Part shown: one piece after another, positions 1 through 64,000 of the stretch | Layout of the letters: the number at the start of each line of letters is the position of its first letter | How positions within the stretch are numbered: position 1 is the stretch's first letter | DNA from: an uncultured Bacillota bacterium | GTDB taxonomy: Bacteria > Sysuimicrobiota > Sysuimicrobiia > Sysuimicrobiales > Segetimicrobiaceae | Assembly (NCBI GenBank): GCA_963787105.1 | Contig: CAWBBU010000018.1 | Span: forward strand, 64,082 to 128,081 | Reading direction: 5' to 3' | Length of the DNA: 64,000 bases | Made by a program: the position numbers and the translations under genes | Notes under the pieces: generated by a model | The model's input: the letters and a program-made list of their open reading frames with translations, nothing else | The model's database searches: none | Told to the model about the DNA's origin: nothing

Positions 1-1060
1 GTTCACCAGGGTCTCGACCGACCGCCCGAGCACCGCTTCGTCGATATGCACCACGGCGACGGGATACCGGCGGGCGGGGTCGGCGTCGTCGAGCAGCTCC
101 GCGCGCACGCCGCGCAGGCCGGCGAGCGCCTCGAGGATCGTCTGGAGCTGCCCCCGTTGGAACGGCCGAGGTAGCCGCGTGGTCACTCGCGAGGAACCGC
201 CGGAGGGCGACGATGAGGCCGACGATCTCCTCGCGGCCCACCTTCATCGACCGGCCGAGCCCGTGGTGCGGCGGCCCGGGCAGGCGGCCGGTCGCGAGAT
301 ACCGGTCGCGCCATGGCCAGGTGCCCGGATACACGTCCATGTCCTGGTGCTGCAGGGCGACGGATTCGATCAGGTCGGCACGCCCGACGAGAATCCCGCT
401 GGCCTGGGGGCCGCCGATCGCCTTGCCGCCGCTGAACGCAACGAGATCGGCGCCTTCCGAGATAAACCGGCGCAGGTTCTCCGCGGGCGGAAGCGCGGCC
501 GCGGCGTCCACGATCACGGGCAGTTCTTGCTCATGCGCAATCCGAACGACCTCGTCGAGCGGGACGCTGCCGGGCACGTCGCCCACGGAGAACGCCACCG
601 CGGCCGTGCGGTCGGTGATGGCGGCTTCGATCTGCCACGGCCAGGTCGCTCCCCCGCCGGGATACCCCAGATAGCCGACCTCCACCAACTGGGCCCCGGC
701 GACCCGGAGCGCGTGCGTATACGCCGTCAGGTGCGGCCGCTGGACGATGATCTCGTGGCGGAGACCGGAGGTGTTCGGGAGCTGATCCATCGCGGCGACG
801 TCCATTCCCGCGATGCTCGCCGCGGCGGCCAGCGTCAGTCCGGCGGCGGCGCCCGCCGTGACGTAGCCGGCCTCGGCCCCCGTCACCTCGGCCAGGTAGC
901 GCCCCGCGGCGGCCTGCAGCTCATCGATGCGCACGCACTGCCGTGCGGCCTCCGCCATCGCCGCCGCGACCTCGGGGGCGATCGGCATGCCGCTCAGGCG
1001 GGTCAGCGGCCCCGCGGCGTTGATGATCGGACGGACGCCGAGCTCCTCGAAGATCCCCAC
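1..1060 (-). CDS. SelA-family PLP-dependent enzyme (seryl-tRNA(Sec) selenium transferase-like / DgaE-like); 3' end leaves the window
   Basis: Absent from the ORF track because there is no stop in the window. My minus-strand translation from GTG at 1060 (GGAGGA 5 nt upstream) reads GIFEELGVRPIINAAGPLTRLSG...VIVDAAAALPP...FSGGKAIGGPQASGILVGR, the SelA-type PLP-lysine block. The best-looking frame changes near 165-185. The + ORF 179..1150 is its antisense shadow. Confidence 0.6.
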   Translation of the reverse strand, partial: MGIFEELGVRPIINAAGPLTRLSGMPIAPEVAAAMAEAARQCVRIDELQAAAGRYLAEVTGAEAGYVTAGAAAGLTLAAAASIAGMDVAAMDQLPNTSGLRHEIIVQRPHLTAYTHALRVAGAQLVEVGYLGYPGGGATWPWQIEAAITDRTAAVAFSVGDVPGSVPLDEVVRIAHEQELPVIVDAAAALPPAENLRRFISEGADLVAFSGGKAIGGPQASGILVGRADLIESVALQHQDMDVYPGTWPWRDRYLATGRLPGPPHHGLGRSMKVGREEIVGLIVALRRFLASDHAATSAVPTGAAPDDPRGARRPARRARGAARRRRPRPPVSRRRGAYRRSGARAVGRDPGE

Positions 1061-1218
1061 CCGGTTCCTCCACAGCTGCGTCCGGCGCGTCGGACTGCCG
1101 CGCGACGTCGGGCAGCGCCTTCAATTGTAGAGGAAAAATGCCGGGGGTGAACAGGTCCGCGCCGGCTCCGAGCATCGCCCGGCCCGCCGCGGACGGGCGC
1201 CCTCGGCCTGGCGCGGGA

Positions 1219-2655
1219 CTAGTCGCCGCCCGCGACGTCCACGGGCTCGCTCGGCACGAGCTTGTTGAGACCGTTCAGCGCGGCGGCCTTGTACGCTTCC
1301 GCCAGCGTGGGGTAGTTGAACACCACGTCCCGCAGGTAGCTGACGGTGCCGCCGTGGTCGACGAGCGCCTGCCCGATGTGAATCAGCTCGGTGGCGCTCT
1401 GCCCGAGAATGTGCACCGCCAGCACTTTCAGCGTCTCACGGTGGAACAGCAGTTTCAGGAGGCCGTCCCGGCCGCCGCTGATCTGCACGCGCGACAGCTC
1501 GCGAAACGGCACCACGCCGACCTCGTAGGGCACCGCGAGGCGCGTCAGCTGCTGCTCCGTCGGACCCACCATCGCCACTTCCGGAATGGTATAGATGCCG
1601 TACACGAGGCGCGTGGACATCGGCGGCGCCTCGATACCGCACGCGTGCAGCGCCGCGAGCCGGCCCTGCTCCATGGACGTCGATGCCAGGCTGAACCCGC
1701 CGATGATGTCGCCGACCGCGTACACGTTCGGGACGGTCGTGCGGTACATCTCGTCCACCTTGATGCGGCCTTTCGCGTCCATCTCGATGCCCACCGCGTC
1801 CAGCTTGAGATCCGCCGACGCGCCCGAGCGGCCCGCCGCGACCATTAGCGCGTCCGTCAGCAGCGCCTTGCCGCTCGCCATGCCGACGTGCACGCGGCCC
1901 TCCGCGGTCCGGCGGACGCTCGAGACGGTCTCGCCGAACCGCAGCGTGATGCCCTCGTCCCGCATGTGGTAGTACAGGGCGTCCTCGATCTCGTCGTCCA
2001 GGGCCTCCATCGGACGCTCGCGGGAGTCGATGAGGGTCACCTGCACCCCCGCCGTCTGGAAGATCGTCGCGTACTCCACCCCGATGATCCCGGCGCCGAC
2101 GACCGTCATCGAACGCGGAATCTCCGACAGCGTGAGCAGGCCGTCGCTGTCGATGACCGTGCGGTCGTCAAACTCGAACGCCGCCGGGCGCAGCGGCCGG
2201 CTGCCGACGGCGATGACGATCTTGTCGGCGGTCACGGTGCGCGACCCGTCCTCGGTGGAGACGATGATGTGATGCGGATCCGCGAACGAGCCGATGCCGG
2301 AGTAAATATCGACGCCGTTCCGGATGAGTTGATCGCGCACGATATTGGTCTCGGCGGCGATGACGTGCTGCGTCCGCGTCGTGAGGTCCGCCATCTCGAT
2401 GCGGTCTTTCACCCGGAACGCGGCGCCCATCGTCGGGCGCTGGCGGACCCCGGACAAGTAGGCGACGACCTCGCGCAGCGTCTTGCTCGGGATCGTCCCA
2501 TGATGGATGCAGCCGCCGCCGACGTCCATGTTGCGCTCCACGATCGCGGTCCGCCGGCCGATTTTGGCCGCCGCGATCGCGGCCCGCTGGCCCGCCGGGC
2601 CGCTGCCGATCACGATCAGGTCATACTCGTTTGCCACAGCCGTCTCTCCCGTCAT
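1219..2655 (-). CDS. sthA: Soluble (Si-specific) pyridine nucleotide transhydrogenase
   Basis: ORF 1219..2742, with the start taken at the internal ATG 2655 (MTGETAV...). YDLIVIGSGPAG, GGGCIHHGTIPSKTLRE, YAVGDIIG and C-terminal FNYPTLAEAYKAAALNGLNKL align along the full length with E. coli SthA as I remember it. Confidence 0.85.
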   Translation of the reverse strand: MTGETAVANEYDLIVIGSGPAGQRAAIAAAKIGRRTAIVERNMDVGGGCIHHGTIPSKTLREVVAYLSGVRQRPTMGAAFRVKDRIEMADLTTRTQHVIAAETNIVRDQLIRNGVDIYSGIGSFADPHHIIVSTEDGSRTVTADKIVIAVGSRPLRPAAFEFDDRTVIDSDGLLTLSEIPRSMTVVGAGIIGVEYATIFQTAGVQVTLIDSRERPMEALDDEIEDALYYHMRDEGITLRFGETVSSVRRTAEGRVHVGMASGKALLTDALMVAAGRSGASADLKLDAVGIEMDAKGRIKVDEMYRTTVPNVYAVGDIIGGFSLASTSMEQGRLAALHACGIEAPPMSTRLVYGIYTIPEVAMVGPTEQQLTRLAVPYEVGVVPFRELSRVQISGGRDGLLKLLFHRETLKVLAVHILGQSATELIHIGQALVDHGGTVSYLRDVVFNYPTLAEAYKAAALNGLNKLVPSEPVDVAGGD

Positions 2656-2696
2656 CGAGCCTCGGCGCGCGTCGAGTCCGCCTCGGGCCGCCGCCG

Positions 2697-2723
2697 GCCC
2701 ACCGGTACGTTCCACCGGTGGGC
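2697..2723. other. GC-rich hairpin (10-bp perfect stem, 7-nt loop) between the methyltransferase gene and sthA
   Basis: GCCCACCGGT-acgttcc-ACCGGTGGGC read directly. It sits about 45 nt upstream of the sthA start on the minus strand. No U-tract follows, so function (terminator or 5'-UTR element) is unknown. Confidence 0.4.
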
Positions 2724-2948
2724 AACCGAAAACAGTATACACGCGACAGCAGGTTATCGGACATGGTCGCCCCAGAAAGCGCCGCGGACGCCCGCAGGTA
2801 CGACCAGAATACGCGCCGCCTGTTATGCCCCGCGTCGAATCAGCGTGAGGTCTCTGTTAAGAACAGACGAACGCTTTGGCCGGCGGGATCACGCAGTTTC
2901 GGGAGGCGGACGGTGGAACGCCGACACGTGCCCGGTTCGGGGGACCGC

Positions 2949-3530
2949 TCACCCGGCGAAGGTGATCTCGACGGGGGGGTGGGTCTGCAGCTCTCGCAGC
3001 GGCGCGCGAATCGGCTTCACGGCGCGCATCTCGCAGACCATCTCCCGCACCACGTTGCGGTGCGACTTGACCTGTTCGATGATCGTCTTGACGTCCATGC
3101 CCGCGTAGGCGGCGCGTTCCACCAAGAGCAGAATGCGCACCGCGTCCCAGTCCCCACGGTAGCCGTAGTCGGCCCGCCAGTAGTGCGGCTGGCCGAAGTA
3201 CCCGAAGGTCCCCGGAAAGCACAGACGCACGTGCGTGGGATCCTCCGACCCGTCGTCGCTCGCCCCGTGCGGCACGCGAATCGTGGCGACGGCGCCCGGC
3301 TTGGCCACCCGGTGCAGCTCCTGCATCATCGGGAGCGGCGCGCGGATGTGCTCGAGCAGGTGCGAGAGCAGAAACTCGTCGATGCTGTCGTCCTCGATCG
3401 GCAGGGGGACCTCGGCGCAGCGCTCGAGATCCGCCACGATGTCGACGCCGGGCAGCGGATAGATATCCAGGTTGAGCCAGCCCTCGATGATGTTCCGGCC
3501 GCACCCGACGTTGAGGCGCCGTTCAGCCAC
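2949..3530 (-). CDS. Class I SAM-dependent methyltransferase (type 11 domain)
   Basis: 193-aa ORF. LNVGCGRNIIEGWLNLD (motif I) and IDEFLLSHLLEHI (post-II) are typical of small SAM methyltransferases. Confidence 0.75.
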   Translation of the reverse strand: MAERRLNVGCGRNIIEGWLNLDIYPLPGVDIVADLERCAEVPLPIEDDSIDEFLLSHLLEHIRAPLPMMQELHRVAKPGAVATIRVPHGASDDGSEDPTHVRLCFPGTFGYFGQPHYWRADYGYRGDWDAVRILLLVERAAYAGMDVKTIIEQVKSHRNVVREMVCEMRAVKPIRAPLRELQTHPPVEITFAG

Positions 3531-3548
3531 GACGCCGCCCCGCGCGGT

Positions 3549-4235
3549 TCAACTGGGTTTGCCCGCTTGGACGATCTCGATGTGGGTGATCTTCACCGGC
3601 GTGAGCGGCCGGTCCTGAGCGTTCCGCGGCATGCGCGCGATCTTCTTCACCAACTCGACCGACGCGTCGTCGCACTGGCCGAAGATCGTGTACGCGCCCT
3701 GGGGGGGATTGAGGCCCGGCTGCGGGGCCTCCGTGATGAAAAACTGGGACCCGTTGGTGTTCGGGCCGGCGTTGGCCATCGCGAGCCGGCCGGGGCGGTC
3801 GAAGGTCAGGTCCGGACGCAGCTCGTCCGCGAACTGGTAGCCGGGACCGCCCATGCCGGTGCCCATCGGGTCACCGCCCTGAATCATGAACCCGGGGATC
3901 ACCCGGTGGAAGATCACGCCGTCGTAGAGCGGCCGGCCGTGCACCACTTTCCCGGTCGCCGGATCGGTCCAGTCCTTGGTCCCGTCCGCGAGGCCGATGA
4001 AGTTCTTGGACGTGACCGGCACCTTGTCGACGAAGATCTCGCATCGAAGGTCTCCGGCGGTCGTGTGGATGATCGCGGTCGGGTTGTGAGACGCTGGCGC
4101 GGGCTGCGCTGCCGACATCTGTTGTCCTCCAGGTTCGACCGTGTGGTACAGAGCGGTCTGCCCGCCCGCGGCGCCGGCCAGGGCCGGCACGGTCACACAG
4201 GCGAGCAGCATCCATACAATAGCGCGAATTCGCAT
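3549..4235 (-). CDS. Secreted cyclophilin-type peptidyl-prolyl cis-trans isomerase
   Basis: ORF 3549..4346, with the start at ATG 4235 giving signal peptide MRIRAIVWMLLACVTVPALAGA. FHRVIPGFMIQGGDP, GGPGYQFADE and MANAGPNTNGSQFFIT are cyclophilin hallmarks. Confidence 0.9.
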   Translation of the reverse strand: MRIRAIVWMLLACVTVPALAGAAGGQTALYHTVEPGGQQMSAAQPAPASHNPTAIIHTTAGDLRCEIFVDKVPVTSKNFIGLADGTKDWTDPATGKVVHGRPLYDGVIFHRVIPGFMIQGGDPMGTGMGGPGYQFADELRPDLTFDRPGRLAMANAGPNTNGSQFFITEAPQPGLNPPQGAYTIFGQCDDASVELVKKIARMPRNAQDRPLTPVKITHIEIVQAGKPS

Positions 4236-4424
4236 CGCATCCCTCTCCTGAGCACCCGTCATCGTGTTCGCCGGTCCTCGTGACCTGACGGGGCCGCCGC
4301 GCTGGACCCGCGACCCCGTGATATGCCACGCCCCAACGTCTCGCACCTGCTTATGTACACAACGGGAATCGACAACGCAACCACCGGCGGCGTCCGCGCG
4401 CCGCGGGAGAACCGCGCGGCGGCC

Positions 4425-6153
4425 TCACGACCTCCCGGCCGCGGCCCGCGCCGCCCGCCACGCGTCGATCGCGGTGACGATGGTGGGCGTCGGTTCGAGC
4501 GCGCCGAACCGGTCGCCCGCCGTCGCCGCCAGGATCAACTGTCCGCACCGGGTAGCGCGCGTGCGCCACCCGCAGGCTGATGCCGTCCCGCTCGAGCCGG
4601 TCGGCGAGATCCTCGAGCATCGCCACCGCGGCGAGATCGATCGCCGACGCCCCTTCCAGGGTGAAGACGACGAGCTTGATCGGCCGCCCCGCCCGCTCCA
4701 CCGCGGCCGTCGCGGCATGGCGCACGGCGGACGCGTTCGCGAAAAAGATCGCGCCGTCGACGCGGAACACCAGCACCTCCGGAATCTCCTCGTTGTGCGG
4801 GGCGTGGGCCAGATCGGTGAAGGTGTCCGGTGCCCGGGACGCGGCCGAGGATGGCCGTGGGCGGGTGCGCCGCGCGCGCGATGAGCATCACGACCGACGC
4901 GATCACCCCGACAAACAGCCCCCGGAGCATCCCCAAGACGAGCACGCTGAGCAGCGCCAGGACCGCGATCCGAAACTCGGGGGGACTGGCGCGGCGCGTC
5001 CGGCCCAGCGCCCGAAGGTCGATCAGACCCGCCGCGGCCACCAGCACGACCGCGGCCAGAATCGGCTGCGGAAGATTGCGGAACAATCCGCTCAGGAACA
5101 CCAGCACCGCCGCGATCAGCGCCACGGCCACCAAGCAGCGCCGCGGGCGTCCTGGCGCCGCTGGCGTCGTTCACGGCCGACTGGGACATGCCGCCCCCGA
5201 CGGGGTACCCCTGACCGAACGCGACCGCCGCATTGGCGACGCCCAAGGCGAGCAGCTCCTGGTTCGGATCGATCTCGTCCCCGTGCTTCGCGGCGAAGGT
5301 GCGGGCGACCGCCATGCTCTCGACGTAGCACAATAGAAAGCAGGCGAGCGCGAGCGCGAGCAACGTGTCGAGGTCCGACGGCGTCACGCCGGGAAGCGCG
5401 AGGGCCGGCAGTCCCTGCGGAATCCGCCCGACCACGTCGACCCCGTGCGCCGCGAGCGAGGTCATCGACGCGAACACGATGGACAGCACCACGACGACCA
5501 GCGACACGGGACGCCGGGGAAAGAGATGTCCGCCGGCGACCAACAGGATGATGCCGGCGAGCCCGACCGCCAGCGCGGGCGGCTTGGTCTCTCCGAGATG
5601 TCGCACGAGAAACACGATGCGCGGGATGAAATTGCCGCTGCCCCCCGGGATCCCGAACAGCTTCGGCAGCTGCGTCGAGGCGATCTGCAGCGCGACCCCC
5701 GCCTTGAACCCCACCAGCACCGTGTCGGCGATGAAGTTGACGATCACTCCCAAGCCGCAGCGCCCAGGCGAGCACGCACGCGCCCGCCACCATGATCGCC
5801 GTGGTCGCCGCGAGGGCCGCGTAGCGTGCCGGATCGCCGGCCACGAGCGTGCCGAGCGTCGACGCCACGAGGATCGAGATTGATGAGGTCGGGCCCACCG
5901 CCATCTGACGCGAGCTGCCGAACACCGCGTAGGCGAGGGCGCCGAGCATGACGCAGTACAGGCCGACCTGGGACGGCAGTCCGGCGAGGGACGCGTAGGC
6001 GAGTGAGACGGGAATCGTGAACGCCGCGAGCGTCAGGCCGGCCACGATGTCGGGTCGCAGCCACGCGGCGTCGTAGTCCGGCAGCCACCGGGTGATCGGC
6101 AGGACGGTCTTCAACACCATCGGCCAGCGGGAGTGGGAGGAGGACGACGCCAT
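4425..6153 (-). pseudogene. SulP-family anion permease with C-terminal STAS domain, broken by about 4 frame changes
   Basis: The protein runs through four listed ORFs. 5116..6153 carries the N-terminus (LRPDIVAGLTLAAFTIPVSLAYASLAGLP). 4425..5753 carries FIADTVLVGFKAGVAL. 4535..5134 carries LPQPILAAVVLVAAAGLIDL. 4351..4776 carries the STAS part (LVFRVDGAIFFANA). The tail returns to the 4425 frame. Breaks are near 5750, 5150, 4820 and 4555. Confidence 0.8.
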
Positions 6154-6438
6154 CTCAAGATCCGGTCTGCCCGTGACGTTCGCGCGGGACCGCGGCCGCC
6201 GCGCACGCGCGCCGCCGTCACCAGAATCAGACCGGACGGCCCTCCCCCCGGCACATCGCCTGCTGGATGCTCGATCGATACGCTGCGCTCGCCGGGGATT
6301 CCTGGCGCGCGTCTTCTCACCGACCTCCGGCGCGGATCACGACCTGCGGTGTGCTGGGACGCTCCGGCACCGCGCCGATGGGATCCGTGGAGGCGGACGC
6401 ACCCGCGCAGGGTGTCTCGCGTCTGGCGCGCGCCTATC

Positions 6439-9056
6439 CTAGCTGCACTGAAATCCGACGCCCCCGCAGAGGGTCGCCATCAGCACGCCCTTGTCGACGC
6501 TTCCCGTCCGGTAGGTCCGGCACGTAAACCCGCCGGCGCCCGTCGGAATGAACGTCGCGGGCGGGTTGTCGGGGTTCGCGGTCGTGTTGAACGCGACCAT
6601 GCCGTGGTGGCCGCCGCCCGCGGTGTAATTCGGGCTCACGAGCCACTGCCGGCCGGCGCCGTCCGTGTAGACGTCGATCCCCGGGGCGGCGAGCGGATTG
6701 TTCGTCGGGTCGGGGTCCCCGGTCGCGGTGAGCTGCCCGGTCCGCCGCATCGTGGCCGGATTGTAGACGCGAATCCCGAGGTCGCCTTGGCTCACGTAGA
6801 TCCGCTGGCTCGCTTTGCGGATCTCGCAGATCCCGCCCGCGGCCGGGATGAACGACCCGCCGACGTTGGGCGGGTTGCCGAACCATCCCGCGTGCGGGGA
6901 CGCCAGCGTAATGGCTTTGGTCGACGCCGGCAGGCCGACGGCCCCGGTCACGGGCGACGGGCCGAACGTCTGGGGGCTCCCCATGTACTGGTACTGCCCG
7001 TACACGTTCAGCGTCGCCGCGAGCGGCGGCACCGCCGGGAGGCCCGACACGATGATCGCATTCGACGGATTCCGCAGCGTCATGGCGTTCGAGAGCGGCG
7101 ACATCCCGCAGCACACGCCGAAGGAGTCGAAGTACGCGATCTGCACCTGATACGTGAACGGCGTCTCGACGCTGCCGCCGGAGCCCGCGGCGATGTGCGG
7201 CGCCGCCACGGCCGTCAGCAGCCGGTCGGGGATCCCCTCGGTCACGATCGGCGCGATGACGCCGAGGCGGCCGACGTCAAACGCCATGACGCCGAGCGCG
7301 GAGTCCGAGACCCAAAGTGTCGAGCCGGGCACGCCGCAGGCGCCGTCGACGAACAGCCCCGTCGTCCCCTGGGTGCCGGACGGCCCCGTGTACGCCCCAA
7401 CGGCCGTGAGCGCGTAGTACGGCGCCGACCCCACCGCGTAGGTCACGATCTTGAGCCACGCCGTAGGCGTTGACGACGGCGCTCAGATACTTCCCGTCCC
7501 ACGCGGTGTTCACCAGCGTCGCATCGCCGTAGCACACGAGCGGCGTCATCGCGCCGCCCCGGCACTGGAACAGGTAGTCGTAGCCGTTCCCGGCCGCGCC
7601 CGGCGCGATCCGCAGGGTCGGGTCGGTGCCGCCCGCCGTGGTGCCGAACGCCTGCAGGCGGCTGCCGATCAGGGTGCCCACCGAGCCGGCCATGATCAGG
7701 TTGTCCTTAGGATCGTGGACCTCGTAGGAAAAGCGGCACGTCGAGTACGCGTATTCGACGGGGTCGCCGACGACCGTCGTCGCTTGCCGCGTCTCCGCAT
7801 TGGCGTAGCACGTCTGCAGCACCGCGACCCGGCCGCCGGCGGCCACTTTCGACACATCGTACACGATCGTCCCGCCCGGTCCGCCGTTCGCCCTCGGACG
7901 AGAGCGCAAACTTGGTCCCGTCGGGGCTGACCGCCGTGTCGACCGCCGGACACGAGACGGTGCCCCCGGGGCCGGCCTGCGTCCATCCGGGGATCGTGGT
8001 GAGCAGGCTCAGCGCGTCCGCGGGCCCGATCGCGAGCACGTCCGTCCCCGATTGATTCACGTCGCCCCACGTCGCGTACAGGAGATTGTGCACCGGGTCG
8101 AATTTGAGCTGGCCGTACCCCGTCGCGCGGGCGGGCGCGCGATACGCGGCCGCGGGGCCGAGCAGCCGCGGGGCCGTCGGCGTCGTAATGTCGTACGTCT
8201 GAATCACGCCCGCGTTCGCGGCGTACAGACGGCTGCCGTGGGGCACGCCGACGTGCAGATTCGGGATCGTGGCGAGGCGGGTGGCCGGCGGTCCCCCGGC
8301 GACGAGCAGCGCCAGATTGAACAGATACAGGTTCCCCGTCGCGTTGTCGCAGCACACGAGCCGCTGGTTGGCCCGGTCGATCTCCATGCAGTAGACGCCG
8401 CTCCACGCGTCCGTCGACTGGAACGTGTACGTCGCCCCGGTCTGGATGTTCGTCGCGGTCAGCGTCCCCGGCGTCCCATCGTGCGCCAGGTAGACGTAGG
8501 TGGCGTCAATCTGCACGGCTTGGCTGATCGTATTGAACGACTTGGGCCAGTTCGCATTCGCCATCGCCATGGTCGTGCCGTTGAGCACCTGCGCCTGCGG
8601 CACGACCGTGTTGTTCACGGCCACGTACCCCTTGAACTGGGCGCTTTTTCGCGGGTTGCTGTACACGGCGTTGTTGCACGCATAGGACAGCACCGTACTC
8701 TGCCCGCTCTGCGTGTCGATGCGGATGATGCCGGTGTCTCCCTCCTGCGTCGGGACGTACAGATAGCGGCTGTCGTCACTAAAGGCCGGGCCCCCCGCGA
8801 ATCCCTGGAAGCTCGCTCTCGTGACCGGCCCGATGATCGCCGTTCCGGCGTAGTTGCCGTACACGGTCATGTCGCGCAGCTTCCGCCAGGTCCCCGCGGT
8901 CGCGGTCGTCGATGTCGTCGTGGCGCTCGTCTTGGTACTGGACGCGGCGGAGGCCTCTCCGCCCATCGTCTCTCCCAAACCGATCGCGACCGCCGCGGCG
9001 ACGCCGTGTCGAAGGAAATGCCTGCGGCTGTAGACAGACCCAGCAGCGTGTGTCAT
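6439..9056 (-). CDS. Large Tat-signal secreted beta-propeller-like repeat protein (about 870 aa), two apparent frameshifts
   Basis: ATG at 9056 gives MTHAAGSVYSRRHFLRHGVAAAVAIGLG (twin-arginine motif), then a Thr/Ser-rich linker. Repeated YVTN/NHL-like blades follow (YVYLAHDG, NLYLFNL, RLYAANAGVIQTYD, LLYATWGD). Reading continues through ORFs 7707..10079, 7277..7909 and 6439..7446, with breaks near 7895 and 7460. Confidence 0.6.
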
Positions 9057-9386
9057 CGCACCGATGCCTCCCCGGAGCTCATCTGGCGGTGACCTAGTGT
9101 GGACGGTGCACGCGGTCGGAGCCGTTCGCGCGGGCGAATGTCGGTCCGCCCGCGCGCCGTGACCGCGTGTCGTCGGCCTTCCCGACGATACAACACCGCA
9201 CCGGCGCCGTCGTTCACCTCGCGATTGCGCGCCGCGCGTCCGACTCGTATATGCCCGCGCCCCCATTCGTCTGGACGCCGACAGACACAAATCTTTATTT
9301 TTTCCGCGCGAGTCGGCGCGCCCGCGCGTCTGAACCGCGCCGGCGCACGGTATAAGGCAGGATGCACGGCCGGGGAGCGGCTCGGG

Positions 9387-9971
9387 ATGACGCGAAGACG
9401 ACAGATCGCCGCGGGACGCAGGCGGCGCCCATCGGATTGGGGTGAGAGCGGATTCACCCTGGTCGAGACGATGCTTGGGATCGTGCTGCTGACGTTCGGG
9501 CTCCTCGCCGTCGCGGATGTCTTCCCGCACGGCTTGGCGCTGTCGGCCTACGGGCAGGGCCAGACGGAGGCGGCCGACCTGTCCGAGCGATGGATCGAGG
9601 ATCTCAAAAGCGCGCCGACCACGACGCTGACCCAGGACCTGGGCGATTACGGCACGGTGCCGAGCCTCTATTTTGATCAGAACGGCAGCGCCACGACCGC
9701 CGCGAACGCGGTCTTCACGGTGGACCTCCAGATCCAGTCCTGGATCTGGGATCAGAGCACCGGCCAGTATGTCGCCTCCGCGACCCCGTACAGCGTGCCC
9801 GGCTCCGGCGCGTACGTGTACCGCGTGTCCGCGGCCGCGCACTGGCTCGTCAACGGGCACACCGCGTTCACGTCCGGGAACGCCGGCGCGCCGAACGGGT
9901 GCGTGGCCGGCGGCGCCGCCGTGCCGGAAGGAGCGGGCTGTGTCCAGACGAGCACCTTTGTCACCCCGTAG
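9387..9971 (+). CDS. Prepilin-type N-terminal cleavage/methylation domain protein (PilV/GspH-like minor pilin)
   Basis: Internal ATG 9387 of ORF 9099..9971. Leader ...GESG followed by FTLVETMLGIVLLTFGLLAV (G-1, F+1, E+5). Confidence 0.75.
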   Translation: MTRRRQIAAGRRRRPSDWGESGFTLVETMLGIVLLTFGLLAVADVFPHGLALSAYGQGQTEAADLSERWIEDLKSAPTTTLTQDLGDYGTVPSLYFDQNGSATTAANAVFTVDLQIQSWIWDQSTGQYVASATPYSVPGSGAYVYRVSAAAHWLVNGHTAFTSGNAGAPNGCVAGGAAVPEGAGCVQTSTFVTP

Positions 9972-9991
9972 GGCCCCGCCGCGGCGCGCCG

Positions 9992-10653
9992 GTGAGCGGG
10001 GGATGACGGTCATCGAGCTGATGACCGTGCTCCTCGTGTTCTCGCTGATCATGGGTGCCTTGTCGTCGCTCATGATCACCAGTCTCGACGTCTACTCCAA
10101 GGGCAGCGTGAGCACGCAGGCGCAGGCCAGCGTGCGCATCGCGCTCAGCCGTCTCGTGCGCGAGGTGCGCCAGGCGCGCCGTCTCATCACCGGGACTGGC
10201 GAACCCGCCAACGGCGGGACGTTCACGTTCGAGACCGCGTGCGGCCCCGCGCCGCAGATCAGCTTCGCCCTGCCGCACACCGCGGTCTACGCGCTGTCCG
10301 ACGGAACGACCGCGTACGCCACCGACGCGAACGCGGTCGGCGCGAACCCCTACGACGGCTGGTACGTGAGCTACTATCTGTCGGCGGCGCAGGCCGCCGG
10401 GACGCTGCCTCCCGCGGCCAATGCGTCGGGACCGTACGTCATCCGCGTGCAGTACGATGTGACCGCGAACCAGCTCTCGTACGGGACGGTGGCGGGGGGC
10501 GTGACGGCGCTGACGCTCGCCGCGCACGGCAGCTGCCCCACCGTGAGCACGCGCAATCTCTCCATCACGGTCGCGGGCTCGGCGGCGGCGGTGAACGAGG
10601 CGGTGAGCTCCACCGATGTGGTCGCGAGCGATGTCACCCTCCGCAACCAGTAG
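9992..10653 (+). CDS. Prepilin-type minor pilin (PilW/GspJ-like)
   Basis: GTG 9992 gives VSGG followed by MTVIELMTVLLVFSLIMGAL (E+5), then ...SVRIALSRLVREVRQARR, typical of PilW/GspJ-type pseudopilins. It begins 21 nt after the previous stop. Confidence 0.7.
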
Positions 10654-10705
10654 GGGCCGCGCGCCGGCGCGGGCGATCGGGCGGGCCGTCCGCTCGGACG
10701 ACGGC

Positions 10706-12340
10706 ATGACGTTTCTGATGACGCTGCTGGTCGTCTTCTTTGTGAGCATGATGCTCCTCGCGTTCCTCTTCATGAGCCAGAGCGGCGTCTGGTTTGCGGC
10801 CAACGACCGGAACAGCACGATCGCCCTGAACCTCGCGGAGGCCGGGGTCCAGGAAGCGCTCAACCGGATCCGCGTCTCCGGCGTCGGCGGCACGGGCGCG
10901 TTCACGAACAGTCTCGCGAGCAGCGCGGCGTCGCCGCACAGCACCGGCACCGTGTCGCTCGAGGCCGCGCTGGCGACGAACCCGACGATCGTGCCGATTC
11001 TCTCCGTGGCCGCGTACGGCGGCATGACGCGCGCGACGCGGGTCCTGGTCCAGGCGGCGTACCAGACCGGATTCGCGAACGCGGTGCAGGCCCCGCTGGT
11101 CGTGTTCCAGGGCGACGTCTCGGCGATGACGGGGGACGCGTACTCGCAGTCCAGCGTGACGTTTCAGAACTATCAAGACGTCCCCCGCACCGGCCTCGGG
11201 CGCGAGCGCGATGAACCTGATTTCCCCTCAGGTGATGGCCGGCAGCGACGTCACGACCCAGGGAAGCGGCCCGGGCGACTTTTTCTTCGAGTGCGCCAAC
11301 GATTCGACGACTGAAGTCGCGCCGACCCCGTGTCTGCGGCAAACGAACCTGCCGGTCAACTGGCATCCGGACACCCCGCAGGGAATGCCGTCCGCGGACT
11401 TCGCCGCCGTGATGCTGCAGTGGCAGGGCAGCAATGCGAACCTCCCGAGCGGCGTGCAGGTGGTGGAGGCCACGCAGAACGGCGCCGGCGTCACCTACAC
11501 GTCCGCGGGGACGTACACGCCGACCTATTGGACGGCCCTCACCGCCACGGCCGGACAGGTGATGCTGGTCGTGGATACGAGCGGCCCGTTCTGCGTCAAC
11601 GGGGCGAGCGTCACCGCGGGGGTCTGCGCCGGCCTCGGCACCGTCTACGGCAGCGTCTCTGGCGGCGGCGCGGTTGAGCGCTACCTCGACTGGGGTCTCG
11701 TCGCGGACGATCTCAGCCGGCCCGCGGCGACGACGTTCTTTCAGGCGCCCACCTGCGCGGCGTGCGATGCCGGCGGCCCGAACGGTCTTCAAAACGGCAT
11801 CCGCTACGTATCGCCGATCCCCGCCGTCGACGTGCTGGGCATCGCCTGCGGCAACAATCTCGCGCCGGGATTCAGCGCATTCTACAACGCGTCGGAAGAC
11901 GGGACGGCGTGTGCGACCCCCCCGACGCTCGTCGGCAGCGGCGCTTTCACCGGGACGCAGAACAACCCCGAGTTCCTCGTCATCGACGACGGCGCCCCAG
12001 GCGGCGCCGGGGTGACGATCACCGGCTCCGGCCGCGCGAGCGGATGCGGCGACAACTTTGCGTCCGCCAACTGGGGGGTGATCGTCGCGACGGGAGACGT
12101 GACCTTGAATAACTTCTCGTTCGACGGCGTCATCTACGCCCTCGGCAGCGTGTATAGCCAGGGCCATACCTACATTAAAGGCGGGGTCTTCTCCGCCACG
12201 CCCTGTCGACGACGCAGGTCGACCAGCTGGGCGGCACATTGACCTTCTGCGGCGGCGCATCCGTCGGCGTCCCCATGGCCGCGACGTTTTTCAATTTCAC
12301 GGCGATGTCGTGGGTGGACCGCCCCGCAGGGCAGCCCTGA
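10706..12340 (+). CDS. PilX-N-terminal-domain protein (large pilus-associated protein), two apparent frameshifts
   Basis: ATG 10706: MTFLMTLLVVFFVSMMLLAF...ALNLAEAGVQEALNRI (PilX_N-like). It continues in ORF 11211..12242 after a break at the C5 run 11182-11186. The tail ...LSTTQVDQLGGTLTFCGGASV...DRPAGQP ends at TGA 12338-12340, after a break near 12200. Confidence 0.6.
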
Positions 12341-12428
12341 CGCGCGCGTAAGGCAAGTGTCCGATCGCTAGCACGAAATCGCCGGTTCCCGGAGCAGGTA
12401 TCTCCCGTCAGGCAGCGAATTTGGCGTG

Positions 12429-12451
12429 GGATTGTCGACTGTTGACAATCC
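12429..12451. promoter_or_regulatory. Inverted repeat GGATTGTC-N7-GACAATCC, candidate GntR-family operator
   Basis: A perfect 8-bp inverted repeat read directly, 65 nt upstream of the GntR start. The GT..AC core arms fit the general GntR/FadR operator style. Confidence 0.35.
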
Positions 12452-12515
12452 TACCCACCGGCTCGGGCAGGCGCCATTCCCGTGTCAGCTCCGATCATCA
12501 GAGGATCACTCGCCT

Positions 12516-13208
12516 ATGGCATCCGTGCGATCCGTGGCACCGAAGCTGTTGTCCCGACGTTCGCTTGTCGACGGCGTGCGTGAATCGCTGATCGATGCGA
12601 TCCTCACGGGTCGGCTCGCCCCGGGCGACCGCGTCATCGAGGCCAACGTCGCGCGCGATCTCGGTGTCAGTCGGGGCCCCGTCCGGGAGGCGTTTCGGCA
12701 GCTCGCCGAGCAGGGACTGCTCGTTCTCGTGCCACACCGCGGGGCCGCGGTCGCCACGCTGACCGAGCGGGACGCCTACGAGATCTACAGCCTGCTCGTG
12801 TTTACCGAGCGGCTCGCGCTGCGGTTCATCAAGCGGCGGCTGTCCGACGCACCGCGGGACGGGCTGCGGCGGGCGCTCGATGCGATGCAGGAGGCGGCCG
12901 CGCGCGGCGACGCGTCCGCGGTCGCCCGGGCGGATCTGGCCTTCAACGACGCGCTGTACGAATGCGCGGGACACCGGCGGCTGCAGCAGTTGTGGACCGG
13001 GCTCAAGTACCAAAGCTTCCTGCTCGTGTGGAGCTACGCGAGCCGCGCGTACCCGTCGCTCACGGCCATCGTCGAGCACCACGCGAGAATCGTGAATTTG
13101 CTTGAGCACGCCCGCTGGGACGAGCTGCTGGGCTATCTTGAGGCGAACGCGGACCGGGTCGAGCTGCAGCTCTTGGACTTCTCGACCATCGCCACGACAC
13201 CCACGTAG
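12516..13208 (+). CDS. GntR-family (FadR/FCD subfamily) transcriptional regulator
   Basis: ATG 12516 within ORF 12426..13208. Winged helix-turn-helix (RVIEANVARDLGVSRGPVREAFRQLAEQGLLVLVPHRGAAV) followed by an all-helical FCD-like C-terminus. Confidence 0.85.
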   Translation: MASVRSVAPKLLSRRSLVDGVRESLIDAILTGRLAPGDRVIEANVARDLGVSRGPVREAFRQLAEQGLLVLVPHRGAAVATLTERDAYEIYSLLVFTERLALRFIKRRLSDAPRDGLRRALDAMQEAAARGDASAVARADLAFNDALYECAGHRRLQQLWTGLKYQSFLLVWSYASRAYPSLTAIVEHHARIVNLLEHARWDELLGYLEANADRVELQLLDFSTIATTPT

Positions 13209-13286
13209 CACCGCGGCGGCAGAGGACCGTCGACGCGCCGCACCGCCGCATCCGCGCGGGGCGAGTCACACACGCAGGGAGGGATC

Positions 13287-14720
13287 ATGCGAGACATCGC
13301 ACATCGAGCGCTGGCCGCGGCCGCCGGACGAGGAGTCGTCTACGCGTCCGTGCGCGTCACCGACGTAACGTACCGGCGGATGGCGCTGCGCAACACGGCG
13401 CCGGCCGAGCCGGTCGTGGACCATCAAGCCGGGCTGCTCGTCCAGATCCAGACCGAGACCGGACGGGGCTACGCGGCCACGACCCGGATGGATGCCGCGG
13501 GCATCGACCGCGCGGTCTCGGACGCCCTCACGCGCGCGGGGGAATTTCCGTTCACGGCGCCGGTGCCTGTCGGCGCGGGGCCGCGGGCGGCGTACGCGAC
13601 GCCGGTCGAGATCGATCCGTTCGCCGTCGACGCGGAGGACTACTACGCCGTCATGGAGCGCGGCGCACGGGCGGCGCTGCGGCATCCCGCGGTCCGCGTG
13701 GTCGAGCCGTTCATCACGGCGTCCCGGGTCACGAAGGTGTTCGTGGACACCCGCGGCAGCGAGATCGAACAGCGCCTGACGACCTGCGGCGGCGGCATCC
13801 GGGTGTTCGCCGAGCGGGACGGACTGGTGCAGCGCCGCTCGCACGGGATTCTGCAGGGGACCCACGGCCAGGCCGGGTTCGAGTTCGTCGCGCGGGACGA
13901 TCAGGAGGAGCGCGCCGACCGCCTGGCGCGGGAGGCCACGATGCTGCTCGACGCCCCACCGTGCCCCGATACGACCACCACGGTCATCCTGGGCACCGAG
14001 CATCTGGCGCTGCTGCTTGCATGAATCGTGCGGACACGCCTCCGAGTTCGACCGCGCCACCGGCGACGAGTTGACCTTCGCCGGCGGATCATTTCTCACG
14101 CCCGAGCGGCGCGGAGAGTTTCGCTACGGGTCCCCGCTCGTCACCATCGTGGCGGACGGGTCGACGCCCGGCGCGATGGGCACGTACGCGTACGATGACG
14201 AGGGATTTGCCGCCTCAAACGGTGCCGATCGTGTCACACGGCCGCTTCGAGAACTTCCTGACGTCCTACAGCACCGCGGCCTCCGCGGAGAACGGTCCCG
14301 GGCGGCGGATGCGCCCGGGGCGAAGCCTGGTGGGGCATTCCGCTGGTCCGGATGCCGAATCTCAGCCTCGAGCCGGGTGCTGTGCCGCTCGAGCAGCTGC
14401 TCGAGGACACCGACGACGGGATCGTCATGGAGACTCCCGCCACGTGGAGCATCGACGACCGGCGCATTAATTTTCATTTCTCGAGCGAACTGGCCTACGA
14501 GATCAAGCGCGGAAAGCGTGGACGGACGCTGCGGAACGCGTCGTACATGGGCGTGACGCCGCGTTTTTGGGGCGCCTGCGACGCGATCGCCGACAGCGCG
14601 TCGTGGACGATGTGGGGACTCGCGGCGTGCGGCAAGGGAGAGCCGATGCAGGCCATGCCGGTCGGCCACGGCGCCTCTCCCTCGCGGTTCCGGGACGTGC
14701 ACGTGGTGGGGGGCCGCTGA
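13287..14720 (+). pseudogene. tldD: TldD-family metalloprotease, about 3 frame changes
   Basis: ORFs 13287..14024, 14017..14556, 14195..14470 and 14352..14720 join into one TldD. They carry ...LALLL/HESCGHASE (metal site), YAYDDEG, TVPIVSHGRFENFLTS, and GIPLVRMPNLSLEPG...GIVMETP...ACGKGEP. Breaks are near 14022, 14215 and 14303. Confidence 0.8.
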
Positions 14721-16081
14721 TGCAACAGGACACTGTGGCCACGCACCTCCGCGCCGCGCTCGACCGGACAGCCGCGCAGTCGGCGATCGTCACGCTGCTC
14801 GACGAGGACTACAGCCTGACCCGATTTCGCCGCGGGACCGTGCATCAAAACCTCACGCGGCAGGGGCTGACGGCGTGCGTGCGCGTGATGGTGGACGGGC
14901 AGCTCGGCCAGGTCCTCGCGACCGTGCCCGGGCCAGAGGCGGTCGCCGGGCTGCTGGACGACGCCTGTGCGCTGGCCCGGACCGGCGGGCCGGCAGGACC
15001 CGACCGTCCGCTCGGTGCGATGGACGGCGATGACGTCACGATCGATCTCGCGGCGTCCCTCCCCACGGCGGCGGTCCGGCGAGACGCCATTGACGCGATC
15101 ATCGCGCACGCGCGCGGACGGGGGACCGTGGCGTCAGGCGCGTACGTGACGTACCGGACGCGCACGACCGTCGCGGTCTCGGGCGGACCGGTCCGCGAGA
15201 TGGTCACGGCCAGCAGCTATCTCCGGACGGTGATCGAATCCGAGCGCGCGTCGGGGTACGCCGAAGCACTCAGCCCGGATTTTCATGCCCTCGATCCGCA
15301 GGCGGTTGCCCGGGAGGCCGCGGACAAGGCGCTGGCGGCCGGGGCGCCGCGGACGCTCCCGCCCGGCGACTATGATGTGGTACTCGACTATGTCGCCGCG
15401 GCCGATTGGCTGCGATTCCTCGGAGTGTACGGCTTCAACGGTCAGGCGGCCGCGAGCGGGGCGAGCTTTCTCCGGGACGTGTGGGGCCGCCCGGCGGTAT
15501 CGCCGCTCGTCACGCTCTGGGATGACGCCACGGATCCCGAGACGCTGCGCCTCCCCTTCGATTTTGAGGGAACCCCGAAGCGCCGGACCCCGTTGGTGAC
15601 AGAGGGACGCGTCGAGGCCCCGGTCCACGACCTCACGACGGCCGCCGCGTCCGGGACCACGTCCACCGGGCACGCGAACTCACCGTTCGGCCTGCAGCTG
15701 CTGCCTGGACCCGCGCCGTTCCACTGGCACATGGCGCCGGGCGCGCGCAGCCGCCAAGCGATCATCGAGTCGACGCAGCGCGGCCTCTTGGTCACCCGCA
15801 TGAACTACACGGATCTGTCCGACCGGAGGGCCGGAATCCTGACCGGACCGACCCGCGATGGGACGCTGTGGATCGAGGACGGCGAGATCCGCGGTCCGGC
15901 CACCGACGTCCGCATCACGGACAGCCTGCTCGGGACGCTCGAGCGGGTGGCCGCGGTCGGCGATGCGCCGCGCCTAGTCTACGACTGGTGGAATCCCATG
16001 CACAGCTACAGCATGTGTTACCGCGTGCCCGTGGTGAAGATCGCCGCCTGCCACATCAGCGGCGCAAGCGCACTCGACTAG
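14720..16081 (+). CDS. pmbA: PmbA/TldE-family protein (TldD partner)
   Basis: ATG 14720 overlaps the tldD stop (TGATG). The 453-aa product has a PmbA_TldD-type C-terminus (GLLVTRMNYTD...GTLWIEDGEI...) and an intact frame. Confidence 0.75.
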   Translation: MQQDTVATHLRAALDRTAAQSAIVTLLDEDYSLTRFRRGTVHQNLTRQGLTACVRVMVDGQLGQVLATVPGPEAVAGLLDDACALARTGGPAGPDRPLGAMDGDDVTIDLAASLPTAAVRRDAIDAIIAHARGRGTVASGAYVTYRTRTTVAVSGGPVREMVTASSYLRTVIESERASGYAEALSPDFHALDPQAVAREAADKALAAGAPRTLPPGDYDVVLDYVAAADWLRFLGVYGFNGQAAASGASFLRDVWGRPAVSPLVTLWDDATDPETLRLPFDFEGTPKRRTPLVTEGRVEAPVHDLTTAAASGTTSTGHANSPFGLQLLPGPAPFHWHMAPGARSRQAIIESTQRGLLVTRMNYTDLSDRRAGILTGPTRDGTLWIEDGEIRGPATDVRITDSLLGTLERVAAVGDAPRLVYDWWNPMHSYSMCYRVPVVKIAACHISGASALD

Positions 16082-16098
16082 CCAAGGAGGATTCGCTC

Positions 16099-17646
16099 AT
16101 GATGCAACGGCTCTCAGTGATCTTGATCGGATTGCTCGTGGTCTCGAGCGTGGCTCTCGCGAACGTGCCGGTATCCCACGCCCAGGCCGGCGCCACCGTC
16201 GTCGTGGACCAGGGGACCGACACCGAAAGCATGGATCCCATGTTCACGCAGGCGCGGTTCAGCGACAACGTCATGCTCACGATGTTCGAGACGCTGGTCA
16301 CGCGGGACAGCTCGATGCACTACAGCCCGCTCTTGGCCGAGAGCTGGCGCATCCTGTCGCCCACGACGTGGCAGTTCAAGCTCCGTCAGGGCGTCCGCTT
16401 CCACGACGGCGAGCCGTTCAACGCCGCGGCCGTGAAGTACACGATCAGCCGGCTGTACGATCCGGCGGTCAAGGCCCCCAGCTTCCTCAAGGGGTTCGTC
16501 CAACTGGACCGCGTCGACGTGGTCAATGATTACACCGTGAACATCGTGACGAAGGCGCCCGCGCCGCTGATGCTCGAGTGGCTCGTGTACTTCTATATGA
16601 TGGCGCCGAAATACTACAGCGCCATCACGCTGCCCCAGGCGGCGCTGCGCCCCATCGGCACCGGTCCGTACGTGTTCAAGGAGTGGGTCCACGACGACCA
16701 CGTGACGGTGACCGCGAACCCGAACTACTGGGGCCCCAAGCCGTCGATCAGCACGATCATCTTCCGGCCGGTGCCCGAGGACGGGACCCGGATCGCCGAC
16801 CTCTTGTCCGGGAGCGCCGACATCATCGTCAACGTGCCGCCCGATCAGGCGAGCCGCATCAGCGCCTCGTCGATCGCCACCGTCAAGACCGTGGAGGGCG
16901 GACGCGACATCTTCATCGGCATGCGCACCGACCGGCCGATCCTCCGCGACGCGCGCGTCCGGCAGGCGATGAACTACGCGGTGGACGTGGACGCGATCAT
17001 CAAGTCGCTGCTGAACGGCACGGGACGCCGGATGGCGACCGTGGTGAACGCGTTCGCGAACCCGGCGGTCAAGCCGTACCCGTACGATCCGAACAAGGCG
17101 AAGGAGCTGCTCGGCGAGGCGGGGTGGACGCCGAAGAACGGCGTGCTGACGAACGCGCAGGGACAGCCGTTTGCGATCACCATGGACACGCCGGTGGGCC
17201 GCTACATCGCGGACAAAGAGGTCGCCCAGGCGGTGGCGTCCTACCTGCAGGCCGTGGGCGTCCAGATCACCGTGAACCCGCTGGCCTGGCCGATCTATTC
17301 CAAGAAGATGTTCGAGGACACCAACCCGGCCGATATGTTCCTCTTGGGACTGGGGTCCTCGTTTGACGGCCAAGACGAGATCCGCTATCTCCAGAAGGAC
17401 TTCGGCTACAACCCGACGTTCTGGAACAACGCCGACTTCGAGAAGACCTACGCGGCGCTGAACGCGACGGTCGATCCGAAGCAGCGGATGCAGGATCTCT
17501 ACACGCTGCAGCAGATCGCGCACGACGATCCGCCGATCATCTACCTGTACAAGCAGACCGACTACTACGGGGCGAACAAGCGCCTCAACTGGTCCCCGCG
17601 CGCCGACGAGTTGATCGTGCTGCAGAACGCGACGGTCAGCCGCTAG
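16099..17646 (+). CDS. ABC transporter substrate-binding protein, family 5 (peptide/nickel/opine type)
   Basis: ATG 16099 preceded by AAGGAGG (16084-16090). Signal peptide MMQRLSVILIGLLVVSSVALA. Family-5 blocks are present: TDTESMDP, W.FKLRQGVRFHDGEPFNA, ANPNYWG.KP. Confidence 0.85.
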   Translation: MMQRLSVILIGLLVVSSVALANVPVSHAQAGATVVVDQGTDTESMDPMFTQARFSDNVMLTMFETLVTRDSSMHYSPLLAESWRILSPTTWQFKLRQGVRFHDGEPFNAAAVKYTISRLYDPAVKAPSFLKGFVQLDRVDVVNDYTVNIVTKAPAPLMLEWLVYFYMMAPKYYSAITLPQAALRPIGTGPYVFKEWVHDDHVTVTANPNYWGPKPSISTIIFRPVPEDGTRIADLLSGSADIIVNVPPDQASRISASSIATVKTVEGGRDIFIGMRTDRPILRDARVRQAMNYAVDVDAIIKSLLNGTGRRMATVVNAFANPAVKPYPYDPNKAKELLGEAGWTPKNGVLTNAQGQPFAITMDTPVGRYIADKEVAQAVASYLQAVGVQITVNPLAWPIYSKKMFEDTNPADMFLLGLGSSFDGQDEIRYLQKDFGYNPTFWNNADFEKTYAALNATVDPKQRMQDLYTLQQIAHDDPPIIYLYKQTDYYGANKRLNWSPRADELIVLQNATVSR

Positions 17647-17705
17647 ACGGCGGGCGCCCCGCGGCCGGCGGGATCGGGGCCGCACATCACCGGAGGTGGA
17701 CGGAC

Positions 17706-18673
17706 ATGCTCGACGGGATCGGGAAGGCGGGGACGAAGACCTACGGGGCGTTCGAGTTCGCGCACCCGCTGCTGGCGGGGCGGTCGTGGCCCTATATCTC
17801 CATCCGGGGAGCCGAGGACGGGCCGACGCTGTCGGTCACGGGCGGCTCCCATGGGTCCGAGTACGCGGGCATCGCGGCCACGATGCGGTTCGCGGACGAG
17901 CTCGATCCCCGGAAGATCCGGGGGCACGTCCTCGTGATGCCGATCATCAACCAGCCGGCCTTTTGGGAGCGCGTGGGCGAGATATGTCCGGTCGACGGCA
18001 AAAACCCCAGCCAGGTCTACCCGGGCCGGATGGACGGCACGTTCACCGAGGTGATGGCGGCCTACCTCTTTGAAGAAGTGTTCGCGCACTGCGACGCGCT
18101 CGTGGATCTTCACGGGGGGGACCTGATGGGACGGCTCACCCCGTTCACCATCTACCAACCGGCCGATGACCCCGCGCTGACCCAGAAGTCGCGCGCGCTC
18201 GCGGCCAGTTATGGGTTTCCGGTGACCGTGCTGCGGAAGAGAGACGTGCTGAAGCGGCCGGTCCCCGGCTACGTCCATTCCGCGGGCGCCCTTCGCGGAA
18301 TCCCCGGCATCACCGCGGAGTGCGGGGGCGAAGACCAGGCGAAACCCGAGGACGTCGAGGCCCACGTCGAGGGGCTGCGGCGGGTGTGCGTCCATCTCGG
18401 CATCGCCCGCGGCACGCTGCCCCCCAACGATCCGCGCTGGTCGAGTTCGCGCTGGTGCTGGCATCGCAGGACGGAGTCTTCGCGCGGACCGCCGATATCC
18501 AGGCCCGCGTCCGTGCCGGCGACGTGATGGGGGCCCTGCGCGACCTGTGGGGCCGGCACGTCGAGGACATCGTGGCGCCGGTCGACGGCGAGGTGCTCTT
18601 CCTGAACACGAGCCTCGCCGCGCGCAAGGGACGCATCCTGTTCGGGCTCGGAGCACCGGTCGCGGCCACGTAG
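17706..18673 (+). CDS. Succinylglutamate desuccinylase/aspartoacylase (AstE/AspA, M14-related) family deacylase, one apparent frameshift
   Basis: LSVTGGSHGSEYAGI...VMPIINQPAF...NPSQVYPG...LVDLHGGD. The C-terminal beta domain continues in ORF 18320..18673 (LVEFALVLASQDGVF...VDGEVLFL). Break near 18433. Confidence 0.7.
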
Positions 18674-18676
18674 AGC

Positions 18677-19594
18677 GTGGGCGTCTTCGTCGCGCGGCGC
18701 CTCGTCGAAGCCGTCGTCGTTCTCTTCGGCGTCAGCTTCCTGTCGTTTGCGCTGCTCTTTCTCTCCGGCGATCCGACCTACTTGATGATCCCGGAAAACT
18801 ACTCGCGTCAGCAGATCGCCGAGTTTCGCCACCAAATGGGCTTCGACCGTCCGTGGTACGCGCAGTACGAGGATTTTCTGGCCCACGCCGTCCGCGGCGA
18901 CTTTGGGGTCTCGCTCCGCAGCCAGCTGCCGGCGCTCCCGCTCGTCATCGAGCGGATGCCCGCGACGATGGAGCTCGCGGTCACCGCGATGGCATTGTCG
19001 CTCGCGGTCGCGCTGCCGCTCGGCGTGGCGGCCGCCACGCATCATCGGACGCCGCTCGACACCGCGAGCATGGTCGGCGGACTGCTCGGCCAATCGACCC
19101 CCGGGTTCTGGCTCGGCCTCCTGCTGATCCTCGTGTTCGGGGTGGAGCTCCGGTGGCTCCCCGTGTCCGGCCGCGGCGGCGTGTCGCACCTCATCCTGCC
19201 GAGCGTCACCCTCGCGATGTATTCCATGGGGCGCAACGCCCGGGTCGTGCGCGCGTCGATGCTCGACGCGCTGGGCCACGACTTCGTCCGGACCGCCCGC
19301 GCGAAGGGCGTGACGCGGGGGGCCGTCCTGTACCGTCACGCGCTGCGCAACGCGCTCTTGCCGATCGTCACCCTGATTGGGATCGATTTCGGCGTGCTCC
19401 TGGGGGGCGCCATTATCACCGAGACGGTCTTTGCGTGGCCGGGCGTCGGGCGCTTGGTCGTGAACGCGATCTACGAGAAGGACTTTCCGATCGTCGAGGC
19501 CGCGGTGATCGTGATCGCGGCTGTATTTGTCCTGCTGAATCTCTGCGTGGATCTGGCCTACGGGTATCTGGATCCGCGCGTGCGGTACGGGTAG
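18677..19594 (+). CDS. ABC transporter permease (DppB/OppB-like)
   Basis: 305-aa ORF with multi-pass TM character and the binding-protein-dependent transport signature region (RTARAKGV....LYRHALRNALLPIVT). Confidence 0.85.
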   Translation: MGVFVARRLVEAVVVLFGVSFLSFALLFLSGDPTYLMIPENYSRQQIAEFRHQMGFDRPWYAQYEDFLAHAVRGDFGVSLRSQLPALPLVIERMPATMELAVTAMALSLAVALPLGVAAATHHRTPLDTASMVGGLLGQSTPGFWLGLLLILVFGVELRWLPVSGRGGVSHLILPSVTLAMYSMGRNARVVRASMLDALGHDFVRTARAKGVTRGAVLYRHALRNALLPIVTLIGIDFGVLLGGAIITETVFAWPGVGRLVVNAIYEKDFPIVEAAVIVIAAVFVLLNLCVDLAYGYLDPRVRYG

Positions 19595-19603
19595 CGGGCG
19601 CCG

Positions 19604-20437
19604 ATGGGAGGTCGCTTCAGGCAGTCGCCCGGCGCCATGGTCGGCCTCTGCCTCCTGCTTTTGATCGCGGGCATGGCCGCCGGCGCGTCATGGCTCGCAC
19701 CGGCATCGCCGACGGCGATTCACGTGCAGGACCGGCTCCTGCCGCCGCTGTCGGTGCAGGGGGGACTGCGGCACTGGCTCGGCACCGACTCGCTGGGGCG
19801 GGACGTGCTCAGCCGCTTTCTCGTCGGCGCGCGGATCTCGCTGTTTATCGGGCTCAGCGCGGTCGCGATCGGCGGCGTGCTCGGCACCGCGATCGGCCTC
19901 GTGAGCGGCTACTACGGGGGCTGGCTCGATCGCGTGATGATGCGGCTCGGGGACGTGCAGCTGGCGTTTCCGTTCATTCTGCTGGCGCTGGCCGTGATGG
20001 CGGTGCTCGGCCCGGGGCTCGCCAACATCATCGGCGTCTTGGGGGTGACCAGCTGGATCACGTACGCACGGGTGGTGCGGTCCGAGGTGCTGTCGGTCCG
20101 CGAGCGGGAGTTTGTGCAGGCGGCGCGCGCGCTCGGCGCGGCGACCCCGCGCATCCTCACGGTCCACGCGCTGCCGAACGTCATCGGCACGGTCGTCGTC
20201 GTCGCCACGTTCTCGGTCGCCGGGACGATCCTCTCGGAAGCGGGCCTCAGCTTCCTCGGACTGGGCGTCGGCGCGGGCACGCCGACCTGGGGGCAGATGC
20301 TCGCGGATGCGCGCGACTATCTCACGAACGCGTGGTGGCTGACGACCTTCCCGGGACTCGGCATCTTGGTGACCGTGCTGGGCGTGAACCTGATCGGCGA
20401 TTGGCTGCGCGACTACCTGGATCCGCGGCTTCGGTAA
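19604..20437 (+). CDS. ABC transporter permease (DppC/OppC-like)
   Basis: 277-aa ORF. GTDSLGRDVLSRFLVGARISL and EFVQAARALGA....IL..HALPNV are typical of DppC-type permeases. Confidence 0.85.
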   Translation: MGGRFRQSPGAMVGLCLLLLIAGMAAGASWLAPASPTAIHVQDRLLPPLSVQGGLRHWLGTDSLGRDVLSRFLVGARISLFIGLSAVAIGGVLGTAIGLVSGYYGGWLDRVMMRLGDVQLAFPFILLALAVMAVLGPGLANIIGVLGVTSWITYARVVRSEVLSVREREFVQAARALGAATPRILTVHALPNVIGTVVVVATFSVAGTILSEAGLSFLGLGVGAGTPTWGQMLADARDYLTNAWWLTTFPGLGILVTVLGVNLIGDWLRDYLDPRLR

Positions 20438-20455
20438 GCGCCGGACGCCCGCCGG

Positions 20456-21595
20456 CTACGCCCGGACGCCCTCGGTGACCGCCCGAAGAATCTCGGCGGC
20501 CCCCATCCCCTCTAACCCGAGCTGACGAATACCCCGGCCGGTGTTCCGAAAGTCCTCGCCCACCGCGGCCGACAACACGGTGATCACCGCATCCGTGCAC
20601 GGCGTCGGCACCCCGATGGCCGCCGCGACCGCCGCCATCGGCACCAGCCCATACGGCACGTCTTCGCGCACGTGGCGGTGCTGAAACGACCGGGCCCCTT
20701 TGGAATTCGCCAGCACCGGGGCCGTCGACAGCACTTCGTACAAATCATCGCCGCGCACCCCCTGGTCGGCGTAGTACCGGATCATCGACTCCGCGAGACT
20801 CAGCGCCGGCAGATCCAGCGCGCGCAGAATCGCGAGCCGCTCCGCGTCGACTGCGTCCATCAGGCGCGCAATCGACGGCGTCAACCCGCTGCGGAACAAG
20901 CCCCACTCGACGCCGCGCTCGGTCAGGCTCAGGTTCCCGGTGACGAGCACTGGGTGGACGATGATGTTCACGTTGTTGAGCCCCGTCTCTAACACGTTCC
21001 CGGCCGCCGAAAACTCCGGGTACACGGGGGCGAGGGCGGCGAGCATCTCCCCGGTCCGTTCGGCCGGAATCGCCGCCGCGGGAACCGCCCGTTTGATGCC
21101 GTTGATCCGGACATTCGCGGGAGCTTCAGCATCATCCGCCGGCATGCGATGAGCGGTATAGATCAGGTTCGCGCTCTCGCCGATCACCGGATCATAACGC
21201 GGCGCGATCCGCTGGGACGTGCTGTAGAACTCGAGCGCGCCGCCAAACGCTCCCGGGCTCATCAGCACCACATGATGATCGCGCAGGTGCGGGACGAGCG
21301 CCTGGGCGAAGCGCGCGTGGCCGTACGCCGGCACGATCACGAGCACGACCCGTACGCCGTCCAGCGCTTCCTCCACGTCGGTAGTCACCACCGACGGCCG
21401 ATACACGTTGTCGGACACGGCGCCGTAAATCCGGATGCCGTGCGCGCGGACAGGAGCGAGTTGAGGCGCGAATTCTGGAAGATCGTACAGCGCCACGGTG
21501 TGGCCGCGTTCGATCAAGTGGCCGGCGGTCGCCAGGCCGCCGGCGCCAGCGCCGAGAACGGCCACGCGGGATTCCATCGCGGCGCGATCAGGCAT
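20456..21595 (-). CDS. NAD(P)-dependent opine (octopine/nopaline) dehydrogenase family protein
   Basis: VAVLGAGAGGLATAGHLIERGHTVALYDL (Rossmann fold) plus NNVNIIVHPVL..GN......G....LFRSGLTP..ARLMDAVDAERLAIL (the opine-DH C-domain pattern). The start is ambiguous between ATG 21595 and 21577. Confidence 0.7.
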   Translation of the reverse strand: MPDRAAMESRVAVLGAGAGGLATAGHLIERGHTVALYDLPEFAPQLAPVRAHGIRIYGAVSDNVYRPSVVTTDVEEALDGVRVVLVIVPAYGHARFAQALVPHLRDHHVVLMSPGAFGGALEFYSTSQRIAPRYDPVIGESANLIYTAHRMPADDAEAPANVRINGIKRAVPAAAIPAERTGEMLAALAPVYPEFSAAGNVLETGLNNVNIIVHPVLVTGNLSLTERGVEWGLFRSGLTPSIARLMDAVDAERLAILRALDLPALSLAESMIRYYADQGVRGDDLYEVLSTAPVLANSKGARSFQHRHVREDVPYGLVPMAAVAAAIGVPTPCTDAVITVLSAAVGEDFRNTGRGIRQLGLEGMGAAEILRAVTEGVRA

Positions 21596-22135
21596 GGTGG
21601 GCTGCCGCCGTTCGCATCCCCTGCGGAGCCGCGTTGCGTGCAAGACGAGTCGTCCATGTACCCGTGCTCAGGATGATCCCTCCCAGTGAGTCCATCTCAG
21701 CGAGGCGTCGTCGAGACGCGTGCGCGGCATGCACCCGCACGACGGCGCAGGCCCGGACTCGAAACCGCCGCGGCCGAGACCGTCCGCGCGTTTCCGTCAC
21801 AATTCCGTCGCATCGTCCTCGGTTCCCCCTTCCACCTCTGTGCGCCGGACCGGCCGCGGCAGGAGGCCCCGCGTATGGCTCACGAATCCTCCCGTAGCGT
21901 CTCAGCACCGCCGCGACATCCCGACGTTACCAACCGTTCGTCGCGATCACGTGTCGCGTACGCTGCGGCACGGGTTCACATTGCCGGTGCGCCGGCGCGG
22001 AATGCGCTACGCTGTCCGGCATCGTCAAAGTCAAGCGCGTGCCGACCACTGGCGACGCGATGGGTACGCCTCTGATCGCCACACCACGACGCGTGAACAC
22101 CAGTGCGATCGACGCGGCCGAAAGGACGGGGACGC

Positions 22136-23676
22136 ATGACAACACGGACCTGGTTCAGTGTGCTGACAGTGGTCACGCTGGTCGTCGGCGTCGGGATCGG
22201 CCTGCCGGCCAGGAGCATCGCACAGGCGACCGACCAAGTGACACTCGGCATCGCCGGCAACGTGCCGACGTGGGACCCGCAGTCAACGGGGATCCTCGCG
22301 ACGGAGCTGGTGGCCACCAACATCTACGACACGTTGATCAAGAGCGACGCCGCGCAGCGCCTGCGGCCCGGGCTGGCCGTCTCGTGGACGATGATCGACC
22401 CCACGACCTGGGAGTTCAAGCTCCGGCGCAACGTCGTGTTTCAAGACGGCGAACCGTTCAACGCGCAGGCCGTGAAATTCTCGTTCGACCGCGCGCTCGA
22501 CCCAAAAACCAAGAACGCCCGCGCCTCGCTGCTTCGGCTCATCGCGGGGGTCACCGTCGTCGATAACTACACGGTCCGCTTCACCACCCAGCATCCCTGG
22601 CCGCTGTTCCTACCGACGATCGCGCGCCACGGATGGATCGTCCCGCCGCGCTACCTCCAGCAGAGCGGTCCCGACGCACTGGTGGCGCACCCCATCGGCA
22701 CCGGCCCGTATCGGCTGATCAGCTGGACCGTGGACGACCGCGCGGAGCTGGAGGCCAACCCCACGTACTGGGGCGGGACGCCGCGGATCAAGCACGTGAC
22801 CATTCGCATCATCCCGAGCCAGCCCACCCGCCTCTCGGAGCTCCTCAGCGGATCCGTGAACCTGATCGACCAGGTGCCGCCCGACCTAATGGACCCGATT
22901 CAGCGGTCTCCGCGGACGAAACTGGTCGGCGCGCCCGCCGCCGCGATCTTCCTCGTCGAGTTTAACCTCATCAACATGGCGCCCACGCGCCCGCTGGCGG
23001 ACAAGCGGGTGCGTCAGGCCCTCAACTACGCGATCGACCGCACGCAGATCAACCAGAGCATCATGCACAACACCGGCGCACTGATCGCCACGTTCTGCCC
23101 GCCCGCGGGCGTCGGGTGCGACGCGTCAATCCCGCCGTTCCCGTACGACCCGCAGCGGGCCCGTGATCTGCTGCGGGACGCCGGCTATCCCAACGGCATC
23201 GACATGACGATGGGCTATACGAATGGGATCTATCCGGAGGACCACAACATCGCGCTCGCGATCGTCGACCAATTGGGGCGGGTCGGCGTGCGCGTCACCC
23301 CGTCCGTGATGGACTACGGCATCTTCATCAGCCAGCTCGCGAGCAAGAAGATCCCGTACGACGCGTTCCTCAGCCGCTCGACCGCGCAGAACGGGTACTT
23401 CGAAGAGGTGGCGGCGCAGGCGCTCCACACGGGCGGCGCCGCGTCGTTCTGGAGCAACTTCGACTTCGACGTGCTGCTCGACACCGCGGAGGTGACCACC
23501 GACAGACGAGGCGGAACGACATCCTGCGCCGCGCACAACTCCTGGTCAAGGACGAAGCGCCGATCATTCCGCTGTTTACAGCGCCGAACGCCGACGGGCT
23601 CGATCGCGATCTCATCTGGACGCCGCGCTTCGACGGGCTGCTGACCATGGTCGACGCGTCGTGGAATCATCCGTAA
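22136..23676 (+). CDS. ABC transporter substrate-binding protein, family 5, one apparent frameshift near the C-terminus
   Basis: ATG 22136 with signal peptide MTTRTWFSVLTVVTLVVGVGIG. Family-5 blocks W.FKLRRNVVFQDGEPFNA and ANPTYWGG.P. The tail ...RRNDILRRAQLLVKDEAPIIPLFTAPN...SWNHP ends at TAA 23674-23676, after a break near 23503. Confidence 0.8.
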
Positions 23677-23728
23677 GCCTCCCCGGGGATCGTCCGGCGG
23701 CACCATCACGCATCAAGGAGGATCTTGT

Positions 23729-25056
23729 ATGAAGCGGGTGACACAAGACGGACCGCTCGGCGACAAGCTCATGCTCCGTGACCCTGAGGCCGGCGTGCTC
23801 GCAATCACCGGGGGCACGGTCTTCACCTCCACCGGCGCGGCGCCGATCACGCCGGGCACGTCGTGATCGACGGTGAACGGATCACCGCCGTCGGCCCCGC
23901 GAACGACTTGAAGATCCCCAAGGGCGCCGAGGTCTACGACGCGACCGGGCAGTTCGTCATGCCCGGGCTCATCGACGCCCACCTGCACTTCACCGGGGTC
24001 TTCAGCTTCGACCGCTATCGCATGTTTCTCCAGCCGCCGTTCGCCGCCCGGGTGATCCGCGCCGCGCTGGACGCCTATGAGGTGCTGGCGGCGGGGTTTA
24101 CCACCGTACGCGAGCTCGGACACGGGTCAATGGACCAGGTCATCGGGCTGCGGTGGGCGATCAACAACCGGCTGGTCTGCGGGCCGCGGATCCTGACGTC
24201 GGGATGGTCGATCTCACAAACCGGCGGACACGGTGATCCGCACGTGTTTCCGAGGGACTGGACGCGGGAGCTCCGCCCCCGCAGCCGCTTCGCCGACGGA
24301 CCGGAGGAATGCCGCAAGGCGGTTCGCGAGAACTTCGGCGACGGGGCGGACCTGGTCAAGTTCTTCGCGACCGAAGAGGGGCTCGCGCCCGGCCCGGACG
24401 GGCTGGAGGCGGATCCCAACTTCACCATCCCCGAGATCGAAGCGATGACCGACGAGGCGCACCGGCGCGGCGCGAAGGTTGCCGCGCACGCGACATCCCC
24501 CGAAGGTCTCCGGAACGCGCTCGTCGGGGGAGTCGACACCATCGAGCACGGCGGAGATTTGGGGGCGCACGACGATCTACTCGACATGATGGTCGCGCGC
24601 GACGTCATTTTGGTACCAACGCTCTCGGTCTATTATTGGATCGGCCAAGAGGGCAAGCGCATCAACACCAACCCCAAAACGATTGGCGGCGCCGCCGCGA
24701 TGATGGAAGTGCAGGCGAAGTACCTCAAGAAAATCCATCAGCGCGGCGTGAAGATCGCGCTCGGCACCGATACGGGAAACATCAAGGGGCGCGGGCAAAA
24801 CGCGCGCGAGCTCGAGATGCTGGTCGAGTGCGGCCTCACGTCGACCGAGGCCCTCATCGCCGGCACGCGCGTCAGCGCGGAAGCGATGGGGCTGCAGAAG
24901 CATCTCGGCACGTTCGAGCCCAACAAGCTCGGCGACGTCCTGATCCTGAGCGCCAATCCGCTCGACGACATCACCTGCATTCGCAAAAAGGACACCATCG
25001 TGCGCATCATCAAGAGTCAGGCGCCCCTGTCGAAGGCGCCGCAGCCTCCGGTGTAG
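23729..25056 (+). CDS. Metal-dependent amidohydrolase (amidohydrolase_1 family), one apparent frameshift near the N-terminus
   Basis: ATG 23729 preceded by AAGGAGGA: MKRVTQDG...LAITGGTVFTS. It then continues in ORF 23863..25056 (VIDGERITAVG...VMPGLIDAHLHF...VAAHA...DTIEHG...LGTD). Break near 23860. Confidence 0.75.
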
Positions 25057-25095
25057 CGCGCCGGAGGAGACGCGTTCCTCGGCGGTCGGCGGAAC

Positions 25096-26523
25096 CTACG
25101 GCGTCGGCAGCGGGAAGCCGCCGACAGCGCGCTCGTAGCGCGCGGCCGCCTGCAGCACGGAGATCTCGTCGAAGTGTCGTCCGACGATCTCCAGACCGAC
25201 GGGGAGCCCGGTGCCGTCGAACCCGCAGGGCACCGAGATGGCCGGGTAGCCCAACAGGTTGAAGGTCCACGTATTACACAGGTAGAGTCCTTCCGCGTCC
25301 CGCTCCCCTCCGTTCCACGGCAGCATCTGCGTCTCGAACGACGTGGCGGTAATGGGCGTGGTCGGCAACACCAGGAGGTCGAACCGCGAAAACAGGTTCG
25401 CATAGACGCGGCGCATCTCGTCGACGTCGACCGCCACCCGCCGCGCGATGCGCGTCCGCTTCCGACGGAGACCCGCGCGCACGTATTCCATGTAGGGCGG
25501 AAGCGCCGGGAGCTCTTCATCAAAGCGCGCCGCCTCCTCCAGCAGCACGAGCTCCGGCCACCGCTCCTCGTCGAACACCGGCGCCTCGATGGATTCGATC
25601 GACAGCCCCAGCGCGGCGAGGACCCGCACCGCCTCCCCCACGCGTTCCAAGACGTCCGGCTGGGCGCCGCGCGGACCGCCGGCCGCAAACCACCCGACGC
25701 GCAGGGGCTCCGCGTCCGCACGTCCGTCCAGCGCGCCGAGATAGTCGGGGACCTCGACGTTGGCGGATGTGGGGTCGCGCGGATCGTACCCCGCCAGCGC
25801 CGCGAGCAGGATCGCGGCATCCCGCACGGTGCGCGTCAGCGGCCCAACGTGCTCCAGCGCCTGCCCGAACCCGAACACGCTTCCATACTGGCTGACGCGG
25901 CCGTGCGTCGGCTTCAACCCCACGATGCCGCTGAACGAGGCGGGGATGCGAATCGACCCGCCGGAATCGGTCCCGACGCTCGCGTAGCCCATGCCGAGCG
26001 CCACTGCGACCGCGGACCCGCTGCTCGAGCCTCCCGGCGTATACCCCAACCGCCATGGGTTTTGGGCGCGGGCAAAGCCGGTACTCGCCGTCCGGACCGT
26101 GTCCCAGGCCATCCCGGTCCCGACGTTCACTTTCCCGAGAATAACGGCACCGGCCCGGCGCAGCTTGTCGAGACACGCCGCGTCATCGCCCGGGGGAGCG
26201 TAGTCCGCCAAGATCGGCGATCCGACCGTCGTCGGAGTGCCCCGCAGGAGAAACGTGTCCTTGACGCTGATCGGGACACCCAGGAGCGGGCCCGCGTCGG
26301 AGCCGCCCCGAACGGCGGCATCCGCGTCATGCGCGGCCGCGAGCGCGCTCTCTTCCATGATGGTGCGGTACGCGTGATACACGGGGTCGAGCGCGCGGAT
26401 GCACGCGAGACACGTCTGGGTAACTTCAAGCGACGACACCGTACGGGCGCGAATACGCGCCGCGACCTGCTCGACCGATGCGCCGCTGGGCAGCGCCGTC
26501 ATCACGTGCGTCGCTCCGTCCAC
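25096..26523 (-). CDS. Amidase-signature family amidase (GatA-like)
   Basis: Intact 475-aa ORF with [48 protein letters not shown], the classic amidase signature. Confidence 0.85.
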   Translation of the reverse strand: MDGATHVMTALPSGASVEQVAARIRARTVSSLEVTQTCLACIRALDPVYHAYRTIMEESALAAAHDADAAVRGGSDAGPLLGVPISVKDTFLLRGTPTTVGSPILADYAPPGDDAACLDKLRRAGAVILGKVNVGTGMAWDTVRTASTGFARAQNPWRLGYTPGGSSSGSAVAVALGMGYASVGTDSGGSIRIPASFSGIVGLKPTHGRVSQYGSVFGFGQALEHVGPLTRTVRDAAILLAALAGYDPRDPTSANVEVPDYLGALDGRADAEPLRVGWFAAGGPRGAQPDVLERVGEAVRVLAALGLSIESIEAPVFDEERWPELVLLEEAARFDEELPALPPYMEYVRAGLRRKRTRIARRVAVDVDEMRRVYANLFSRFDLLVLPTTPITATSFETQMLPWNGGERDAEGLYLCNTWTFNLLGYPAISVPCGFDGTGLPVGLEIVGRHFDEISVLQAAARYERAVGGFPLPTP

Positions 26524-26556
26524 GGCGCAGCCGAGCGCATCCGCAACCGCGTGCGC

Positions 26557-28337
26557 TCAGACCGCGACGACGTAGCCTTCGCGGCGCGGATCGGCCCCGC
26601 CGATGAACACTTGTCGGTCCGGATCCCGCATGATCACGCACGCGCCGCCGGCCGACCAGGTCCACTTCGGCCAGCGCGCGATCGTATGCCCAAGCGCGCG
26701 GAGCCGTATCGCGGTGTCTTCCGGCACGTCGGCCTCCATGCGCAGCATGCCCGGCTCGTAGCCATGCGGATACGCCGACTGCGGGAATGAGTACGAGGCG
26801 TAGCGCGCGTCCTCCACGGCGTGCTGCGGGTTCATCCCCCAGAGCAGGATCTTCGTGAGCACCTGGGTCATCGTCTGAGGCTGCTTGTCGCCGCCCGGAG
26901 TCCCGATCGCCATCAACGGCACGCCGTCGCGCATCACGAGCGCCGGATTGGCGTCAGGCGGACCCGCTTCCCCCCCGCGACCACGTTGGGATTGTTTGGA
27001 TTCAAGCTCCCCTGCATGCCGCGCTCCGAGATGTCCAAGCCCAGGCCAGGAATGATGGGACCGTCGGAGCACCCGTCGCTCGGCGTACAGGAGAAGATGT
27101 TCCCCTCCCGATCCATCGCGGCGATGTACGACGTGCCGTGCAGTTCCGACTTCACTCCATACGCGTCCGCGGCGTACACCTCACCGGCCGGCGGAATCGG
27201 GGCGATCTGCGGAAACCCCGGAATGCTGCCGTGGGGAGGACACTCGGGATACGCGCGCCGCGGGTCGATCCGGGACCGCCGCTCCGCCAGGTACGCGGGC
27301 GACAGCAGCTGCGCCATCGGCACATCCACCACCCGCGGGTCCCCGTAGTACCGCTCGCGGTCGGCAAACGCCAGCTTCAGGGCCTCGACGATGTGATGCA
27401 CCGTCTCCGGGCTGTGCGGGGAAAACGCCTCCAGCGGGACGCCGTCGAGCATGCCCAGCGTTTCGAGGAACGCCGGACCCTGACTCCACGGCCCGCAGCC
27501 GTAGACGTCATGCTTCCGGAAGGAAACCTTTTCCGCGGGCTCCTCCCGAACGGCGAATGACTCGAAGTCTTCCATGCTGAAGAGTGCGCCGTTGGCCCGG
27601 GAAAAGTCCACCATGGCCTTCGCGATGGGACCGCGGTAGAAGTAGTCTCTGACCGCATCGATTCCCTGCTCGCGTGTGCCCCGAGCGCGCTGTTCCGCCT
27701 CGGCCATCGCGCGCAACGTCGCGCCCAGCTCGCGCAAAACGATCACGTCGCCGACCGCCGGGGGATTTCCGTTGCGCAGGTAGATCTCCCGATTGACCGG
27801 ATGCTTACGGAACTGCTCCAGGAAGCCGCCGATGCTGTGAGCCATAAAGTGATGAACGGGAAATCCGCCTTCCGCCACGCGGATCGCGTTCTCCACCACG
27901 TCCGCGAAGCGCTTCGTCCCGTAGTTGCGCAGCGCCAGCAGCCACGAGTCCGCAGCGGATGGGACGACGCAGCTCGACATATCCTGGGTGATGCGGCCGC
28001 CCTTTTCTCTCAGATAGTAGTCGCGCGAAATCGCTCGTGGCCAGGTCCCGGTCCCCGCGAGCGTGGTCACCCGGCCGGTGGCCTTGTGGTAGAGAATAAT
28101 CGGCGCCACGCCCGATAACGACGACATGTCGTTGTGCACGACGTTGAGCGTCAACCCGGCGGCGACGCCGGCATCGATCGCATTGCCGCCGTCCGCGAGC
28201 ATGCGCATCCCGGCGGACGCGGCAAGGTAGTGTCCCGCGGCCACCATGCCGAACATTCCCATCACGAGCGGGCGTGAAATCTCCGTACGAATGGACCACG
28301 TGTTGGCGCCGTATTTTGTGTTATAGCTCTGGCTCAT
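26557..28337 (-). CDS. ggt: Gamma-glutamyltranspeptidase, one apparent frameshift
   Basis: ORF 26934..28337 (GNAIDAGVAA..., HGTSYIAAMDREGN with the catalytic Thr) continues in ORF 26557..27072 (LVMRDGVPLMAIGTPGGDKQPQTM). Break near 26950. Confidence 0.85.
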
Positions 28338-28469
28338 AGAACGTCCCCCTCACGCGTACCGCATGATGGCGGTGCTACCGGATCCCGCACAATGGGCACT
28401 CCCGAACTGTCTGGTTCGTCGCCGAGCGACCGGCAGTCCGTCATGCCGACGGCCTCCGCTCCTCCGGAC

Positions 28470-29207
28470 CTACATGTAACCCGCGGACACTCGGCGCTTC
28501 ACCACCGCCTGGTACACCCAGTGGGTCATGGTGACGACATCGTAAAACGGAAGCCCGGTCGCATCCTGCACGGCCGGACCAAAGGTGCTGAAGTTCGTAC
28601 CCTCACAGACGAACGCGCCCACCTCGGGATGACGCTCGACGAGGCCCGTCGCCATCCTCACCACGCCCGCTTCCGCCGCGAGTGGATCGATCGAATCGCC
28701 GTTCTTCACGAACACCTCATAGAACTCCGGCGTGTGTTCCGCGCCTGCCACCACGTAGGGCACGTCTGCCGCCCCAACGGCGCTCAACACCTCCGGGCTC
28801 AAGTGCTCGCCGTTCGCGGTGAGCACGCCGATCTTCTGGTCGGGCTGTAGCATGCGGTACACGACGGGCATTTGCATGAGGCTCGACGTGAAGACCGGAA
28901 TCTTCACGGCCGCGGCCATCTGCGGCTGAAACAGGGCCAAGAACCCGCAGCTCGTGGTGATCGCCCGGACACCGTCCTGTTCCAGTTCTTTTGCCGCCTG
29001 GACAAACGCGTCGAGGAGCCCAACCCCCCGCTCGAGTACCACGCGCTGGGGCACGGCCGACGACACCTTCTTGTACCGCACTGGAAAGGGAAACGTGGTC
29101 GCGTTCCCGACATCACCGGGCAGCCTGGGAAACCGCGTGTCCAGCATCAGAATCCCGATTGCCTCGCCGTACGTGTTGTACCCCCCGTGAACCCGCGGCA
29201 ACGACAT
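28470..29207 (-). CDS. Asp/Glu/hydantoin racemase-superfamily protein
   Basis: ATG 29207 preceded by AAGGAG. IGILMLDTRFPRLPGDVGNATTF...AITTSCGFLALFQ...KIGVLTAN pattern. The substrate is unknown. Confidence 0.6.
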   Translation of the reverse strand: MSLPRVHGGYNTYGEAIGILMLDTRFPRLPGDVGNATTFPFPVRYKKVSSAVPQRVVLERGVGLLDAFVQAAKELEQDGVRAITTSCGFLALFQPQMAAAVKIPVFTSSLMQMPVVYRMLQPDQKIGVLTANGEHLSPEVLSAVGAADVPYVVAGAEHTPEFYEVFVKNGDSIDPLAAEAGVVRMATGLVERHPEVGAFVCEGTNFSTFGPAVQDATGLPFYDVVTMTHWVYQAVVKRRVSAGYM

Positions 29208-29319
29208 CGCTCCTTTCCTACGAGCTGGCGCACACAAGAGACCGACGAGCGCGGTGAAGCGGAGGGCCCGTGACCCCGCGGACGGGGGCTTGCGCGCATC
29301 TTCCCGGCGTGCGTCCCGC

Positions 29320-29886
29320 CTACTTGTTGAGCGGTCCGATCTTGGCCCCTGTCATCGCGAAGTCGTACATTAAGCCCTTCGGGCCAACCACGAATCCGGC
29401 GATCGGCGCGGTAATGTGCATCGTGCTCAGATCGGCGCCCGGGCCGACGTGAATCAGCGTCACGGGGCCATCGGTACCCACCGTCCAGCCTGCCGTCAGC
29501 TGGAAGCGCCGGAGCGTCCCGGCATCGCGGAACACGAAAATAATGTCCTTCGACAGGATCGCCGAGGAGGCTCCCCATTTGGCCGTAAAGCTGTAGTAGC
29601 CGAAGCTCCGCGCGTTCCCGTTCAGCCGCAGGGCGCCTTCCCCGTACTGCTGACCGTACAGGTATGCGCCCTTCACGACCTGCGGGAACACCAGCACACC
29701 CGGCGATGCGGCGATGAACTTCGCACCGCCTTTGAACTGTTGATCGAATCGCGCCAATGCCGCGTTCACGGCGGTGTTAATCTGCCCCACCGTGTTCGCG
29801 TGGGAGGTACCGGGCATCGTGAGTCCGCAGAGCAGAAGTACAAATCCCGCGAGCGCCATGCCGCGGGAAAACCGCCGAGCGTGCAT
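29320..29886 (-). CDS. Secreted SYLF (Ysc84/DUF500) lipid-binding-domain protein
   Basis: ATG 29886 with signal peptide MHARRFSRGMALAGFVLLLCGLTMPGTSHA. The rest resembles SYLF-domain proteins (VVKGAYLYGQQYGEGAL..., GWTVGTDGPVTL). Family assigned from memory. Confidence 0.55.
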   Translation of the reverse strand: MHARRFSRGMALAGFVLLLCGLTMPGTSHANTVGQINTAVNAALARFDQQFKGGAKFIAASPGVLVFPQVVKGAYLYGQQYGEGALRLNGNARSFGYYSFTAKWGASSAILSKDIIFVFRDAGTLRRFQLTAGWTVGTDGPVTLIHVGPGADLSTMHITAPIAGFVVGPKGLMYDFAMTGAKIGPLNK

Positions 29887-30123
29887 CGCCCTACCCCCTG
29901 GAAAACTCGAAGTCGCTCCGACCCGGCGGGGCCACCGCCGTCCGACGCGCCAACGGCCGAGGCGCGTGCATTCAGCACGCCCCCGCACCGAGAAGCATAC
30001 TCCGCGCCGCAACCGAAAGCCTTGTGGCGGCGGAGCCGGGCGATGCAACGCGAGGCGCGCTACAGCGACGTGGTCAGGAGCGAACCCCCGGTGGCGCGGC
30101 GGACGGGTGCGTTGCCCGCGATC

Positions 30124-30807
30124 TCACGGTCCACGCGACGGTCCGCCCGAGGGGCGGGCCATCAGCCCCGTCTCGATGGCGAGTGCCACAGCCTGGACTC
30201 GGTTCCGAGCGCCGAGCTTGCGATAGATGGCACGCAGGTGGGCTTTGATCGTCGACTTTGAGAGACACATCTCTCCGGCAATCTCTTTGTCGCCGGATCC
30301 AGCGGCAACGGCGGTGAGGATTTCGATCTCCCGATGGCTCAAGGGTTTCGGGCGAGCCGCCCCAGTGGTCGGATCCGCGTGCGCCATGGTGTGGAACAAT
30401 TGCCGCGCCGTCTCGGGACTGATCGTCGCCGTGCCTTCGTGCGCGGCATGAATGGCCGCGACGAGGTGCTCGACATCAGTGTCTTTCGTCAGAAATCCTA
30501 CCGCGCCGGCGGCCAGGGCCTTCTGAAGGAGATCCTGACTGCCGAGCGCACTCAGAATCACGACCCGGGTGTCCGGGCACTCCGTTCGGATCGCTCTCGC
30601 GGCCTCCAATCCGTCGCCGTCAGGCATATTGAGGTCGAGCAGCGCGACGTCCGGACGGAGTTCGAGCGCGCGGGCAATGGCCTCGCGTCCGGTCCCCGCT
30701 TCGCCGACAAGCTCAATATCGCGTGCGCCCGGAGCGCGCTCCAACACCTGAGAGATCGCCCGTCGGAACAACACATGGTCATCGGCAACCAAGAGCCGGA
30801 TACTCAT
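30124..30807 (-). CDS. NarL/LuxR-family response regulator (REC + LuxR HTH); no adjacent kinase
   Basis: MSIRLLVADDH...DVALLDLNMPDGDG (phospho-acceptor Asp region) and LSHREIEILTAVAAGSGDKEIAGEMCLSKSTIKAHLRAIYRKLG. Confidence 0.9.
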   Translation of the reverse strand: MSIRLLVADDHVLFRRAISQVLERAPGARDIELVGEAGTGREAIARALELRPDVALLDLNMPDGDGLEAARAIRTECPDTRVVILSALGSQDLLQKALAAGAVGFLTKDTDVEHLVAAIHAAHEGTATISPETARQLFHTMAHADPTTGAARPKPLSHREIEILTAVAAGSGDKEIAGEMCLSKSTIKAHLRAIYRKLGARNRVQAVALAIETGLMARPSGGPSRGP

Positions 30808-31837
30808 ATCGCAGCCATGGTTGTCCCCGCATGGGAATGCGCGGATACCGCGACAAGGTCGGCGGTCGCGAGCGGGACGAGAGCCTGCTCACCCGCGGCT
30901 CGTGGGCGGTGATGTTTTCGAATACAGCGATGTCGCACCCTTAGTCGGAACTCTACGTAACGAGCCGCACCGTGCACATGGGATGTTCAGACTAATCCCC
31001 GGCACAGCGTGAAACAGGGGTGCGGTACTCGAGTGTTTGCCGTCTTCGTTTCGGTTGCGAACGCGTGCCTATCAACCGCCGACGTCGGAGCGCCTACGTG
31101 AGGACAGAGACGCGGTTCGCGGCACGTCTCGATACACACATCACAACGTACGCTGATATTGACCCGCACACGGCTCCCATGCCCCACGGCATCGCCAACG
31201 CCATGGGATGCGGCGGATTTTTCGGTCTCTTCGTGGACATTAGGTGGTGAATAGCGTGGTGACAACACCACGTGTCCAACTACCGCGGCGCCACGGTGCG
31301 TGACGAGCGCGTGAGTCAAGACGATCGTTTTCGATCAGTAGCGCACCCTAATACGACTGCGCGTTGCTCACGACCAACCGAAAGAGGACACCCGGGTGGT
31401 CGCCGGCATTGTCTGACCACCGAATGCACCTGCGCGTTCATCCCTCGCCTGGACAGTAGTGCTTTAGTACCAATGAGGACACCGCCGGAAGTCCTATCGC
31501 ACAAGCGTGCGCGAATGCCTAGGCTTGTGACGAACGACGCAGATCGTGGATGACACTCATCCGGTCGGCTCAGGCGAGGTACGCAGGATCGCTTGAGAGA
31601 CGCCGCTACCAGCCGGTTCTGCGAGGCGCGGATCTGGGTTCGTCGGGCTGACGGTCCGACATGAACGAGGCGGCCGAGTATTGCGCAACGACACGTTCAA
31701 CTCCAGCGACGCGACCCGTGAAACCGCGGTGACTCGACCCGGGTATCCGTACAGGCCCGCCGACGACCTCGGCCAGCGGCGCAGAGGATCCCAACTCACC
31801 GGGTTGCCCACCCGCTCCAGCGAGGAGACACGTCAGC

Positions 31838-32392
31838 ATGCCTGACACGAGCCCGCTCGCCACGACGAGCGTGGCGCCACCATCAGGACCGCGATTTTGG
31901 AAATACCTGAGTCGACACGCGCGCCGGGTGAACTCGCACTCGCACGGCCACCGTGACGCGCGTGGCTTCACGTTGATTGAACTGATCGTTGTGGCCGCTG
32001 TCCTTTCGTTGCTCGTCGCGCTGGCGTTGCCGTCCTATTTGGGTGCGCGCAAGCAGGCCGCGATTGATGAAGCGAATACCATGGCGGACGAATGGAAAGG
32101 GCTCGAGTGGGGGTGCTACCTCCAAAATGGCCTCAACCTGCCCCCGTGCCTGGGAAATGCCGCCATCGGATTTGGTGAGCAACCCGGTAAATATTGGAAT
32201 TGGACGACCAGTGCCACCTACAGCGATGTCATCACGGCAAGCGGCGGTGGAAAGGCCCTGGAGGTGACCGTCTCGTGGCCGTCAACAAATGCCGGCCTCG
32301 AAGACGGAGAAACCTTCGTGGTCGACCTGATCATTAGCGCATCGGTCAATGTGGGACAGGCCACGACCTCATGCCTCCCCAACGCCTGCTAA
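31838..32392 (+). CDS. Type IV pilin-like protein (prepilin N-terminal methylation domain)
   Basis: ...DARG followed by FTLIELIVVAAVLSLLVALALPSYLGARKQAAIDEA (G-1, F+1, E+5). There are two Cys pairs in the C-terminal half. The ATG 31838 leader is unusually long (43 aa); GTG 31928 is an alternative start. Confidence 0.7.
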   Translation: MPDTSPLATTSVAPPSGPRFWKYLSRHARRVNSHSHGHRDARGFTLIELIVVAAVLSLLVALALPSYLGARKQAAIDEANTMADEWKGLEWGCYLQNGLNLPPCLGNAAIGFGEQPGKYWNWTTSATYSDVITASGGGKALEVTVSWPSTNAGLEDGETFVVDLIISASVNVGQATTSCLPNAC

Positions 32393-32611
32393 TGGAGCGG
32401 TCGCGCGCAGGTCGACGCACCTCGTTCGCGACGAGCTCGCGCTGTCACGGAATTCATCGGCTGAACCTCGCATCCCGCGTGGCCCACTGACCAGTTAGTT
32501 CGAACTCCCGCAATGGAGCGGCAAGAACCCACAATTCGATGGAGTGTTCTTAATGGGAGTTGCGCCCAGTATATAGGCGTATAGAGGCACGTCACAATGT
32601 GGGGTGTCACG

Positions 32612-33262
32612 ATGATGAGAGGAACACTGCTCGCAGCAGTCCTTCTTGTCGCCGTGGTCGTCGGCCTGACGGTGCTGCCCGGCGTGGCATTCGCGGATAT
32701 CGTGGTGAACGGCGGCTTCGAAACCGGCGATTTGACGGGATGGACGACCAATCCGGCGCCCGCGGGCGGCTTTCCATGGACCGTCGAGACCACGGGCGGC
32801 CTCGGCCCAGGTTTTGCCAACAGCGGAAACTACTACGCCAGCACCGGTTGCGTCGGAGCCGGATGCCTTGATCCCATCACCGGCGCATGGCTCACACAGA
32901 CCCTGCCCACGATCGCCGGCCAGACCTACGATCTCAGCTTCGCCTATGACCCGTATCTGGGATCGCCAGTCGAACTGCAGGTCCAGTGGGGGGGCGCCAC
33001 GGTGTTGGATCTCATGAACAGCAACAGCCCCGGATATACCGTGTACACGGTGGATGATCTACTGGCCACGTCCGCGTCCACGCCGCTCACGTTTCTGGGC
33101 CGGGACGATCCGTCGTTCGACGGCTTGGACGATGTCGCGGTCAGTCCCACACCGGAGCCGTCGACCCTGGTGTTAGTGACGTCCGTCCTGCCATGCTTCG
33201 CCGGGATGCGCGTCTTATGGCTTCGGAAGTTACGCGTGTCGAACGGAGTATCCCGACCATAA
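32612..33262 (+). CDS. PEP-CTERM sorting-domain secreted protein with CBM/DUF642-like beta-sandwich
   Basis: Signal peptide MMRGTLLAAVLLVAVVVGL...AFA, then IVVNGGFETGDLTGWT. The C-terminal motif is SPTPEPSTLVLVTSVLPCFAGMRVLWLRKLR (PEP + TM + basic cluster). Confidence 0.7.
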   Translation: MMRGTLLAAVLLVAVVVGLTVLPGVAFADIVVNGGFETGDLTGWTTNPAPAGGFPWTVETTGGLGPGFANSGNYYASTGCVGAGCLDPITGAWLTQTLPTIAGQTYDLSFAYDPYLGSPVELQVQWGGATVLDLMNSNSPGYTVYTVDDLLATSASTPLTFLGRDDPSFDGLDDVAVSPTPEPSTLVLVTSVLPCFAGMRVLWLRKLRVSNGVSRP

Positions 33263-34493
33263 CGCGAGCGATACGTCGCGGCGCCGCCGAACGGACGCGT
33301 CCAACGCTCGCTTCCAAGTGGAGGTGACGGCGTCGCGCGCAGGATGGGGGTCTGCCCCTGCGTGTTGATCCGGACGCATGGGCCACCTCTTCGCACGCGG
33401 AACGTTCCTGCCCAATGCGTCACGGATATGCTGTTCTAGAATTCGACGCGGCGCGGCTGCGGGGCGGCGTCGACCGCCGATCGGGCTCGGCGGACCGGTC
33501 GATGCGCGAACGATGAGGGTCGGCTGGAACAGGATCGTCTGAGGGGGCAGGGAATCCGCCGCAGTCCCCGCGCGGAGCCGGTTGATGAGCAACTGCGCGG
33601 CCGCGGTCCCGAGGTCGTATCCGGGCTGGGCGATCGTCGTCAGGGGCGGCGTCAGGATGGGGGCCCAATCCATGTCGTCGAAGCCGATCACCGACATCTC
33701 GCCGGGAATCTGTACGTTGGATTCCTTGAGCCGCAGAAGCGCGCCGATCGTCATCAGGTTGTTGGCGACCAGGATCGCGGTCGGCCGTGGCCGCAGCCGC
33801 AGGAACTCGTCGACCAGGACGTACCCGCTCTGCTGTTTGAAATCTCCCTCGAGGATCAGCGCGTCGTCGACCGGCAGTCGGGCGTCCTGGAGCGCCTCGA
33901 TGTACCCTTCCAGACGCTCGCGTCCCGTGGAGTGGCGTCGCGGACCGGTAATCATCCCGATCCGCGTGTGCCCGAGCGTCAAGAGGTGCGCCATGCCCGC
34001 ACGAACGCCGGCCCGATTATCGATCAGCACCGCGTCGGACTGCAGGGCATCCAACTTCCGATCCACCTGCACGAGCGGGATCCGGATGGCCGGCGGCAGC
34101 GGGGATCCGTCGGGCGATCCGCCGGAGGGGGACAATACCAACCCGTCGGCGCGCTTTTCCCGGATCGTGCGCAAATGCAGCTCTTCCTTTTTCGCATCCT
34201 CATCGGCGTTGAAAAGCAGCAACGAGTAGCCGTGGGCCAGCACGACGTTCTCGACACCCCGGACCAGCGCGGCGAAAAATGGATTGGAGTTGTCGGAGAC
34301 TACGACGGCGAGGGTGTTGGTACTGCCCTTGATCATGCTGCGCGCGATCGAGCTCGGTGCGTAATCCAGCGATTTCGCCGCCCGCAAGACGCGCTCGCGC
34401 GACGCGTGGCTCACGCATCCATACCCGCCCAGGGCGCGCGCGGCGGTCGCGACCGAAACTCCCGCGTTTGCTGCGACATCGCGAATGGTCGTC
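33230..34493 (-). CDS. LacI-family transcriptional regulator (the conserved core ends near 33480; the tail is doubtful)
   Basis: ATG 34493: MTTIRDVAANAGVSVATAARALGGYGCVSHASRERVLRAAKSLDYAPSSIARSM, then a periplasmic-binding-like sugar domain up to ...TLIVRAST. A further 80 or so Arg/Pro-rich codons overlap the convergent gene and look like lost-stop read-through. Confidence 0.85.
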
Positions 34494-34766
34494 ATCGCAT
34501 CTCCCGGACGAAACGGTGAGATCACTGTCATGGCGCGGGCCGCGGTTTCGCCGGTGCCCGGACATCCGCAAGTGGCCTGTTGGACAGACGATCGTCCGGA
34601 CCCTTCACATACGGGGCCGCCCGCCGATCTCGAATTCGGCCGACTCATACCGTGCTCGATCACGGGGTAGACGTAAGGGACGTGTGCATCCACGCGGCAA
34701 TCGAGTACGTCGGCCCCATACGCGAATGCCACGTCGCCGGCTCCGTCCCGTCGCGCGCCCCCTGAG

Positions 34767-35652
34767 TCATGCCAGCAGGCCGGCCGCGCGCAGGGCGGCG
34801 CAGCACTGATCGGCCGCATCGGGGGACAGCGGCGCGAGCGGCGGCTTGGGGATGCCAGCGCGAATTCCCTTTGCGATCAACGCCGCCTTGAGCGCCGCCG
34901 GAATCGAGGTCGCGGCCAGGATCGCGTCCTGCCCGGCGATCACCTGCTGCTGCAATCGTTGCGCGAGCGTCAGATCTCCGGCGCGCATGGCACGGTACAG
35001 ATTGACCATGACTTCGGGACACACATTGCCCGAGTCCACACACGCCGCCTGCCGCGCCTGCGGCCATCGCGGGCAGAATGAGCGCGTCGTCGCCCATCAG
35101 CACGGGAACGTCCGGACGTACGGCCTTGAGGAGGCGGAGAAAGTACCCCATGTCGCCGCTGCTGTCCTTGAACGCGACCAGCCGCGGGTGCGCCGTGAGG
35201 ACCCGCACGGTGGCAATCGACAATCGATTCCCCGTCCGCGCGGGAAGCTCGTAGAGCGCCACCGGCAATGCCGACTCCCGCAACAGGGTCTCGAAGTATG
35301 TCCGAAGCTCCGATTGCTCGTAATGGTAGAAATGCGGGGTCATGATGACCGCGATATCGGCGCCATCCTCCGCCGCCATGGCGCTGAGCGTCCGTCCTTG
35401 ATCGATGGAAATCGCGGCGATGCTGGCGAGGACCGGCACCCTGCCGGCCGCCTGACGCCGCACGACCCTGAGCAACGCCCTCCGCTCGTCCACGCTCAGC
35501 AGGGGGCCCTCCCCCGTCGTGCCGCCGACGAAGAGGCCATGGATGCCGCCTCGGATCAACCCTTCAGTCAGCTCGGCCGCCGCCTCTTCGTCGATCCCGG
35601 TCGAGCTGATCGGTGTGACGATCGGCACTACGATCCCCTCGAGTCGCATCAT
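34767..35652 (-). CDS. DapA/NanA-family class I (Schiff-base) aldolase/lyase, one apparent frameshift
   Basis: ATG 35652 overlaps the upstream stop (ATGA). GIVVPIVTP...GIHGLFVGGTTGEGPLLS..ER...VPVLASI...ALYELPARTG...AFKDSSGD. It continues in ORF 34767..35039 (NVCPEVMVNLYRAMRAGD). The break is at the CCC run 35039-35041. Confidence 0.75.
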
Positions 35653-36410
35653 GCCTCCGTTCCCGGGGCAGCGGCTTCGTTGGACCTCATCCACCGCACC
35701 CACTCCGCGAGCGTCTGCCATGGTGCGGGCCCCGCGTCCTGCTCAAAGCACGCGGGACCGTTCCAGCCATTGAGCGCGCGCGTGACCGCTGCGAAGTTGA
35801 TCGCTCCGGGCGGCGACGCCGCGCCGTCCGGCAAGCCCTTCAAATGCACCATCGCGGTCACGTCGCGCACGTCCGCCACGATACGCGGGACGTCAAACCC
35901 CGCCTGCGCGGCGTTCCCAACGTCGACGTTCAAGCGCAGGCCCGGCACGCGGCGCACGAACTCCGCGAGCGCACGGAGATCGCTGCCGGGGCCGTTGCCG
36001 ATGTTCTCCAATACGAGCTGCACCCCGGCGTCCGCGGACGCACGCGCCCAGGTCGTGGCCAGGGACACGGCGCTGCTCCCAAGCGCGCCGAGATCGCCCG
36101 GGAAGATGCGGAGCATGCGCGCGCCGAGGGCTCGGGCGACCCCGAGGTCCGCCCGCAGCGGACTTTCCGCCCCCGCATCTGCCGGCTGGGCGGCGAGTGC
36201 GGTGTTGGTCGCGTAGATCGTGCTGAGGCCGTGCGCCGCGAGGATCTCGGCGACCTCCGCGGGAGAACGGCCCGCTCCCAAATAGTCCGGGCGCAGCTCG
36301 ACGGCGCGCAGCCCGAGCGCTTGGCAATGCCGGGCGACCATGTCCGGCGAGCTCTCGCTCGGCGCGGCCGACTCAAACACGACCGAACTGATCCCCAGTG
36401 TCAGGCTCAC
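35649..36410 (-). CDS. Xylose-isomerase-like TIM-barrel protein (sugar phosphate isomerase/epimerase family)
   Basis: 253-aa ORF. The GTG start overlaps the kdsB stop (GTGA). It has the general AP-endonuclease-2/TIM-barrel pattern (LRAVELRPDYL..., RMLRIFPG, LVLENIGNGPG). Confidence 0.65.
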   Translation of the reverse strand: MSLTLGISSVVFESAAPSESSPDMVARHCQALGLRAVELRPDYLGAGRSPAEVAEILAAHGLSTIYATNTALAAQPADAGAESPLRADLGVARALGARMLRIFPGDLGALGSSAVSLATTWARASADAGVQLVLENIGNGPGSDLRALAEFVRRVPGLRLNVDVGNAAQAGFDVPRIVADVRDVTAMVHLKGLPDGAASPPGAINFAAVTRALNGWNGPACFEQDAGPAPWQTLAEWVRWMRSNEAAAPGTEA

Positions 36411-37150
36411 GTCTTCGGAGCCGCCTTGGCGAGGATGGCCGCGACCACGTCGAGATCCGCCGGGGTGTCGACGCTCACGCCGGTGTATGGGAATCGCGTC
36501 TGGGACACTCGGATCCGGTGCCCGTGCTCCAGCGCCCGCAGCTGCTCCAGGGATTCGGTCTGTTCGAGCGGCGTCGGGGCGAGGCGCGTGAACTGCAGCA
36601 AAAACTCACGCCGGTACGCGTAGATGCCGATGTGCACCTGCGGGACCGCCACCCCCCTCACGCGCGGGTATGGGATCTGCGCGCGGGAGAAGTACAGCGC
36701 GCGACCGTTCAGGTCGGCGGCGACTTTCACGACGTTCGGGTTCTGGAACTCCTCGTCGGTGGTGATGGGCATCATGAGGGTCGCCATGTCGGCCTGCGGA
36801 TCGTCCCGCAGCAGCCCGATGACCTCGTCGACCATGCCGGGCTCGAGCAGGGGCTCATCGCCCTGCACGTTCACGACCACGTCGCACTCGATGCCGCGCG
36901 CGACCTCGGCCACCCGGTCCGTGCCGGTCGGGTGCGTCGTTGCGGTGATCCGCGCCTCGCCGCCGTGCGCGGCGACGGCTCGTTGAATACGTTCGTCGTC
37001 CGTCGCGACGACGACCTGGGTCACCGACTTCGCCGCGCGAGCGCGCTCCAGCACGTGGATGATCATGGGCTTGCCCGCGAGCACGGCCAGCGGCTTCCCT
37101 TCGAACCGCGTGGATCCGTATCGGGCCGGGATCACAACGAGCGCACGCAT
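36407..37150 (-). CDS. kdsB: 3-deoxy-manno-octulosonate cytidylyltransferase (CMP-Kdo synthetase)
   Basis: ATG 37150: MRALVVIPARYGSTRFEGKPL..GKPMIIHVLERA...VVVATDDERI...TGTDRVAEVA...VVNVQGDEPLL...ALYFSRAQIPY...IGIYAYRREFL...LEQLRALEHG..I. This is collinear with E. coli KdsB as I remember it. Confidence 0.85.
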   Translation of the reverse strand: MRALVVIPARYGSTRFEGKPLAVLAGKPMIIHVLERARAAKSVTQVVVATDDERIQRAVAAHGGEARITATTHPTGTDRVAEVARGIECDVVVNVQGDEPLLEPGMVDEVIGLLRDDPQADMATLMMPITTDEEFQNPNVVKVAADLNGRALYFSRAQIPYPRVRGVAVPQVHIGIYAYRREFLLQFTRLAPTPLEQTESLEQLRALEHGHRIRVSQTRFPYTGVSVDTPADLDVVAAILAKAAPKT

Positions 37151-37160
37151 GCCCGTCACC

Positions 37161-38378
37161 TCACGCCGATGGGCGCGGCACGCCGCGCTCCGAGGTCCGC
37201 GCACCCCACCGCTCAGTCACGGACGCGTACACGCGCGAGCGGTCAAGCGGCGTCACCTGATTCACGATCCACTCGCGCATCGCGATGCCCTCCGGCGTCT
37301 CCTGCGGCGCCGTCATGAACTCCGCGACCAAGCCGAGCTCACGGATCACTCCCCGCGCCAGCGCGGGCCACACCGCTCCGATGTCCGCCGAGATCGGCAC
37401 GCTGCCCTCCAGGCGGGTGAAGCCGGACATCTCCATGCGAAACGGAATGCCCGTGCTCTTCGTCTTGGGAAGGCCCTTGTCGATGGCTCCCTGAATGCGT
37501 CCGCCCTCGCGTTCGAGACGCCACGCGTGTTCGAGCTGCGGATCGAGGTCGATGCGGATGAGCACCTTGCCCTCGAGCCGGTACGTCGGATAGTGTTCCC
37601 ACGCGGCCCAAATGCCGTGCCCCAGGTAGAGCTCGAACGGCCCGTCGTGGATCTCCTGGGTGTAGGCGACCGCGGACTCGATAATCACGTCGGCATCGGC
37701 GAGGATCCGCGCGTTGCGCGCCGTGCGCTGGCCGACCGGAATGCTGTCGGCGACGGCGGTCCCCACCATGCCGCCGCCGATGAGCTGCGGCACCGTCACC
37801 ATGACCGGGACGCCGCGGCGCGCGCCGGCCCCAAGCATGGTCGACGGGTGGCAGCCGAACCCGGCGACGAGCTCAAACGGTTCGCCGACGCTCTGGGCGA
37901 GCATGAGCAGCTCGCGGGCCACGCGCTCCGTGCGCAACCCCATCGGATACGCCATGTTGCCCGCCGCCTTGATGATTACCGCGCCGTCGGCCGCGCTCGC
38001 GCGCGCGTACAGGTCCCGGTCGAATGGCATTTCGCGCGCCACCCAGTCGAGCTGTTCCGGGGGCATCACCGTAATCTCGAACACGCCCCCGCGCGGCAGC
38101 AGCTCCGCGGGCAGCCCCAACGGAACGCCTTGGACGCGGCGCACCCGGTCCAGCGTCCCGGCCATCTCATGCGCCACAACCGCCGAGCTCGTGAGGACTC
38201 CGTCGACGACGCCGATGCGAATGAGCTCGGCGATGAGTGTGGTGACGCCTTCATGAAGGTTGGGGCCGCTGCCGACGGCAACCGCGACCCGCCCGCCGCG
38301 CCGCTTCGCGGCCACCACCGCGTCCACCGCCTGCGCGACGCGCGCTTCTACTTCGCTGGACAGTATGCCGTTCGCCAT
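37161..38378 (-). CDS. Conserved-looking hypothetical protein (405 aa), function unknown
   Basis: ATG 38378 within ORF 37161..38666, with GGAGG 12 nt upstream. It ends 10 nt before kdsB. GSGPNLHEGVTTLIAELIRIGVVDGVLTSSAVVAHE weakly recalls deoxyhypusine-synthase-like Rossmann proteins, but I cannot assign a family. Confidence 0.5.
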   Translation of the reverse strand: MANGILSSEVEARVAQAVDAVVAAKRRGGRVAVAVGSGPNLHEGVTTLIAELIRIGVVDGVLTSSAVVAHEMAGTLDRVRRVQGVPLGLPAELLPRGGVFEITVMPPEQLDWVAREMPFDRDLYARASAADGAVIIKAAGNMAYPMGLRTERVARELLMLAQSVGEPFELVAGFGCHPSTMLGAGARRGVPVMVTVPQLIGGGMVGTAVADSIPVGQRTARNARILADADVIIESAVAYTQEIHDGPFELYLGHGIWAAWEHYPTYRLEGKVLIRIDLDPQLEHAWRLEREGGRIQGAIDKGLPKTKSTGIPFRMEMSGFTRLEGSVPISADIGAVWPALARGVIRELGLVAEFMTAPQETPEGIAMREWIVNQVTPLDRSRVYASVTERWGARTSERGVPRPSA

Positions 38379-38652
38379 GGTCGGTTGGCGCCTCCGAAAG
38401 GTTATGCCGTGGCGTTGCGGTCGAACACGCCCGCGGTTACGGGAACGGCTGCACGCGACATCCTGTCCGCTCGATCGGTCGTGTTCGCGGCTAAGACTAC
38501 AGCATCCTCGAAACGCGGGGTCGGTGAACGCGCCACGAGACCATCCTCGTCTTGTGTACGTGCTGCGCCCGCGAAGTGCGCGACGCCGCCGCATGTGATC
38601 GTGCATCGACAAGCACGACGCACACATCTCCGGAGCCGCCTGCGGCCGGCCG

Positions 38653-40285
38653 TCACGCCCGGCCACTGCGGAGCCGATGCAACCGCGCCATGACCTCCGT
38701 GCCGCCCTCGCCGAAGTAGCGCGCGGTCTCGACGTAGTCCGAGTACAGGCGCTCGTACACGCCTCGCGCGCCGGCGTCCGGTCGGTACCACACCCGGTCC
38801 CTGTTCCCCATGCGCTCGACGACGCCGGTCATGTCGGAAGTCTCCTCCGCCGCCGCCACCGCGTAAATCGCCGCGCCGACCGCGGACGCATCGGGGACAC
38901 GGGCCGCGGCCACGGGGCGCCCGGTCACGTCGGCCGTGATCTGGAGCAATAGGGGGTTGCGCTCGGCCAGCCCGCCGCAGGCGTGGAGGCCCGCGATCGA
39001 CACCCCGCCCGCCTCAAATGTCTCGATGACGCGGCGGGTCCCGTATGCCGTCGCTTCCAGGAGCGCGCGATAGATCTCCGCCGGCTCGGTCGTGAGGGTC
39101 AGCCCAAGCAGCATGCCGGACAGGGTGGCATCGACCAGCGGCGTGCGACACCCGTTCCACCAGTCGAGCGCGAGCAGTCCCGACGCTCCCGGCGCGATCG
39201 CGGCCGCCTCCCGACCGAGACGCTCGAAGACGTCTTGGTCTCCGTACCGACCCGGGACGGCCGTCCGAAGAAACCAGAGGAAGATGTCGCCGACCGACGC
39301 TTGACCGGCCTCGTACCCGAACAGTCCGGGAAGGATTCCGTCCTCGACGACTCCCGAGATGCCGCGAACCGGCTGCCGCCTGGCATCGACGAGGAGATGG
39401 CAGGTCGACGTCCCCATGATCATAACGAGCTGGCCGGCCTCCGACACCCCGAGCGCGGGAACGGCCGCGTGCGCGTCGATCGTCGCGACCGCGACCGGCA
39501 CGCCGCTGTTCAAGACCCGTCCGGTCCGCCCATGCGGGCGTGAGTCGGCCCGCGCGCGTACCGACGGGACGCGGTGACGCGGCGAGGCGATCCAGCAAGC
39601 CGGGCAGCGCGGGATCGAGTCCCCGCCAGAACTCGCGCGGAGGGTACCCGGAGTCCTTTTGCCAGTGCGCTTTGTACCCCGCCTGGCACGCGCTGCGCGC
39701 TTCGCTCCCCGTCAGTTGCCAGACGAGCCAGTCGCCGGCCTCAATCCAGCGCGCGGTAGACTGCGACACGGCGGGGGGCGCTTCGGCGAGCACTTGCCAC
39801 CCTTTGGCCCACATCCACTCCGATGAGGTCTTCCCCCCGTACCACGCAAGGAATTCACTCTCGGGCTGCGCCGCGCGATCGTTGATGCGGTCGGCATAGG
39901 GCTGCGCCGCGTGATGTTTCCAGAGCTTCGGCCATGCGTGCGGCTCGGCGGCGAACTCAGGAATCAGGCACAGGGGCGTGCCGTCCGCCGTCGTCGGCAG
40001 AACGGTGCAGGACGTACAGTCGAGCCCGATCCCGATCACATCGTCGGGGCTCCCGACGTCACCCATCGCGTGCAGCAGGCTGGCCGCGGCCTCGAGCCAG
40101 TCGCCGGGATGCTGCAACGCCCAATCAGGCGGCAGTCTCTCGGTCCCGCCGGGGAGCGTGCGGTCGATCACGCCGTGCGTGTATGGGTGCGTCGCCGTCG
40201 CGATCACGCGCCCGTCGGCCGCATCGACGAGTACCGCGCGCGCGGACTCGGTGCCGAAATCGAGGCCGATCGCGTGGCGGCCCAT
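38653..40285 (-). CDS. FGGY-family carbohydrate kinase (ribulokinase-like), one apparent frameshift
   Basis: ATG 40285: MGRHAIGLDFGTESARAVLVD... It continues in ORF 38653..39513 (VPVAVATIDAHAAVPALG...IMGTSTCHLL...GYEAGQASVGDIF...LALDWWNG.R), which is AraB-like. Break near 39510. Confidence 0.8.
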
Positions 40286-40299
40286 AGAATCGGTCCGCG

Positions 40300-41724
40300 T
40301 TATGCGAAGACCCGGTAGTCGATCCCAAACATCTTCGCGAGCCACACGAGATCCGCGACGCAGTCGCCGTACACGCCGTGGATGTGGTTGCTGTCGTACT
40401 CGGACAAAAACACGTCGGGCGCGACCCGAAACCGTGCGAACGCGTGGGGCCACACCGGCGTCGTGGCCGCCGCCTTCTCCGCGGCCACCTTCGCGGGAAA
40501 CTTCACGAACTCTCCGGGCACGATCGCGAGCCAGTACTTCCCCTGCCGGCGGGCCAGTCTCGCCAGCGTGACGGGACCCGGCGCGGCGATGTGCATCACC
40601 GACGCGCCTCCGGCCGGAAAGTACACGTCGGCGGGATAGAGGTGCACGTGCCGCAAGTTCACGCTCGGGTCGAAGGAGTGCCCGGCGAAGTACGTCGCAT
40701 GCTCGCCCGAGTTGCAGAGATCCCAGACGTCGTCGCCCGCGTCGTAGTGGCGCACATCGGCAAACAGCACGGGCGTACCGGCGATGTGCTTGAAGAGCTC
40801 CATGGTCAGCGCGCCATCGCTGTCGGCCTCGGTCGCGCAGACGATCGGATCGTGAGGGCCTTCCCAGTCGTACGGGTCATTCAGCAGCGCCTCCGCGACG
40901 TCCATCGTGGCGAAGTGGTTCGTCATCTCGGGCTGGCCTTTGATCCCGCAGAAATTACACCGCCACTCGTCCAGGATCTCCCGCACGGCGAGATACGACT
41001 TCAGCTGGCGGCGCAGCAATTCCGGTGTTAACCGTTTGCCGTCGTAGTGAATCCGTGCGCCGTTTTGCTCAAGCCATCCGATGCCCGCGTTCACGCGCGC
41101 ATCGGGCATGGCCTCGGACCGGCGGACGATCTCGTACTGGTCGATATGCTCGATGTCGATCCCGAAGTCTCGGCGCCATTGGTCGAGCGCGGGGACCGCG
41201 GTGTACATGCCCATCGACCGTCCGCCGATGAGGCCGTACACTTCACCGCGCAACCGGTTCTTGGCCATCGACGCCCGCAGGAATGACAGCACCCGCTCGA
41301 ACACCGCCGCGTCGTCGATGTCCCCCGAGATGCGGCCGTGGAACACACCGACCTGGTCGAGGCTCCCCGCGGCGGCGAGCATCGCCACGAGACCCGGATA
41401 TTTCGGGTTCACGTTGCTGAGCAGCAGAATCGGTTCGGGCACGAACTGCGCGGCGATCGCCGAGAAGTGAGGAAACGCCCAGATGCCGTAGTTGAAGATG
41501 ACGGCTTCCACGTCCTGCGCGGCGAGGTACCGCCCTTCGCGCTGCGCAAGATCCGTCGTCCATACGATCTCGCGCCCGGTCACGACGTCCCACCCGACGG
41601 CCCTGAGCCGCTCCGCGAGCCGTTCCTGGAACTGCCGCGTCAGCGGCAGTAACGACTCGTGCATGTGGCTCCGGCCGTCTGAAAACGTCAGGATGCCTAC
41701 CTTCGGACGCTTCACCGCATCCAC
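40300..41724 (-). CDS. L-fucose/D-arabinose isomerase-family protein
   Basis: Intact 474-aa ORF. KVGILTFSDGRSHMHESL and the overall pattern match the short FucI-like isomerase family. The kinase gene starts 15 nt downstream. Confidence 0.7.
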   Translation of the reverse strand: MDAVKRPKVGILTFSDGRSHMHESLLPLTRQFQERLAERLRAVGWDVVTGREIVWTTDLAQREGRYLAAQDVEAVIFNYGIWAFPHFSAIAAQFVPEPILLLSNVNPKYPGLVAMLAAAGSLDQVGVFHGRISGDIDDAAVFERVLSFLRASMAKNRLRGEVYGLIGGRSMGMYTAVPALDQWRRDFGIDIEHIDQYEIVRRSEAMPDARVNAGIGWLEQNGARIHYDGKRLTPELLRRQLKSYLAVREILDEWRCNFCGIKGQPEMTNHFATMDVAEALLNDPYDWEGPHDPIVCATEADSDGALTMELFKHIAGTPVLFADVRHYDAGDDVWDLCNSGEHATYFAGHSFDPSVNLRHVHLYPADVYFPAGGASVMHIAAPGPVTLARLARRQGKYWLAIVPGEFVKFPAKVAAEKAAATTPVWPHAFARFRVAPDVFLSEYDSNHIHGVYGDCVADLVWLAKMFGIDYRVFA

Positions 41725-41832
41725 CCCCGTGCGGCCGGCCCCCTCGCGAACCGACCACAGCCCCGTTTGATGACTCAGACCATGCCCGACCCGTCTCTCC
41801 GGAACAGCGCGGAGCCCCGCGCCATCCTCTCT

Positions 41833-41844
41833 GAGAACGTTCTC
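41833..41844. promoter_or_regulatory. LacI-type operator candidate, site 1: perfect palindrome GAGAACGTTCTC
   Basis: Read directly (ctGAGAACGTTCTCta), 109 nt upstream of the isomerase start codon (41724, minus strand). The central CG and AACGTT core fit LacI-family operators. Confidence 0.6.
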
Positions 41845-42084
41845 TACTTCGGTAACCTACGAGCCCCTCCTCCTGGGAGCGGGCGGACATCAGCGGACGC
41901 GCGAGTCGGATATCCCAACTGCCAAGGCGGCGCGAGCGGCGACATGCTGGTGGTCGCGGGGCGACGGAAACGGGCCTTCCCGAGATGGTCGGTAACCCGA
42001 CCCGTGCTGCCCGCTGCGCTGACGCCGGTCCCTCCCGACGGGGAACCCTTGTAGGCACTCCGAACGGCCGGACGGCACGGGACG

Positions 42085-43013
42085 TCAGTGCGAAGCGTCG
42101 CCCTCGACGTCCGGCAGGCCGGCCGCGCGCAGAATTCGATTCATCAGACGATGGGTCTCCAACGCGTCGCGGGCCGGCGATCGGACGTCACCGCCGGACT
42201 CAACCGCACGAACAAAATCGTTCACTTCCTGCTGGAATCCGAACCGCTCCTGCGCGGTCATGAGACCGCCCGTGCGCGGAATCAACGATGTGATACGCGT
42301 CTCGCCGTCGCCGCTCGCCGCGAAACTCTCGGGCGCGTCGACTCTGGTGCTCTTTCCGCCGCCGTAGGCTTCGACGTGCTCCGTCCACTCGCCGCATGAG
42401 CGGTTCGCGATTAGGACGCCGATCGAGCGCGCAAAGCGAATATGGGCGACGCACGACGTCTCGTAGTAGGGATCGTCGAACTGGCTGGACGCGGTCACGT
42501 CCACGGCGTCCCCGCATATCCAACGCATCATGTCGACCATGTGGATGGCGTTATCGTAGGTCCCACGATAATCGACACCCGACCGGCACTTCTGGGCGAC
42601 GATCACATCCGGGGCCTGCTGCGCCCACGCCGCTTTCAGGGCTTCGTAGACCGGGGCATACCGGCGGTTGAACCCGACCATCAACAGCACGGCCCTGCGT
42701 TCGGCCGCCGCCACCATGCGTTCGGCATCGTGGAGCGTCGCGGCCATGGGCTTCTCGACGAAGACATGAATGCCGCGCTCGAGCAGCGGCACGGCAATCT
42801 CCGCGTGGGTCTCGGTACTCGTGAGGACAAACGCCGCGTCCGTGTCGATTTGATCGAGCGAGTCGTACACGCGGCCGATCCCGTACCGGTGCGCGGCACG
42901 GCTTGCGCTTTCGCCCGAACGGCTCATGATCCCCTCGACGCTACACGGGCTGTTCATGATCGCGGGCAGCAAGACTCGCGAAATATTCCCGCTCCAACAA
43001 TGGCGGCGCGCAT
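42085..43013 (-). CDS. Gfo/Idh/MocA-family oxidoreductase, one apparent frameshift near the N-terminus
   Basis: ATG 43013 preceded by AAGGAGGG: MRAAIVGAG, then after a break near 42993 GNISRVLLPAIMNSP...FVEKPMA...GFNRRYAP. Confidence 0.75.
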
Positions 43014-43129
43014 ATGGTCGGTGCCCTCCTTGAGTTTCCGGCCGATGCATTCTAGTCTACCGTCCTGCGCGTCCGCGGTGTATCCTTCGCACATCCGGTC
43101 GACGCTCAGAACGGCGGAGGACAAGCACA

Positions 43130-44137
43130 ATGGGACAGACACCCACGGTGGCCATGCTGATACCATACCCGACGCGGGCGGAGGTACTCACCGCGAACAT
43201 GGAGCGCCGCCTGGGGTCGATCGCCCGAGTCGTGTCAACGCCGGAGCAGGATCCGGATCGATGGGACCTCCGGGCGATGCTGACGGGTGCGGACGCCTGC
43301 CTGACGGGGTGGGGCACGCCGGCCCTGTCGGATGAACTGCTGGCCAGTGTGCCGACCATCAAGTTCGTGGCGCATACGGGCGCCAGCATCCGTCGCCTCG
43401 TTCCCCGCGCCGCGATCGAGCGCGGCCTTATCCTCTCACACGCGTCGTCGATGATCGCCGACGCCGTGGCCGAGATGGTGGTGCTGCAGGCGCTGCTGCA
43501 TGTGCGAAGGCTGCCTGACATGGACCGTGCGATCAAGCACGGGGCCGACTGGCAGGAGACCTTCGATCGATACCTCGGCAGGCAGCTCGGCGCGCTGACG
43601 GTCGGCATCGTCGGAGCCAGCCACGTGGGGAGGGCCGTCATTCGTCTCCTCAAGGCGTTTGGCAGTCGGGTGCGCGTGTACGATCCCACGCTCACCCAGA
43701 TCGAGGCGTCGCGGCTCGGGGTCGAACCGGTCGCGCTTGCCGAGTTGATGCGCTCATGCGATATCGTCAGCCTCCACGCACCCGTGCTGGCCGAAACCAT
43801 CGGAATGATCGGCGCCTCCGAGCTGGCGCTTATCCGCAACGGCGGGCTCTTTATCAACACCGCTCGGGCCGCATTGGTCGATAACACCGCGCTCCTCAGT
43901 CACCTCCGCGAGGGACGTTTTTCGGCCGCGTTGGACGTCTTCGAACAGGAGCCTCTTCCGGATGACAGCGAGCTCCGGCAGCTGCCGAACGTGGTACTGT
44001 CTCCCCACGCCGGCGGCCATACCGTTGACACCCAATTTCGACAAGGAGAAGCGATGGTGGCCGAACTGGAGCGGTTCTTCCGGGGAGAACCGCTGCGATT
44101 CGCTGTTGATCCCGCCGCGCTCTCGATCATGGCCTGA
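43130..44137 (+). CDS. D-isomer-specific 2-hydroxyacid dehydrogenase family protein
   Basis: 335-aa ORF with GGAGGA upstream. GIVGASHVGRAVIRLLKAFGSRVRVYDP (NAD site), ...SLHAPVL..T..MI and LSPHAGG are present. Confidence 0.8.
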   Translation: MGQTPTVAMLIPYPTRAEVLTANMERRLGSIARVVSTPEQDPDRWDLRAMLTGADACLTGWGTPALSDELLASVPTIKFVAHTGASIRRLVPRAAIERGLILSHASSMIADAVAEMVVLQALLHVRRLPDMDRAIKHGADWQETFDRYLGRQLGALTVGIVGASHVGRAVIRLLKAFGSRVRVYDPTLTQIEASRLGVEPVALAELMRSCDIVSLHAPVLAETIGMIGASELALIRNGGLFINTARAALVDNTALLSHLREGRFSAALDVFEQEPLPDDSELRQLPNVVLSPHAGGHTVDTQFRQGEAMVAELERFFRGEPLRFAVDPAALSIMA

Positions 44138-44211
44138 ATCGTTCGCCGAGGCGGTAAAGAGCATAGGCAATGCAGGAATTCCATATGACCCGTCGAACCA
44201 GCGCCCGAGAG

Positions 44212-44225
44212 TGAGAACGCTCTCA
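44212..44225. promoter_or_regulatory. LacI-type operator candidate, site 2: TGAGAACGCTCTCA
   Basis: Read directly. The 16-mer GTGAGAACGCTCTCAC is palindromic in 7 of 8 pairs and shares the GAGAACG half-site with sites 1 and 3. It lies 93 nt upstream of the sugar-binding protein ATG 44318. Confidence 0.55.
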
Positions 44226-44317
44226 CAATGGCCAGATATGGGTTCGAGGGGTCCATCGGCCAGGCGGTAAGCTCAGAAGGATCACCACAGCCCGTGGTTC
44301 CGGGGAGGTGTCGCAAT

Positions 44318-45580
44318 ATGAGATGGGTGACGTGTGTGATTGCAGCGGCCGTGATGGTCGTGTCTCTACCGTTTGCGGGAATGACGGCATCGCCGGTGGT
44401 CATCACGTCCTGGAACGGTGTGGGACCGCCGGAAAATGTCATCTTGTCCCAATTCACCAGGGACTTCAACACCAAGTACGCGGGGCAGATCCAGGTGACC
44501 GAGAACGTCACGAAGTGGGACACGCTGTACTCGCAGATTCTGACGGACTACCGGTCGGGCAATCCGCCGGATGTCTTGACCTTCGAGACGTCGGCGCTGC
44601 CGCAGTACGTGCACTTCGGCGTCCTGCAGCCGGTGGGCCCGCTGATGGCGCAGGCCGGTTTGAAGCAGTCAGATTTCGTTCCGGCAGTGTGGCGAAGCAC
44701 GTTCATCGGCGGTGTCCAGTACGCCGTCCCCCTCGACGTACATCCGTGGGGATTCTTTTACAACCGCAAGCTCTTCCAGGCGGCAGGTCTACCCGATCGC
44801 GCGCCGCGGAACATGGCGGAGTTTCTGAGCGACGCGCAAAAGCTGACCGTCGCCGGTACCGGCGGGGCACCCGACCAGTACGGATTTGGATTCAACTACA
44901 ACGGCGCGAATCCGAGCCGGCTGATGATCTCGCTGCTGGCGCAAAAGGGCAAGAACATCCTGTCGCCGGATAACAAGCGCGCCGTGTTCGACACCGCCGA
45001 CACCCGGGAAGTGCTGCAGTTCCTCTACGACCTCGTCTACAAGTACAAAGTGGTGCCGCAGCGCGAGACCGACGCGGTCGGAGACTTCAAGCGCGGCGCG
45101 ATCGCGATGCTCGTCACCGGCCCGTGGGAGATCCCAGACTTCAAGGGCGTGTCGGGGCTCGACTTTGCGACCGCCGCGATGCCGGTCTTTTACAACAAGC
45201 CCGGCGTGTGGGGCGACGCGCACGACCTGGTGCTGTCGAAGACAAACTCGCCCGAGCGCCAGAAGGCGGCGATGGAGTTCGCCGCCTACATCAGCAGCCG
45301 GGGATACGAGTGGACCACCCAGGCGGGGCACCTGCCCGTGCGCGAGGACGTCATCAACAACCCCCAGTTCAAGACGCTCGGGTACTGGCAGCCACTGGTC
45401 GCCGAGGAAAGTTACATGACGGTCTATCCGCCCATTGACCAGTTTTCTGAGATGTTCGGCCAGGACCCGACCGCGCCGCTTGTGAAGATGACGGAGTCGA
45501 TCCTGCTCAATCAAGGCGTCCATCGCAGCGGCGGTCACGCAGGCGCAGACCGAGTTCAACCGGTGCTCGCGCAGAAGTAG
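44318..45580 (+). CDS. ABC sugar transporter substrate-binding protein (family 1, CUT1-type)
   Basis: ATG 44318 with signal-like MRWVTCVIAAAVMVVSLPFAG. It shows the typical family-1 pattern (ITSWNG..., PDVLTFE, GPWEIPDF). The last 25 or so codons read better with a compensated frame excursion (see findings). Confidence 0.85.
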   Translation: MRWVTCVIAAAVMVVSLPFAGMTASPVVITSWNGVGPPENVILSQFTRDFNTKYAGQIQVTENVTKWDTLYSQILTDYRSGNPPDVLTFETSALPQYVHFGVLQPVGPLMAQAGLKQSDFVPAVWRSTFIGGVQYAVPLDVHPWGFFYNRKLFQAAGLPDRAPRNMAEFLSDAQKLTVAGTGGAPDQYGFGFNYNGANPSRLMISLLAQKGKNILSPDNKRAVFDTADTREVLQFLYDLVYKYKVVPQRETDAVGDFKRGAIAMLVTGPWEIPDFKGVSGLDFATAAMPVFYNKPGVWGDAHDLVLSKTNSPERQKAAMEFAAYISSRGYEWTTQAGHLPVREDVINNPQFKTLGYWQPLVAEESYMTVYPPIDQFSEMFGQDPTAPLVKMTESILLNQGVHRSGGHAGADRVQPVLAQK

Positions 45581-45626
45581 TGGCGCGCATGTACGAAGAA
45601 CCGCGCGCGCTGCGAAAGGCCACGCG

Positions 45627-46550
45627 GTGATCAGCAACGGGGAGGCGCGGATCGGGGTCGATCCGCGCCTCCCTACCCGTCGTAGGACTTCGCCGTTCCG
45701 ATCGGCGTGGGCGTGGGGGATGCTTGCGCCCTACCTCATTTGCCTCGTGCTGTTCTTCCTCGTGCCGTTCTTTTTTGCCGTCGCGATCAGCTTCACCCGA
45801 TGGCAGATCATCGGGCAGCCCGTGTTCATCGGGTTCGCGAACTATCTCCGCGCCGCCCAGGACCCGTCGGTGCGGCAAGCCATTGGGAACACGTTTTATT
45901 ACATGGCGCTCATGACGTCGACGCTGATGATCCTGGGACTCGGGCTGGCGCTGCTGCTCAACGCGCCGGTGCCGGGGCGGTATCTCGCCAGAACAGTCGT
46001 CGTGATGCCGTACGTGATCAGCGTCTCGGTCATGGGGATCCTCTGGCGTTGGATGTATGACCCGAACTTCGGCATCATCAACTACTATCTGGGCCGTCTC
46101 GGACTGCCGCGGTTATGGTGGCTCACGGACACCGTCCAGGCGATGCCGTCGATCGTCATCGCGGACTGGTGGTGGATCGCCAGTTTCACCACGGTGGTCT
46201 ACCTCGCCGGGCTCCAGGCGATCCCACGGGAGTTGTACGAGGCCGCCGAGGTCGACGGGGCGTCGGCGCGGAGCAAGTTCTGGCACGTGACACTCCCGGG
46301 CCTCCGTCCGGTCACGCTCTACGTGCTCATCCTCAACACGATCACATCGTTTCAAATGTTCGGCGAGTCGTTTGTGATGACCCAAGGCGGTCCGCTCGGC
46401 ACCACCACCACGCTGACGTATAAACTCTACGACGCCGGATTCTTCGATCTCCAGCTCGGCTACGCCGCCGCCCTGTCGGTGGTGTTTCTCATCGCCATCG
46501 TGGCCCTGACCGCCGTGGAGTTCCGGGTGCTCAAACTTGCTGGGGACTGA
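45627..46550 (+). CDS. ABC sugar transporter permease (MalF/UgpA-like)
   Basis: 307-aa ORF. AWAWGMLAPYLICLVLFFLVPFFFA and the EAA-loop region YEAAEVDGASARSKFWHVTLPGLRP. Confidence 0.85.
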   Translation: MISNGEARIGVDPRLPTRRRTSPFRSAWAWGMLAPYLICLVLFFLVPFFFAVAISFTRWQIIGQPVFIGFANYLRAAQDPSVRQAIGNTFYYMALMTSTLMILGLGLALLLNAPVPGRYLARTVVVMPYVISVSVMGILWRWMYDPNFGIINYYLGRLGLPRLWWLTDTVQAMPSIVIADWWWIASFTTVVYLAGLQAIPRELYEAAEVDGASARSKFWHVTLPGLRPVTLYVLILNTITSFQMFGESFVMTQGGPLGTTTTLTYKLYDAGFFDLQLGYAAALSVVFLIAIVALTAVEFRVLKLAGD

Positions 46551-47409
46551 CGCCGTCTCGTCCCGTTGGCTGACGCCTGCGCGGGTGCGGCGCGTGGTGT
46601 TGACGTGCCTGATCGCACTGGTCATCGTCGCCTACGCGGGGCCGACGCTGTGGCTGGTGTCGACCTCCGTGACCGAGGAGGGGCGTGTCTTCACCCGGAT
46701 CCCGCAGTGGATTCCCCATCCGATCACCATCGCCAACTACCAGTTCGCGTTTCTCACGTATCCGTTGGGACGATGGTTTGTGAACAGCGCGGTCGTCTCA
46801 TTGGTGACCGTGGCGTTGTGCGTGCTCATCAACGTGCCTGCGGGGTATGCGTTTGCCCGGCACCGCTTCCCCGGAGATGGGATCCTCTTTTGGCTCACGC
46901 TGGCCTCGGTCATGGTGCCGGTGCAGGCCTACTTGGTTCCCATGTACCTGCTCTTTACGCAATTCGGGCTGATCAACACGCTCACCGGATTGATTCTGCC
47001 GTTCCTGTCGAACGGGTTCGGCGTATTTCTGATGCGGCAGTTTATCCAGCAGATTCCACCTGAACTGGAAGAGGCGGCCATCATTGATGGCGCGTCCCGC
47101 GTGGTCGTGCTGTGGCGGGTCGTTGTGCCGCTGATCACCCCAGCGATCGCGACGCTCGTGATCTTCCGCTTCATGCAGAGCTGGAATTCGTTCGCGTGGC
47201 CGCTGGTCGCGGCGAGCAGCGACAGGTCGATCACCTTGCCCGTGGGACTGGCGCTGCACGTGTTCGGCGTGGTCGGCTCCGCGTCCGCGCAACCGCGGTT
47301 CGGCCTCTCGATGGCCGCATCGTTTGTCTCGATGGCGCCCGCGATTGTGGTGTTCCTACTGCTGCAGCGCTACTTCGTTGAAGGCATGGCGTCGTCGGGG
47401 CTCAAGTAG
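46537..47409 (+). CDS. ABC sugar transporter permease (MalG/UgpE-like)
   Basis: 290-aa ORF overlapping the previous gene by 14 nt. EAA loop: LEEAAIIDGASRVVVLWRVVVPL. Confidence 0.85.
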   Translation: MLGTDAVSSRWLTPARVRRVVLTCLIALVIVAYAGPTLWLVSTSVTEEGRVFTRIPQWIPHPITIANYQFAFLTYPLGRWFVNSAVVSLVTVALCVLINVPAGYAFARHRFPGDGILFWLTLASVMVPVQAYLVPMYLLFTQFGLINTLTGLILPFLSNGFGVFLMRQFIQQIPPELEEAAIIDGASRVVVLWRVVVPLITPAIATLVIFRFMQSWNSFAWPLVAASSDRSITLPVGLALHVFGVVGSASAQPRFGLSMAASFVSMAPAIVVFLLLQRYFVEGMASSGLK

Positions 47410-48232
47410 CGAGGCCGGCATTCACGCCCTGTCCTGCATCGACCCAGGGCACCGGATGAGCAAACCGAGCGGCGTACACGCGCGTGAGATGGTCGACCGC
47501 CAGAGGAAGCAGCTCGAGGCCGCGCCCCTCCCCCTGGAACGAAATGGTCAGGTCCTGATGGTAGCCGAGCGCCCCGAGCGCCCATAGGAGACCGTACCAC
47601 CACAGCGTTCCGTCACCCGGATAGGTCGTCTGTTGGCGGCCGAGAAGAGACCGTACGTCCGTCGCGTGGACGTGTCCGATTCTCCGATTGAGCACATACG
47701 CCGACCGCACGGGATCCTCTCCGACCAACACGGGCGCCGCCGTGTCGAAGGAGGCCTGGATCCAAGGAGTGGCCGCCGCATCGATCAGCGCCCGCACACG
47801 CACGACCGACCCCGGCAGCGGCTCGTTCGCCAGCAGGAGGTGAACACCGGCCTCTTTGGCCTGCTGAAGAAACGTCCACTGAGGGTCCCCGGTCGGCGGG
47901 AGCATGCGCATGCGCTTCGCGCCGAGCGCCCCCGCGGTTGCAAGCGCCGCACCTGCCGGCTCTATGTCGCCGTGACCGGATGGGAACCGTAGACCGCTTC
48001 CATAAACGACCGTACAACCCGCCCGATTCGCAGCGTCGCGGGTCGCCGCGGCGTCTTGCGTCCACTCGGGGTCGACCTCAACGCCCCGGCACCCGAGCGC
48101 CGCCGCCTGTTGCAGAAACTGCTCGATCGTGACTCGGCCGGACCGTAACTCCGCGGCCGCGACGGCCGTGTGGACGGCAAGGCGCATCCGGGAGCGCCCC
48201 TGAGCGGCGGGACCGGACGACGTCGTGTTCAT
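47402..48232 (-). CDS. Xylose-isomerase-like TIM-barrel protein
   Basis: ATG 48232 overlaps the upstream BNR gene stop (ATGA). RGVEVDPEW..., AKRMRMLP, VHLLLANEP, IGHVHATD pattern. Confidence 0.6.
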   Translation of the reverse strand: MNTTSSGPAAQGRSRMRLAVHTAVAAAELRSGRVTIEQFLQQAAALGCRGVEVDPEWTQDAAATRDAANRAGCTVVYGSGLRFPSGHGDIEPAGAALATAGALGAKRMRMLPPTGDPQWTFLQQAKEAGVHLLLANEPLPGSVVRVRALIDAAATPWIQASFDTAAPVLVGEDPVRSAYVLNRRIGHVHATDVRSLLGRQQTTYPGDGTLWWYGLLWALGALGYHQDLTISFQGEGRGLELLPLAVDHLTRVYAARFAHPVPWVDAGQGVNAGLAT

Positions 48233-49185
48233 CCCTCGAGCGCCGCCTGGTCGAACGTGAGGTGCGCGATCGCGAACCGTCGATCGGTATAGAGCAGATG
48301 CAGCATGCCGTCCGAGCCCTGGATGATGGCGGGATACGAATATTCCCCCGGCTCGGTCTCGACGTCGCGGGCGACGCGCCACGACTTTCCCCGGTCCTCG
48401 GACACCGCGAGTGTTAGGGGAGACCGATCGTACAACGCATTGTTGAACGCCAGCACCAGGCGGTCATCGGGCGTGCGCACCATGTCCACGCCGGCGTCCG
48501 GGTTAGGGAGCGCGATCGGTGTCGGCGATGACCACGTGCGACCGCGATTGGTCGACTGTGCCCGCCACAGCGGCCCGCGGCCCTGCGTCCGCATCAGGCA
48601 CACCAGCTCGCCGTCCGGAAACTCGACGATCGTGGGCTGCTCGTTCCCCGGCGTGGACCGGATGGGCATAGAGGTCTCCCATGACTGGCCTTCATCCCCG
48701 GAGATCAAGCAGACCGAGGCGTGCACACCCGTGTCATCGTACAGCGGGAGTAAAAGCTCGCCGTTCGACAGGACGCACGGCGTGTTCCGAGGCATCAACC
48801 CCGTCTCGTCGCGAAGCACGTGCCGGGGCCCGAACGTCACGCCGCCGTCGGTTGACACCCGGTACTTCAGCTTGCACGCGCCCCAATTGAGAACCTCGTA
48901 CATCACGGAGTAAAACAGTCGGAGTTCCCCGGGCCTCACTGAGAACAGCACGGGATTGCCGACCGTGCACCCCTCGGTCTCCACGAGCACAACGGCTTCC
49001 GTCCAAGTTCCCGTGGACCGCCGAAAGAACGCACCGAGGATTACAACGTCGGACGCGTACTCGTGCGAGCCCCCATACCACGCAGCCATGAGGTCACCGC
49101 TGGGCAATTCGCACACCGTGGCCGCGTGCACCGAAGGGTGGTCAGGAGAATCGCCGAACACGACGCGTTTCTCCCATGTCGCCAT
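48229..49185 (-). CDS. BNR/Asp-box repeat sialidase-fold (GH33-like) protein, no signal peptide seen
   Basis: Intact 318-aa ORF with four Asp-boxes read directly: STDGGVTF, SGDEGQSW, STNRGRTW, SEDRGKSW. Confidence 0.8.
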   Translation of the reverse strand: MATWEKRVVFGDSPDHPSVHAATVCELPSGDLMAAWYGGSHEYASDVVILGAFFRRSTGTWTEAVVLVETEGCTVGNPVLFSVRPGELRLFYSVMYEVLNWGACKLKYRVSTDGGVTFGPRHVLRDETGLMPRNTPCVLSNGELLLPLYDDTGVHASVCLISGDEGQSWETSMPIRSTPGNEQPTIVEFPDGELVCLMRTQGRGPLWRAQSTNRGRTWSSPTPIALPNPDAGVDMVRTPDDRLVLAFNNALYDRSPLTLAVSEDRGKSWRVARDVETEPGEYSYPAIIQGSDGMLHLLYTDRRFAIAHLTFDQAALEG

Positions 49186-49249
49186 GCTTGTCGCTCCATC
49201 GACATGATGTCACCAGGACGATCGGGTGCAGGTAGACAACCCCCGCATA

Positions 49250-49261
49250 GAGAACGTTCTC
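49250..49261. promoter_or_regulatory. LacI-type operator candidate, site 3: perfect palindrome GAGAACGTTCTC
   Basis: Read directly (taGAGAACGTTCTCac), 65 nt upstream of the BNR gene start (49185, minus strand). It is identical to site 1 over the 12-bp core; the 16-mer matches the reverse complement of site 1 at 15 of 16 positions. Confidence 0.6.
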
Positions 49262-49680
49262 ACTGTCTCGATGTGATCCCTTTCGCCTCTCCCAATCCGC
49301 CGCTGCCGCGCCGCTGAGCCGTCCATGGCCGAATCGCGAAACAACTCGTCGTCCATGGCAGTCGCATGGTCGTGTTATTGGACAGTGCGGCCTTCGTGAG
49401 CAATCGCTGGGTCGTCATGGCGCCGGCATCTTCTTCGGAGCGGCAGCGAGAACAGCGTCCTTGGTCTGCTGAGCAGCGACGGCCGTCGTCGTCCCGTGTG
49501 ATATGTAGCCAGCAGGCGTCAACTCGATCGTGCGCTCTTCCATCCTCCAAAAGGAGGGGATGAGGAGACCGTTTGCTACTCGTAGGTCCGGCACGACCTG
49601 CTACAATTGCGGCGCAAGGGTCGCGGGTGTACGAACGGGATCGTTGCTCCGTTATCAACCGACATAGGGGAGGGATACTG

Positions 49681-49953
49681 ATGGCCGAAAGCAAGCTTGC
49701 CGCATTGGCCCCAAAATTCAAGGAAAATCCCGGGCTGAAAGACCAGATTAAGAAGGCCACGAGCCTTGATCAGGTTGTTTCCATTATGAACTCTGCGGGT
49801 GTCCAGATCACGAAGGCCGAACTCCTCAAGTCCGAAGCGCAGAGAGTCCTCGCGCTCAGCGACGCGCAACTGGAAGCCGTTGTCGTCAGCCATAGCTATA
49901 CGACCGACACGTTTATGGGCTGCGCCACGTGGGTGTTTCAGTGCTGCGGCTGA
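49681..49953 (+). CDS. lanA: Lanthipeptide precursor with Nif11-type leader (90 aa)
   Basis: ATG 49681 (GGAGG about 10 nt upstream) inside ORF 49573..49953. Sequence: MAESKLAALAPKFKENPGLKDQIKKATSLDQVVSIMNSAGVQITKAELLKSEAQRVLALSDAQLEAVVV-SHSYTTDTFMGCATWVFQCCG. It has Nif11 leader architecture and a Ser/Thr/Cys-rich C-terminus, and sits beside lanM. Confidence 0.8.
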   Translation: MAESKLAALAPKFKENPGLKDQIKKATSLDQVVSIMNSAGVQITKAELLKSEAQRVLALSDAQLEAVVVSHSYTTDTFMGCATWVFQCCG

Positions 49954-50004
49954 TTTCTTGCCGCACGAGTTTTGAATCTGTGCGATAACGCACTGTGACG
50001 TTTC

Positions 50005-50060
50005 GAGTTGCGGGCTTCTAGCGGTCGCGTCCGTTGCGATTTTCTAGGAGCCCGCAACTC
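50005..50060. terminator. Long hairpin at the convergent lanA/lanM junction (17-bp stem, 1 mismatch, 22-nt loop)
   Basis: GAGTTGCGGGCTTCTAG (50005-50021) pairs with CTAGGAGCCCGCAACTC (50044-60), read directly. The left arm contains the lanM stop, and the right arm encodes its last residues. No clear U-tract. Confidence 0.4.
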
Positions 50061-53000
50061 AGGCAGCCTGCCAGGACGTCGACATCCTCCATCGTCAGTG
50101 AGACTAATCCAATGCCGGACGTGCCGGTAAACAGGCCCGGCAAGAAGATGTGCCCCTCCGCCGGCGAGAACAGCCGATAGGCACCACCGTGGCGCTCGGC
50201 ACGGCCAATGCGTCTCGTCAGGATCGCCTCGGCGGCAGCACCCCAGTGCGTGCCCAACCCATTGGCCGCAGCGATCTTCAAGATCGTGATTTTTCCAAAC
50301 GCTCCACAGCACACCTGATCGACCGCGACATCATCGCGTACGGTAGTGGTCAGGGCCACCTCGAGTTCCTGTTCCACCTCGGCATCCCAGAGGCATGTGT
50401 GTCGCAGGCATAGGCGTGCGAGTGCGATACCCGGAGCCCCGTGGCACCAGCTGTTCATGAACTGTGTCGAGTGTTCCGTCGTCCGGAAGTCGGGCCAATT
50501 GCCGCGTGGCGGCGAGAACTGCGAACGCTCGTAGGCCAATCCCCTCCGGGCCGACGTGAGGTACCGGGTCGCCTGGGTGGCTCGATGGAGCCTCGCGAGC
50601 GCGGCGGCGATCCCTCCGGCGCCGTGAGAGAAGCCCGTCAGAGATTTCTTCGCGTCCATACTTGGCCACGCATCATTCTCCGACTGTTGGGTCACCAGAT
50701 GGTCGCCACAGGCGCCCGCCAGCGCGAGCAGGTCGCGAGGGCTCTCTCCAGCGGCCTCTCTGACACGTGCCAACGAGAGCAGCGGTCCGACTAAGCCGGC
50801 ACAGCCGGCGATGATGTCAAGACGGTTGTCGGCGTGTATCCGCTCGACCGTAATCCGATCGGCGAGCGCATGCGCTACCGCACTATAGCTCCCAGACGGG
50901 GGCCGCAGGCCCAGCCGTTCAAGCGTCAGGAGGCTGAGGATCAGACCCCCCGTGCCCGCAAGCCCGAGTGGTTGGTCGCGAACCCAGCGAAACGCCGCAA
51001 ATGCGTCATCAGACTCCAGGGTTTCCAACACTGTTGACATCGACTGGCGGGCATCCTCACGAAGCCGCGCGGCCTCCGCGGCGTGGCCGGGATGCGCATC
51101 TAGGTGCTGTGCGAGTACCGAGAAGAACAGGGCGATGCCGCTGCGCCCGCTGTAGAGCGACGGCCCGACGATCCCAAACCGAAATCGCTCTTGATCCTCG
51201 GCGAGATCCAAGCCGAGCCACGCAGGACGACCCCGTGAACCGCGCAGAATGCGCTGTTGCAGTTGTGTCGCCAAGCGACGCGCCTCCGTCAACCGCCGCT
51301 CCTGGGAAAGCGGGCGAGCGGCTCCGCCGGTCGTCCCCACAATCCCTGGCGAGGTGGCGTCTTGACCGTCGTCGCTCGGCCGCGTGGATTGCAGCTGACT
51401 GGCCTCGATCGCACCGCGAATGAGCTGGAGCTGAAAGTCGATATCCGCCTGTTCGAGGCGCTCGACCCGTCGTCGGCTGGCAGCCAAGCCGGACGCGCGC
51501 ACGAAGCCGGGAATCGGTTCCATGCCGCCGGGAAGCCGCAGCACGTCGCTATCGATCGCCTGCTCGAAATACGGAATATCGAGCGTCTCCATCTGCCGCA
51601 GTTCTGATTCGAAGATCGGCCAGTCGAACGGTTTCTCGTTTGGAATCAGATACTGGCGGCTGAGCTGGTCCAGCTTCACGCCGCGCGCGACCGCAGTGTG
51701 TAGCGCGTCCGGCTCCAGTGCCTGCAGTTGGATGGTCGCATAGACCTGCGTGGGCCGCACCACCACGCGACGTGGAAGTCCGGCGAAACGGTCAAGAAGC
51801 GCGCCGGGCGCAAGGAGGTCGTCCTTGTGACGCAAAAAGTGCTGCATCTGCACGGCGAACCCCTCGCAGAGGGATGACGCGAACTGCTCGAACAGACCCG
51901 GCCGGGTGCCCGTGACCGGAGAGCTTGTCGGCGTTGCGGCGGGTTCGTCGACGCGTCCCCAATGCATGCGGTCGCTGTTCATCGCGACCCACCCATCCCG
52001 CGTCGTCGTCTGGTTCAGCCGCGCGACGCCGAGGGCGCTCGAATCGATGGCGCGCATGCGCCCACCGACCGCCATGAACCGCCACTGGGGCAACAAGCCG
52101 ACGCGCAAGACCGACTGCCCCAACTTCTGCCGGAGATCATCGGGGCCAGCGTCCCGCCGCTCGATCGGGTCATCTCGGTCGCCCTGCAACAGTGTTTCTA
52201 CATCGATCAGCACAAGCTGGTCGCCGTTGGCGATTACATTTTCGTTGTGGCAGTCGTTACAGCCGAGCATGTACAGCACCGCGAGAAGATGGCCCGCGTG
52301 GCGGTAGAATCTCTCGAGTTCTTGATCGCTCTCGCACGGCCGATGATCCACAAATTCCATAAACCCATAGTCCTCGACCGGCAGAACCTTGAGCACACGG
52401 AACACTGGCGCGCCGCCGAGCTCATTCAGATGATGCAGGAAGGCGTGATACGCGCGGTCGACGCCCATATGCCTCGGCTTATAGACGACCTTCCAACGGT
52501 CCCCGCACGTCGTGGAAAAGTCGCAGGACCGCCACGGACCGTCCGCCCCGGTGCGGGTCGCTCAGATTGAGATCGATCTGGCTCAGGAGCGCGTCCGGTG
52601 GGCACCCCGAAGATCTCAAAGAGCACCGCCCTGTTCTGGTGAACCCGTTCGAGCAGTTCCTGACTCGACTCGAGCCACTGATGGACCGCCGTCGACCACA
52701 CACGTCCGAGGACCGGGTACGCACTCAGGATCTCGGTCAAACCATCGCGACGGTGATGCTCGATGAACGCCAGATACTCGTCGGTCGCCGGAGGGCTGTC
52801 GTCGGGAATCTCACCGCTCAGACGCGCCAGCAACGTGCCGCCAACGCCGCGGTGCTCGGAAAATAGCTCGAACACGGCATGTTCGCCGAGACGCGCGAGC
52901 CTCTCAAGCAGGACATCCGAGAGCGCGCGAATGGCTTGCGGGGCGATCCGGTTCAGCACGGCCGGGGGCAGTCCCCGTTGCAGCAACTGCTGTGCCCAGT

Positions 53001-53388
53001 TGCCGATAGGCCGCCATAACTCCTCAAACGGTCGGCGGATCCCGTGGCGGACGGCGGCATCCCCATTCGGCGGGGGCGGTGCGTCCCTACATGCGCGGCG
53101 CAGCTGATCCAGGAGGGGCAGCCAGCACGGCTCGCCGGGCGGCGCATCCACCGGAGGGTTCACTGCCCAGGCCGCATGTTGGAGGGTGTTCCCGCACCAC
53201 TGCAGCCGCTTCTCGAAGTTGGCGCTCTGATGCGGAGCCACCGCGGCCCGCCATGCCGCCAGGCGCTCATCGTCTACCGATGTTGACCCGCACCCTCGAT
53301 CGCGGGCTTCCTGTAGCCGTTCTCGCAGCGTCCAGCCTTCGCGTATGATCAGCCGAGGGCTCGCGGGCTCCAGATCTAACCGGCCCAT
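50018..53388 (-). CDS. lanM: Class II lanthipeptide synthetase LanM (about 1120 aa), two apparent frameshifts
   Basis: N-terminus is ORF 52426..53388. A short stretch lies in ORF 52479..52724 (LLSQIDLNLSDPHRGGRSVAVL). The rest is ORF 50018..52468 (WKVVYKPRHMGVD..., DCHNENVIANG, VLIDVETL dehydratase motifs). LanC-like cyclase motifs are GFSHGAGGIA, NSWCHGAPGIA and VCCGAFG. Breaks are near 52590 and 52522. Confidence 0.85.
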
Positions 53389-53500
53389 GTCTGCCGTTGG
53401 TCCTCCACGCTGCGCTGTGACCGGCTTTCGTCGGGATGGAGAGGCAGTCCTCCGCGAGCGGGCGGCCCTGATCGTGCGCTAAGCCTTGATTTACAAGGGT

Positions 53501-53578
53501 TGGTGGAGACGACGGGATTCGAACCCGTGACCCCCTGCTTGCAAACAGGATACGCGAAGTAGTGCCCCGTGCTCCTCC
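53501..53578 (-). tRNA. tRNA-like element: convincing 3' half (GCA anticodon-like loop, T-arm, acceptor, encoded CCA), non-canonical 5' half
   Basis: Minus strand: ...CCTGTTTGCAAGCAGG-GGGTC-ACGGG-TTCGAAT-CCCGT-CGTCTCC-A-CCA (53550 to 53501). The upstream 28 nt (GGAGGAGCACGGGGCACTACTTCGCGTA) gives 6 of 7 acceptor pairs but no normal D-arm. The anticodon loop is 6 or 8 nt depending on the fold. It is probably a tRNA-Cys 3' fragment or pseudo-tRNA. Confidence 0.4.
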
Positions 53579-53759
53579 GTGTACATAGGTCTTGTCCAGT
53601 GAGGATTTCCGCGTGGCGCAGTGCTTGCGTGTGCTGGCCCTGTGCAGGCCAGTTTCGGTCCCGTAGATTAGCAAAGGATTAGCAGAACGTGTGGCGCTGT
53701 GGCAACGGATCCATGATGCAAACGGGGGGCCCTGACGCAACGGCGACCGAGGAGGATGT

Positions 53760-53924
53760 CGATAAGGCGACCGAGGCGCAGTCCCCCGCGCGCTCCCGGA
53801 ACCGCCCCGCCACGCCGACGATCTGCGCGCGGCAGCCCGAGAGGCGGGCGTAGACCCCTGCCCGCGTCTCGGCGATGAATCCCGCGCCGACGATCCCGAC
53901 GTTCACCCGCGGTGGCGCGGTCAT
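53760..53924 (-). pseudogene. N-terminal fragment of a Gfo/Idh/MocA-type oxidoreductase (truncated)
   Basis: ORF 53679..53924 begins MTAPPRVNVGIVGAGFIAETRAGVYARLSGCRAQIVGVAG (Rossmann N-terminus), then loses protein-like character after about 50 aa. Confidence 0.5.
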
Positions 53925-53933
53925 CGCATCGCC

Positions 53934-54611
53934 TTAGGTCTCTTGGAAATCGTGGCGGGCATCGAGGTGGACAATGCGGAATCGTCTCTCCAATGAGCCA
54001 CCAATCAGGGAGATCGCGTAGGTGATCACAAAGTACATGCTGGCAACAATGGACAAGACGAGGAAACTGTTACGAGTCGTATCGCGCACGAGCAGGCCGG
54101 TCTGGGTCAATTCCGCATATCCGATGATCGATGCCAACGAGGAGTCCTTCAGCGTACCGATATACACACCAACGGATGGCGGCAACATAACTCGGACTGC
54201 CTGAGGACCGATGACATAGCGCATCGTTGCAAGGAATGCCATCCCAGACGCAGAGGCCGCCTCCCATTGTCCCACTCCCACGCTCTCGATCCCCGCACGC
54301 ACAATCTCCGCCATGTTGGCGCTGGCCACTGCGGCAAGCGCCATCGTTGCCGCGGCAAAGGGAGGCACGCTAACGCGCGCGATCAGCGGGATTCCGTAGA
54401 ATGCGAAAAACAACAGCACGAGCAGCGGAATCGAACGAAATCCTTCCACGTACGCGATTGCGCCGACGCGCACAGCTGTCCAGCGGGATGTCCGAGCCAG
54501 ACCGACAAGGATCCCGATGAGCCCGCCCAAGAGGAGAGCCAACCAGCTGATCCACAGCGTGATCCCAGCCGCCCTGACCAGCGTCCCAAAGTATCCGAAG
54601 ACAACCATCAT
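53934..54611 (-). CDS. Polar amino-acid ABC transporter permease (HisM/GlnP-like)
   Basis: 225-aa ORF with 4-nt overlap to the upstream permease. It has His/Glu/Gln/Arg/opine-type permease character (EGFRSIPLLVLLFF, GQWEAASASGM). Confidence 0.85.
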   Translation of the reverse strand: MMVVFGYFGTLVRAAGITLWISWLALLLGGLIGILVGLARTSRWTAVRVGAIAYVEGFRSIPLLVLLFFAFYGIPLIARVSVPPFAAATMALAAVASANMAEIVRAGIESVGVGQWEAASASGMAFLATMRYVIGPQAVRVMLPPSVGVYIGTLKDSSLASIIGYAELTQTGLLVRDTTRNSFLVLSIVASMYFVITYAISLIGGSLERRFRIVHLDARHDFQET

Positions 54612-55243
54612 CTAAATTGGCGGGCGTCGAGCGGAGAGCCAAACACACGTTGGCCGACTATTAGCCGCGCAACATTCACTATTTGGCACAGCACAATGTA
54701 CACAAAGCCGGCCACGAGGAACGTTTCAAAGAAGCGAAACGTGGTGGAGCCGGTAACCCACATCCAGTTTGACAAGTCGAATACCGTCACCACCGACGCC
54801 AAGGACGAACCTAAAAGCACGCCGATAAACATATTCCCCAGCGCCGGGTAAATCGCGCGGAAGACTTGAGGGGCGACAATGTGACGGAGCGTTTGGAAGC
54901 TCGTCATACCCTGAGACGCTGATGCTTCGTACTGTCCTTTGGGAATCGCCTGCAGGCCGCCTCGAAAGACCTCCGTCATGTAGGCACCAGAGTGTAGCGT
55001 AAGACTGATCACGGAGGCAGTGAAAGCGGTGATGCGCCATCCGGCTTGGCTGGAACCGAAATACACGAGATAGAGCAGGATCAGCAGCGGGATGTTCCGC
55101 AAGACCTCAACATAGGTGGCACCCACCGCTCTCAGAACTCTCAAACGGTGGGTTCGCGCGAGGGCTCCGAATACGCCCACCACCATGCTGAAGACTATTG
55201 CCAAGATACTGAGCCACAACGTCGTGCCGATTGCCCCGGGCAA
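54608..55243 (-). CDS. Polar amino-acid ABC transporter permease (HisQ/GlnP-like)
   Basis: 211-aa ORF. YVEVLRNIPLLILLYLVYFG and PKGQYEASASQGM (EAA-like loop). Confidence 0.85.
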   Translation of the reverse strand: MPGAIGTTLWLSILAIVFSMVVGVFGALARTHRLRVLRAVGATYVEVLRNIPLLILLYLVYFGSSQAGWRITAFTASVISLTLHSGAYMTEVFRGGLQAIPKGQYEASASQGMTSFQTLRHIVAPQVFRAIYPALGNMFIGVLLGSSLASVVTVFDLSNWMWVTGSTTFRFFETFLVAGFVYIVLCQIVNVARLIVGQRVFGSPLDARQFR

Positions 55244-55298
55244 ACTTCCAATGTATGGAAGAATTGCCCTCAGATTAATTGATAGCCCATTGAATCCT

Positions 55299-56172
55299 CT
55301 AGGCGAGCTTTACCCCGGGATAGTCGTTCTTGAACCAGCGCTTCCAAACTCCTACGTTCATGCCGGAAATATTGAACCCGCGGACCCACACATTCACCAC
55401 GCGCCACCAGTCGAAATCGCCTGCTGGCAGCCCGATACAAATGTCTTCGAAGGCCCACGATCCCGCGACGCGATATTTGCCCGGATTCTGCCGCATCTCC
55501 TCCGCAATGGAAAAACCGTCATCGGCCAGAGCGTCGATTTGCCCTCCCTGCAAAGCGAGAAACTCGTCGATATTCTTGGTGAAGACTTCAAGTTTTGCAT
55601 TCGGCAGGGTAAGCGGCACCAAGTCATAGGCCGTACCACCACGTGCAACGCCAATCTTGATGCTCGGTTTGTTCAAGTAGTCTACTTTTTGCAGATCACG
55701 CCGGCTGTTCAAGACGGCGAAATCGTTGTGGGTTGTTACGTACGGGTCACTGAATGCGATCACGGTAGAGCGTTGAACGGTATTGGTGAAGTTTGAGATG
55801 GTTATGTCCGCCTTCCCGGTCTGAAGTGCGGCCACGCGCCCGGGACCGTCCAGCTTAACCCACTCAATATTGACCTTCAGGGCTTTCGCGAACGCACCCG
55901 CGATGTCGATTTCGTATCCTTCGAACGTGCCAGCAGGAGTGAGCAGGATTTCCACGGCAGTCCATCTCCCGCCGTTGCAACGCGAAGATCGTGCCACTCT
56001 TCAGAACCCGATTGACGGCATCGGAAGTCTGTGCGTCACTGCGCGCTGCTAGCGCTCCACCAGCGACCATAGCCGCGCCAGCACCCAGACCCACAGGAGC
56101 CAGCATGCGAGATAGTCCACCGGCAACGGTCACGCCCAGCGTACGAGAGAACAAATCGCGCCGTCCGAACAT
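55299..56172 (-). CDS. Amino-acid ABC transporter substrate-binding protein (family 3), one or two apparent frameshifts
   Basis: N-terminus MFGRRDLFSRTLGVTVAGG (Tat-like) in ORF 55864..56172. A third frame reads LRVATAGDGLPW. The body is in ORF 55299..55997 (GYEIDIAGAFAKAL...GKADITISNFT...). Breaks are around 55945-55985. Confidence 0.75.
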
Positions 56173-56509
56173 CTACCATCCCTCCTTCGCGATCGGATAC
56201 GATTGATTGACCCGACGCAACAGCGACGTATCCCTGAAACGGTACCCATCGTACGCGGTTGCCTTAGCCGGCTCCATGCTCGGGGGATATTGGCCATGCG
56301 CGACGCCACGCTGCGTAGGCCAATTCCCTCGCCCGAGCGACGATGCTGGAGTCGCAACACATCCCCCACCTCGCCGCTTGGCGTGGCGCCTGCGCCATGT
56401 TGTGAAATCTATCTTCACTTTCTTTCTGCAAATCGCATTTCCTCTCGCGTGACGTCCAGGCAACGGCCGCCAGCACTCGATGAGCCGGCGCACGCGAGCG
56501 CCCATCAGC

Positions 56510-57930
56510 CACCAACCCGGGGTGTTTCGGGAAGCGGGAATCCGCCGCGCGCGCGTTCGTAGATCCCCGCAACACCGAGCACGAGATCATCGTGCAGATG
56601 TCGTCCCACCGAGCTGCAGGCCTACCGGCAGACCCTCCTCGCTGAGCCCGCACGGCACCGAGACGGCGGGGTGTCCGGTGACGTTGAACATCCAAGTGTT
56701 AGCCGCGTGGAGATCTGGGGTCTCGAGCTCGCAGCCGTGCCACAGATAGGTCATCGCGCCAAGGGGCTTGGCGGTGATGGGCGTCGTCGGCAGCACGAGT
56801 AGGTCGACGCGCTCGAACAGCTCGGCATAGGCGGCGCCGATGTGCCCTGAATCTCGCTGAAACGATCCATCACTTTGCGCCGCTTGCGCCGGAGATTGGC
56901 CCTAATGTAGGCCCGGTAAGATCCCGGCGTCGGCGCCTTCCGCATCATACATTTCCCACTCGTTCAGCAGGGTGATCTCGTCCCACAACGCGATGTCGAA
57001 CATCGGAAGCCTCACCGACTCGACGAAGATGCCGGCCCCGGCACCCGCCAAACTCTCAACTGCCGCCTCCACCCGGGCACCTACGTCCGGCTCGGACCGA
57101 ACTGTCCCCCGCTCACGTCGAAGCCCAGCCGCACCGCCCCGAAGTCGGGGTGCAACACCGCAGACAACGCAGCGGGTGGCGGTGCGTCAAGGGACGTCGG
57201 GTCCAAGGGATCGCGGCCCGCGAGCACCTCTAGCATGAGCGCGGCGTCTTCGACCGTCCGCGCGAGGGGGCCGACGTGTTCGAGCGCCGTGGCCATACCG
57301 AAGACGTCGCCATGCTGGCTGACGCGACCGTAGGTCGGCTTGAGCCCGACGACGCCGGTGAACGCGGCGGGGATACGGATCGAACCGCCGAGATCGGTGC
57401 CGACGCTCCCATAGCTCGTGCCGATCGCAAGGGAGACCGCAGAGCCGCTGCTCGATCCCCCGGGCGTGTAGGTCGGGCCGCCACGGATTTCGGGCCGTGG
57501 GCAGGCGCGCGCTATCCGCGTTGGTGCGGGACATCCCGCTCCCGACGTTCGCTTTTGCGACCACGATGGCACCGGCGGCGGTCAGGCGCTGGACGCAGGT
57601 CGCGTCTTCCTGGCGAGCCGGCGCGTAGTTCGAAAGGCTCACGGTCCCGACGGTCGTGCGGGTCCCGCGCATCAAAAACGCGTCCTTCACCGTCACGGGT
57701 ACGCCGTGGAGCCGACCGAGTGGGCGGCCAAGGCTAACATCCTCATCGGCGCGGCGCGCTGCTTCGCGGGCCTCGTCGGTGGGCGCCGAGAGATGCGCAT
57801 GATGGCGGGGTCAAGCACCGCGGCACGCGCGAGACAGGTGTCCACGAGTTCGGTGGAGGACACCTCTCCGCGCCGGATCAGGTCCGCCGCGACGGCAGAG
57901 AGAACATTCGGTCCTGCGCCACCTCTTACC
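56510..57930 (-). pseudogene. Amidase-signature amidase, decayed paralogue of 25096..26523 (many frame changes)
   Basis: Fragments lie in ORFs 57187..57696 (VKDAFLMRGTRTTVG), 57081..57572 ([50 protein letters not shown]) and 56587..56796 (LPTTPITAKP...NVTGHPAVSVPCG...GLPVGLQL). By eye they are about 70% identical to the intact amidase in the signature block. Confidence 0.75.
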
Positions 57931-58010
57931 CACCTCCCGTCCGGGGCACATCGTAGACGCGCCGCACTACAGGCAGCGGACCGCGCGACGTACGTCTGAG
58001 CCCGGTCCGG

Positions 58011-58801
58011 CTACAGGTCGCGAAGATCCGGACGGTCCACCAGTTCGATGCGCACGCCATCTGGATCGCGGATGATGCCGATGCCCCCAAACCGGTGCCA
58101 GCCGGCTTGGGGCTGTCGGGTTCCGGGGTCACACCCTGCGAAGCGAACCGGTCGAGGGCCGCGTCAACGCTCTCGACGCGCAGCGCGATGTGGCCGAAGA
58201 TGTTGCTCGTAGTGTCGGGTGTCGGCCGGTGCAGTAGCTCCAGCACATCGTACCCATAGTGGTAATATAGAATCGTCTGCTGACGCGACGCCACGTACAT
58301 CTCCTTGAGGACCTTCATGCCGAGGGGCCGTCCATAGAAGTCCTTCGCCGCCGCGAGATTGTTCGCACGCAGCGAGTAGTGGTCTAATGACTGAATAATC
58401 CCCGGCGCGATCGGCGCCATCCGGAAGTCGGGGTTGCGCTGGATGAGCTCGACCCGGGCGCCGTTTGGGTCGCGCACAAAGGCGAGGCGGCCGACGCCCG
58501 AGCCGGCGACCTTGGGCGCATCCAACGCCTCCGCCCCCGTGTCGACCAGCATCTTATAGTCGTCGTCGAGCGCGTCTGACAAAAAGGCCACGTGGGTGAT
58601 CCCGAAAACCTCGTCCCGCGGCGGGCGAACGGCGGTGCAGCGACTCGATCATACCGCCAGTGATCTGGCGAATACCACGTCGGTCTGGCTCGATGGGATG
58701 ATCCTGCGGGAGATTTCCTTGGCGCCGAGCACGTCTCGATAGAACGCGAGCGTCGTGTCCAGGTTCCGTATCACAATGCCGTAGTGGTTAATCTAGATCA
58801 T
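58011..58801 (-). pseudogene. Two-domain VOC (glyoxalase/bleomycin-resistance/dioxygenase) protein with in-frame stops and frameshifts
   Basis: Reading from ATG 58801: MI-TAG-INHYGIVIRNLDTTLAFYRDVLGAKE..., then a TGA and a frame change, then ORF 57926..58591 (LAFVRDPNGARVELIQ; LDHYSLRANNLAAAKDFY...FGHIALRVES). The tail GIGIIRDPDGVRIELVDRPDLRDL lies in another frame and ends at 58011-58013. Confidence 0.65.
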
Positions 58802-58859
58802 GACAGAGTCTCCTTCGCGGTCCCCGCATCACGCGAGATTGAGCGTTCGCCGTCTCTCG

Positions 58860-59690
58860 TCAGGACACCTGCGCGCTCCTTGCTGACGGCGTCTTCGCAT
58901 CGCGGAGGACCCGAGGAGTGACCGTGATCTCGGGGATGTGCATCCGCTCCGGGCAACTCAGCGGCCAGATGAAGATGTCGGCGATGTCAGACGGCCGCAG
59001 CGTTAGCGCCACGTTGCTCTTCAGACGGTGACACCAGCTTATGCCCTCAGACGGTCGTATTGACCGGTCCTGGGCTAACCGAGGTCACGCGAATGCCGGA
59101 ATTGCGGTATTCCTCGATGCAGGGCTCCCCATCCGCGCCCGGGCTCCGTACGGTGAGGACCTGATCGAAACCGTCGGGCGAGCATTTGGCCGAATCCTTC
59201 ACGTGCACGCACCTGACGCTGTTCCGGAGCTGTCTCCACGTGTAGACGCCCGACTCGCCGTAGCGGTACGTGTGCAGGGTTTCCAGAGGATCCCGAGTGG
59301 GTCGCTCGCGCCGCGGGCGTACAGATCGACAATGCGGTTGGACGTTGAAAAATAGTCGCGGGTCTCAAGAAGGCTCATGACACCATGCGTGCGGGTAACC
59401 TCGGCGATTTGGGTCAGTCCCGCGGCGATGGCCTCGATTGTCGCGTCGAAGTCCTGATCCTTGGGAATCGGACCCCCAAACACGCGCATGAAACGGCCCC
59501 GAGCGCCTCGGCAAATGAAAGGTTCTGCCGGGTAGATTCTGCGTTACCGACGAGACGCTCGCCCTCGTCAAGCGAGTTCATCCGGACGCTGATGCCGAAG
59601 TAGGGTCGAGGGTTGGCGCAGTGCTTGGGTCTAAGCAGCAGTCTTTCGGCCCTGTCCATCTCTGACGATGGCGTGCAGACCCCGACGGCT
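58860..59690 (-). pseudogene. Remnant of a xylose-isomerase-like TIM-barrel gene (5'-truncated, several frame changes)
   Basis: The pieces ...FGISVRMNSLDEGERLVGNAESTRQNLSFAEALGA / MRVFGGPIPKDQDFDATIEAIAAGLTQIAEVTRTHGVMSLLETRDYF / LGILW..LHTYRYGESGV...VHVKDS lie in different frames. Confidence 0.4.
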
Positions 59691-59695
59691 GCTCG

Positions 59696-60001
59696 GTACA
59701 AGTCTGGTTCCGACCCCCGCCACCTCGAACCCGGACGTGCGGGTTTCCCGCATCCGGCTCTCCTGCCCACTTCACACCAAGGGTTATGAGACCTATCGAA
59801 CTGGGAGTGCTTTCGGGAGCGCCGGCACGTGTCGGACTCCGTAATCGTCGTACAGGCCGAGTGTGCCGTAGATCCACTCCCTACTCCACCTCTTCCAGCC
59901 GAAGCCTGGTCGTTTTGCCGCTCTCGCAAGGTGGCGCCGTACTTTCTTCTCGATCCAGTACCGCAGACCCGTGAATTGCCGACTGGCGTGACCGATGCGG
60001 A
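59696..60001 (-). mobile_element. 3' segment of the outer group II intron (end of its RT/maturase ORF, domain V, domain VI)
   Basis: ORF 59793..60161 carries RIGHASRQFTGLRYWIEKKVRRHLARAAKRPGFGWKRWSREWIYGTLGLYDDYGV, a group II maturase C-terminus. A near-canonical domain V lies at 59727-59760. The 3' boundary (59650-59700) is approximate. Confidence 0.65.
59727..59760 (-). ncRNA. Group II intron domain V (outer intron)
   Basis: Minus strand GAGCCGGAUGCGGGAAACCCGCACGUCCGGGUUC, compared with the consensus GAGCCGUAUGCG..GAAA..CGCACGUACGGUUC. It has one extra G in the 3' strand. Confidence 0.7.
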
Positions 60002-60126
60002 GTAGAGTAAGGAGTTGGCGCGCCGCGTAGCTCAGCCAATAGGGGTACAGCCTGTCCACCTCCGTCGGTGGCTTGCAGCCTCCAGCCCTCGTCCCGGGCG
60101 ACACACGTTTCCAACTCCTCCTCATC

Positions 60127-60159
60127 GATCCGAGCATGACCTTTTCGGTCACTCGGCTC
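60127..60159 (-). ncRNA. Group II intron domain V-like hairpin (inner intron)
   Basis: Minus strand GAGCCGAGUGACCGAAAAGGUCAUGCUCGGAUC, 12 nt after the RT stop. It has the AGC triad and a GAAA loop, but the third base pair is G-A instead of G-U. Confidence 0.55.
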
Positions 60160-60170
60160 ACCGACGCCCT

Positions 60171-61493
60171 TCACCGACGGTTTTCGCTCCGCTCGAACCG
60201 AACGCTTCCGACCAAGCGGATCAATCCGACGCGGTTGCCGGACATGACGATGTACTTCATGCCGCGCCCGCGTCCGTTCCGCCCGTGTCGTTTGGAGAGC
60301 AGCAGCGCCATTCGTTCGACCGTGTACCGGTCCAACTTGGCGAAGCAACGAGTCGAGTTGCCGTACCGATAGTACTCGCGCCATCCCCCGAGAAAACGAT
60401 TGAGGTCGCCCACAACCGTGTGCGTGGGGACATGGCGTCGATTGCGCCCGGTGAGTTCCCGGATCCGAGAACGGCACCGGAGCACGGCTTTGGCACTCGG
60501 CCAGCACGCCGGATAGTGGAAGCTCGGTCTGCGCCGCGAGGGTACCATCTGATGATGGAAACCCAGGAAGTCGTATCCCTTGCTCCCACTCGCTACTCCG
60601 ACGATCTGCGTTTTGGAGCCGGACAATGCCAGCCCCAACTCTTCCAGGGTCGTTGCCAGGGCCGCCTTTGCGGCTTCGGCCTTCTCCCGAGTTGAGCAGC
60701 AGATGCAAAGATCGTCAGCGTAACGCACGAGCGTCCCCAGCAGGTGATGCTTCGTCATCCAGGCTTGGTCCAAACGATGCAGGACCACGTTAGCGAGGAC
60801 TGGCGAGAGCGGCCCGCCCTGCGGGGAGCCCGCCGTCGGGGTCGTCAGCGTACCGCTGTCGAGTATCCCGGCGGACAAGATGCACCGAATGAGCTCTACG
60901 ACCTTCCGGTCGCTGATCCGCTCCCGGAGGCAATCCAGGATGCGGCCATGCGCGAGTCGATCGAAGCAGCTCTCGATGTCGGCGTCCACTACCCATGTCC
61001 TTCCTTCCCGAATCGCCTCCCGCATTGCTTGCAATGCTTGGTGGGCGTCTCGCCGGGGCCGAAACCCGTACGAGCAGGGCAGAAAGTCCGCCTCGAAGAT
61101 CGGTTCGATGACGATCTTCAGCGCTTGCTGGACCACCCGGTCCCGCACATTCGCGATCCCGAGCGGTCGGAGCTTGTCCGGCTTGCCCGGTTTGGGAATC
61201 CAGACTCGCCGCAGCGGCTGCGGACGATACGTTCCGTCTCGCAGGCTGGCCTCTAGGTCCTCAAGGAACTCCTCTACACCGGCCGCTTCAATATCCGCGA
61301 TGGTGATGGCATCGTTTCCCGGTGCTCCCTGGTTGGCGCGCACCTCCAACCACGCGCGCCGGAGAACATCCCTGCGATGGACCCGGTCATATAGCGCGTG
61401 GAAACGTCGATTCGGCGACCGCTTGGCCGCCTGGTACAGTTTGTGTTGGAGGGTCCGAACCTTATCGAGGGTGTTGTTGGGCCTTGCGGCCAT
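60171..61493 (-). CDS. Group II intron reverse transcriptase/maturase (RT + X domains, no En domain seen)
   Basis: ATG 61493 within ORF 60171..61592. RPLGIANVRDRVVQQA, SYGFRPRRDAHQA, DADIESCFD, SPQGGPLSPVLANVVL, VRYADDLCICC (YADD) and LGGWREYYRYGNS are present. The frame is intact. Confidence 0.9.
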   Translation of the reverse strand: MAARPNNTLDKVRTLQHKLYQAAKRSPNRRFHALYDRVHRRDVLRRAWLEVRANQGAPGNDAITIADIEAAGVEEFLEDLEASLRDGTYRPQPLRRVWIPKPGKPDKLRPLGIANVRDRVVQQALKIVIEPIFEADFLPCSYGFRPRRDAHQALQAMREAIREGRTWVVDADIESCFDRLAHGRILDCLRERISDRKVVELIRCILSAGILDSGTLTTPTAGSPQGGPLSPVLANVVLHRLDQAWMTKHHLLGTLVRYADDLCICCSTREKAEAAKAALATTLEELGLALSGSKTQIVGVASGSKGYDFLGFHHQMVPSRRRPSFHYPACWPSAKAVLRCRSRIRELTGRNRRHVPTHTVVGDLNRFLGGWREYYRYGNSTRCFAKLDRYTVERMALLLSKRHGRNGRGRGMKYIVMSGNRVGLIRLVGSVRFERSENRR

Positions 61494-62064
61494 GCACCAG
61501 TTCCCCCCTCTCCCACAACACGGACGAAGCAGGGGCCCTTTGCTCCAGCGGGTTATGTTGTCCCGCCGGTCATCGCTACCGTATGGCCCCATCCGACGCC
61601 CTCCCGGCTCAGCGCGATTTCCCGTTTGGCGGTTATACGCACCGGCTGCTCCTGGATCGCAGACCCAGGGCCGGGGAGGGCCTCTCCAGTTCCCGTCACC
61701 ACCGTCCGAACGTTCCGCGCCCCTTACGGCGGAGGGTTCTTCGGCGTTGCGCTTCCAGGCTCTTCACGCCTTCCGTGGCCTTCGCCCTGTTACTCCGGGC
61801 TCGGCTCCCCCTTGGTCCCTTTCGGGCTGGTCTAACGCCGCGGCAGGCTTCGCGTAATGCTGCGGACCGTTCGCTTGCTACCTCCGTGAGGCTTCCGACG
61901 CTGGGCTTCGACGTCAGGCGTTTCCCCCTGACGCCGCCAGCCTGCTACCAGGCTCCCTGGCGATTACCTGGGCGGGACTTTCACCCGCTGGCGGTGACGA
62001 GCTTACGGGCTACGCGCTCACACCGACACCACCTCCCTCCGTCGCGCGTGCCCTCTGGACACGC

Positions 62065-62545
62065 AGTAGTTGAGCCATCCCGCAAGGATGGGGTTCACCT
62101 CGCCTGGATGACTCGCTGCACCGGCTGTGAGCGGTGGTGCCGGAAAGACCTCCCGGATCTTCTGCCGGAGTTCAGTGCATTTGTGGCGTGTCGGCGTGTA
62201 CTGCGGTCGCCACACGCCGCGATAACTCCGAATCCGGCGAAAATCGAACCCGAGGAACGTAAATGTCTCCTCCCGCTCGAGATCCACCATGCGGCTCTTC
62301 TGCTCATTGACCTGGATACCGAGCTTCGCGATTTCTTCCCGGATTCGCCGGTTGATCGCCTTGAGTAACCAGTCGTGCCGTGTGTGCGCGTCAACCAAGA
62401 TGACCATGTCGTCTGCCCACCGCGCGTACGTCACGTTCGGGATGGAGCCCCGCCGTGTGGTCTGCCGCGCCTTCTCCAACATCACATCGACCGGAGTCAG
62501 ATAGATATTGGAAAGCAAAGGTGACAGGACTCCTCCCACGCAAGA
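62065..62545 (-). mobile_element. 5'-truncated body of the outer group II intron RT ORF (RT domains 4-7 and start of X)
   Basis: ORF 62018..62653 carries GGVLSPLLSNIYL, YARWADDMVILV (YADD) and FLGFDFRR...EVNPILAGWLNY, then runs into the inner intron 5' end. No RT domains 0-3 and no intron domains I-III lie upstream. Confidence 0.65.
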
Positions 62546-64000
62546 GATAACCCGTGGGGGAAGTTGAAGTGGGGATCGAGTGTTTAATGGTAACCGTGTC
62601 GGCGCTGATCTCCACTTGCTTGACGACCAATCGGAGTACTCGCTGCTGATCACCGATTGAGAGAGTTTGGCTCGCCGTTTTGAGACGCACGAGAAATGTT
62701 TCGAGGCTTTCTGTCAACTGCAAATAGCGCTCCGCGTCGACCAGTTCGGTCTCTAACGCTTCGGTCTGCGCCTGTAGGGCCACTTCGCGGTGTCGCAGTT
62801 TCGGCATCCGCTGCCGCAATTCAGCCAACTCCATGAAGCCCTCTTGGTAGACCTCGATGAGACGCGACCGGGCGCTCCGCACACGGTTGAGCTCCGCGAT
62901 GAGTCGATCTTTTCTGCCGACAGCTGGATGCGTCTTGCGCAAGGCCTGCTGCCGACGATTGATCTCCTGGTGCATGAGGGATGGGTCCGCGAGCAACGCG
63001 GTCACATGGTCCCACACTAACGCATCAAGATAGTCCTGGCGGATGGGCGCATTGCGACAGACTCGCCCCTGTTCCCACCGGTAGTCATCGGAGCCCAGGC
63101 AGCGGTAATAGTAGAGCTTGCGCCGCGACGTCCGGGTCGAGGTGCGATAATAGGCGTACCCGCACTGCTGGCACACCACCAGGCCTTGCAGCAACGTCGG
63201 TTCCTTGGTGTGTCGCGCGGCAAAGTGCAGGTTGTCCTGCAAACGCTGTTGGGCCAAGGCAAACTGCTCGGCCTCGATGATCGCTGGGACCGGAATCGCA
63301 ATCCAGTCCGTGCGCGGCCGCGGCCGCCCCGTTCTCCGTCGCGGGACGGTGGCGCCACGGAGCCGGAGGCGCCGTGTCACGCGTCCCGGCGTCTCGATCA
63401 CCCCGGTCTTGCCAAAGCACGCGCGCCCTTCATACGCGGGATTGCGCAGAATCCCCCACACCGTACTCCGGTCCCACCGATGCTTGCCCGTATATGTTGG
63501 GATGCCCTGCGTGCCCAGCCGGACTGCGATCCGACCGATACTGAGTCCCTCCTGCGTGTACCATTCAAAGACGGTGCGGACGACCGCGGCCTGCTCTTCC
63601 ACGATCTCGTAGCGCGCCGGCAGATCCTCGGTCCGCCGCACGTACCGGTAGCCGTAGGGCGCGCCGCACAGTACGTTCACCGAGCCCAAGCGAGCGCGGT
63701 GCACTTTCCCCCGCCGGGTCCGTTCCGTAATCTGCGCCTTCTCGTATTCGGCAATCATCCCTTGAAACTGCACGAGCAACTCCTGCTCCGGTCCTCCGCC
63801 CGCCGGTGTATTGAGAAATTCGATCGCCGCGCCGCTGCGGGCAAACTCCTCCATCACCAGAATTTGGTACGCATATTTCCGGCTGAGCCGATCAGGGGCG
63901 AAGACCAGGACCCGTTCGACCGCGCCATCAGCGACGAGATCCCGCAACCGTTCAAGCGCCGGCCGCGCTAAGGTCGCCCCACTGTACCCCTCATCGGCAA
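62391..64000 (-). CDS. Large serine recombinase; 5' end (catalytic Ser) lies beyond the window, true 3' end uncertain
   Basis: ORF 62391..63947, and the frame stays open to 64000 (ADEGYSGATLARPALERLRDLVADGAVERVLVFAPDRLSR). It has a resolvase-domain end, a recombinase domain (WDRSTVWGILRNPAYEG) and a zinc-ribbon (CQQCGYAYYR...YYYRC). A coiled-coil tail runs to ...TVTIKHSIP near 62565; codons after that are probably read-through into the intron fragment. Confidence 0.85.
   Translation of the reverse strand, partial: ADEGYSGATLARPALERLRDLVADGAVERVLVFAPDRLSRKYAYQILVMEEFARSGAAIEFLNTPAGGGPEQELLVQFQGMIAEYEKAQITERTRRGKVHRARLGSVNVLCGAPYGYRYVRRTEDLPARYEIVEEQAAVVRTVFEWYTQEGLSIGRIAVRLGTQGIPTYTGKHRWDRSTVWGILRNPAYEGRACFGKTGVIETPGRVTRRLRLRGATVPRRRTGRPRPRTDWIAIPVPAIIEAEQFALAQQRLQDNLHFAARHTKEPTLLQGLVVCQQCGYAYYRTSTRTSRRKLYYYRCLGSDDYRWEQGRVCRNAPIRQDYLDALVWDHVTALLADPSLMHQEINRRQQALRKTHPAVGRKDRLIAELNRVRSARSRLIEVYQEGFMELAELRQRMPKLRHREVALQAQTEALETELVDAERYLQLTESLETFLVRLKTASQTLSIGDQQRVLRLVVKQVEISADTVTIKHSIPTSTSPTGYLLRGRSPVTFAFQYLSDSGRCDVGEGAADHTAGLHPERDVRAVGRRHGHLG

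Follow-up and report, generated by a model that had tools for sequence, protein, structure and literature searches.

In the present study, we analyzed a window of 64,000 nucleotides from an uncultured soil bacterium, in which the locus of interest occupies positions 33230-49261 (Table 1). With Pfam and NCBIfam, nearly all of the genes that an earlier note on this DNA had named were found where it had placed them, namely those for a BNR protein, a CUT1 importer, a DHDPS-family lyase, a FucI-family isomerase, an FGGY kinase, KdsB, two dehydrogenases, and a 405-aa protein (UNK405), and its family calls and chemical logic were upheld. Two details had to be corrected. There are only two AP_endonuc_2 genes, not three TIM-barrel enzymes, and the locus is not headed by the LacI-family gene, which is the final gene of the minus-strand array.

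Table 1. Genes and putative operators of the locus (positions in the window)
Feature	Position	Strand	Family match	Remarks
LacI-family repressor	33230..34495	-	Pfam LacI HTH, Peripla_BP_1/3	
DHDPS/NanA-family class I (Schiff-base) pyruvate lyase	34767..35652	-	Pfam DHDPS	candidate Kdo aldolase
TIM-barrel protein 1 (TIM1)	35649..36410	-	Pfam PF01261, AP_endonuc_2	xylose-isomerase-like; translationally coupled to KdsB and lyase
KdsB, CMP-Kdo synthetase (3-deoxy-manno-octulosonate cytidylyltransferase)	36407..37150	-	NCBIfam NF003952, TIGR00466	
UNK405, orphan 405-aa protein	37161..38378	-		conserved partner of KdsB; distant deoxyhypusine-synthase/LOR-SDH-like fold
AraB-type ribulokinase (FGGY)	38653..40285	-	PRK04123, TIGR01234	
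Short FucI-family aldose-ketose isomerase (454-474 aa)	40300..41724	-	Pfam Fucose_iso_N1/N2/C	candidate D-arabinose isomerase
Operator O1, TGAGAACGTTCTCT	41832..41845			upstream of FucI operon; same place in L084, L085, and L086
GFO/IDH/MocA oxidoreductase	42085..43050	-	Pfam	syntenic in close relatives
D-isomer-specific 2-hydroxyacid dehydrogenase	43130..44137	+	Pfam 2-Hacid_dh_C	syntenic in close relatives
Operator O2, TGAGAACGCTCTCA	44212..44225			upstream of binding-protein gene
CUT1-type extracytoplasmic solute-binding protein	44318..45580	+	Pfam SBP_bac_1/8	signal peptide, no lipobox
ABC permease 1	45627..46550	+	Pfam BPD_transp_1	
ABC permease 2	46537..47409	+	Pfam BPD_transp_1	
TIM-barrel protein 2 (TIM2)	47402..48232	-	Pfam AP_endonuc_2	start overlaps BNR stop
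Cytoplasmic GH33-like six-bladed propeller (BNR)	48229..49185	-	Pfam BNR_2, 219 bits	candidate ulosonic-acid (Kdo) glycosidase
Operator O3, AGAGAACGTTCTCA	49249..49262			64 bp upstream of BNR start

The gene order of the locus is the same in three related contigs (L084, L085, and L086), two of which (L085 and L086) are as diverged from the window as 88-93% DNA identity. In the window, the lyase and kinase genes have one 1-nt insertion each (near 35028 and at 39515, respectively). Because both genes are intact in the related contigs L085 and L086 (293 aa and 543 aa), the two apparent frameshifts are insertions peculiar to this assembly; the kinase insertion is also absent from L084, which is 98.3% identical over 20 kb. 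They look like errors of long-read assembly, as the alignment with L084 has 37 gap openings in 20 kb, nearly all of a single base. Gene decay is disfavored by these gaps and by the intact genes in the relatives. The LacI open reading frame is approximately 70 codons longer than its L085 orthologue (350 aa), probably owing to another indel in this assembly.

The LacI-family protein matched the NCBIfam models of RbsR, PurR, and CytR, in every case under the cut-off. A LacI-type 14-bp palindrome, TGAGAACGyTCTCA, is present at three sites in the 64 kb (six strand-matches, with 0.54 expected), and all of these lie within promoter gaps of the locus, with none elsewhere in the window. They are retained in relatives with 88-98% identical DNA. 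Since the palindrome precedes the FucI-to-lyase operon, the ABC importer, and the BNR-TIM2 pair, these three units make one predicted LacI-type regulon. The palindrome scan found no operator in the promoter gap between the GFO and 2-hydroxyacid dehydrogenase genes.

KdsB exceeded the cut-offs of both of its NCBIfam equivalogs (NF003952, 300 against 193 bits; TIGR00466, 225 against 155 bits), and a full-length alignment with Escherichia coli KpsU (1GQ9) shows that IPARYGS.R..GKPL, QGDEP, YFSR..IPYPR, H.GIYAYRR, ESLEQLR, and VDTPA are all kept. The NeuA and PseF models gave at most 39 bits, far under the scores of the KdsB models. Judged by these motifs and scores, it is a canonical CMP-Kdo synthetase, and the identity given in the earlier note stands.

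The main new fact of the locus is the partner of KdsB, UNK405, for which no Pfam or NCBIfam family scored above its cut-off. It has more than 3900 homologues, the best 120 of which share 58-83% identity; family members from more than 12 phyla are 54-65% identical and were confirmed at 593 places in GTDB species genomes. When 1.84 billion representatives were searched with a profile, only about two full-length 50% clusters emerged. The best Foldseek matches of its AF2 model (pLDDT 90.8) are deoxyhypusine synthase (DHS) and the LOR/SDH-type ornithine cyclodeaminase domains of ArgZ/AgrE, all NAD-dependent enzymes, with a TM of just 0.4-0.5 and 10-14% identity; HMMER detected no relationship to them. 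From this model, UNK405 is probably an NAD-binding, DHS-like enzyme, although its context is sugar-acid metabolism, unlike the polyamine or arginine context of DHS and ArgZ/AgrE. Translational coupling in the UNK405-to-lyase operon is visible directly in the sequence, the start of the lyase gene overlapping the stop of TIM1.

Neighboring genes were counted in those GTDB species loci (42) in which UNK405 is flanked by 5 kb or more on either side. kdsB was near UNK405 in 30 of them, adjacent in 29, and both gene orders occur. A DHDPS-family gene and a BNR gene were each found in 14 of the 42, importer genes were of the TRAP (6), SSF (9), ABC (5), or MFS (2) type, and regulators were common; seven loci had none of these neighbors. 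Homologues of the binding protein of the window (42-44% identity) are found in extended UNK405 clusters of two Anaerolinea MAGs (L065 and L076), and a TIM1 homologue (25% identity) lies between KdsB and DHDPS in an Aerophobetes locus (L015); TIM1 itself had no NCBIfam match. The DHDPS-family lyases that accompany the core in other phyla are a mixed group (median identity 34%) and differ in their motifs. As far as gene context can tell, the UNK405-KdsB pair is an ancient conserved core, which lyase, BNR, and importer genes join elsewhere; it is a widespread gene pair without earlier description, around which the locus is built. Thus, the co-occurrence suggested by the earlier note was found in part: KdsB, UNK405, the DHDPS lyase, the sialidase-like protein, and an importer recur together in many phyla, whereas FucI and FGGY do not. 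FucI, AraB, GFO, and the 2-hydroxyacid dehydrogenase were each present in 0-1 of 83 other UNK405 loci, and on this distribution the FucI-like isomerase, the AraB kinase, and the two dehydrogenases are additions peculiar to this lineage.

These additions raise the possibility that the BNR-TIM2 pair, the ABC importer, the dehydrogenases, the pentose genes, and the KdsB core are unrelated modules that are merely adjacent and share no pathway. Spacers of approximately 270 bp between AraB and UNK405 and between the lyase and LacI genes, the gap without an operator, and the occurrence of BNR-TIM2 alone in L088/L089 would agree with this. However, three identical operators, kept in diverged relatives, join three transcription units, the gene order has been held in those relatives, and importer, BNR, and lyase genes are found again next to the core in distant phyla; we therefore consider a chance assemblage very improbable.

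The BNR protein has four Asp-boxes (STDGGVTF, SGDEGQSW, STNRGRTW, and SEDRGKSW), and no signal peptide was found in it. Its AF2 model (pLDDT 95.5) gave a TM of 0.90 to the Micromonospora viridifaciens sialidase. The active site is a variant one (mapped residues His20, Glu42, Asp46, Gln183, Arg199, Arg254, and Tyr284), in which His and Gln take the place of the first Arg and the catalytic Glu of GH33 sialidases. The family retains two Arg and the nucleophile Tyr typical of enzymes that act on carboxylated ulosonic sugars, and BNR proteins beside UNK405 in other phyla have an H/E/D/Q/R/R/Y signature identical to that of the window protein. BNR-TIM2 is a conserved two-gene module, present in L084-L086; in L088/L089, which have the closest outside relative of BNR, the pair stands in an unrelated context, not linked to KdsB or UNK405.

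The repaired lyase scored under the cut-offs of dapA (172/206), NanA (152/281), and KDG aldolase (138/390), and is thus not assigned to any of these; the earlier note had regarded membership in true DHDPS or KDG aldolases as fatal to its reading. The motifs (GTTGE, YELPARTG, and FKDSSGD) are DapA-like, including the Arg of YNVPSRTG, and dapA was the top model. The isomerase is far from characterized FucI (equivalog score 101 against 775 bits), and the solved structures closest to it are those of L-fucose and D-arabinose isomerases (E ~1e-20). The repaired kinase passed both ribulokinase equivalogs (PRK04123, 627/428; TIGR01234, 605.5/583), which bears out the ribulokinase-like assignment made before. 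That AraB-type kinases are named, and their equivalogs defined, on L-ribulose substrates counts against a D-ribulose substrate; however, Pfam and NCBIfam annotation found no AraD in the locus, nor NanK, NanE, NagA, or NagB, and the absence of AraD fits D-ribulose over L-ribulose. No importer ATPase gene was found in the locus. The nearest solved structures of the GFO protein are MviM-like proteins, not NanOx/YjhC, and the 2-hydroxyacid dehydrogenase scored under the cut-off of every NCBIfam equivalog; whether these two belong to the pathway is uncertain.

Kdo is an eight-carbon sugar acid that occurs in bacterial LPS and plant pectin. The best reading of the locus, in which we have moderate confidence, is that it serves the utilization of a Kdo-type ulosonic acid; among Kdo-type 3-deoxy-2-ulosonic acids, Kdo or a small Kdo-glycoside is the most likely substrate. 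The substrate would be imported by the CUT1 ABC system, and the ulosonic acid would be freed by the cytoplasmic BNR protein with its coupled TIM-barrel partner. The lyase would cleave Kdo to pyruvate and D-arabinose, the isomerase would convert D-arabinose to D-ribulose, and the ribulokinase would form D-ribulose-5-phosphate, which could enter the pentose-phosphate pathway with no epimerase required. The carbon count fits, as pyruvate (C3) and the pentose branch (C5) add up to C8. Other phyla have a different downstream set (PfkB, SIS, Zn-ADH, Fe-ADH, and an Amidohydro_2 lactonase-like protein), which would likewise be suited to a pentose or its phosphate as product. In parallel, KdsB would convert Kdo and CTP to CMP-Kdo, and UNK405 would act on Kdo or CMP-Kdo. 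Activation by KdsB counts against the route, since catabolism has no obvious need for CTP. So do the DapA-like motifs and top model of the lyase, the distance of the isomerase from characterized FucI, the two sialidase residues missing from the BNR protein and the lack of KdsB or UNK405 near its nearest outside relative, the dehydrogenase genes without an operator, and the seven well-flanked UNK405 loci that have none of the counted neighbors.

The substrate might instead be KDN, a sialic-type nonulosonic acid, Dha, or another 3-deoxy-ulosonic acid, or the locus might serve an L-arabinose, L-fucose, or D-arabinose glycoside and carry KdsB-UNK405-TIM-lyase as a passenger module. The lyase, isomerase, and BNR protein are assigned at the family level only, the AraB equivalogs are defined on L-ribulokinases, BNR-TIM2 is found elsewhere without the core, and the sialidase-like propeller is not confined to sialidases, as it also occurs in GH93 arabinanases. 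Nevertheless, another substrate appears unlikely, because KdsB is so far above the NeuA and PseF models, the five genes sought are missing, the BNR family keeps its ulosonic-type residues and is found again beside UNK405-KdsB in other phyla, and one operator is common to BNR-TIM2, the importer, and the FucI-to-lyase operon.

An alternative possibility is that the core uses imported Kdo to make CMP-Kdo, or a derivative modified by UNK405, for a glycan of the cell surface, or that the lyase runs in reverse, from D-arabinose and pyruvate to Kdo, with the catabolic-looking genes secondary. KdsB is the canonical biosynthetic enzyme, and in a few genomes a kdsA-kdsD-kdtA LPS operon surrounds UNK405-kdsB instead of the lyase, sialidase-like, and importer set. 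In Synergistaceae the order is lpxB-msbA-lpxK-kdsA-kdsD-kdtA-UNK405-kdsB, a position that would link UNK405 to Kdo, and kdtA adjoins the pair in seven loci. A diderm, LPS-bearing host would agree with the signal peptides of the solute-binding proteins in the window, which are of type I and lack a lipobox. However, most UNK405 loci lack a glycosyltransferase but have lyases, importers, repressors, and sialidase-like hydrolases; neither the locus in the window nor most related loci contain a Kdo transferase. Furthermore, the kinase reaction of the window runs irreversibly toward catabolism, a sugar-type LacI repressor stands over the whole set, and many carriers of the pair are Chloroflexota, a phylum that, to our knowledge, is generally held to lack LPS. 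We thus regard salvage or biosynthesis as rather improbable, and the earlier suggestion of re-activation for LPS is not supported in the form given; KdsB here belongs to a conserved pair whose other member is an orphan enzyme.

The closest known systems are the nan clusters, such as E. coli nanATEK-yhcH and the 2,7-anhydro-Neu5Ac cluster of Ruminococcus gnavus, which comprises GH33, a CUT1 ABC importer, the GFO-family NanOx, and NanA. Both types are under repressor control and combine a DHDPS/NanA-family pyruvate lyase with an importer of their own (ABC, TRAP, or SSF) and an enzyme of the sialidase fold; as in R. gnavus, a GFO-family oxidoreductase adjoins the CUT1 importer in the window, and YhcH/NanQ-like genes, which are sialic-acid-type neighbors, occur in four UNK405 loci. 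Unlike nan clusters, the locus has a pentose branch in place of NanK, NanE, NagA, and NagB, a lyase that fails the NanA cut-off, a GFO protein not close to NanOx/YjhC, and a cytoplasmic sialidase-like protein with the two active-site replacements, and its KdsB and orphan DHS-like enzyme have no counterpart there. The same canonical KdsB family functions in Kdo biosynthesis and activation (KdsD-KdsA-KdsC-KdsB-WaaA), whose operon contains UNK405-KdsB in some phyla, and in Kdo salvage by E. coli (NanT and KdsB); in the locus of the window, however, kdsA, kdsC, kdsD, and waaA are absent, and KdsB lies within an importer/lyase/kinase operon under a sugar repressor.

Kdo aldolase (EC 4.1.2.23) has been known as an enzyme activity since the 1960s. 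In the literature searched, no gene was assigned to it; no Kdo catabolic locus was described there either, and on the latter point the earlier note agrees. Together with D-arabinose/L-fucose catabolism, this activity has the same chemistry as the proposed route (Kdo to pyruvate and D-arabinose, then D-ribulose and its phosphate ester), although the isomerase of the window is a short, distant relative of FucI and the kinase is of the AraB type, neither FucK nor DarK. Compared by description, KdoH1/KdoH2 (KdhAB) of Francisella and Helicobacter resemble the BNR protein in the sialidase fold and in the proposed action on Kdo-glycosides; KdoH2 is membrane-associated, has a second subunit, and trims LPS, whereas the BNR protein is soluble, cytoplasmic, and paired with a TIM-barrel protein.

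Long spurious open reading frames are common in the window because of its high GC content (62-71%), and the genes were mapped from codon-position GC together with HMM scans (see the table). The list of genes in the earlier note was borne out by this map with two exceptions. Three TIM-barrel enzymes had been counted, whereas we found two AP_endonuc_2 TIM-barrel genes (TIM1 and TIM2), and the LacI gene had been placed at the head of the locus, whereas it is the last gene on its strand. The importer genes are those of a CUT1 ABC sugar importer, an SBP_bac_1 binding protein with two MalF/MalG-type permeases, and the ATPase is not encoded within the locus. Inside the otherwise tightly packed operon, about 270 bp lie between the ribulokinase gene and that of UNK405, an orphan protein. 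The length of this spacer is not conserved (it is about 83 bp longer in the related contig L085), and it contains no operator, no Rfam match and no convincing terminator. The Rfam scan found nothing within the locus, and the promoter and terminator scan gave no excess compared with shuffled sequence.

Features of the window discussed in the text (window positions)
Feature	Position	Strand	Remarks
Pilin-like ORF	9099-9971	+	type IV pilin-like N-terminal motif
Peptide and amino-compound genes	14567-29237		flank
LacI	33230-34495	-	HTH and sugar-binding domain
DHDPS-family lyase	34767-35652	-	extra base near 35028
TIM1	35649-36410	-	AP_endonuc_2 TIM barrel
KdsB	36407-37150	-	
UNK405	37161-38378	-	405 aa, without family
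Spacer	38379-38652	-	
FGGY kinase	38653-40285	-	extra base at 39515
FucI-family isomerase	40300-41724	-	short
Operator	41832		upstream of FucI operon
GFO/IDH/MocA oxidoreductase	42085-43050	-	
2-Hydroxyacid dehydrogenase	43130-44137	+	
Operator	44212		upstream of binding-protein gene
SBP_bac_1 and two permeases	44318-47409	+	without ATPase
TIM2	47402-48232	-	second AP_endonuc_2 TIM barrel
BNR_2 protein	48229-49185	-	318 aa, four Asp-boxes, without signal peptide
Operator	49249		64 bp upstream of BNR gene
LanM	50018-52468	-	class II, 816 aa
Group II intron domain	61855-61990	-	RF02003

The lyase and kinase genes are each split across two frames in the window. Three related contigs (L084, L085 and L086) share the locus with identical gene order; DNA identity to the window is 98.3% for L084 and 88-93% for L085 and L086, which come from two JGI metagenomes. 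Both genes are intact in L085 and L086 (lyase, 293 aa; kinase, 543 aa). In the window each carries one additional base, of which that in the kinase gene is absent from L084. Furthermore, comparison of the window with L084 over 20 kb (window 38869-59188) revealed 37 gap openings, nearly all single-base, and this pattern is what error-prone long-read assemblies give. Pseudogenization of the two genes was therefore rejected in favor of assembly indels, and both genes are treated as functional; likewise, any frameshift in the window is a possible assembly error. Several of the gaps lie within genes, at the C-terminus of the binding protein (45514 and 45562), at the N-terminus of the GFO protein (42991) and in the LanM gene.

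KdsB scored above the curated cut-offs of four of the five KdsB models (bit score/cut-off, among them NF003952, 300/193; NF009905, 298/255; TIGR00466, 225/155), and NeuA- and PseF-type models gave at most 39 bits. It aligns end to end with Escherichia coli KpsU (1GQ9), and the nucleotide-, metal- and Kdo-binding motifs are all kept in this alignment (the P-loop-like IPARYGS.R..GKPL, QGDEP, H.GIYAYRR, ESLEQLR and VDTPA). The KdsB assignment of the earlier note thus stands, and these computations identify the protein as a canonical CMP-Kdo synthetase, with CTP + Kdo -> CMP-Kdo + PPi as the predicted reaction.

The lyase matches Pfam DHDPS with 168 bits, and after removal of the inserted base (repaired) it is a full-length DHDPS-family protein. 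The Schiff-base lysine, GxTGE and the catalytic Tyr of the DHDPS/NanA class I aldolase superfamily are present, and its FKDSSGD, GTTGE and YELP segments align with E. coli DapA and NanA. The scores are below the cut-offs for true DapA (TIGR00674, 172 for the repaired window protein and 174 for that of L085, against 206), for the NanA equivalogs (152/281 and 135/382), for the archaeal KDG/KDPG-type aldolase (NF040954, 138/390) and, with the repaired protein, for KdgD. By these model scores, the protein is predicted to be a DHDPS-family lyase outside the DapA, NanA, KDG aldolase and KdgD models, to be read with the caution that a DapA-like Y-x-x-P-x-R-T-G motif with its Arg is present. Only a handful of relatives exceed 49% identity, and the next ones drop to about 40%. 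The isomerase contains all three FucI domains (Pfam Fucose_iso_N1, N2 and C) with scores below the FucI equivalog level (101/775 and 90/850), and at 454-474 aa it is 120-140 residues short of the FucI length of about 590 aa. The repaired kinase exceeds both ribulokinase equivalog cut-offs (627/428 and 605.5/583; 636 and 612 for the orthologue in L085), which identifies it computationally as a putative AraB-type ribulokinase.

In the promoter gaps, a stricter inverted-repeat search found nothing; a looser scan for imperfect palindromes revealed TGAGAACGyTCTCA at three places. With up to two mismatches allowed, the 64-kb window contains no further site; the six strand-matches compare with 0.54 expected, and a count of six was not reached in any of 100 shuffles. 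Their positions are kept in L084-L086. The motif is built like a LacI-family operator, as a CG-centered palindrome, and its occurrence in the target promoters, together with the domains of the LacI protein, is as expected for a LacI-family repressor with predicted operators. Computationally, the operator joins three units, namely the BNR-TIM2 pair, the importer genes and the FucI-to-lyase operon, as a single predicted LacI-type regulon. No operator site lies in the short stretch that separates the divergently transcribed GFO and 2-hydroxyacid dehydrogenase genes; thus, these two genes are syntenic, but their membership in the regulon is not demonstrable.

UNK405 has more than 3900 homologues, the best 120 of which are 58-83% identical to it, and the named sources include Chloroflexota, Spirochaetota, Bacteroidota and Hydrogenedentota. 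When one genome per GTDB species was scanned, the gene was confirmed at no fewer than 593 places, and the carriers among the matches listed belong to more than 12 phyla and are nearly all uncultured. A profile search of 1.84 billion representatives of 50%-identity clusters gave 213 matches, which comprise about two full-length clusters and otherwise fragments; therefore, identity throughout the family exceeds about 50%, and HMMER detects no distant relatives. The AlphaFold model (pLDDT 90.8) is best matched in the PDB by the NAD-dependent LOR/SDH ornithine-cyclodeaminase domains of ArgZ/AgrE and by deoxyhypusine synthase (DHS), at 10-14% identity. The sequence profile found nothing in the PDB below E=0.17, and Pfam DS, the deoxyhypusine synthase family, gave no match at E<=0.01. 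Judged from the model, UNK405 would be DHS-like at the fold level only (TM 0.4-0.5).

At 83 UNK405 loci, the open reading frames were clustered and the recurrent clusters were named with Pfam; neighbors were counted in the 42 GTDB loci that had 5 kb or more of flanking sequence on each side. A kdsB homologue (median 52% identity to the window KdsB) was present in 30 of the 42 loci, and in 29 it lay within 300 bp of UNK405, in either order. DHDPS-family and BNR_2 genes were each found in 14/42, importer genes of the SSF, TRAP, CUT1 ABC and MFS types in nine, six, five and two loci, respectively, and kdtA (waaA) in three, while seven loci had no such neighbor. Regulators of the IclR, DeoR, LacI or GntR type are common. 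An extended set that recurs in Chloroflexota and Spirochaetota comprises DeoR, Fe-ADH, Zn-ADH, SIS, UNK405, KdsB, DHDPS, an importer, PfkB, Amidohydro_2 and YjbQ, and a YhcH/NanQ-like gene occurs in four loci. Homologues of the window binding protein (42-44% identity) occur in extended Anaerolinea clusters, and an Aerophobetes locus (L015) has the arrangement LacI ... UNK405-KdsB-TIM-DHDPS in common with the window. The co-occurrence of genes suggested by the earlier note was thus seen for KdsB, DHDPS and BNR together with UNK405, but not for FucI and AraB; homologues of these two, of the GFO protein and of the 2-hydroxyacid dehydrogenase were found in none or one of the 83 loci.

In Synergistaceae (L059, L062 and L067), UNK405 lies inside a classical lipid A/Kdo operon, lpxB-msbA-lpxK-kdsA-kdsD-kdtA-UNK405-kdsB, with a gene for a putative ELM1-like glycosyltransferase after it. 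The operon shows no kdsC, so it may be asked whether UNK405 takes over a step of the Kdo pathway. Taken together, the gene counts show a phylum-spanning pair of predicted UNK405 and KdsB genes, mostly in clusters resembling those for sialic-acid utilization and sometimes in operons for Kdo/lipid A biosynthesis.

Some further arrangements were observed among these loci. In three Chloroflexota MAGs (L013, L014 and L016, two of them labelled Caldilineales), UNK405 and KdsB are separated by an inserted PhyH-like gene, and such neighbors may hint at hydroxylated Kdo derivatives. A KdsB-UNK405-SSF-GH38 block on a contig binned as Bathyarchaeia (L021) reflects either lateral transfer or misbinning. 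GGT adjoins UNK405 in a Caldilineaceae locus (L001), probably by coincidence.

The BNR protein was modelled as a six-bladed beta-propeller (pLDDT 95.5; TM 0.90 to the Micromonospora GH33 sialidase, 1EUR), which with its four Asp-boxes agrees with the GH33 fold. The full set of GH33 catalytic residues (Arg triad, Tyr with its Glu partner, acid/base Asp) was not found. In a profile alignment with solved sialidases, R199, R254 and Y284 fall on the second and third Arg and the nucleophile Tyr, and the Glu partner aligns with Gln183 or Ile182. The invariant H20 appears to replace the first (RIP) Arg; this is our reading of the motif position, as the N-terminus was left unaligned by HMMER. E42 and D46 are the acid/base candidates. 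Because of these changes and the lack of a signal peptide, the protein is predicted to be a cytoplasmic sialidase-like enzyme with an altered center. The H/E/D/Q/R/R/Y signature is common to it and the BNR proteins adjoining UNK405 elsewhere, which usually have a signal peptide. Its closest outside relative (75% identity) occurs as a BNR-TIM2 pair only, in an unrelated neighborhood (L088:10001-11763 and L089) next to paaABCD-like genes and an amino-acid ABC system, and no KdsB, UNK405 or lyase gene lies within 10 kb; therefore, the pair would be a mobile two-gene module of its own. A BNR homologue also stands alone in L087, where a PhyH-like gene (Fe/2-oxoglutarate dioxygenase family; L087:11292-12092) adjoins it. 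The idea that BNR is an obligatory member of the core is weakened by these three contigs. An exact look-up of the BNR protein and of a second window protein gave no database record for either.

We infer that the substrate is Kdo, because of the identity of KdsB and the kdsA-kdsD-kdtA context of UNK405. Kdo would be cleaved to pyruvate and D-arabinose, and the latter would be converted via D-ribulose to D-ribulose 5-phosphate. The locus combines a pyruvate lyase (C3) with a pentose isomerase and a pentulokinase (C5) and has no AraD, and thus the carbon arithmetic fits this route. It is a matter of speculation that the PfkB kinase, SIS isomerase, dehydrogenases and lactonase-like hydrolase found elsewhere might handle this C5 product along different routes. 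The window locus appears to belong to a widespread and undescribed class of loci for the utilization of Kdo-type ulosonic acids, with KdsB and the orphan DHS-like enzyme as the probable invariant core. The nan clusters are the closest known systems, above all the R. gnavus cluster for 2,7-anhydro-sialic acid, with its CUT1 importer, GFO-family NanOx, NanA and GH33 enzyme. Unlike these, the window locus has no NanK or NanE, and no ROK kinase, NagA or NagB was found among its genes. The GFO protein is not NanOx-like; such a role was considered and is unsupported, the closest solved structures being MviM-like.

The earlier note had read the locus as one for Kdo scavenging, catabolism and salvage into LPS. 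The observation itself was confirmed; the interpretation has support in part and can be made more precise. Some of the phyla carrying UNK405 are not known to have LPS. These carriers, the strict coupling to UNK405 and the absence of a transferase are left unexplained by salvage into LPS. CTP activation within a utilization cluster is the feature that the utilization reading does not explain. UNK405 may use NAD-assisted chemistry on CMP-Kdo, at the carbon activated by the CMP leaving group, may furnish KdsB with its substrate form, or may stand in for a missing enzyme of the Kdo pathway. A bolder joint reading, which we consider rather unlikely as a whole, is that UNK405 is a new NAD-dependent enzyme acting on CMP-Kdo or feeding KdsB; that KdsB-UNK405 is an unknown phylum-spanning Kdo route in which a nucleotide-activated ulosonic acid is obligatory in utilization; that the adjoining DHDPS-family genes encode the long-missing Kdo aldolase (EC 4.1.2.23); and that the His-variant BNR proteins represent a novel Kdo glycosidase family.

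Nearly all bacteria with LPS synthesize Kdo, as do plants (in rhamnogalacturonan II), and large amounts are therefore released in soils, sediments and guts. We know of no gene defined for its breakdown, and Kdo aldolase is, as far as we are aware, an orphan activity. In agreement with the earlier note, which knew of no defined Kdo catabolic locus, none is described in the open-access literature that we searched, where we found neither a gene assigned to this aldolase (Kdo -> D-arabinose + pyruvate) nor a reference sequence, nor any account of the present cluster. According to a 2023 paper, no Kdo aldolase is annotated in E. coli. The known Kdo hydrolases are LPS-trimming membrane enzymes. Apparent leads in Bacillus coahuilensis and Pontimonas were dropped, both being islands for Kdo biosynthesis. 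The locus and its relatives thus offer concrete candidate genes for import, release and cleavage of Kdo and for funnelling of the pentose. UNK405 is very strongly conserved, unstudied and almost always beside kdsB, even inside the lipid A/Kdo operon, and its function, once known, could change the textbook picture of Kdo metabolism. It could also explain why a CMP-Kdo synthetase is kept by organisms thought to be LPS-free, and could be a source of enzymes for Kdo analytics, for labelling LPS or for glycan engineering.

The flanks of the locus contain no taxonomic marker genes, and no tRNA or rRNA gene was found in the window. The binding-protein signal peptides in the window have no lipobox, which hints at, though does not decide for, a diderm host. 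One flank is rich in genes for peptides and amino compounds, including peptide ABC systems, with two SBP_bac_5 binding proteins, a PmbA/TldD-like protein, an opine dehydrogenase, an amidohydrolase, an amidase and a gamma-glutamyltranspeptidase. The annotated start of the pilin-like ORF (G/FTLVETM, then a hydrophobic helix) is probably too far upstream. On the other side, a lanthipeptide cluster begins past 50 kb, directly beside the locus. Its LanM appears N-terminally truncated compared with the 1122 aa of L084 (L084:5799-9504), probably by further assembly indels, and in L084 a Nif11-type leader peptide gene follows. The group II intron domain (102.5 bits against a gathering score of 49) is the only Rfam match in the window.

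What the first reader, a model, noticed from the sequence alone, without database searches (positions are those of the whole stretch)
41833..49261. The same palindrome GAGAACGTTCTC precedes three separate transcription units
Perfect 12-bp palindromes lie at 41833-41844 (109 nt upstream of the isomerase-kinase-...-aldolase operon) and at 49250-49261 (65 nt upstream of the BNR/TIM-barrel pair). Extended to 16 nt, one matches the reverse complement of the other at 15 of 16 positions. A near-copy, TGAGAACGCTCTCA, lies at 44212-44225, 93 nt upstream of the ABC importer. The central-CG AACGTT core is the LacI-family operator style, and the only LacI gene (33230-34493) ends the long operon. This ties the three units into one regulon directly from the sequence.
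Basis: seen in the sequence. Interest (0 to 1): 0.65.

Follow-up and report, generated by a model that had tools for sequence, protein, structure and literature searches.

The report
LacI repressor operators of a sugar-acid regulon
Three near-identical 14-16 bp palindromes are most likely the binding sites of the neighbouring LacI-type repressor, which would switch three adjacent sugar-utilisation gene groups on and off together; this is an ordinary kind of bacterial switch, here found in an uncultivated soil phylum.

Summary
GAGAACGTTCTC occurs exactly at 41833-41844 and 49250-49261, and TGAGAACGCTCTCA at 44212-44225. These are the only three matches to TGAGAACGTTCTCA in 64 kb, even when 3 mismatches are allowed. 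About 0.01 matches with at most 1 mismatch are expected by chance.

All three sites lie in non-coding gaps:
- 109 nt upstream of the FucI-like isomerase operon
- 93 nt upstream of the ABC importer
- 65 nt upstream of the BNR/TIM-barrel pair

The window has one LacI-family gene (33230-34495, minus strand).

The comparative evidence supports the interpretation. Among 72 related loci, 24 carry an ortholog of this LacI (55-93% identity, near-invariant DNA-binding domain). Those 24 hold 32 matches to the window-derived consensus; 48 loci without the ortholog hold 3. The sites sit in front of orthologous isomerase-kinase-ABC-BNR-aldolase operons, in front of TRAP and TTT carboxylate transporter operons, and in front of lacI itself. 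A 93%-identical syntenic relative keeps sites 1 and 2 in place.

The motif, tTGTGAnAACGTTnTCACAa, is a typical even LacI-family palindrome with a central CG.

Verdict: a standard local LacI repressor-operator regulon, and a new member of a known kind, in Candidatus Sysuimicrobiota (CSP1-3). Binding, effector and promoters remain untested. The regulated pathway, possibly Kdo-like sugar-acid catabolism, is more interesting than the switch.

The parts
41831..41846 (.). Operator O1: CTGAGAACGTTCTCTA (perfect 12-bp palindrome core at 41833-41844). It lies in the 360-nt gap between the Gfo/Idh/MocA stop and the isomerase start, 109 nt upstream of the isomerase start codon.
   Evidence: It is conserved exactly in L068/L069 within a 26-nt invariant block, while the rest of the gap is about 80-87% identical.
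44211..44226 (.). Operator O2: GTGAGAACGCTCTCAC (one central-half mismatch). It lies in the 180-nt gap between the 2-hydroxyacid dehydrogenase stop and the ABC binding-protein start, 93 nt upstream of the ATG at 44318.
   Evidence: It is conserved in L068/L069 inside a block of about 65 nt of perfect identity.
49248..49263 (.). Operator O3: TAGAGAACGTTCTCAC (perfect 12-bp core at 49250-49261). It lies 65 nt upstream of the BNR_2 gene start (49185, minus strand) and about 420 nt from a divergent lanthipeptide-precursor-like ORF.
   Evidence: The contigs of the close relatives end before this region, so conservation of this site could not be tested. BNR orthologs sit in the operator-controlled isomerase operon in at least 9 relatives.
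33230..34495 (-). LacI/GalR-family regulator, the proposed repressor. Core residues 1-337 are intact. A +1 insertion near 33487 replaces the last ~13 residues with an out-of-frame tail of about 85 residues.
   Evidence: Pfam LacI HTH plus Peripla_BP_1/3. Below the cut-offs of all NCBIfam equivalogs; best is RbsR at 234 bits against 531. 93% identical over 337 aa to P0001. Frameshift. It is the only LacI gene in the window.
40300..41724 (-). Short FucI-like sugar isomerase (474 aa), the first gene after O1.
   Evidence: Pfam Fucose_iso_N1/N2/C. Distant from solved L-fucose and D-arabinose isomerases, E about 1e-21. Far below the NCBIfam FucI cut-off.
38653..40285 (-). FGGY-family sugar kinase, split into two frames by a +1 insertion near 39513.
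   Evidence: Pfam FGGY_N and FGGY_C fall in different frames. Relatives have a single frame. Indel map.
37161..38378 (-). Conserved protein of unknown function (405 aa) with a deoxyhypusine-synthase/LOR-SDH-like fold.
   Evidence: No Pfam, NCBIfam or PDB sequence hit. More than 3900 homologs. AlphaFold model pLDDT 92.7. Foldseek best match is deoxyhypusine synthase, TM about 0.43-0.55.
36407..37150 (-). CMP-Kdo synthetase (KdsB)-type cytidylyltransferase.
   Evidence: Pfam CTP_transf_3. NCBIfam KdsB models are passed: 300 bits against a cut-off of 193, and TIGR00466 at 225 against 155.
35649..36410 (-). Xylose-isomerase-like TIM-barrel protein.
   Evidence: Pfam AP_endonuc_2.
34767..35652 (-). 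DHDPS/N-acetylneuraminate-lyase-family aldolase, with a +1 frameshift near 35028.
   Evidence: Pfam DHDPS matches only profile positions 2-204 of 289. NCBIfam DapA/NanA-like, below cut-offs. An intact 293-aa ortholog is present in L068. Indel map.
44318..47409 (+). ABC importer downstream of O2: solute-binding protein 44318-45580 and permeases 45627-46550 and 46537-47409. No ATPase gene is adjacent.
   Evidence: Pfam SBP_bac_1/8 and BPD_transp_1 twice.
47402..49185 (-). Unit downstream of O3: cytoplasmic BNR_2 sialidase-like beta-propeller (48229-49185) and a xylose-isomerase-like TIM-barrel protein (47402 to about 48240).
   Evidence: Pfam BNR_2 at 219 bits and AP_endonuc_2. Distant sialidase/anhydrosialidase PDB hits. 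No signal peptide in the translation.
42085..44137 (.). Divergent pair without any operator: Gfo/Idh/MocA oxidoreductase (42085-43050, minus) and 2-hydroxyacid dehydrogenase (43130-44137, plus). Each is co-directional with, and upstream of, an operator-preceded unit.
   Evidence: Pfam. No matrix hit of 9 bits or more in 43051-43129.

Best explanation
The three palindromes are operators of the LacI/GalR-family repressor encoded at 33230-34495.

Proposed mechanism:
- A repressor dimer binds each 14-16 bp site. One helix-turn-helix contacts each TGAGAAC half-site, and the hinge helices sit over the central CG.
- Without its sugar effector, the bound repressor blocks transcription initiation or elongation into three units: (i) isomerase - kinase - unknown protein - KdsB - TIM barrel - aldolase (- lacI); (ii) the ABC importer; (iii) the BNR/TIM-barrel pair.
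- The effector, an imported sugar acid or a breakdown product, releases the repressor, and the three units are induced together.

What is shown:
- the sites, their statistical significance and their non-coding placement
- the domain make-up of the regulator
- co-occurrence and co-placement of regulator orthologs and the motif across many genomes

What is inferred:
- physical binding, repression rather than activation, and the identity of the effector
- promoter positions
- lacI being co-transcribed with unit (i)

The pathway is also inferred. A Kdo-like ulosonic acid or its glycoside would be imported. The BNR protein would hydrolyse it. The DHDPS-family lyase would split it into pyruvate plus an aldose. 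The aldose would then be isomerised and phosphorylated.
For: Statistics in the window:
- Three sites with at most 1 mismatch, against 0.01 expected.
- There are no other hits even at 3 mismatches, and there is a 9-bit gap to the next matrix score.

Regulator:
- LacI HTH plus sugar-binding domains, with full-length similarity to RbsR, PurR and CcpA structures.
- It is the single LacI gene in the window.

Comparative evidence:
- Using a consensus taken only from the window's three sites, 21 of 24 loci with a LacI ortholog (at least 50% identity) carry 32 hits at up to 2 mismatches. The 48 loci without the ortholog carry 3. One of those three is L009, a 2-kb fragment cut 146 nt upstream of the isomerase. 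Shuffles give 0.7.
- The matrix version gives 41 against 3.
- Sites lie 20-75 nt upstream of the isomerase start, in the lacI-isomerase divergent gap, in L005-L013 and L033-L045.
- Further sites precede a TRAP DctP operon and a TctC-TctB-TctA-aldolase operon.
- In L070-72 two sites lie in the binding-protein/lacI divergent gap, which indicates autoregulation there.
- Isomerase, kinase, ABC permeases, BNR and aldolase form a single operator-preceded operon in many relatives. In the window they are split, and each piece has its own operator.
- The syntenic relatives L068/L069 (LacI 93% identical) keep O1 and O2 in invariant blocks.
- The DNA-binding domain is near-invariant over 54 orthologs: VSVATAARALGGYGYVS ... 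IARSMIKG.

Fit to the family:
- The motif tTGTGAnAACGTTnTCACAa, derived from 40 distinct sites, is an even palindrome with a central CG. The sites lie 65-109 nt from start codons.
- Both properties match the family-wide rules in PMC4052901. Central CG was found for 1173 of 1303 regulators. More than 75% of sites lie between -140 and -30. About 90% of regulators are local and 72% are autoregulated.
Against: - There is no experimental binding, footprint or expression data. The phylum is uncultivated.
- No sigma-70-like promoter was found near any site, so the mode of repression (promoter occlusion or roadblock) is open.
- No operator precedes lacI in the window: there is no hit of 9 bits or more in 34496-34766.
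- In L070-72 the unknown-KdsB-TIM-aldolase operon lacks a site. KdsB, TIM and the unknown protein therefore belong to the regulon only through their operon position in the window and L068.
- The hinge residue that intercalates at the CG step is Met (ARSM). PurR, LacI and CcpA have Leu, as I recall it.
- The window's LacI has a frameshifted C-terminal tail, and the kinase and aldolase are frameshifted. The system may be decaying in this genome, or the assembly may contain errors.
- The site fits the Firmicute cre consensus with one mismatch, so a global regulator cannot be excluded from sequence alone.
Confidence: 0.8

Rival explanations
1. The sites are catabolite-responsive elements (cre-like) bound by a global CcpA-type LacI-family regulator encoded elsewhere in the genome. 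They would mediate carbon catabolite control, not pathway-specific induction.
For: TGAGAACGTTCTCA differs from the Firmicute cre consensus TGWAANCGNTNWCA (recalled from my own knowledge) at one position. CcpA structures are among the top sequence matches of the local regulator's family. The phylum belongs to Bacillati.
Against: - The motif tracks the presence of the local LacI ortholog. In high-GC relatives without the ortholog there is 1 hit in 220 kb. Those loci include isomerase-kinase operons behind sugar ABC transporters (L001-4, L012, L027-32). Ortholog-bearing loci have 30 hits in 372 kb.
- The local regulator scores 177 bits on the CcpA equivalog model, against a cut-off of 442.
- The rest of the 64-kb window has no site, although it contains no other obvious sugar operon.
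Confidence: 0.06
2. The palindromes are operators, but of a different, paralogous LacI-family regulator encoded outside the window. The local LacI would recognise another, unnoticed sequence.
For: LacI paralogs are numerous in soil bacteria and their motifs resemble each other. No operator lies directly upstream of the local lacI.
Against: In 24 independent loci the ortholog of this particular LacI is adjacent to the motif. Often the motif lies in the lacI/target divergent gap, or 30 nt before the lacI ATG. The orthologs' DNA-binding domain is nearly invariant, in parallel with the conserved motif core. No other palindrome is shared by the three gaps.
Confidence: 0.08
3. The repeats are not regulatory. 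They would be chance palindromes, relics of duplicated intergenic DNA, or targets of a restriction-modification or other DNA-processing system.
For: The core contains AACGTT, a 6-bp palindrome of the kind restriction enzymes recognise. The three gaps were not tested for function.
Against: - The chance expectation is 0.01.
- The flanks of the three sites are unrelated, so they are not duplicated segments.
- The sites occur only in non-coding DNA at promoter-proximal distance, and they are conserved with the regulator across distant genomes whose intergenic regions are not homologous.
- There is no terminator-like T-run or loop and no Rfam match.
Confidence: 0.03

Closest known systems
Local LacI/GalR-family sugar-utilisation repressors with even, CG-centred palindromic operators, as catalogued by comparative genomics in Ravcheev et al. 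2014 (PMC4052901)
   Same: - Two-domain regulator (HTH plus periplasmic-binding-protein fold).
- A 14-20 bp even palindrome with a central CG.
- Sites 30-140 nt upstream of start codons.
- A small regulon of one to a few adjacent operons made of transporters and catabolic enzymes.
- Frequent autoregulation, seen here in relatives L070-72 and in the divergent lacI-isomerase arrangements.
   Different: - The orthologous group comes from an uncultivated phylum (Ca. Sysuimicrobiota/CSP1-3) and from MAGs labelled Armatimonadota, and it matches no NCBIfam equivalog.
- The regulated gene set (short FucI-like isomerase, FGGY kinase, BNR_2, DHDPS-family lyase, KdsB, DHS-fold unknown) was not found in my literature searches as a LacI regulon.
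- In the window lacI sits at the 3' end of the operon without its own operator.
E. coli PurR and RbsR (closest solved structures and closest NCBIfam models)
   Same: Full-length alignment at E 1e-52 to 1e-57. The operator core AACGTT with a central CG is the same as in the PurR box ACGCAAACGTTTGCGT and in the RbsR operator; both operator sequences are recalled from my own knowledge, not tested here.
   Different: - Scores are far below the equivalog cut-offs: 234 against 531 for RbsR and 226 against 501 for PurR.
- The outer half-site bases differ (TGAGAAC rather than GCAAAC).
- PurR needs a corepressor, whereas the gene content here points to an inducer-released repressor.
- The hinge residue is Met rather than Leu.
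CcpA-cre catabolite control of Firmicutes
   Same: The site fits TGWAANCGNTNWCA with one mismatch. The regulator belongs to the same family.
   Different: The regulator is not a CcpA equivalog (177 bits against 442). The site distribution follows the local regulator rather than sugar operons in general. No HPr-dependent features were examined.

Membership tests
LacI/GalR-family repressor-operator system | Regulator with an N-terminal LacI-type HTH and a periplasmic-binding-protein-like effector domain | tested here: met
   PF00356 (48 bits against a cut-off of 27), PF00532 and PF13377. Full-length alignment to RbsR, PurR and CcpA structures.
LacI/GalR-family repressor-operator system | Even palindromic operator of about 14-22 bp with a central CG | tested here: met
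   O1 and O3 have perfect 12-bp palindromes centred on CG. O2 has one mismatch. The symmetrised profile of 40 sites is TGAnAACGTTnTCA. The family rule is from PMC4052901.
LacI/GalR-family repressor-operator system | Sites in non-coding DNA about 30-140 nt upstream of regulated start codons | tested here: met
   The distances are 109, 93 and 65 nt (with the gene map). In relatives the sites lie 20-75 nt upstream of the isomerase gene.
LacI/GalR-family repressor-operator system | Regulator orthologs and motif co-occur across genomes, next to orthologous target genes | tested here: met
   32 hits in 24 ortholog-bearing loci against 3 in 48 loci without. The matrix version gives 41 against 3. Targets.
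LacI/GalR-family repressor-operator system | Hinge-helix residue (Leu in LacI, PurR and CcpA) that inserts at the central CpG | tested here: inconclusive
   The hinge motif IARSMIKG is conserved in 54 orthologs, with Met at the corresponding place. Equivalence to Leu54/56 rests on recalled alignments, not on a structure.
LacI/GalR-family repressor-operator system | Sequence-specific DNA binding that is relieved (or enhanced) by a small-molecule effector | not testable with these tools
   This needs EMSA or footprinting with purified protein and candidate sugars.
CcpA/cre global catabolite control | Regulator is a CcpA equivalog | tested here: not met
   TIGR01481 scores 177 bits against a cut-off of 442.
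CcpA/cre global catabolite control | Sites spread over many unrelated catabolic operons, independent of a local regulator | tested here: not met
   There is one hit in 220 kb of high-GC related loci that lack the LacI ortholog but carry sugar ABC/isomerase operons. The test is limited to fetched loci and is not a whole genome.
RbsR / PurR / CytR / GalR equivalogs | Score above the curated NCBIfam equivalog cut-off | tested here: not met
   The best is RbsR at 234 bits against 531. All others are also below cut-off.

The most novel reading that the evidence does not exclude
The operator motif marks a previously undescribed, LacI-controlled pathway for scavenging a Kdo-like 3-deoxy-ulosonic acid in an uncultivated Bacillati phylum.

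- Import would run through ABC, TRAP or TTT transporters.
- A cytoplasmic sialidase-like BNR hydrolase would release the acid.
- A DHDPS-family lyase would split it into pyruvate plus an aldose.
- A short FucI-like isomerase and an FGGY kinase would feed the aldose into central metabolism.
- A 'catabolic' KdsB and a widespread deoxyhypusine-synthase-fold enzyme of unknown function would carry out an unknown activation or modification step.

The gene trio unknown - KdsB-like - DHDPS recurs next to a TRAP transporter and an IclR regulator in a Spirochaetales contig.
Probability: 0.3. Interest if true: 0.55.

Novelty: new member of a known kind. Interest (0 to 1): 0.3.

Why it matters
The switch itself is textbook. 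Its value is practical.
- It gives a sequence-level definition of a regulon in Candidatus Sysuimicrobiota (CSP1-3), a phylum with no cultured member, using a motif that transfers across at least 24 loci.
- The motif can be used to list the full regulon in any genome of the clade.
- It functionally links genes that annotation leaves unconnected: a short FucI-like isomerase, a cytoplasmic BNR protein, a KdsB in a catabolic context, and a conserved protein of unknown function with more than 3900 homologs.
- It supplies a simple in vitro assay, release of the repressor from a 16-bp duplex, to identify the pathway's substrate.

Tried and rejected
- **Looser pattern.** GAGAACGNTCTC at up to 2 mismatches gave 27 hits against 23 expected, so it is uninformative.
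- **Promoter and terminator scan of 41600-50100.** No sigma-70-like promoter was found, and the terminator-like hits were not near the sites. My manual search for -35/-10 hexamers around O1-O3 was inconclusive. In relatives L010 and L008 the right operator half contains a -10-like hexamer (TATCAT, TACCAT) 17-18 nt after a TTGCGT/TTGCAG. This is my reading, not a test.
- **Rfam scan of 41000-50500.** Nothing was found, so no riboswitch explains the long leaders.
- **Extra operators.** I looked in front of lacI, in the Gfo/2-hydroxyacid-dehydrogenase divergent gap, and before the unknown-KdsB operon of L070. None scored 9 bits or more.
- **Closest isomerase relatives.** L001-4, L012 and L027-32 (86-90% identity) have the isomerase directly behind ABC permeases, with no LacI ortholog and no motif. 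This first looked like non-conservation. It turned out to be a different regulatory arrangement.
- **Source contig.** Exact-sequence look-ups of window proteins to find the source contig failed.
- **Sequence searches for the 405-aa unknown protein.** Pfam, NCBIfam and PDB gave nothing significant. Only fold comparison gave a distant deoxyhypusine-synthase-like match.
- **Literature.** Searches for a described Kdo catabolic regulon or a LacI regulon of this composition found none.
- **Conservation of O3.** I ran no further search on testing this site in a close relative.

Full report
**1. The observation**

GAGAACGTTCTC occurs exactly twice in the 64-kb window, at 41833-41844 and 49250-49261. 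No dinucleotide shuffle out of 100 produced a match. TGAGAACGCTCTCA lies at 44212-44225.

Extended to 16 nt, site 1 is CTGAGAACGTTCTCTA. The reverse complement of site 3 is GTGAGAACGTTCTCTA. They agree at 15 of 16 positions.

Against the 14-mer consensus TGAGAACGTTCTCA, these three are the only matches in the window even when 3 mismatches are allowed, and each has a single mismatch. At up to 1 mismatch 0.01 matches are expected, and no shuffle gave 3. A 16-nt weight matrix scores the three sites 20.4-23.3 bits, and the next best position in the window scores 11.3.

**2. Gene map**

The DNA is 62-71% G+C. Third-position GC and Pfam/NCBIfam searches give the following map.

Minus strand, from O1 downstream:
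- short FucI-like isomerase, 40300-41724
- FGGY kinase, 38653-40285
- unknown protein, 37161-38378
- KdsB-type cytidylyltransferase, 36407-37150, which passes NCBIfam KdsB cut-offs
- xylose-isomerase-like TIM barrel, 35649-36410
- DHDPS/NanA-family aldolase, 34767-35652
- LacI-family regulator, 33230-34495

Upstream of the isomerase operon there is a 360-nt gap, which holds site 1. Beyond it lies a co-directional Gfo/Idh/MocA oxidoreductase (42085-43050, minus). That gene is divergent from a 2-hydroxyacid dehydrogenase (43130-44137, plus). A 180-nt gap follows, which holds site 2.

After site 2 comes an ABC binding protein (44318-45580) and two permeases (to 47409). Convergent with these are a TIM-barrel gene and a cytoplasmic BNR_2 sialidase-like gene (47402-49185, minus). 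Site 3 lies 65 nt upstream of the BNR start.

Only one LacI-family gene is present in the window.

**3. Comparative test**

Searching public genomes and metagenomes with the isomerase gave 67 loci. Five more came from the two closest LacI homologs. Named relatives belong to Candidatus Sysuimicrobiota, formerly CSP1-3 (PMC11604079, listed). Some MAGs are labelled Armatimonadota or simply 'bacterium'.

Twenty-four loci carry an ortholog of the window's LacI (55-93% identity over more than 250 residues). I used a consensus taken only from the window's three sites, at up to 2 mismatches.
- The 24 ortholog-bearing loci hold 32 hits, and 21 of the 24 have at least one.
- The 48 loci without the ortholog hold 3 hits.
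- One of those three is L009, a 2-kb fragment that ends 146 nt upstream of the isomerase gene.
- Shuffles of the ortholog-bearing loci give 0.7 hits.
- A matrix scan gives 41 against 3.
- Among high-GC loci only, the counts are 30 hits in 372 kb against 1 hit in 220 kb.

Placement is as informative as the count.
- In L005-L013 and L033-L045 the site lies in the gap between a divergent lacI and the isomerase gene, 20-75 nt before the isomerase start.
- In L008, L013 and L039 two further sites precede a TRAP DctP-DctM operon and a TctC-TctB-TctA-aldolase operon.
- In L070-72 (LacI 77% identical) two sites lie between lacI and a divergent ABC binding-protein operon. One of them is 30 nt before the lacI ATG.
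- L068 and L069 (LacI 93% identical, same gene order as the window) keep O1 and O2 at the same places. O1 sits inside a 26-nt invariant block and O2 inside a block of about 65 nt, within gaps that otherwise diverge.

In many relatives the isomerase, kinase, ABC permeases, BNR protein and often the aldolase form one operator-preceded operon. In the window these genes are split into three units, and each unit has its own operator. This is the strongest argument that the three units form one regulon.

Forty distinct sites give the symmetrised motif tTGTGAnAACGTTnTCACAa. The DNA-binding domain of 54 orthologs is almost invariant: VSVATAARALGGYGYVS and IARSMIKG.

**4. Mechanism**

The anatomy matches family-wide rules drawn from 1303 LacI-family regulators (PMC4052901).
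- Motifs are even palindromes with a central CG (1173 of 1303 regulators).
- More than 75% of sites lie between -140 and -30 relative to the start codon.
- About 90% of regulators are local.
- 72% are autoregulated.

I therefore assign the sites as operators bound by a dimer of the local LacI protein, which would be released by a pathway sugar. Binding, the direction of control, the effector and promoter positions are inferred, not shown.

No sigma-70-like promoter was detected, and no Rfam element lies in the leaders. Sites 1 and 2 each follow a co-directional gene that has no operator of its own. They could therefore act at dedicated promoters or as roadblocks to read-through. 'Three separate transcription units' remains plausible but unproven.

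No operator precedes lacI in the window. Its expression would come from read-through of unit (i), from an unregulated promoter in the gap of about 270 nt between the aldolase and lacI genes, or from both.

**5. Rivals**

- *A cre/CcpA-like global system.* The site fits the recalled consensus TGWAANCGNTNWCA with one mismatch, so this is the main alternative. Three results argue against it. The motif follows the local regulator. It is absent from related sugar operons that lack the regulator (L001-4, L012, L027-32). The regulator is far below the CcpA equivalog cut-off.
- *A paralogous LacI encoded elsewhere.* This cannot be excluded without the whole genome, but the consistent adjacency argues against it.
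- *Chance, or a non-regulatory repeat.* The statistics and the conservation exclude this.

**6. What the regulon may do**

This section is inference. The conserved core consists of importers (ABC, and in relatives TRAP and TTT, which typically carry carboxylates), a cytoplasmic sialidase-like BNR protein, a NanA/DapA-family lyase, a FucI-like isomerase and an FGGY kinase. It resembles sialic-acid catabolism with a neutral aldose as the product.

A bona fide KdsB in the window points to Kdo. Under that reading Kdo would be split into D-arabinose plus pyruvate. D-arabinose would be isomerised to D-ribulose and then phosphorylated. The isomerase is only distantly related to characterised L-fucose and D-arabinose isomerases, so substrate assignments are tentative.

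**7. Novelty and score**

This is a new member of a well-known kind of system, in an uncultivated phylum. The finding is sound but not surprising. Interest: 0.3.

The most novel reading not excluded is that the motif delimits an undescribed ulosonic-acid pathway that includes a catabolic KdsB and a DHS-fold enzyme of unknown function. I give that a probability of about 0.3.

Noticed in passing
window 37161-38378 (-): A 405-aa protein with no Pfam, NCBIfam or PDB sequence match has more than 3900 homologs. They are about 60% identical across Chloroflexi, Bacteroidota, Spirochaetes and Hydrogenedentes. The AlphaFold model is confident (pLDDT 92.7). Its only fold resemblance is distant, to deoxyhypusine synthase / ArgZ LOR-SDH domains (TM about 0.43-0.55). 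The gene is repeatedly next to a KdsB-like cytidylyltransferase and a DHDPS-family aldolase. One example is a Spirochaetales contig with an IclR regulator and a TRAP transporter (L073).
   Followed up: partly
window 36407-37150 (-): A cytidylyltransferase that passes the NCBIfam KdsB (CMP-Kdo synthetase) cut-offs sits inside a LacI-controlled, catabolic-looking operon and not in an LPS or capsule biosynthesis cluster. Its role there is unexplained.
   Followed up: no
window 39513, 35028, 33487: Relative to the 91-93% identical contig L068, the window has single-base insertions that break the reading frames of the FGGY kinase, the DHDPS-family aldolase and the C-terminal tail of LacI. None lies in a homopolymer run. 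These are either assembly errors or gene decay of the regulon in this genome.
   Followed up: partly
window 50018-53388 (-): A class II lanthipeptide synthetase (LanM: DUF4135 plus LANC_like) is split into two overlapping ORFs, 52426-53388 and 50018-52468. This is another apparent frameshift.
   Followed up: no
window 49681-49953 (+): This ORF encodes MAESKLAALAPKFKENPGLKDQIKKATSLDQVVSIMNSAGVQITKAELLK...SHSYTTDTFMGCATWVFQCCG. It looks like a Nif11-type leader fused to a Cys/Thr/Ser-rich core, that is, a lanthipeptide precursor, and it is convergent with LanM. The leader assignment is from memory and was not tested. It shares the 495-bp divergent gap with the BNR gene, but it lies about 420 nt from operator O3.
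   Followed up: no
L001-L004, L012, L027-L032: The closest isomerase relatives (86-90% identity) have the isomerase-kinase pair directly behind a sugar ABC transporter. They have no LacI ortholog and no motif within up to 10 kb. The same enzymes are evidently under a different, unidentified regulator there.
   Followed up: partly
L070 3452-4549 and 14056-15138: The contig with the 77%-identical LacI carries two paralogs of the unknown DHS-fold protein. One is in the ABC-transporter operon, together with AIRC-like and Asn_synthase-like genes. The other is in the KdsB-TIM-aldolase operon. The latter operon has no operator.
   Followed up: no
window 44160-44229 and 41820-41850: The non-coding blocks around O2 (about 65 nt) and O1 (26 nt, GGTTACCGAAGTAGAGAACGTTCTCA) are perfectly conserved with L068, while the neighbouring non-coding DNA diverges. 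They probably include promoter elements that the sigma-70 consensus scan did not recognise.
   Followed up: partly
window 12372-25056: An unrelated cluster holds a GntR/FCD regulator, a PmbA/TldD-like protein, two family-5 (peptide/opine-type) solute-binding proteins, Opp-type permeases and an amidohydrolase. No LacI-type site is present there.
   Followed up: no

Follow-up and report, generated by a model that had tools for sequence, protein, structure and literature searches.

A likely two-gene class II lanthipeptide module adjoining half of a tRNA-Ala gene in an uncultured high-G+C bacterium

A small precursor gene and a lanthipeptide synthetase gene lie side by side in a 64-kb stretch of DNA (the window) from an uncultured high-G+C bacterium, with no gene for a transporter, a protease, or immunity beside them and with the synthetase gene read in three frames because it carries two +1 breaks. 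The locus raises the questions of whether this pair is a functional module, how it came to lie where it does, and how its product could be matured. Our answer, held with good confidence as a whole and including the view that the frame breaks are errors, is that the 4.2-kb insert is a two-gene class II lanthipeptide module adjoining half of a tRNA-Ala gene. The main features were as follows (+ and - denote strands):

49285-53500: lanA-lanM islet, 4216 nt, present in the window and in contigs L003 and L004, absent from contigs L085/L086
53501-53545 (-): 3' half of a tRNA-Ala(UGC) gene, from the anticodon loop to CCA, 45 nt
49681-49953 (+): lanA, 90-aa precursor, with a Nif11-type leader at approximately residues 1-71 and a conserved core at residues 72-90
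49894-49950 (+): predicted core peptide SYTTDTFMGCATWVFQCCG, 19 residues with 5 Ser/Thr and 3 Cys
50018-53388 (-): lanM, ProcM-like ('CCG') class II lanthipeptide synthetase; with the two inserted bases deleted, 1122 codons

The islet contained lanA and lanM only. The initial annotation had described a 90-aa precursor and a synthetase of about 1120 aa arranged tail to tail, 64 nt apart. Both sizes (1122 codons for repaired lanM), the coordinates, and the arrangement were correct; the genes are convergent, and the 64-nt spacer between their stop codons spans 49954-50017.

lanA was preceded by a Shine-Dalgarno sequence (GGAGG, 8 nt 5' of the ATG), and its product matched both the Pfam Nif11 family (PF07862; 32.3 bits, cut-off 23.8) and the leader_Nif11 model TIGR03798 (37.8 bits, cut-off 32.3; profile positions 1-65 of 68). 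The match to TIGR03798 ended ahead of the GG positions of the profile. lanA was the only Nif11-type ORF in the 64-kb window, and each related locus likewise had a single one. Only 8 clusters of this precursor family occur in a set of 5.8 billion proteins, which makes it rare, and alignments of eight members gave the core consensus [SER]YTT[DS]T..GC.T[WY]V..CC. While the core was conserved in all eight, the five to six residues just before it varied, leader ends differed (e.g., LEAVVVSH, LESATIRNA, and LEAAPVSL), and in 8/8 members the alignment showed no GG, GA, or GS at the leader end. A literature search for the core motif gave irrelevant matches only. If expressed, the product would be a lanthipeptide scaffold without a characterised relative, built on a core motif absent from the searchable literature.

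As deposited, lanM is split between an ORF of 320 aa (52426-53388) and an overlapping one of 816 aa (50018-52468). The lanti_2_LanM model TIGR03897 (cut-off 304) scored 620.7 bits with the 816-aa ORF and 43.2 bits with the 320-aa ORF. The longer ORF matched DUF4135 (PF13575; 268 bits) and LANC_like (PF05147; 142.8 bits), and the PF13575 match was split, the 816-aa ORF covering profile positions 82-376 and the 320-aa ORF positions 1-38. The two domains of the protein were placed as follows:

51563-52719 (-): dehydratase (kinase-like, DUF4135) domain, with motifs DPHRGG, VYKPR, DCHNEN, and IDVE
50084-51172 (-): LanC-like cyclase domain, with motifs SHG, WCHG, and CCG (the PF05147 match)

The motifs DPHRGG, YKPR, DCHNEN, IDVE, SHG, WCHG, and CCG, the last within VCCG, were invariant between LanM and seven relatives, and they aligned to LicM2. 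The invariant columns of this eight-sequence alignment included C981 H982 G983 and C1026 C1027 G1028, and Cys981, Cys1026, and Cys1027 (numbering of the repaired LanM) are the predicted zinc ligands. LanM resembled LicM2 (6ST5, E 7e-64) and CylM (5DZT, E 2.5e-24), with which it shares the two-domain architecture and the dehydratase motifs DxHxxG, YKPR, and D.H.EN. However, identity to these enzymes was low, and their zinc ligands are Cys-Cys-His (CHG) rather than the CCG found here. In the lichenicidin and cytolysin systems, the leaders are short and end in GG/GS, and LanT and LanP are encoded by dedicated genes. Like the present pair, the prochlorosin system (ProcM/ProcA) has a bifunctional LanM with a Cys-Cys-Cys ('CCG') zinc site and a long Nif11-type leader that matches TIGR03798, with a helix of the form ...LSD.ELE... 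Prochlorosins, however, are made by a cyanobacterium from many precursors with hypervariable cores, whereas the 64-kb window of this high-G+C uncultured bacterium contained one precursor of a family with a conserved core. The present system also differs in that the leader has no double-glycine site, no PCAT lies nearby, and the genes are convergent. Judged from its sequence, with both class II domains and a Cys-Cys-Cys zinc site, LanM belongs to the ProcM-like enzymes.

By homology with such enzymes, LanM would bind the one 90-aa LanA by its Nif11-type leader, phosphorylate Thr/Ser residues of the 19-residue core SYTTDTFMGCATWVFQCCG, and then eliminate phosphate. Addition of the three Cys residues to the resulting dehydro residues would give up to three (methyl)lanthionine rings.

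Three further features bear on expression of the pair:

53389-53500 (-): lanM leader region, 112 nt, between the tRNA remnant and the ATG
49945-49965 (+): small hairpin over the lanA stop codon, from an RNA fold of 49940-50075
50004-50061: long, near-perfect hairpin between the convergent genes, spanning the last 14 lanM codons

The sequence GGAGGA is located 13 nt 5' of the lanM ATG. The lanM promoter presumably lies within 53389-53500; a sigma-70 promoter scan returned no consensus sites. The long hairpin is built on an inverted repeat (50005-50021/50044-50060) that is 94% complementary, its fold z-scores were -4.2 on the plus strand and -4.5 on the minus strand, and none of 200 shuffled sequences folded as well. 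lanA and lanM would be transcribed convergently and would share this strong hairpin, which likely acts as a bidirectional terminator or as a transcript stabiliser. The small hairpin may serve as a terminator.

The two breaks in lanM were as follows:

52600-52602 (-): frameshift 1, an extra C in GTGCC[C]ACC
52520 (-): frameshift 2, an extra C in CTGCGA[C]TTTTCC

The initial annotation had called for frame repair, and the removal of one base at each of the two +1 breaks did leave 1122 open codons. Repaired lanM had no internal stop, was 98.0% identical to the intact protein P0122, and had a pN/pS of 0.34; an intact LanM of 1122 aa is encoded on contig L003, which is 98% identical to the window. 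Frameshift 1 was missing from L003 and L004, and P0122 and P0123 read EIFGVPPDAL through the site. Frameshift 2 was private to the window, and both proteins were in frame there (...FSTT.G.RWKVVYKPR). Thus, the breaks, 80 nt apart, are both single-base insertions and both private to the window's assembly. Neither insertion extends a long homopolymer; in one case CC became CCC, and in the other a C was placed before TTTT. A homopolymer slip at GGGG was considered for frameshift 2 and excluded, as P0122 and L003 place the extra base at GCGA[C]TTTT.

Non-triplet indels private to one contig were not limited to lanM. Between 49426 and 59504, the window had 27, L004 had 23, one of which is its own, different lanM break, and L003 had 2 (compared to the window and L004). 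Between 40020 and 49284, the window had 3 and L003 had 3 (compared to the window and L085). Private frameshifting indels of the window were also detected in conserved sugar-operon genes, at 45562, 45514, and 42991. Over 10 kb, the 27 private indels of the window compare with 96 private substitutions, and an indel share that high points, in our judgement, to sequencing error more than to bacterial divergence. Because approximately 30 similar private indels occur in neighbouring genes of the window, assembly error is the likelier cause of the lanM breaks. These were most probably introduced as consensus errors in an assembly that is prone to indels and probably made from long reads, and the sequence comparisons indicate that lanM is probably intact in the organism.

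The opposite reading is that the cluster is truly dead here, with lanM a recent pseudogene carrying two real frameshifts in a decaying islet. It takes the deposited sequence, with its two +1 insertions, at face value, as does the source record, which itself annotates products of 320 and 816 aa. It also draws on the broken lanM of the related contig L004, at another site, and on the neighbouring island (53.6-59.5 kb), which is full of frameshifts that could reflect real decay of accessory DNA. Nevertheless, we consider it improbable: once two bases are removed no stops or other lesions are left and the pN/pS is that of the repaired gene given above, every break is confined to one assembly, the window's indels strike conserved sugar-operon genes as well, their ratio to substitutions looks error-like, and L003 has an intact enzyme and is nearly free of private indels in 49426-59504. 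Frame breaks in indel-prone metagenomic assemblies should be compared with sibling contigs before a pseudogene is called. At two genes, the pair is about as small a unit as could be cloned for heterologous production, and P0122 offers an intact allele.

With regard to origin, the tRNA-like fragment that the initial annotation had placed next to the pair could be identified more closely as the last 45 nt of a tRNA-Ala(UGC) gene, up to its 3' end (53501-53545). These 45 nt were identical to the 3' end of an intact tRNA-Ala gene at L003 2140-2215, of which they are a direct repeat, 7.6 kb apart in L003. ARAGORN detected no complete tRNA in the window, and the 45-nt fragment alone gave no stable tRNA fold. 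A tmRNA remnant, suggested by an Rfam match to the T-arm/acceptor region (25.3 bits, E 3e-8, below gathering), was rejected, the 45 nt being the canonical tRNA-Ala(UGC) 3' end.

The islet begins at the base right after the CCA of the tRNA-Ala half. Contigs L085 and L086 match 53775-53501 and then 49284-38562 (86%, 92.8% identity) with nothing between; their homology stops exactly after ...GTCGTCTCCACCA, and in place of 49285-53500 they have 253 unrelated nt. The tRNA half is present in both the filled and the empty states. Because the boundary in relatives without the insert falls exactly after the tRNA-Ala CCA, the reading of the pair as an acquired islet is supported. The module would be an accessory islet whose insertion point lies immediately behind the CCA of a displaced tRNA-Ala(UGC) 3' half, and a second island of 6 to 8 kb would lie in tandem with it, separating the tRNA half from the intact tRNA gene. 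The approximately 30 nt that follow CCA were about 65 to 70% alike at the two island starts, in an alignment judged by eye. The locus resembles genomic islands at tRNA 3' ends in that the islet borders directly on the CCA of a 45-nt tRNA-Ala 3' half that is a duplicate, is present in some close relatives and absent from others, and forms a tandem with a second island, which has the intact tRNA-Ala at one end and the repeat at the other. It differs from them in having no integrase, no distal repeat, and a weak compositional signal. No integrase gene was present in the 4.2-kb islet, and a search with 12- to 16-mers (≤2 mismatches) found no att repeat of the tRNA end near 49285. The initial annotation had assigned the pair to a segment of lower G+C; a dip does exist, but it is marginal, with 63.7% G+C in the islet compared to 66.4% in the window, 65.5% in the left flank, and 61.9% in the right flank (lanA alone, 55.7%).

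The lack of an integrase and of a distal att-like repeat, together with the marginal G+C deviation, would be compatible with a deletion in the L085/L086 lineage. lanA and lanM would then be ancestral at the site rather than acquired, as might be expected of a 4.2-kb segment that has no direct repeat at its 49285 end, lies merely 2 to 3 points below the window mean in G+C, and has the tRNA half in both states. The 253-nt filler of L085 was searched for a deletion scar and had no similarity to the islet. Against such a loss, a boundary exactly at the CCA of a tRNA 3' half is, in our judgement, better accounted for by site-specific insertion than by a random deletion. The start of the islet also resembles that of the neighbouring tRNA-Ala island, the same pair occurs elsewhere in unrelated contexts, once beside a TrwC relaxase fragment, and the GC3 of lanM was 0.74 compared to 0.79 to 0.85 in the adjacent sugar genes. 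Thus, we regard ancestral presence followed by loss as unlikely. Under the preferred reading of an acquired islet, the locus is a clean case of a tRNA-Ala hotspot at which a biosynthetic module acts as a small cargo islet.

The initial description of the pair as minimal and apparently acquired was also sustained by its occurrence elsewhere, on its own, in addition to the empty site in close relatives. lanM and lanA were found together in four unrelated contexts without a common third gene. The convergent pair recurred with intact LanM proteins of 1092 aa and 1109 aa (67% and 58% identity) and in contig L087, and the flanks in L001, L002, and L087 were unrelated (SBP_bac_1, an enolase C-terminal fragment, a GDSL lipase, and a TrwC fragment). 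An ORF abutting lanM in L002 was examined as a conserved third gene and discarded; it was a sub-threshold retropepsin-like match with no counterpart in the window or the other loci. The 58%-identical LanM is labelled Candidatus Eremiobacteraeota. Beyond this clade, the nearest LanM proteins (43 to 45% identity) were from Cyanobium, Pseudanabaena, and unnamed metagenomic bacteria, one labelled Bacteroidota, and the best match was 45% in the GTDB-representative collection and likewise 45% in a JGI metagenome scan.

The suggestion that a Nif11 leader with a ProcM-like LanM is unusual outside cyanobacteria did not hold. A genome scan detected such systems in Proteobacteria, Acidobacteriota, Actinomycetota, Planctomycetota, Chloroflexota, and other phyla, and their occurrence outside cyanobacteria was already noted by Haft et al. 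2010 (PMC2887384). The combination is widespread beyond the cyanobacteria, and the present pair is a real but fairly ordinary module.

How the leader would be removed is the weakest step of the proposed route. As the initial annotation had reported, LanT, LanP, and LanFEG were absent from the window when the 45 largest ORFs whose codon-position G+C looked coding-like were scanned with Pfam. For LanT, C39 and C39+TMD profiles derived from six LanT proteins that Pfam had verified were also run against all six frames; they gave zero matches in the window, even at E ≤10, and none in L001 to L004. The missing double-glycine site, which the initial annotation did not mention, fits the missing LanT. 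Among ProcM-like loci, a C39 gene was nearby in 23 of 44 with a GG-bearing precursor versus 0 of 8 to 11 without GG (Fisher p 0.006 to 0.0014), a correlation drawn from few loci, with GG calls made by eye and some contigs short. With neither a double-glycine site nor a C39 peptidase-transporter, leader removal and export, if any, would therefore need unlinked host factors.

It is possible, though we advance this only tentatively, that the family is a PCAT-independent branch of the ProcM type, in which the Nif11 leader lost its double-glycine site together with the peptidase-transporter. An unlinked host protease may trim the non-conserved junction; alternatively, the modified peptide may keep its leader and act inside the producer or in its envelope rather than as an exported bacteriocin. 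RiPPs with proteases encoded outside the cluster include class III/IV lanthipeptides (AplP-like) and microcin B17 and klebsazolicin (TldD/E) (PMC10885120). The present system is similar in having no cluster protease and no conserved site at the leader end, which would fit trimming by a general protease. A TldD/PmbA pair, normally housekeeping, is present in the window at 13287-16081, 35 kb from the islet; this is an analogy only, and nothing links any protease to LanA.

A conventional prochlorosin-like system, in which a LanT (PCAT) and possibly more precursors are encoded elsewhere in the genome, as they are in Prochlorococcus, and the PCAT cleaves and exports the peptide, appears quite unlikely: the 64 kb searched belong to a contig that is at least 128 kb long, 21 of the 44 GG-bearing ProcM-like loci also had no C39 gene within 10 kb, and prochlorosin precursor genes located far from their LanM provide a precedent (PMC7268733), but C39 PCATs cleave after GG/GA/GS-type motifs (PMC10885120) that 8/8 family members do not have at the leader end, no C39 was near any GG-less locus, and there is one precursor per locus, with a core that is conserved rather than hypervariable.

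The combination of a missing double-glycine site and a consistent absence of C39 raises the modest question of how Nif11-type leaders are removed without a PCAT. That this combination appears in unrelated phyla may point to another route of maturation, one that recurs and is undescribed in the literature examined. Examples of loci with neither GG nor C39 were found in Roseovarius (L009), Pyrinomonadaceae (L030), Actinomycetota (L012), Pseudanabaena (L005), and Calothrix (L023/L025).

A convergent pair of lanthipeptide genes, reported in the initial annotation, is present: a gene for a precursor peptide (lanA) and a gene for a class II lanthipeptide synthetase (lanM), with 64 nt between the facing stop codons. 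The pair and the surrounding features of the window are as follows (L003 is a contig from a close relative that carries the same islet).

36407-49185: sugar operon beside the islet, including a CMP-sugar cytidylyltransferase (36407-37204) and a BNR_2 sialidase-like protein (48229-49185)
49681-49953, plus strand: lanA, 90 aa, with GGAGG 8 nt upstream of the ATG
50018-53388, minus strand: lanM, split into an ORF of 320 aa (52426-53388) and an overlapping one of 816 aa (50018-52468)
~53546-59599 (L003 2216-9842): second island, with an amino-acid ABC importer (SBP_bac_3 and two permeases), an amidase and a glyoxalase
60171-61592, minus strand: reverse transcriptase/maturase ORF accompanying the group II intron
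61855-61990, minus strand: group II intron (Rfam RF02003, 102.5 bits)
62391-63947, minus strand: large serine recombinase adjoining the group II intron

LanA exceeded the curated cut-offs of both Pfam Nif11 (32.3 bits; cut-off, 23.8) and TIGR03798 leader_Nif11 (37.8 bits; cut-off, 32.3). The 320-aa and 816-aa ORFs covered positions 2-131 and 172-929, respectively, of TIGR03897 (lanti_2_LanM), and the 816-aa ORF scored 620.7 bits against this model (cut-off, 304), 268 bits against DUF4135, and 142.8 bits against LANC_like. A strong hairpin (50004-50061; fold z, -4.2/-4.5) lies between the two genes.

The lanM gene is frame-broken as deposited, as the initial annotation had indicated, and three-frame translation revealed two +1 shifts ∼80 nt apart rather than one, with a 27-codon stretch, PPDALLSQIDLNLSDPHRGGRSVAVLR, in a third reading frame. 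At 90% identity, the 816-aa product clusters with P0122, an intact 1122-aa LanM from a separate assembly, and with a LanM from a third assembly that is broken differently (482 + 609 aa). L003, the contig that carries the P0122 gene, shares 98.3% identity with the window across 19.6 kb, and a third contig (L004) shares 96.7% across 10 kb. Relative to both, the window has an additional C at 52600-52602 (GTGCC[C]ACC) and another at 52520 (GCGA[C]TTTT). Removal of these two bases yields 1122 codons with zero stops and 98.0% amino-acid identity to P0122, and the repaired gene differs from that of P0122 by 22 synonymous and 22 nonsynonymous changes (pN/pS, 0.34). In a three-way alignment of 49426-59504, private non-triplet indels numbered 27 in the window, 23 in L004, and 2 in L003, and the window had 96 private substitutions; three more private frameshifting indels of the window fall within conserved sugar-operon genes (40020-49284). 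The two lanM lesions (0.6 per kb) are therefore inside the background rate of private indels in the window. The contig names (contig_NNNNN) suggest long-read assemblies. Assembly error is probably the cause of the frame breaks, rather than real lesions in the gene.

LanM aligned with the solved class II synthetases LicM2 (6ST5; E, 7e-64) and CylM (5DZT), and retains the dehydratase motifs DPHRGG, VYKPR, DCHNEN, and IDVE and the cyclase motifs SHG, WCHG, and CCG. CCG in place of CHG marks the three-cysteine zinc site of enzymes like the prochlorosin synthetase ProcM, a feature reportedly described by Zhang et al. in 2012. LanM belongs to a small clade with relatives at 67% and 58% identity, outside which the closest relatives (43 to 45% identical) are from unnamed metagenomic bacteria (one labelled Bacteroidota), Cyanobium, and Pseudanabaena.

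The LanA precursor family is rare, with 8 clusters in 5.8 billion proteins. All members share a leader end, ...LSD(A/S)(E/Q)LE(A/S), which is followed by 5 to 6 residues that vary and by a conserved core, [SER]YTT[DS]T..GC.T[WY]V..CC., a motif that was not found in the searchable literature. GG, GA, or GS is absent from the leader-core junction of every family member, and the TIGR03798 match in LanA ends at profile position 65 of 68, directly ahead of the expected glycine positions.

The reported lack of a transporter, protease, or immunity gene beside lanA and lanM is borne out by searches of the 64-kb window. Among the 45 largest ORFs whose codon-position G+C looked coding, Pfam scans detected none for a C39 peptidase, an ABC exporter, a subtilisin, or an ABC-2 immunity protein; they recovered importers of sugars, peptides, and amino acids, metabolic enzymes, three distant regulators, a TldD/PmbA pair, the group II intron, and the serine recombinase. 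C39 and C39-plus-transmembrane-domain profiles were built from six Pfam-verified C39 peptidase-ABC transporters (LanT, or PCAT) of related loci. Six-frame searches with these profiles gave zero matches in the window or in four compared loci (L001 to L004), even at an E value of ≤10, and clear matches in 30 of 80 ProcM-like loci from reference genomes.

An iterated profile found 107 Nif11/NHLP-type precursor ORFs among all fetched loci. A C39 domain was present in the fetched flank of 23 of the 44 loci with GG-type precursors and in none of the loci with GG-less precursors (0/8 by a conservative count, up to 0/11), an association (Fisher P, 0.006 to 0.0014) that is based on small counts and motifs called by eye. 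The GG-less loci were those of the lanAM clade, Pseudanabaena (L005), Roseovarius (L009), Actinomycetota (L012), Calothrix (L023 and L025), Pyrinomonadaceae (L030), and L061. A GG-less leader with no C39 domain nearby agrees with cleavage by PCATs after GG, GA, or GS (PMC10885120) and with the GG/GA/GS-type motif in which Nif11 leaders normally end (PMC2887384). GG-less junctions beside ProcM-like LanM proteins elsewhere include ...ELEGCCASTG (Roseovarius lutimaris) and ...LEAVATTASTNT (a Pyrinomonadaceae MAG).

By homology, LanM would bind the Nif11 leader of LanA, dehydrate Thr74, Thr75, Thr77, Thr83, and possibly Ser72, and join Cys81, Cys88, and Cys89 to the dehydrated residues in as many as three thioether rings; a ring pattern such as Thr77-Cys81 and Thr83-Cys88/89 is speculative. 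The route of leader removal and product export is likewise speculative, with precedents in RiPP leaders that are removed by proteases encoded outside the cluster (PMC10885120). What the sequences themselves show is the gene content, intact domains and motifs, a conserved core, the lack of a linked PCAT, and where the islet begins and ends.

Judged from its sequence, the system would work much like a ProcM-type class II lanthipeptide system. In the 64 kb examined, three hallmarks of prochlorosin systems are missing, namely the GG site, a PCAT, and a large set of hypervariable precursors. The locus is thus classed here as a lanthipeptide cluster of class II whose enzyme is ProcM-like, and not as a prochlorosin system. 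The initial annotation considered the noncyanobacterial setting unusual. However, the occurrence of Nif11/LanM pairs beyond cyanobacteria was already noted in 2010 (PMC2887384), and such pairs were common in our genome scan; the phylogenetic setting is therefore unsurprising. The new element is the precursor family, which possibly follows a variant maturation route.

The convergent pair was also found in a JGI peat-type metagenome (L001) and two NCBI MAGs (L002 and L087); one cluster-mate of the L002 LanM is named Candidatus Eremiobacteraeota. These loci have no third gene in common, and their flanks are unrelated. In L002 an ORF (3-641) that ends one base ahead of the lanM start matched the PF13650 retropepsin-like aspartyl protease family at 22.9 bits (cut-off, 24.3). 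Its product might act as a leader protease linked to the pair in that genome; the ORF has no counterpart in the window or the other lanM-lanA loci. In L087 (GCA_030154725.1), a 69-aa TrwC relaxase fragment (2240-2449) is located upstream of the lanA homologue at a distance of 260 nt, which hints that the module has moved on conjugative elements. In the window, ORFs matching PmbA/TldD metallopeptidase domains (13287-16081) are 35 kb from lanA, without any link to it. TldD/E proteins remove the leaders of some RiPPs though encoded outside those clusters.

Two short-read contigs from relatives without the islet (L085 and L086) match window 38562-49284 at 92.8% identity. In these contigs the segment 53775-53501 is followed by 253 unrelated nt and then the BNR gene, and 49285-53500 is missing. 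Homology breaks off exactly after ...GTCGTCTCCACCA, which is the last 45 nt of tRNA-Ala(UGC), from the anticodon loop to CCA. The tRNA-like fragment noted earlier is thus real, and it is identical to the 3' end of the intact tRNA-Ala at L003 2140-2215. The half-copy and the intact gene lie 7.6 kb apart in L003 as direct repeats and enclose the second island. By eye, the ∼30 nt past CCA are ∼65 to 70% alike between the starts of the second island and the lanAM islet, a likeness not seen at the empty site. This pattern fits two cargo islands inserted in tandem at tRNA-Ala. The proposed acquisition of the islet is therefore supported by the empty site and the tRNA-Ala edge, but no integrase was found in the islet and no repeat at its distal end, and the reported drop in G+C is only slight (63.7% versus 66.4%). 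These last three features do not match a textbook island and would fit a deletion of lanAM in the L085/L086 lineage instead, a reading that seems unlikely.

The G+C content of the second island is lower (54 to 62%), and its window copy has private frameshifting indels at a much higher density than other regions (25 in 6 kb), which could reflect a very poor consensus or real decay. ARAGORN called a 97-nt tRNA-Val(CAC) over the tRNA-Ala 3' half at L003 9792-9888 but made no such call in L004, L085, or the window. The remnant has most likely been miscalled, and the region folds no better than shuffled sequence. L004 tracks the window from 59504 down to 49426 (L004 10067), 255 nt upstream of lanA, and then continues into unrelated genes (MlrC/DUF1485, an aminotransferase, and a peptide ABC importer) in place of the BNR gene and sugar operon, either through rearrangement at the islet edge or chimeric assembly. 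Synteny between the window and L003 stops at 59599, and therefore a mobile element probably broke into the tRNA-Ala island; the intact tRNA-Ala of L003 is absent from the window.

Three long ORFs at 6439-7446 (335 aa), 7707-10079 (790 aa), and 11211-12242 (343 aa) had no Pfam match at an E value of ≤0.001 and have coding-like G+C by codon position. They may be frameshift artefacts, spurious high-G+C ORFs, or uncharacterised genes. The operon at 36407-49185 also encodes a xylose-isomerase-like TIM barrel protein, a sugar ABC importer, 2-hydroxyacid and GFO/IDH dehydrogenases, a fucose isomerase, and an FGGY kinase, and has the appearance of a locus for the utilisation of sialic-acid- or fucose-type sugars.

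What the first reader, a model, noticed from the sequence alone, without database searches (positions are those of the whole stretch)
49681..49953. Nif11-type leader that lacks the double-glycine cleavage motif; predicted 21-aa core ending in CCG
The leader has the expected Nif11 layout (MAESKL..F.....L...I.......VVSIMNSAGVQITKAEL....LSDAQLEAV). Where such leaders normally end in ...EAVAGG, this one reads EAVVV-SHS. The remaining SHSYTTDTFMGCATWVFQCCG has 6 Ser/Thr and 3 Cys, so up to three (methyl)lanthionine rings including a vicinal Cys pair. A non-GG junction fits the absence of a LanT-type peptidase and implies a different leader-removal route.
Basis: partly seen in the sequence, partly recalled or inferred. 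Interest (0 to 1): 0.6.

Follow-up and report, generated by a model that had tools for sequence, protein, structure and literature searches.

The report
Nif11-leader lanthipeptide precursor without double-glycine
This is a real, transcribed gene for a small ring-forming peptide (a lanthipeptide) from an uncultured peat/soil bacterium, and it belongs to a rare family that kept the usual Nif11-type leader but lost the Gly-Gly cutting signal, so its leader must be removed some other, still unknown, way.

Summary
The ORF at 49681-49953 (+) encodes a 90-aa peptide that scores above the curated cut-off of the Nif11-leader model. The match stops 3 positions before the model's end, where Gly-Gly normally sits. 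The missing GG is not a sequencing error. Contigs from eight short-read runs cover the junction without indels, and nine other distinct family sequences also lack GG.

The family shows three zones:
- a moderately conserved leader (44% mean identity);
- a variable 5-6 residue linker (16%) in place of A-G-G;
- a strongly conserved core, (S)YTT[DSE]T..GC[AV]TW...CC[GP] (70%).

Between the window and a 68%-identical allele, the core has 9 synonymous and 1 replacement codon changes.

Every locus has a convergent ProcM-like LanM with CCG instead of CHG. The two frameshifts in the window's lanM are absent from all six other runs that cover them. Intact 1092-aa and 1109-aa orthologues exist.

The sister LanM clade (42-44% identity) pairs with canonical ...VAGG precursors. 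In one of the two loci examined, a C39-ABC exporter sits next to them. No C39 peptidase is found in the window or in its 65%-complete genome.

Verdict: a new variant of a known kind (N11P class II lanthipeptide). The leader-removal route is unknown and probably uses a protease encoded outside the cluster.

The parts
49668..49675 (+). Ribosome-binding site GGGGAGGG, 6 nt upstream of the lanA ATG
   Evidence: Read directly from the sequence. Homologues start at the same Met, and several have in-frame stops just upstream.
49681..49878 (+). lanA leader, residues 1-66: a Nif11-type leader ending in ...LSDAQLEA. It keeps the L(-12)xxx[E/Q](-8)L(-7) element of double-glycine leaders.
   Evidence: TIGR03798 37.8 bits (cut-off 32.3) and PF07862 32.3 bits. 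Mean pairwise identity within the family is 0.44. The recognition consensus is quoted from PMC6363468.
49879..49893 (+). Variable linker, residues 67-71 (VVVSH), occupying the place of the canonical (V)AGG cleavage motif
   Evidence: Alignment with canonical N11Ps. Mean identity is 0.16. Against L004, 5 of 5 codons are replaced. Population variants V68I, H71N and H71Q are seen.
49894..49953 (+). Conserved core, residues 72-90 (SYTTDTFMGCATWVFQCCG), plus the stop codon. Y73, T74, T75, T77, G80, C81, T83, W84, C88 and C89 are invariant in the family.
   Evidence: mean identity 0.70. Against L004 there are 9 synonymous and 1 replacement codon differences. RNA-run contigs cover 49760-49962.
50005..50060 (.). 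Strong hairpin between the convergent genes, overlapping the lanM stop. It is a probable bidirectional terminator or stabiliser.
   Evidence: MFE of the 122-nt stretch is -55.2 kcal/mol, z = -4.5 against 200 shuffles. The sequence is conserved in L003.
50018..53388 (-). lanM, a class II lanthipeptide synthetase of ProcM-like CCG type. In this assembly it is read in three frames because of two extra bases near 52522 and 52603.
   Evidence: TIGR03897 620.7 bits for the 816-aa part and 43.2 bits for the N-terminal part. Pfam DUF4135 plus LANC_like. The two 1-nt insertions are seen relative to L003. They are absent from contigs of 6 other runs. Intact orthologues of 1092 aa and 1109 aa exist. CHG is replaced by CCG relative to LicM2.

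Best explanation
lanA (49681-49953) is a functional precursor of a class II lanthipeptide. Its Nif11-type leader docks the peptide on the convergently encoded ProcM-like LanM. LanM dehydrates the invariant threonines of the core SYTTDTFMGCATWVFQCCG and adds the three invariant cysteines to them, giving up to three methyllanthionine rings.

The gene belongs to a small clade found in soil, peat and other metagenomes. In this clade the Gly-Gly cleavage and export signal of N11P leaders has been replaced by a variable 5-6 residue linker, often of the form hydrophobic-Ser-x. Unlike prochlorosin-type systems, the core is conserved.

Without GG/GA/GS the peptide is unlikely to be a substrate of a C39 peptidase-ABC exporter. 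The leader is therefore most likely removed by a protease encoded outside the cluster. This could be an endoprotease cutting in or near the linker, possibly followed by aminopeptidase trimming up to the first modified residue. Export would be by a non-dedicated route.

Shown here: Nif11 homology, absence of GG across the family, purifying selection on the core, the conserved LanM partnership, presence in RNA-derived contigs, and GG plus PCAT in the sister clade.

Inferred: the modifications themselves, the ring pattern, and the cleavage and export route.
For: Identity of the peptide:
- HMM hits above the curated cut-offs.
- Six of seven further family members tested also pass the TIGR03798 cut-off, and each match stops at profile position 64-66 of 68.

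Absence of GG:
- Nine other distinct family sequences lack it: P0002-P0007, P0046 and P0208, plus the read-derived H71N/F78Y allele.
- At least 95 of the 125 Nif11-leader peptides tallied (the query, its two close homologues and the 122 phmmer hits from 1.84 billion representatives) carry G[GAS] at that place.
- There are no indels in short-read contigs from 8 runs.

Selection:
- Mean pairwise identity is 0.70 in the core, 0.16 in the linker and 0.44 in the leader.
- The core has 9 synonymous and 1 replacement codon changes against L004.

Partner enzyme:
- A convergent LanM C-terminus with an LCCG motif lies downstream of lanA in L003, L004, L007, L009 and L010. L006 holds only the extreme C-terminus, past that motif.
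- L333 and L334 carry intact convergent LanMs with Pfam DUF4135 and LANC_like domains.
- The window's two lanM frameshifts are absent from every other data set that covers them.
- The FSHG and WCHG LanC motifs are intact and CHG is replaced by CCG relative to LicM2. CCG is described as the hallmark of ProcM-like enzymes (PMC8524650).

Expression: metatranscriptome contigs hold lanA at word depths 14.9 and 5.7, and also hold lanM.

No PCAT:
- No Peptidase_C39 in the genome.
- No NHLM-type ABC transporter above its cut-off.
- None among the genes scanned around lanA in the window. None among the genes called within 10 kb of the L003 copy.
- The sister clade has ...AVAGG and ...NVAGG precursors, and one locus has a C39-ABC exporter, a second ABC transporter and an OEP gene beside it.

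Lanthipeptide proteases encoded outside their clusters are well documented (PMC8960859).
Against: - No chemistry was tested. Dehydration, ring formation and leader cleavage are all inferred.
- The genome is a 65%-complete MAG, so the absence of a C39 transporter or a dedicated protease is weak evidence.
- All other family members sit on contigs of 0.6-5 kb, apart from L003. Loss of the PCAT could therefore be checked in only two long contexts.
- The linker has no strictly conserved residue, so no protease site can be named.
- RNA-run contigs can contain contaminating DNA.
- The window's own lanM reads as frameshifted. If those bases are real in this strain, its copy is inactive.
Confidence: 0.72

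Rival explanations
1. The leader is never removed. The modified 90-aa product acts with its Nif11-like domain attached, for example inside the cell or as a small modified protein. Loss of GG would then simply reflect loss of the need for processing and export.
For: There is no conserved cleavage motif in the linker. No protease or exporter lies in the cluster in the two long contexts. The leader itself is under moderate constraint (identity 0.44).
Against: The constraint on the leader is equally explained by LanM recognition. The sharp boundary between variable linker and conserved core is the classic leader/core pattern. I know of no lanthipeptide shown to act uncleaved (own knowledge, not tested here).
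Confidence: 0.13
2. The peptide is still processed by a peptidase-containing ABC transporter (C39/PCAT) with relaxed or altered specificity. That transporter would be encoded in the missing 35% of the genome.
For: The upstream recognition element L(-12)xxxE(-8)L(-7) of double-glycine leaders is retained (LSDAELE in most members). The MAG is incomplete. Prochlorosin-type precursors and their LanM and exporter genes are often unlinked (PMC7268733; PMC8524650).
Against: Substrates of C39 domains typically end in GG, GA or GS (PMC6363468). Here positions -2/-1 are V-S, M-S, L-S, A-A, L-P or I-R. There is no C39 hit at E <= 1 in 2.75 Mb. GG is kept in the sister clade, where a PCAT is adjacent in one of the two loci examined.
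Confidence: 0.1
3. The locus is a decaying remnant. lanM is a frameshifted pseudogene, and the GG site was lost by drift in a precursor that is no longer used.
For: lanM reads in three frames in the window. It lies in accessory DNA with mobile elements and other broken genes, such as the fragmented amidase.
Against: Both extra bases are missing from all six other runs that cover them, and from L003. L003's own frame break lies elsewhere, at a place where the window is intact. This is the pattern expected from assembly indel errors. Intact LanMs exist in L333 and L334. The core is under strong purifying selection. lanA and lanM sequences occur in RNA runs.
Confidence: 0.05

Closest known systems
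Prochlorosin-type systems (ProcA/ProcM, SyncA/SyncM): Nif11-leader class II lanthipeptides of cyanobacteria
   Same: Both have a Nif11-type leader of about 65-70 residues ending in ...LSDxELE. The LanM carries the CCG zinc-ligand motif (PMC8524650). The closest named LanM relatives are Synechococcus enzymes at 42-43% identity.
   Different: This family has no Gly-Gly, a conserved rather than hypervariable core, and a single precursor per genome as far as can be seen. lanA is convergent with lanM rather than co-directional or dispersed. No C39-ABC exporter was found. The host is an uncultured, high-G+C soil/peat bacterium and not a cyanobacterium.
LahA/LahT (Lachnospiraceae) and other PCAT-processed double-glycine leaders
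   Same: The leader keeps the Leu(-12)-x3-Glu(-8)-Leu(-7) element that these proteases recognise.
   Different: The GG/GA/GS site itself is replaced by hydrophobic-Ser or other pairs. No PCAT is present.
Class II lanthipeptide clusters without a cluster-encoded protease (e.g. actinobacterial clusters such as the actinopeptins, PMC13509491), which rely on proteases encoded elsewhere (PMC8960859)
   Same: Both have a minimal lanA + lanM cluster, no double-glycine site and no linked protease.
   Different: Those peptides have short, unrelated leaders. Here the long Nif11 leader, otherwise tied to GG/PCAT processing, is retained.
Lacticin 481 group (type AII lantibiotics). This resemblance is recalled from memory only.
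   Same: The core pattern T-x-[ST]-x(2-3)-C ... [ST]-W-x(3-5)-C-C-x(end) resembles the ...T.S.EC...SW....TCCS layout of lacticin 481-like peptides. That layout would suggest one N-terminal ring and two intertwined C-terminal rings.
   Different: No Pfam family, including the type-A lantibiotic model, hits the core at E <= 10. There is no conserved Glu before the first Cys. The spacings are shorter, and the leader is of a different kind.

Membership tests
N11P (Nif11-like leader RiPP precursor, TIGR03798; Haft 2010) | Sequence homology of the N-terminal ~65 residues to the Nif11 leader model, above the curated cut-off | tested here: met
   37.8 bits against 32.3. PF07862 32.3 against 23.8. Family members score 30.3-50.9 bits.
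N11P (Nif11-like leader RiPP precursor, TIGR03798; Haft 2010) | [quoted passage not shown] | tested here: not met
   VV-S stands in place of AG-G. The motif is absent from all 10 distinct family sequences. Reads show no indel that would restore it.
N11P (Nif11-like leader RiPP precursor, TIGR03798; Haft 2010) | Hypervariable Cys/Ser/Thr/Gly-rich core after the leader | tested here: not met
   The core is rich in Thr and Cys but conserved: 0.70 mean identity and 10 invariant residues.
N11P (Nif11-like leader RiPP precursor, TIGR03798; Haft 2010) | Association with a modifying enzyme (LanM, cyclodehydratase, rSAM) | tested here: met
   A convergent LanM gene or LanM C-terminal fragment lies next to lanA in the window and in L003, L004, L006, L007, L009, L010, L333 and L334.
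N11P (Nif11-like leader RiPP precursor, TIGR03798; Haft 2010) | Association with a C39-peptidase ABC exporter (TIGR03796/03797 type) | tested here: not met
   No PF03412 hit at E <= 1. No TIGR03797 hit above its cut-off in the own genome. TIGR03796 itself was not run. None was found near lanAM in the window or in L003. Caveat: the genome is 65% complete.
Class II lanthipeptide | Bifunctional LanM synthetase (DUF4135 dehydratase domain plus LanC-like cyclase domain with zinc ligands) encoded with the precursor | tested here: met
   TIGR03897 620.7 bits. Pfam DUF4135 and LANC_like. The FSHG, WCHG and CCG motifs align to LicM2. The frame breaks are attributed to assembly errors.
Class II lanthipeptide | Core with Ser/Thr and Cys that are actually converted to (methyl)lanthionine | not testable with these tools
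   The residues are present and invariant (T74, T75, T77, T83; C81, C88, C89). Confirming the conversion needs mass spectrometry of the modified peptide.
ProcM-like (CCG) LanM group | Cys-Cys-Gly in place of the Cys-His-Gly zinc-ligand motif | tested here: met
   Query 'qvCCGafg' aligns to LicM2 'slCHGliG'. LCCG or VCCG is present in every family LanM fragment that reaches that position.
ProcM-like (CCG) LanM group | One enzyme serving many diverse precursors | tested here: not met
   Only one TIGR03798 hit was found in the own genome. There is one lanA per locus in all contexts seen. The genome is incomplete.
Lacticin 481-type (type AII) lantibiotics | Core sequence recognisable by the type-A lantibiotic family model | tested here: not met
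   No Pfam hit for three family cores at E <= 10. The resemblance is recalled from memory only.

The most novel reading that the evidence does not exclude
This clade may have a previously undescribed way of maturing Nif11-leader peptides. A protease family not yet linked to N11P leaders would recognise the conserved leader end or the conserved SYTT start of the core, and would cut in a sequence-tolerant linker. Export would not depend on PCAT transporters. The product would be a new, conserved three-ring lanthipeptide scaffold from an uncultured soil/peat lineage.
Probability: 0.3. Interest if true: 0.6.

Novelty: new variant of a known kind. Interest (0 to 1): 0.45.

Why it matters
Nif11 and nitrile-hydratase-type leaders are treated in the literature as double-glycine leaders processed by C39-ABC exporters (PMC2887384, PMC6363468, PMC10885120).

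This clade kept the leader and its ProcM-like synthetase but dropped the GG and, as far as can be seen, the exporter. It therefore separates the two roles of the leader: guiding the enzyme, and acting as the cleavage and export signal.

It also gives a defined substrate with which to look for a missing leader protease.

The conserved 19-residue core is under strong purifying selection and is present in peat metatranscriptomes. That points to a specific biological activity, rather than the combinatorial diversity of the prochlorosins. It is a candidate new lanthipeptide scaffold from a lineage with no cultured members.

Tried and rejected
1. Sequencing error or frameshift hiding a GG. Rejected: no alternative frame gives GG. 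Eight short-read data sets show no indel. Relatives at 40-97% identity also lack GG.

2. lanM as a pseudogene. Rejected as the main reading: both extra bases are private to this assembly. The assembly also fragments the amidase gene, which is intact in L003.

3. A longer ORF from TTG 49573 (126 aa). Rejected: the RBS and the homologues' starts support ATG 49681.

4. Finding more family members with longer contexts:
   - The search for related loci on the family alignment failed because it had no conserved 7-10 column stretch.
   - A specific degenerate DNA pattern found nothing in genome contigs or metagenome contigs.
   - A looser pattern returned 240 loci, none with the family motif after filtering.
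   - None of 60 related genomes carries the gene.

5. A retropepsin-like aspartyl protease abutting lanM in L334, considered as a family-specific leader protease. It is not conserved in L333, L003 or the window. tblastn finds no homologue in the own genome.

6. Pfam and NCBIfam searches of the core alone found no family.

7. A literature search for the core motif found no relevant paper.

9. Naming the organism. Only 'deep, unnamed high-G+C soil/peat lineage' can be said.

Full report
**What is there.** The + strand ORF at 49681-49953 encodes a 90-aa peptide:

MAESKLAALAPKFKENPGLKDQIKKATSLDQVVSIMNSAGVQITKAELLKSEAQRVLALSDAQLEAVVVSHSYTTDTFMGCATWVFQCCG

A GGGGAGGG ribosome-binding site precedes it. 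The peptide passes the curated cut-offs of NCBIfam TIGR03798 (leader_Nif11, 37.8 against 32.3 bits, E = 1.6e-9) and of Pfam PF07862. The HMM match covers residues 1-67 and profile positions 1-65 of 68, so it ends just before the positions that hold Gly-Gly.

**The missing GG is not an error.**
- A 97%-identical allele from an ENA contig (L003) reads ...EAVVVSQSYTTDTF..., and a 68%-identical allele from a JGI contig (L004/L333) reads ...ESATIRNASYTTDTY....
- Contigs assembled from eight independent short-read runs of soil and peat metagenomes cover the junction without any insertion or deletion.
- Those contigs show only substitutions: V68I, H71N, F78Y, N37K and others.

**A distinct subfamily.** A phmmer search of 1.84 billion representative proteins returned 122 Nif11-leader peptides. 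A tally over those 122 plus the query and its two close homologues (125 sequences) found G[GAS] at the expected place in at least 95. The top four hits, one fragment, and one more sequence found next to a LanM homologue form a subfamily without GG:

| Protein | Junction and core |
|---|---|
| P0004 | ...ELEAVSMSASYTTSTLAGCVTWVLGCCG |
| P0005 | ...ELESANLSVSYTTDTYPMGCATWVFGCCP |
| P0006 | ...ELDAAPAAMSYTTDTLIGCVTWVAGCCG |
| P0007 | ...ELEAGRLPSRYTTETFPDVIGCVLTWPMDCCG |
| P0046 (fragment) | ...ELESAHIRMYSTDTWAGCVTWALTCTCPC |
| P0208 | ...ELEAAPVSLSYTTDTYAGCATWVFGCCP |

All members tested match TIGR03798 only up to profile position 64-66.

**Anatomy of the peptide.** Within the family, mean pairwise identity is 0.44 for the leader (residues 1-66), 0.16 for the linker (67-71) and 0.70 for the core (72-90). 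Y73, T74, T75, T77, G80, C81, T83, W84, C88 and C89 are invariant.

Between the window and L004:
- The core has 9 synonymous and 1 replacement codon differences.
- All 5 linker codons are replaced.
- The leader has 29 synonymous and 21 replacement differences.

This is strong purifying selection on the core and almost none on the linker. The boundary places the start of the conserved block at S72/Y73, not S70, so the core is 18-19 residues long.

The leader keeps the L(-12)xxxE(-8)L(-7) element of double-glycine leaders (LSDAELE in most members), as described in PMC6363468. Counting from it, positions -2/-1 are V-S, M-S, L-S, V-S, A-A, L-P or I-R. That is a hydrophobic residue, often followed by Ser, in place of G-G.

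The spacing T-W-x3-C-C is fixed. The T77...C81 segment tolerates insertions of 1-3 residues.

**The partner enzyme.** A LanM gene lies 64 nt downstream on the minus strand (TIGR03897 620.7 bits; Pfam DUF4135 plus LANC_like).

In the window it reads in three frames. Alignment with L003 shows two single extra bases, at about 52603 and 52522. Every other data set that covers these sites lacks both bases. These are contigs of six runs, one of them a metatranscriptome. L003 has its own frame break elsewhere, at a place where the window is intact. The window also fragments an amidase gene that is intact in L003, while L003 fragments other genes. Full-length orthologues of 1092 aa (67% identity) and 1109 aa (61%) exist, each with a convergent lanA of this family. 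I therefore read the frameshifts as assembly errors, or at most strain-private lesions.

Alignment to LicM2 (PDB 6st5) shows intact FSHG and WCHG motifs, and CCG where LicM2 has CHG. CCG is the motif described as the hallmark of ProcM-like enzymes (PMC8524650). A convergent LanM C-terminal fragment follows lanA on every short contig checked. Each fragment that reaches the motif carries LCCG; L006 holds only the extreme C-terminus.

A strong hairpin at 50005-50060 (z = -4.5) separates the two genes.

**Context and evolution.**
- The next LanM clade (42-44% identity) includes Synechococcus enzymes.
- In that clade, lanA is co-directional and canonical (...ELEAVAGG......ELENVAGG...). One locus also has a Peptidase_C39-ABC transporter, a second ABC transporter and an OEP gene next to it.
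- The GG-less, convergent, conserved-core arrangement therefore looks like a derived state of a prochlorosin-like system.
- The window's genome is a MAG of 2.75 Mb in 27 contigs, 65% complete. It has no Peptidase_C39 match at E <= 1 and no NHLM-type ABC transporter above its cut-off. It has one Nif11 leader and one LanM.
- None of the genes scanned around lanAM in the window is a protease or peptide exporter. None of the genes called within 10 kb on either side of the L003 copy is a protease or peptide exporter either.
- The left flank differs between the two strains. Homology starts about 185 nt upstream of lanA.
- None of 60 related genomes has the gene, so lanAM is a small accessory cassette.

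**Expression.** Contigs from two peat metatranscriptomes cover 49760-49962 at word depths 14.9 and 5.7. They carry the H71N/F78Y/N37K allele. A permafrost metatranscriptome covers part of lanM. DNA carry-over cannot be excluded.

**Mechanism.**
- Shown: a Nif11 leader, a conserved Thr/Cys core, a dedicated ProcM-like LanM, selection, and presence in RNA-derived contigs.
- Inferred, step 1: LanM binds the leader, dehydrates the invariant threonines and forms up to three methyllanthionine rings with C81, C88 and C89.
- Inferred, step 2: the ring layout may be one N-terminal ring plus two intertwined C-terminal rings. This rests only on a resemblance to lacticin 481 that I recall from memory.
- Inferred, step 3: C39 domains cut after GG/GA/GS (PMC6363468). 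Without that motif the leader is most likely removed by a protease encoded outside the cluster, cutting in or near the tolerant linker. Aminopeptidase trimming may follow. Such proteases encoded away from the cluster are documented for other lanthipeptides (PMC8960859).

Rival readings are scored lower: an uncleaved product (0.13), a PCAT with altered specificity in the missing part of the genome (0.10), and a decaying locus (0.05).

**Novelty.** Haft et al. wrote that N11P leaders 'usually' end in Gly-Gly (PMC2887384). Later reviews treat Nif11 leaders as double-Gly/PCAT substrates. I found no paper describing this core or a GG-less Nif11 lanthipeptide clade. It is a new variant of a known kind and not a new kind of system. 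It is moderately interesting as a natural uncoupling of leader-guided modification from GG/PCAT processing, and as a conserved new scaffold from an uncultured lineage.

Noticed in passing
window 57081-57696 (-), also 39014-40453 and 55299-55997: The amidase gene is split over at least two frames in the window, yet it is one intact 544-aa ORF in L003. Several other genes give only partial domain hits. The assembly appears prone to single-base indels, so other apparent pseudogenes in this window should be treated with caution.
   Followed up: partly
P0027, P0049, P0053: There is a second, unrelated small group of Nif11-leader peptides without GG. The core starts directly after ...ELEAL/ELEDV with CC[DS]Y.SQYS.SC[NV]; P0053 reads ...ELENLSCSGW... 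All three score well above the TIGR03798 cut-off. Loss of GG in Nif11 leaders has therefore happened more than once.
   Followed up: partly
L334:3-641 (+): In the MAG contig carrying the 61%-identical LanM, a retropepsin-like aspartyl protease fragment (LDTGAS motif, weak PF13650 hit) ends exactly where lanM starts, on the same strand. This makes it a possible operon partner and candidate leader protease. It is not present next to lanM in L333, L003 or the window, and tblastn finds no homologue in the own genome.
   Followed up: partly
own genome G000:C11:89825-90855 (-): A second LanC-like cyclase domain (TIGR03897 positions 688-932, 101.8 bits, below the cut-off) lies on another contig. It may belong to a different lanthipeptide synthetase class or to a stand-alone LanC-like protein.
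   Followed up: no
window 49497 / L003 ~9820: Homology between the window and the 97%-identical contig L003 begins about 185 nt upstream of lanA. To the left, the window has a sialidase-like BNR gene and a sugar-acid locus, while L003 has MlrC, aminotransferase and peptide-ABC genes. The lanAM cassette thus sits at a synteny break.
   Followed up: partly
window 49680/49681: Contigs of three runs (X1, X2, X17) carry an extra A between the ribosome-binding site and the ATG of lanA. This is a population variant, or another assembly indel, that changes the RBS spacing by one base.
   Followed up: no
window 49813-49847 (RNA run X22, record 4): A metatranscriptome contig matches only 35 nt of the leader. 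Its flanks encode a different Nif11-type leader (…ILKSAGIHTS… / …LSATDAQLEV…). A related but distinct Nif11 precursor is therefore present in the RNA of the same peat sample.
   Followed up: no
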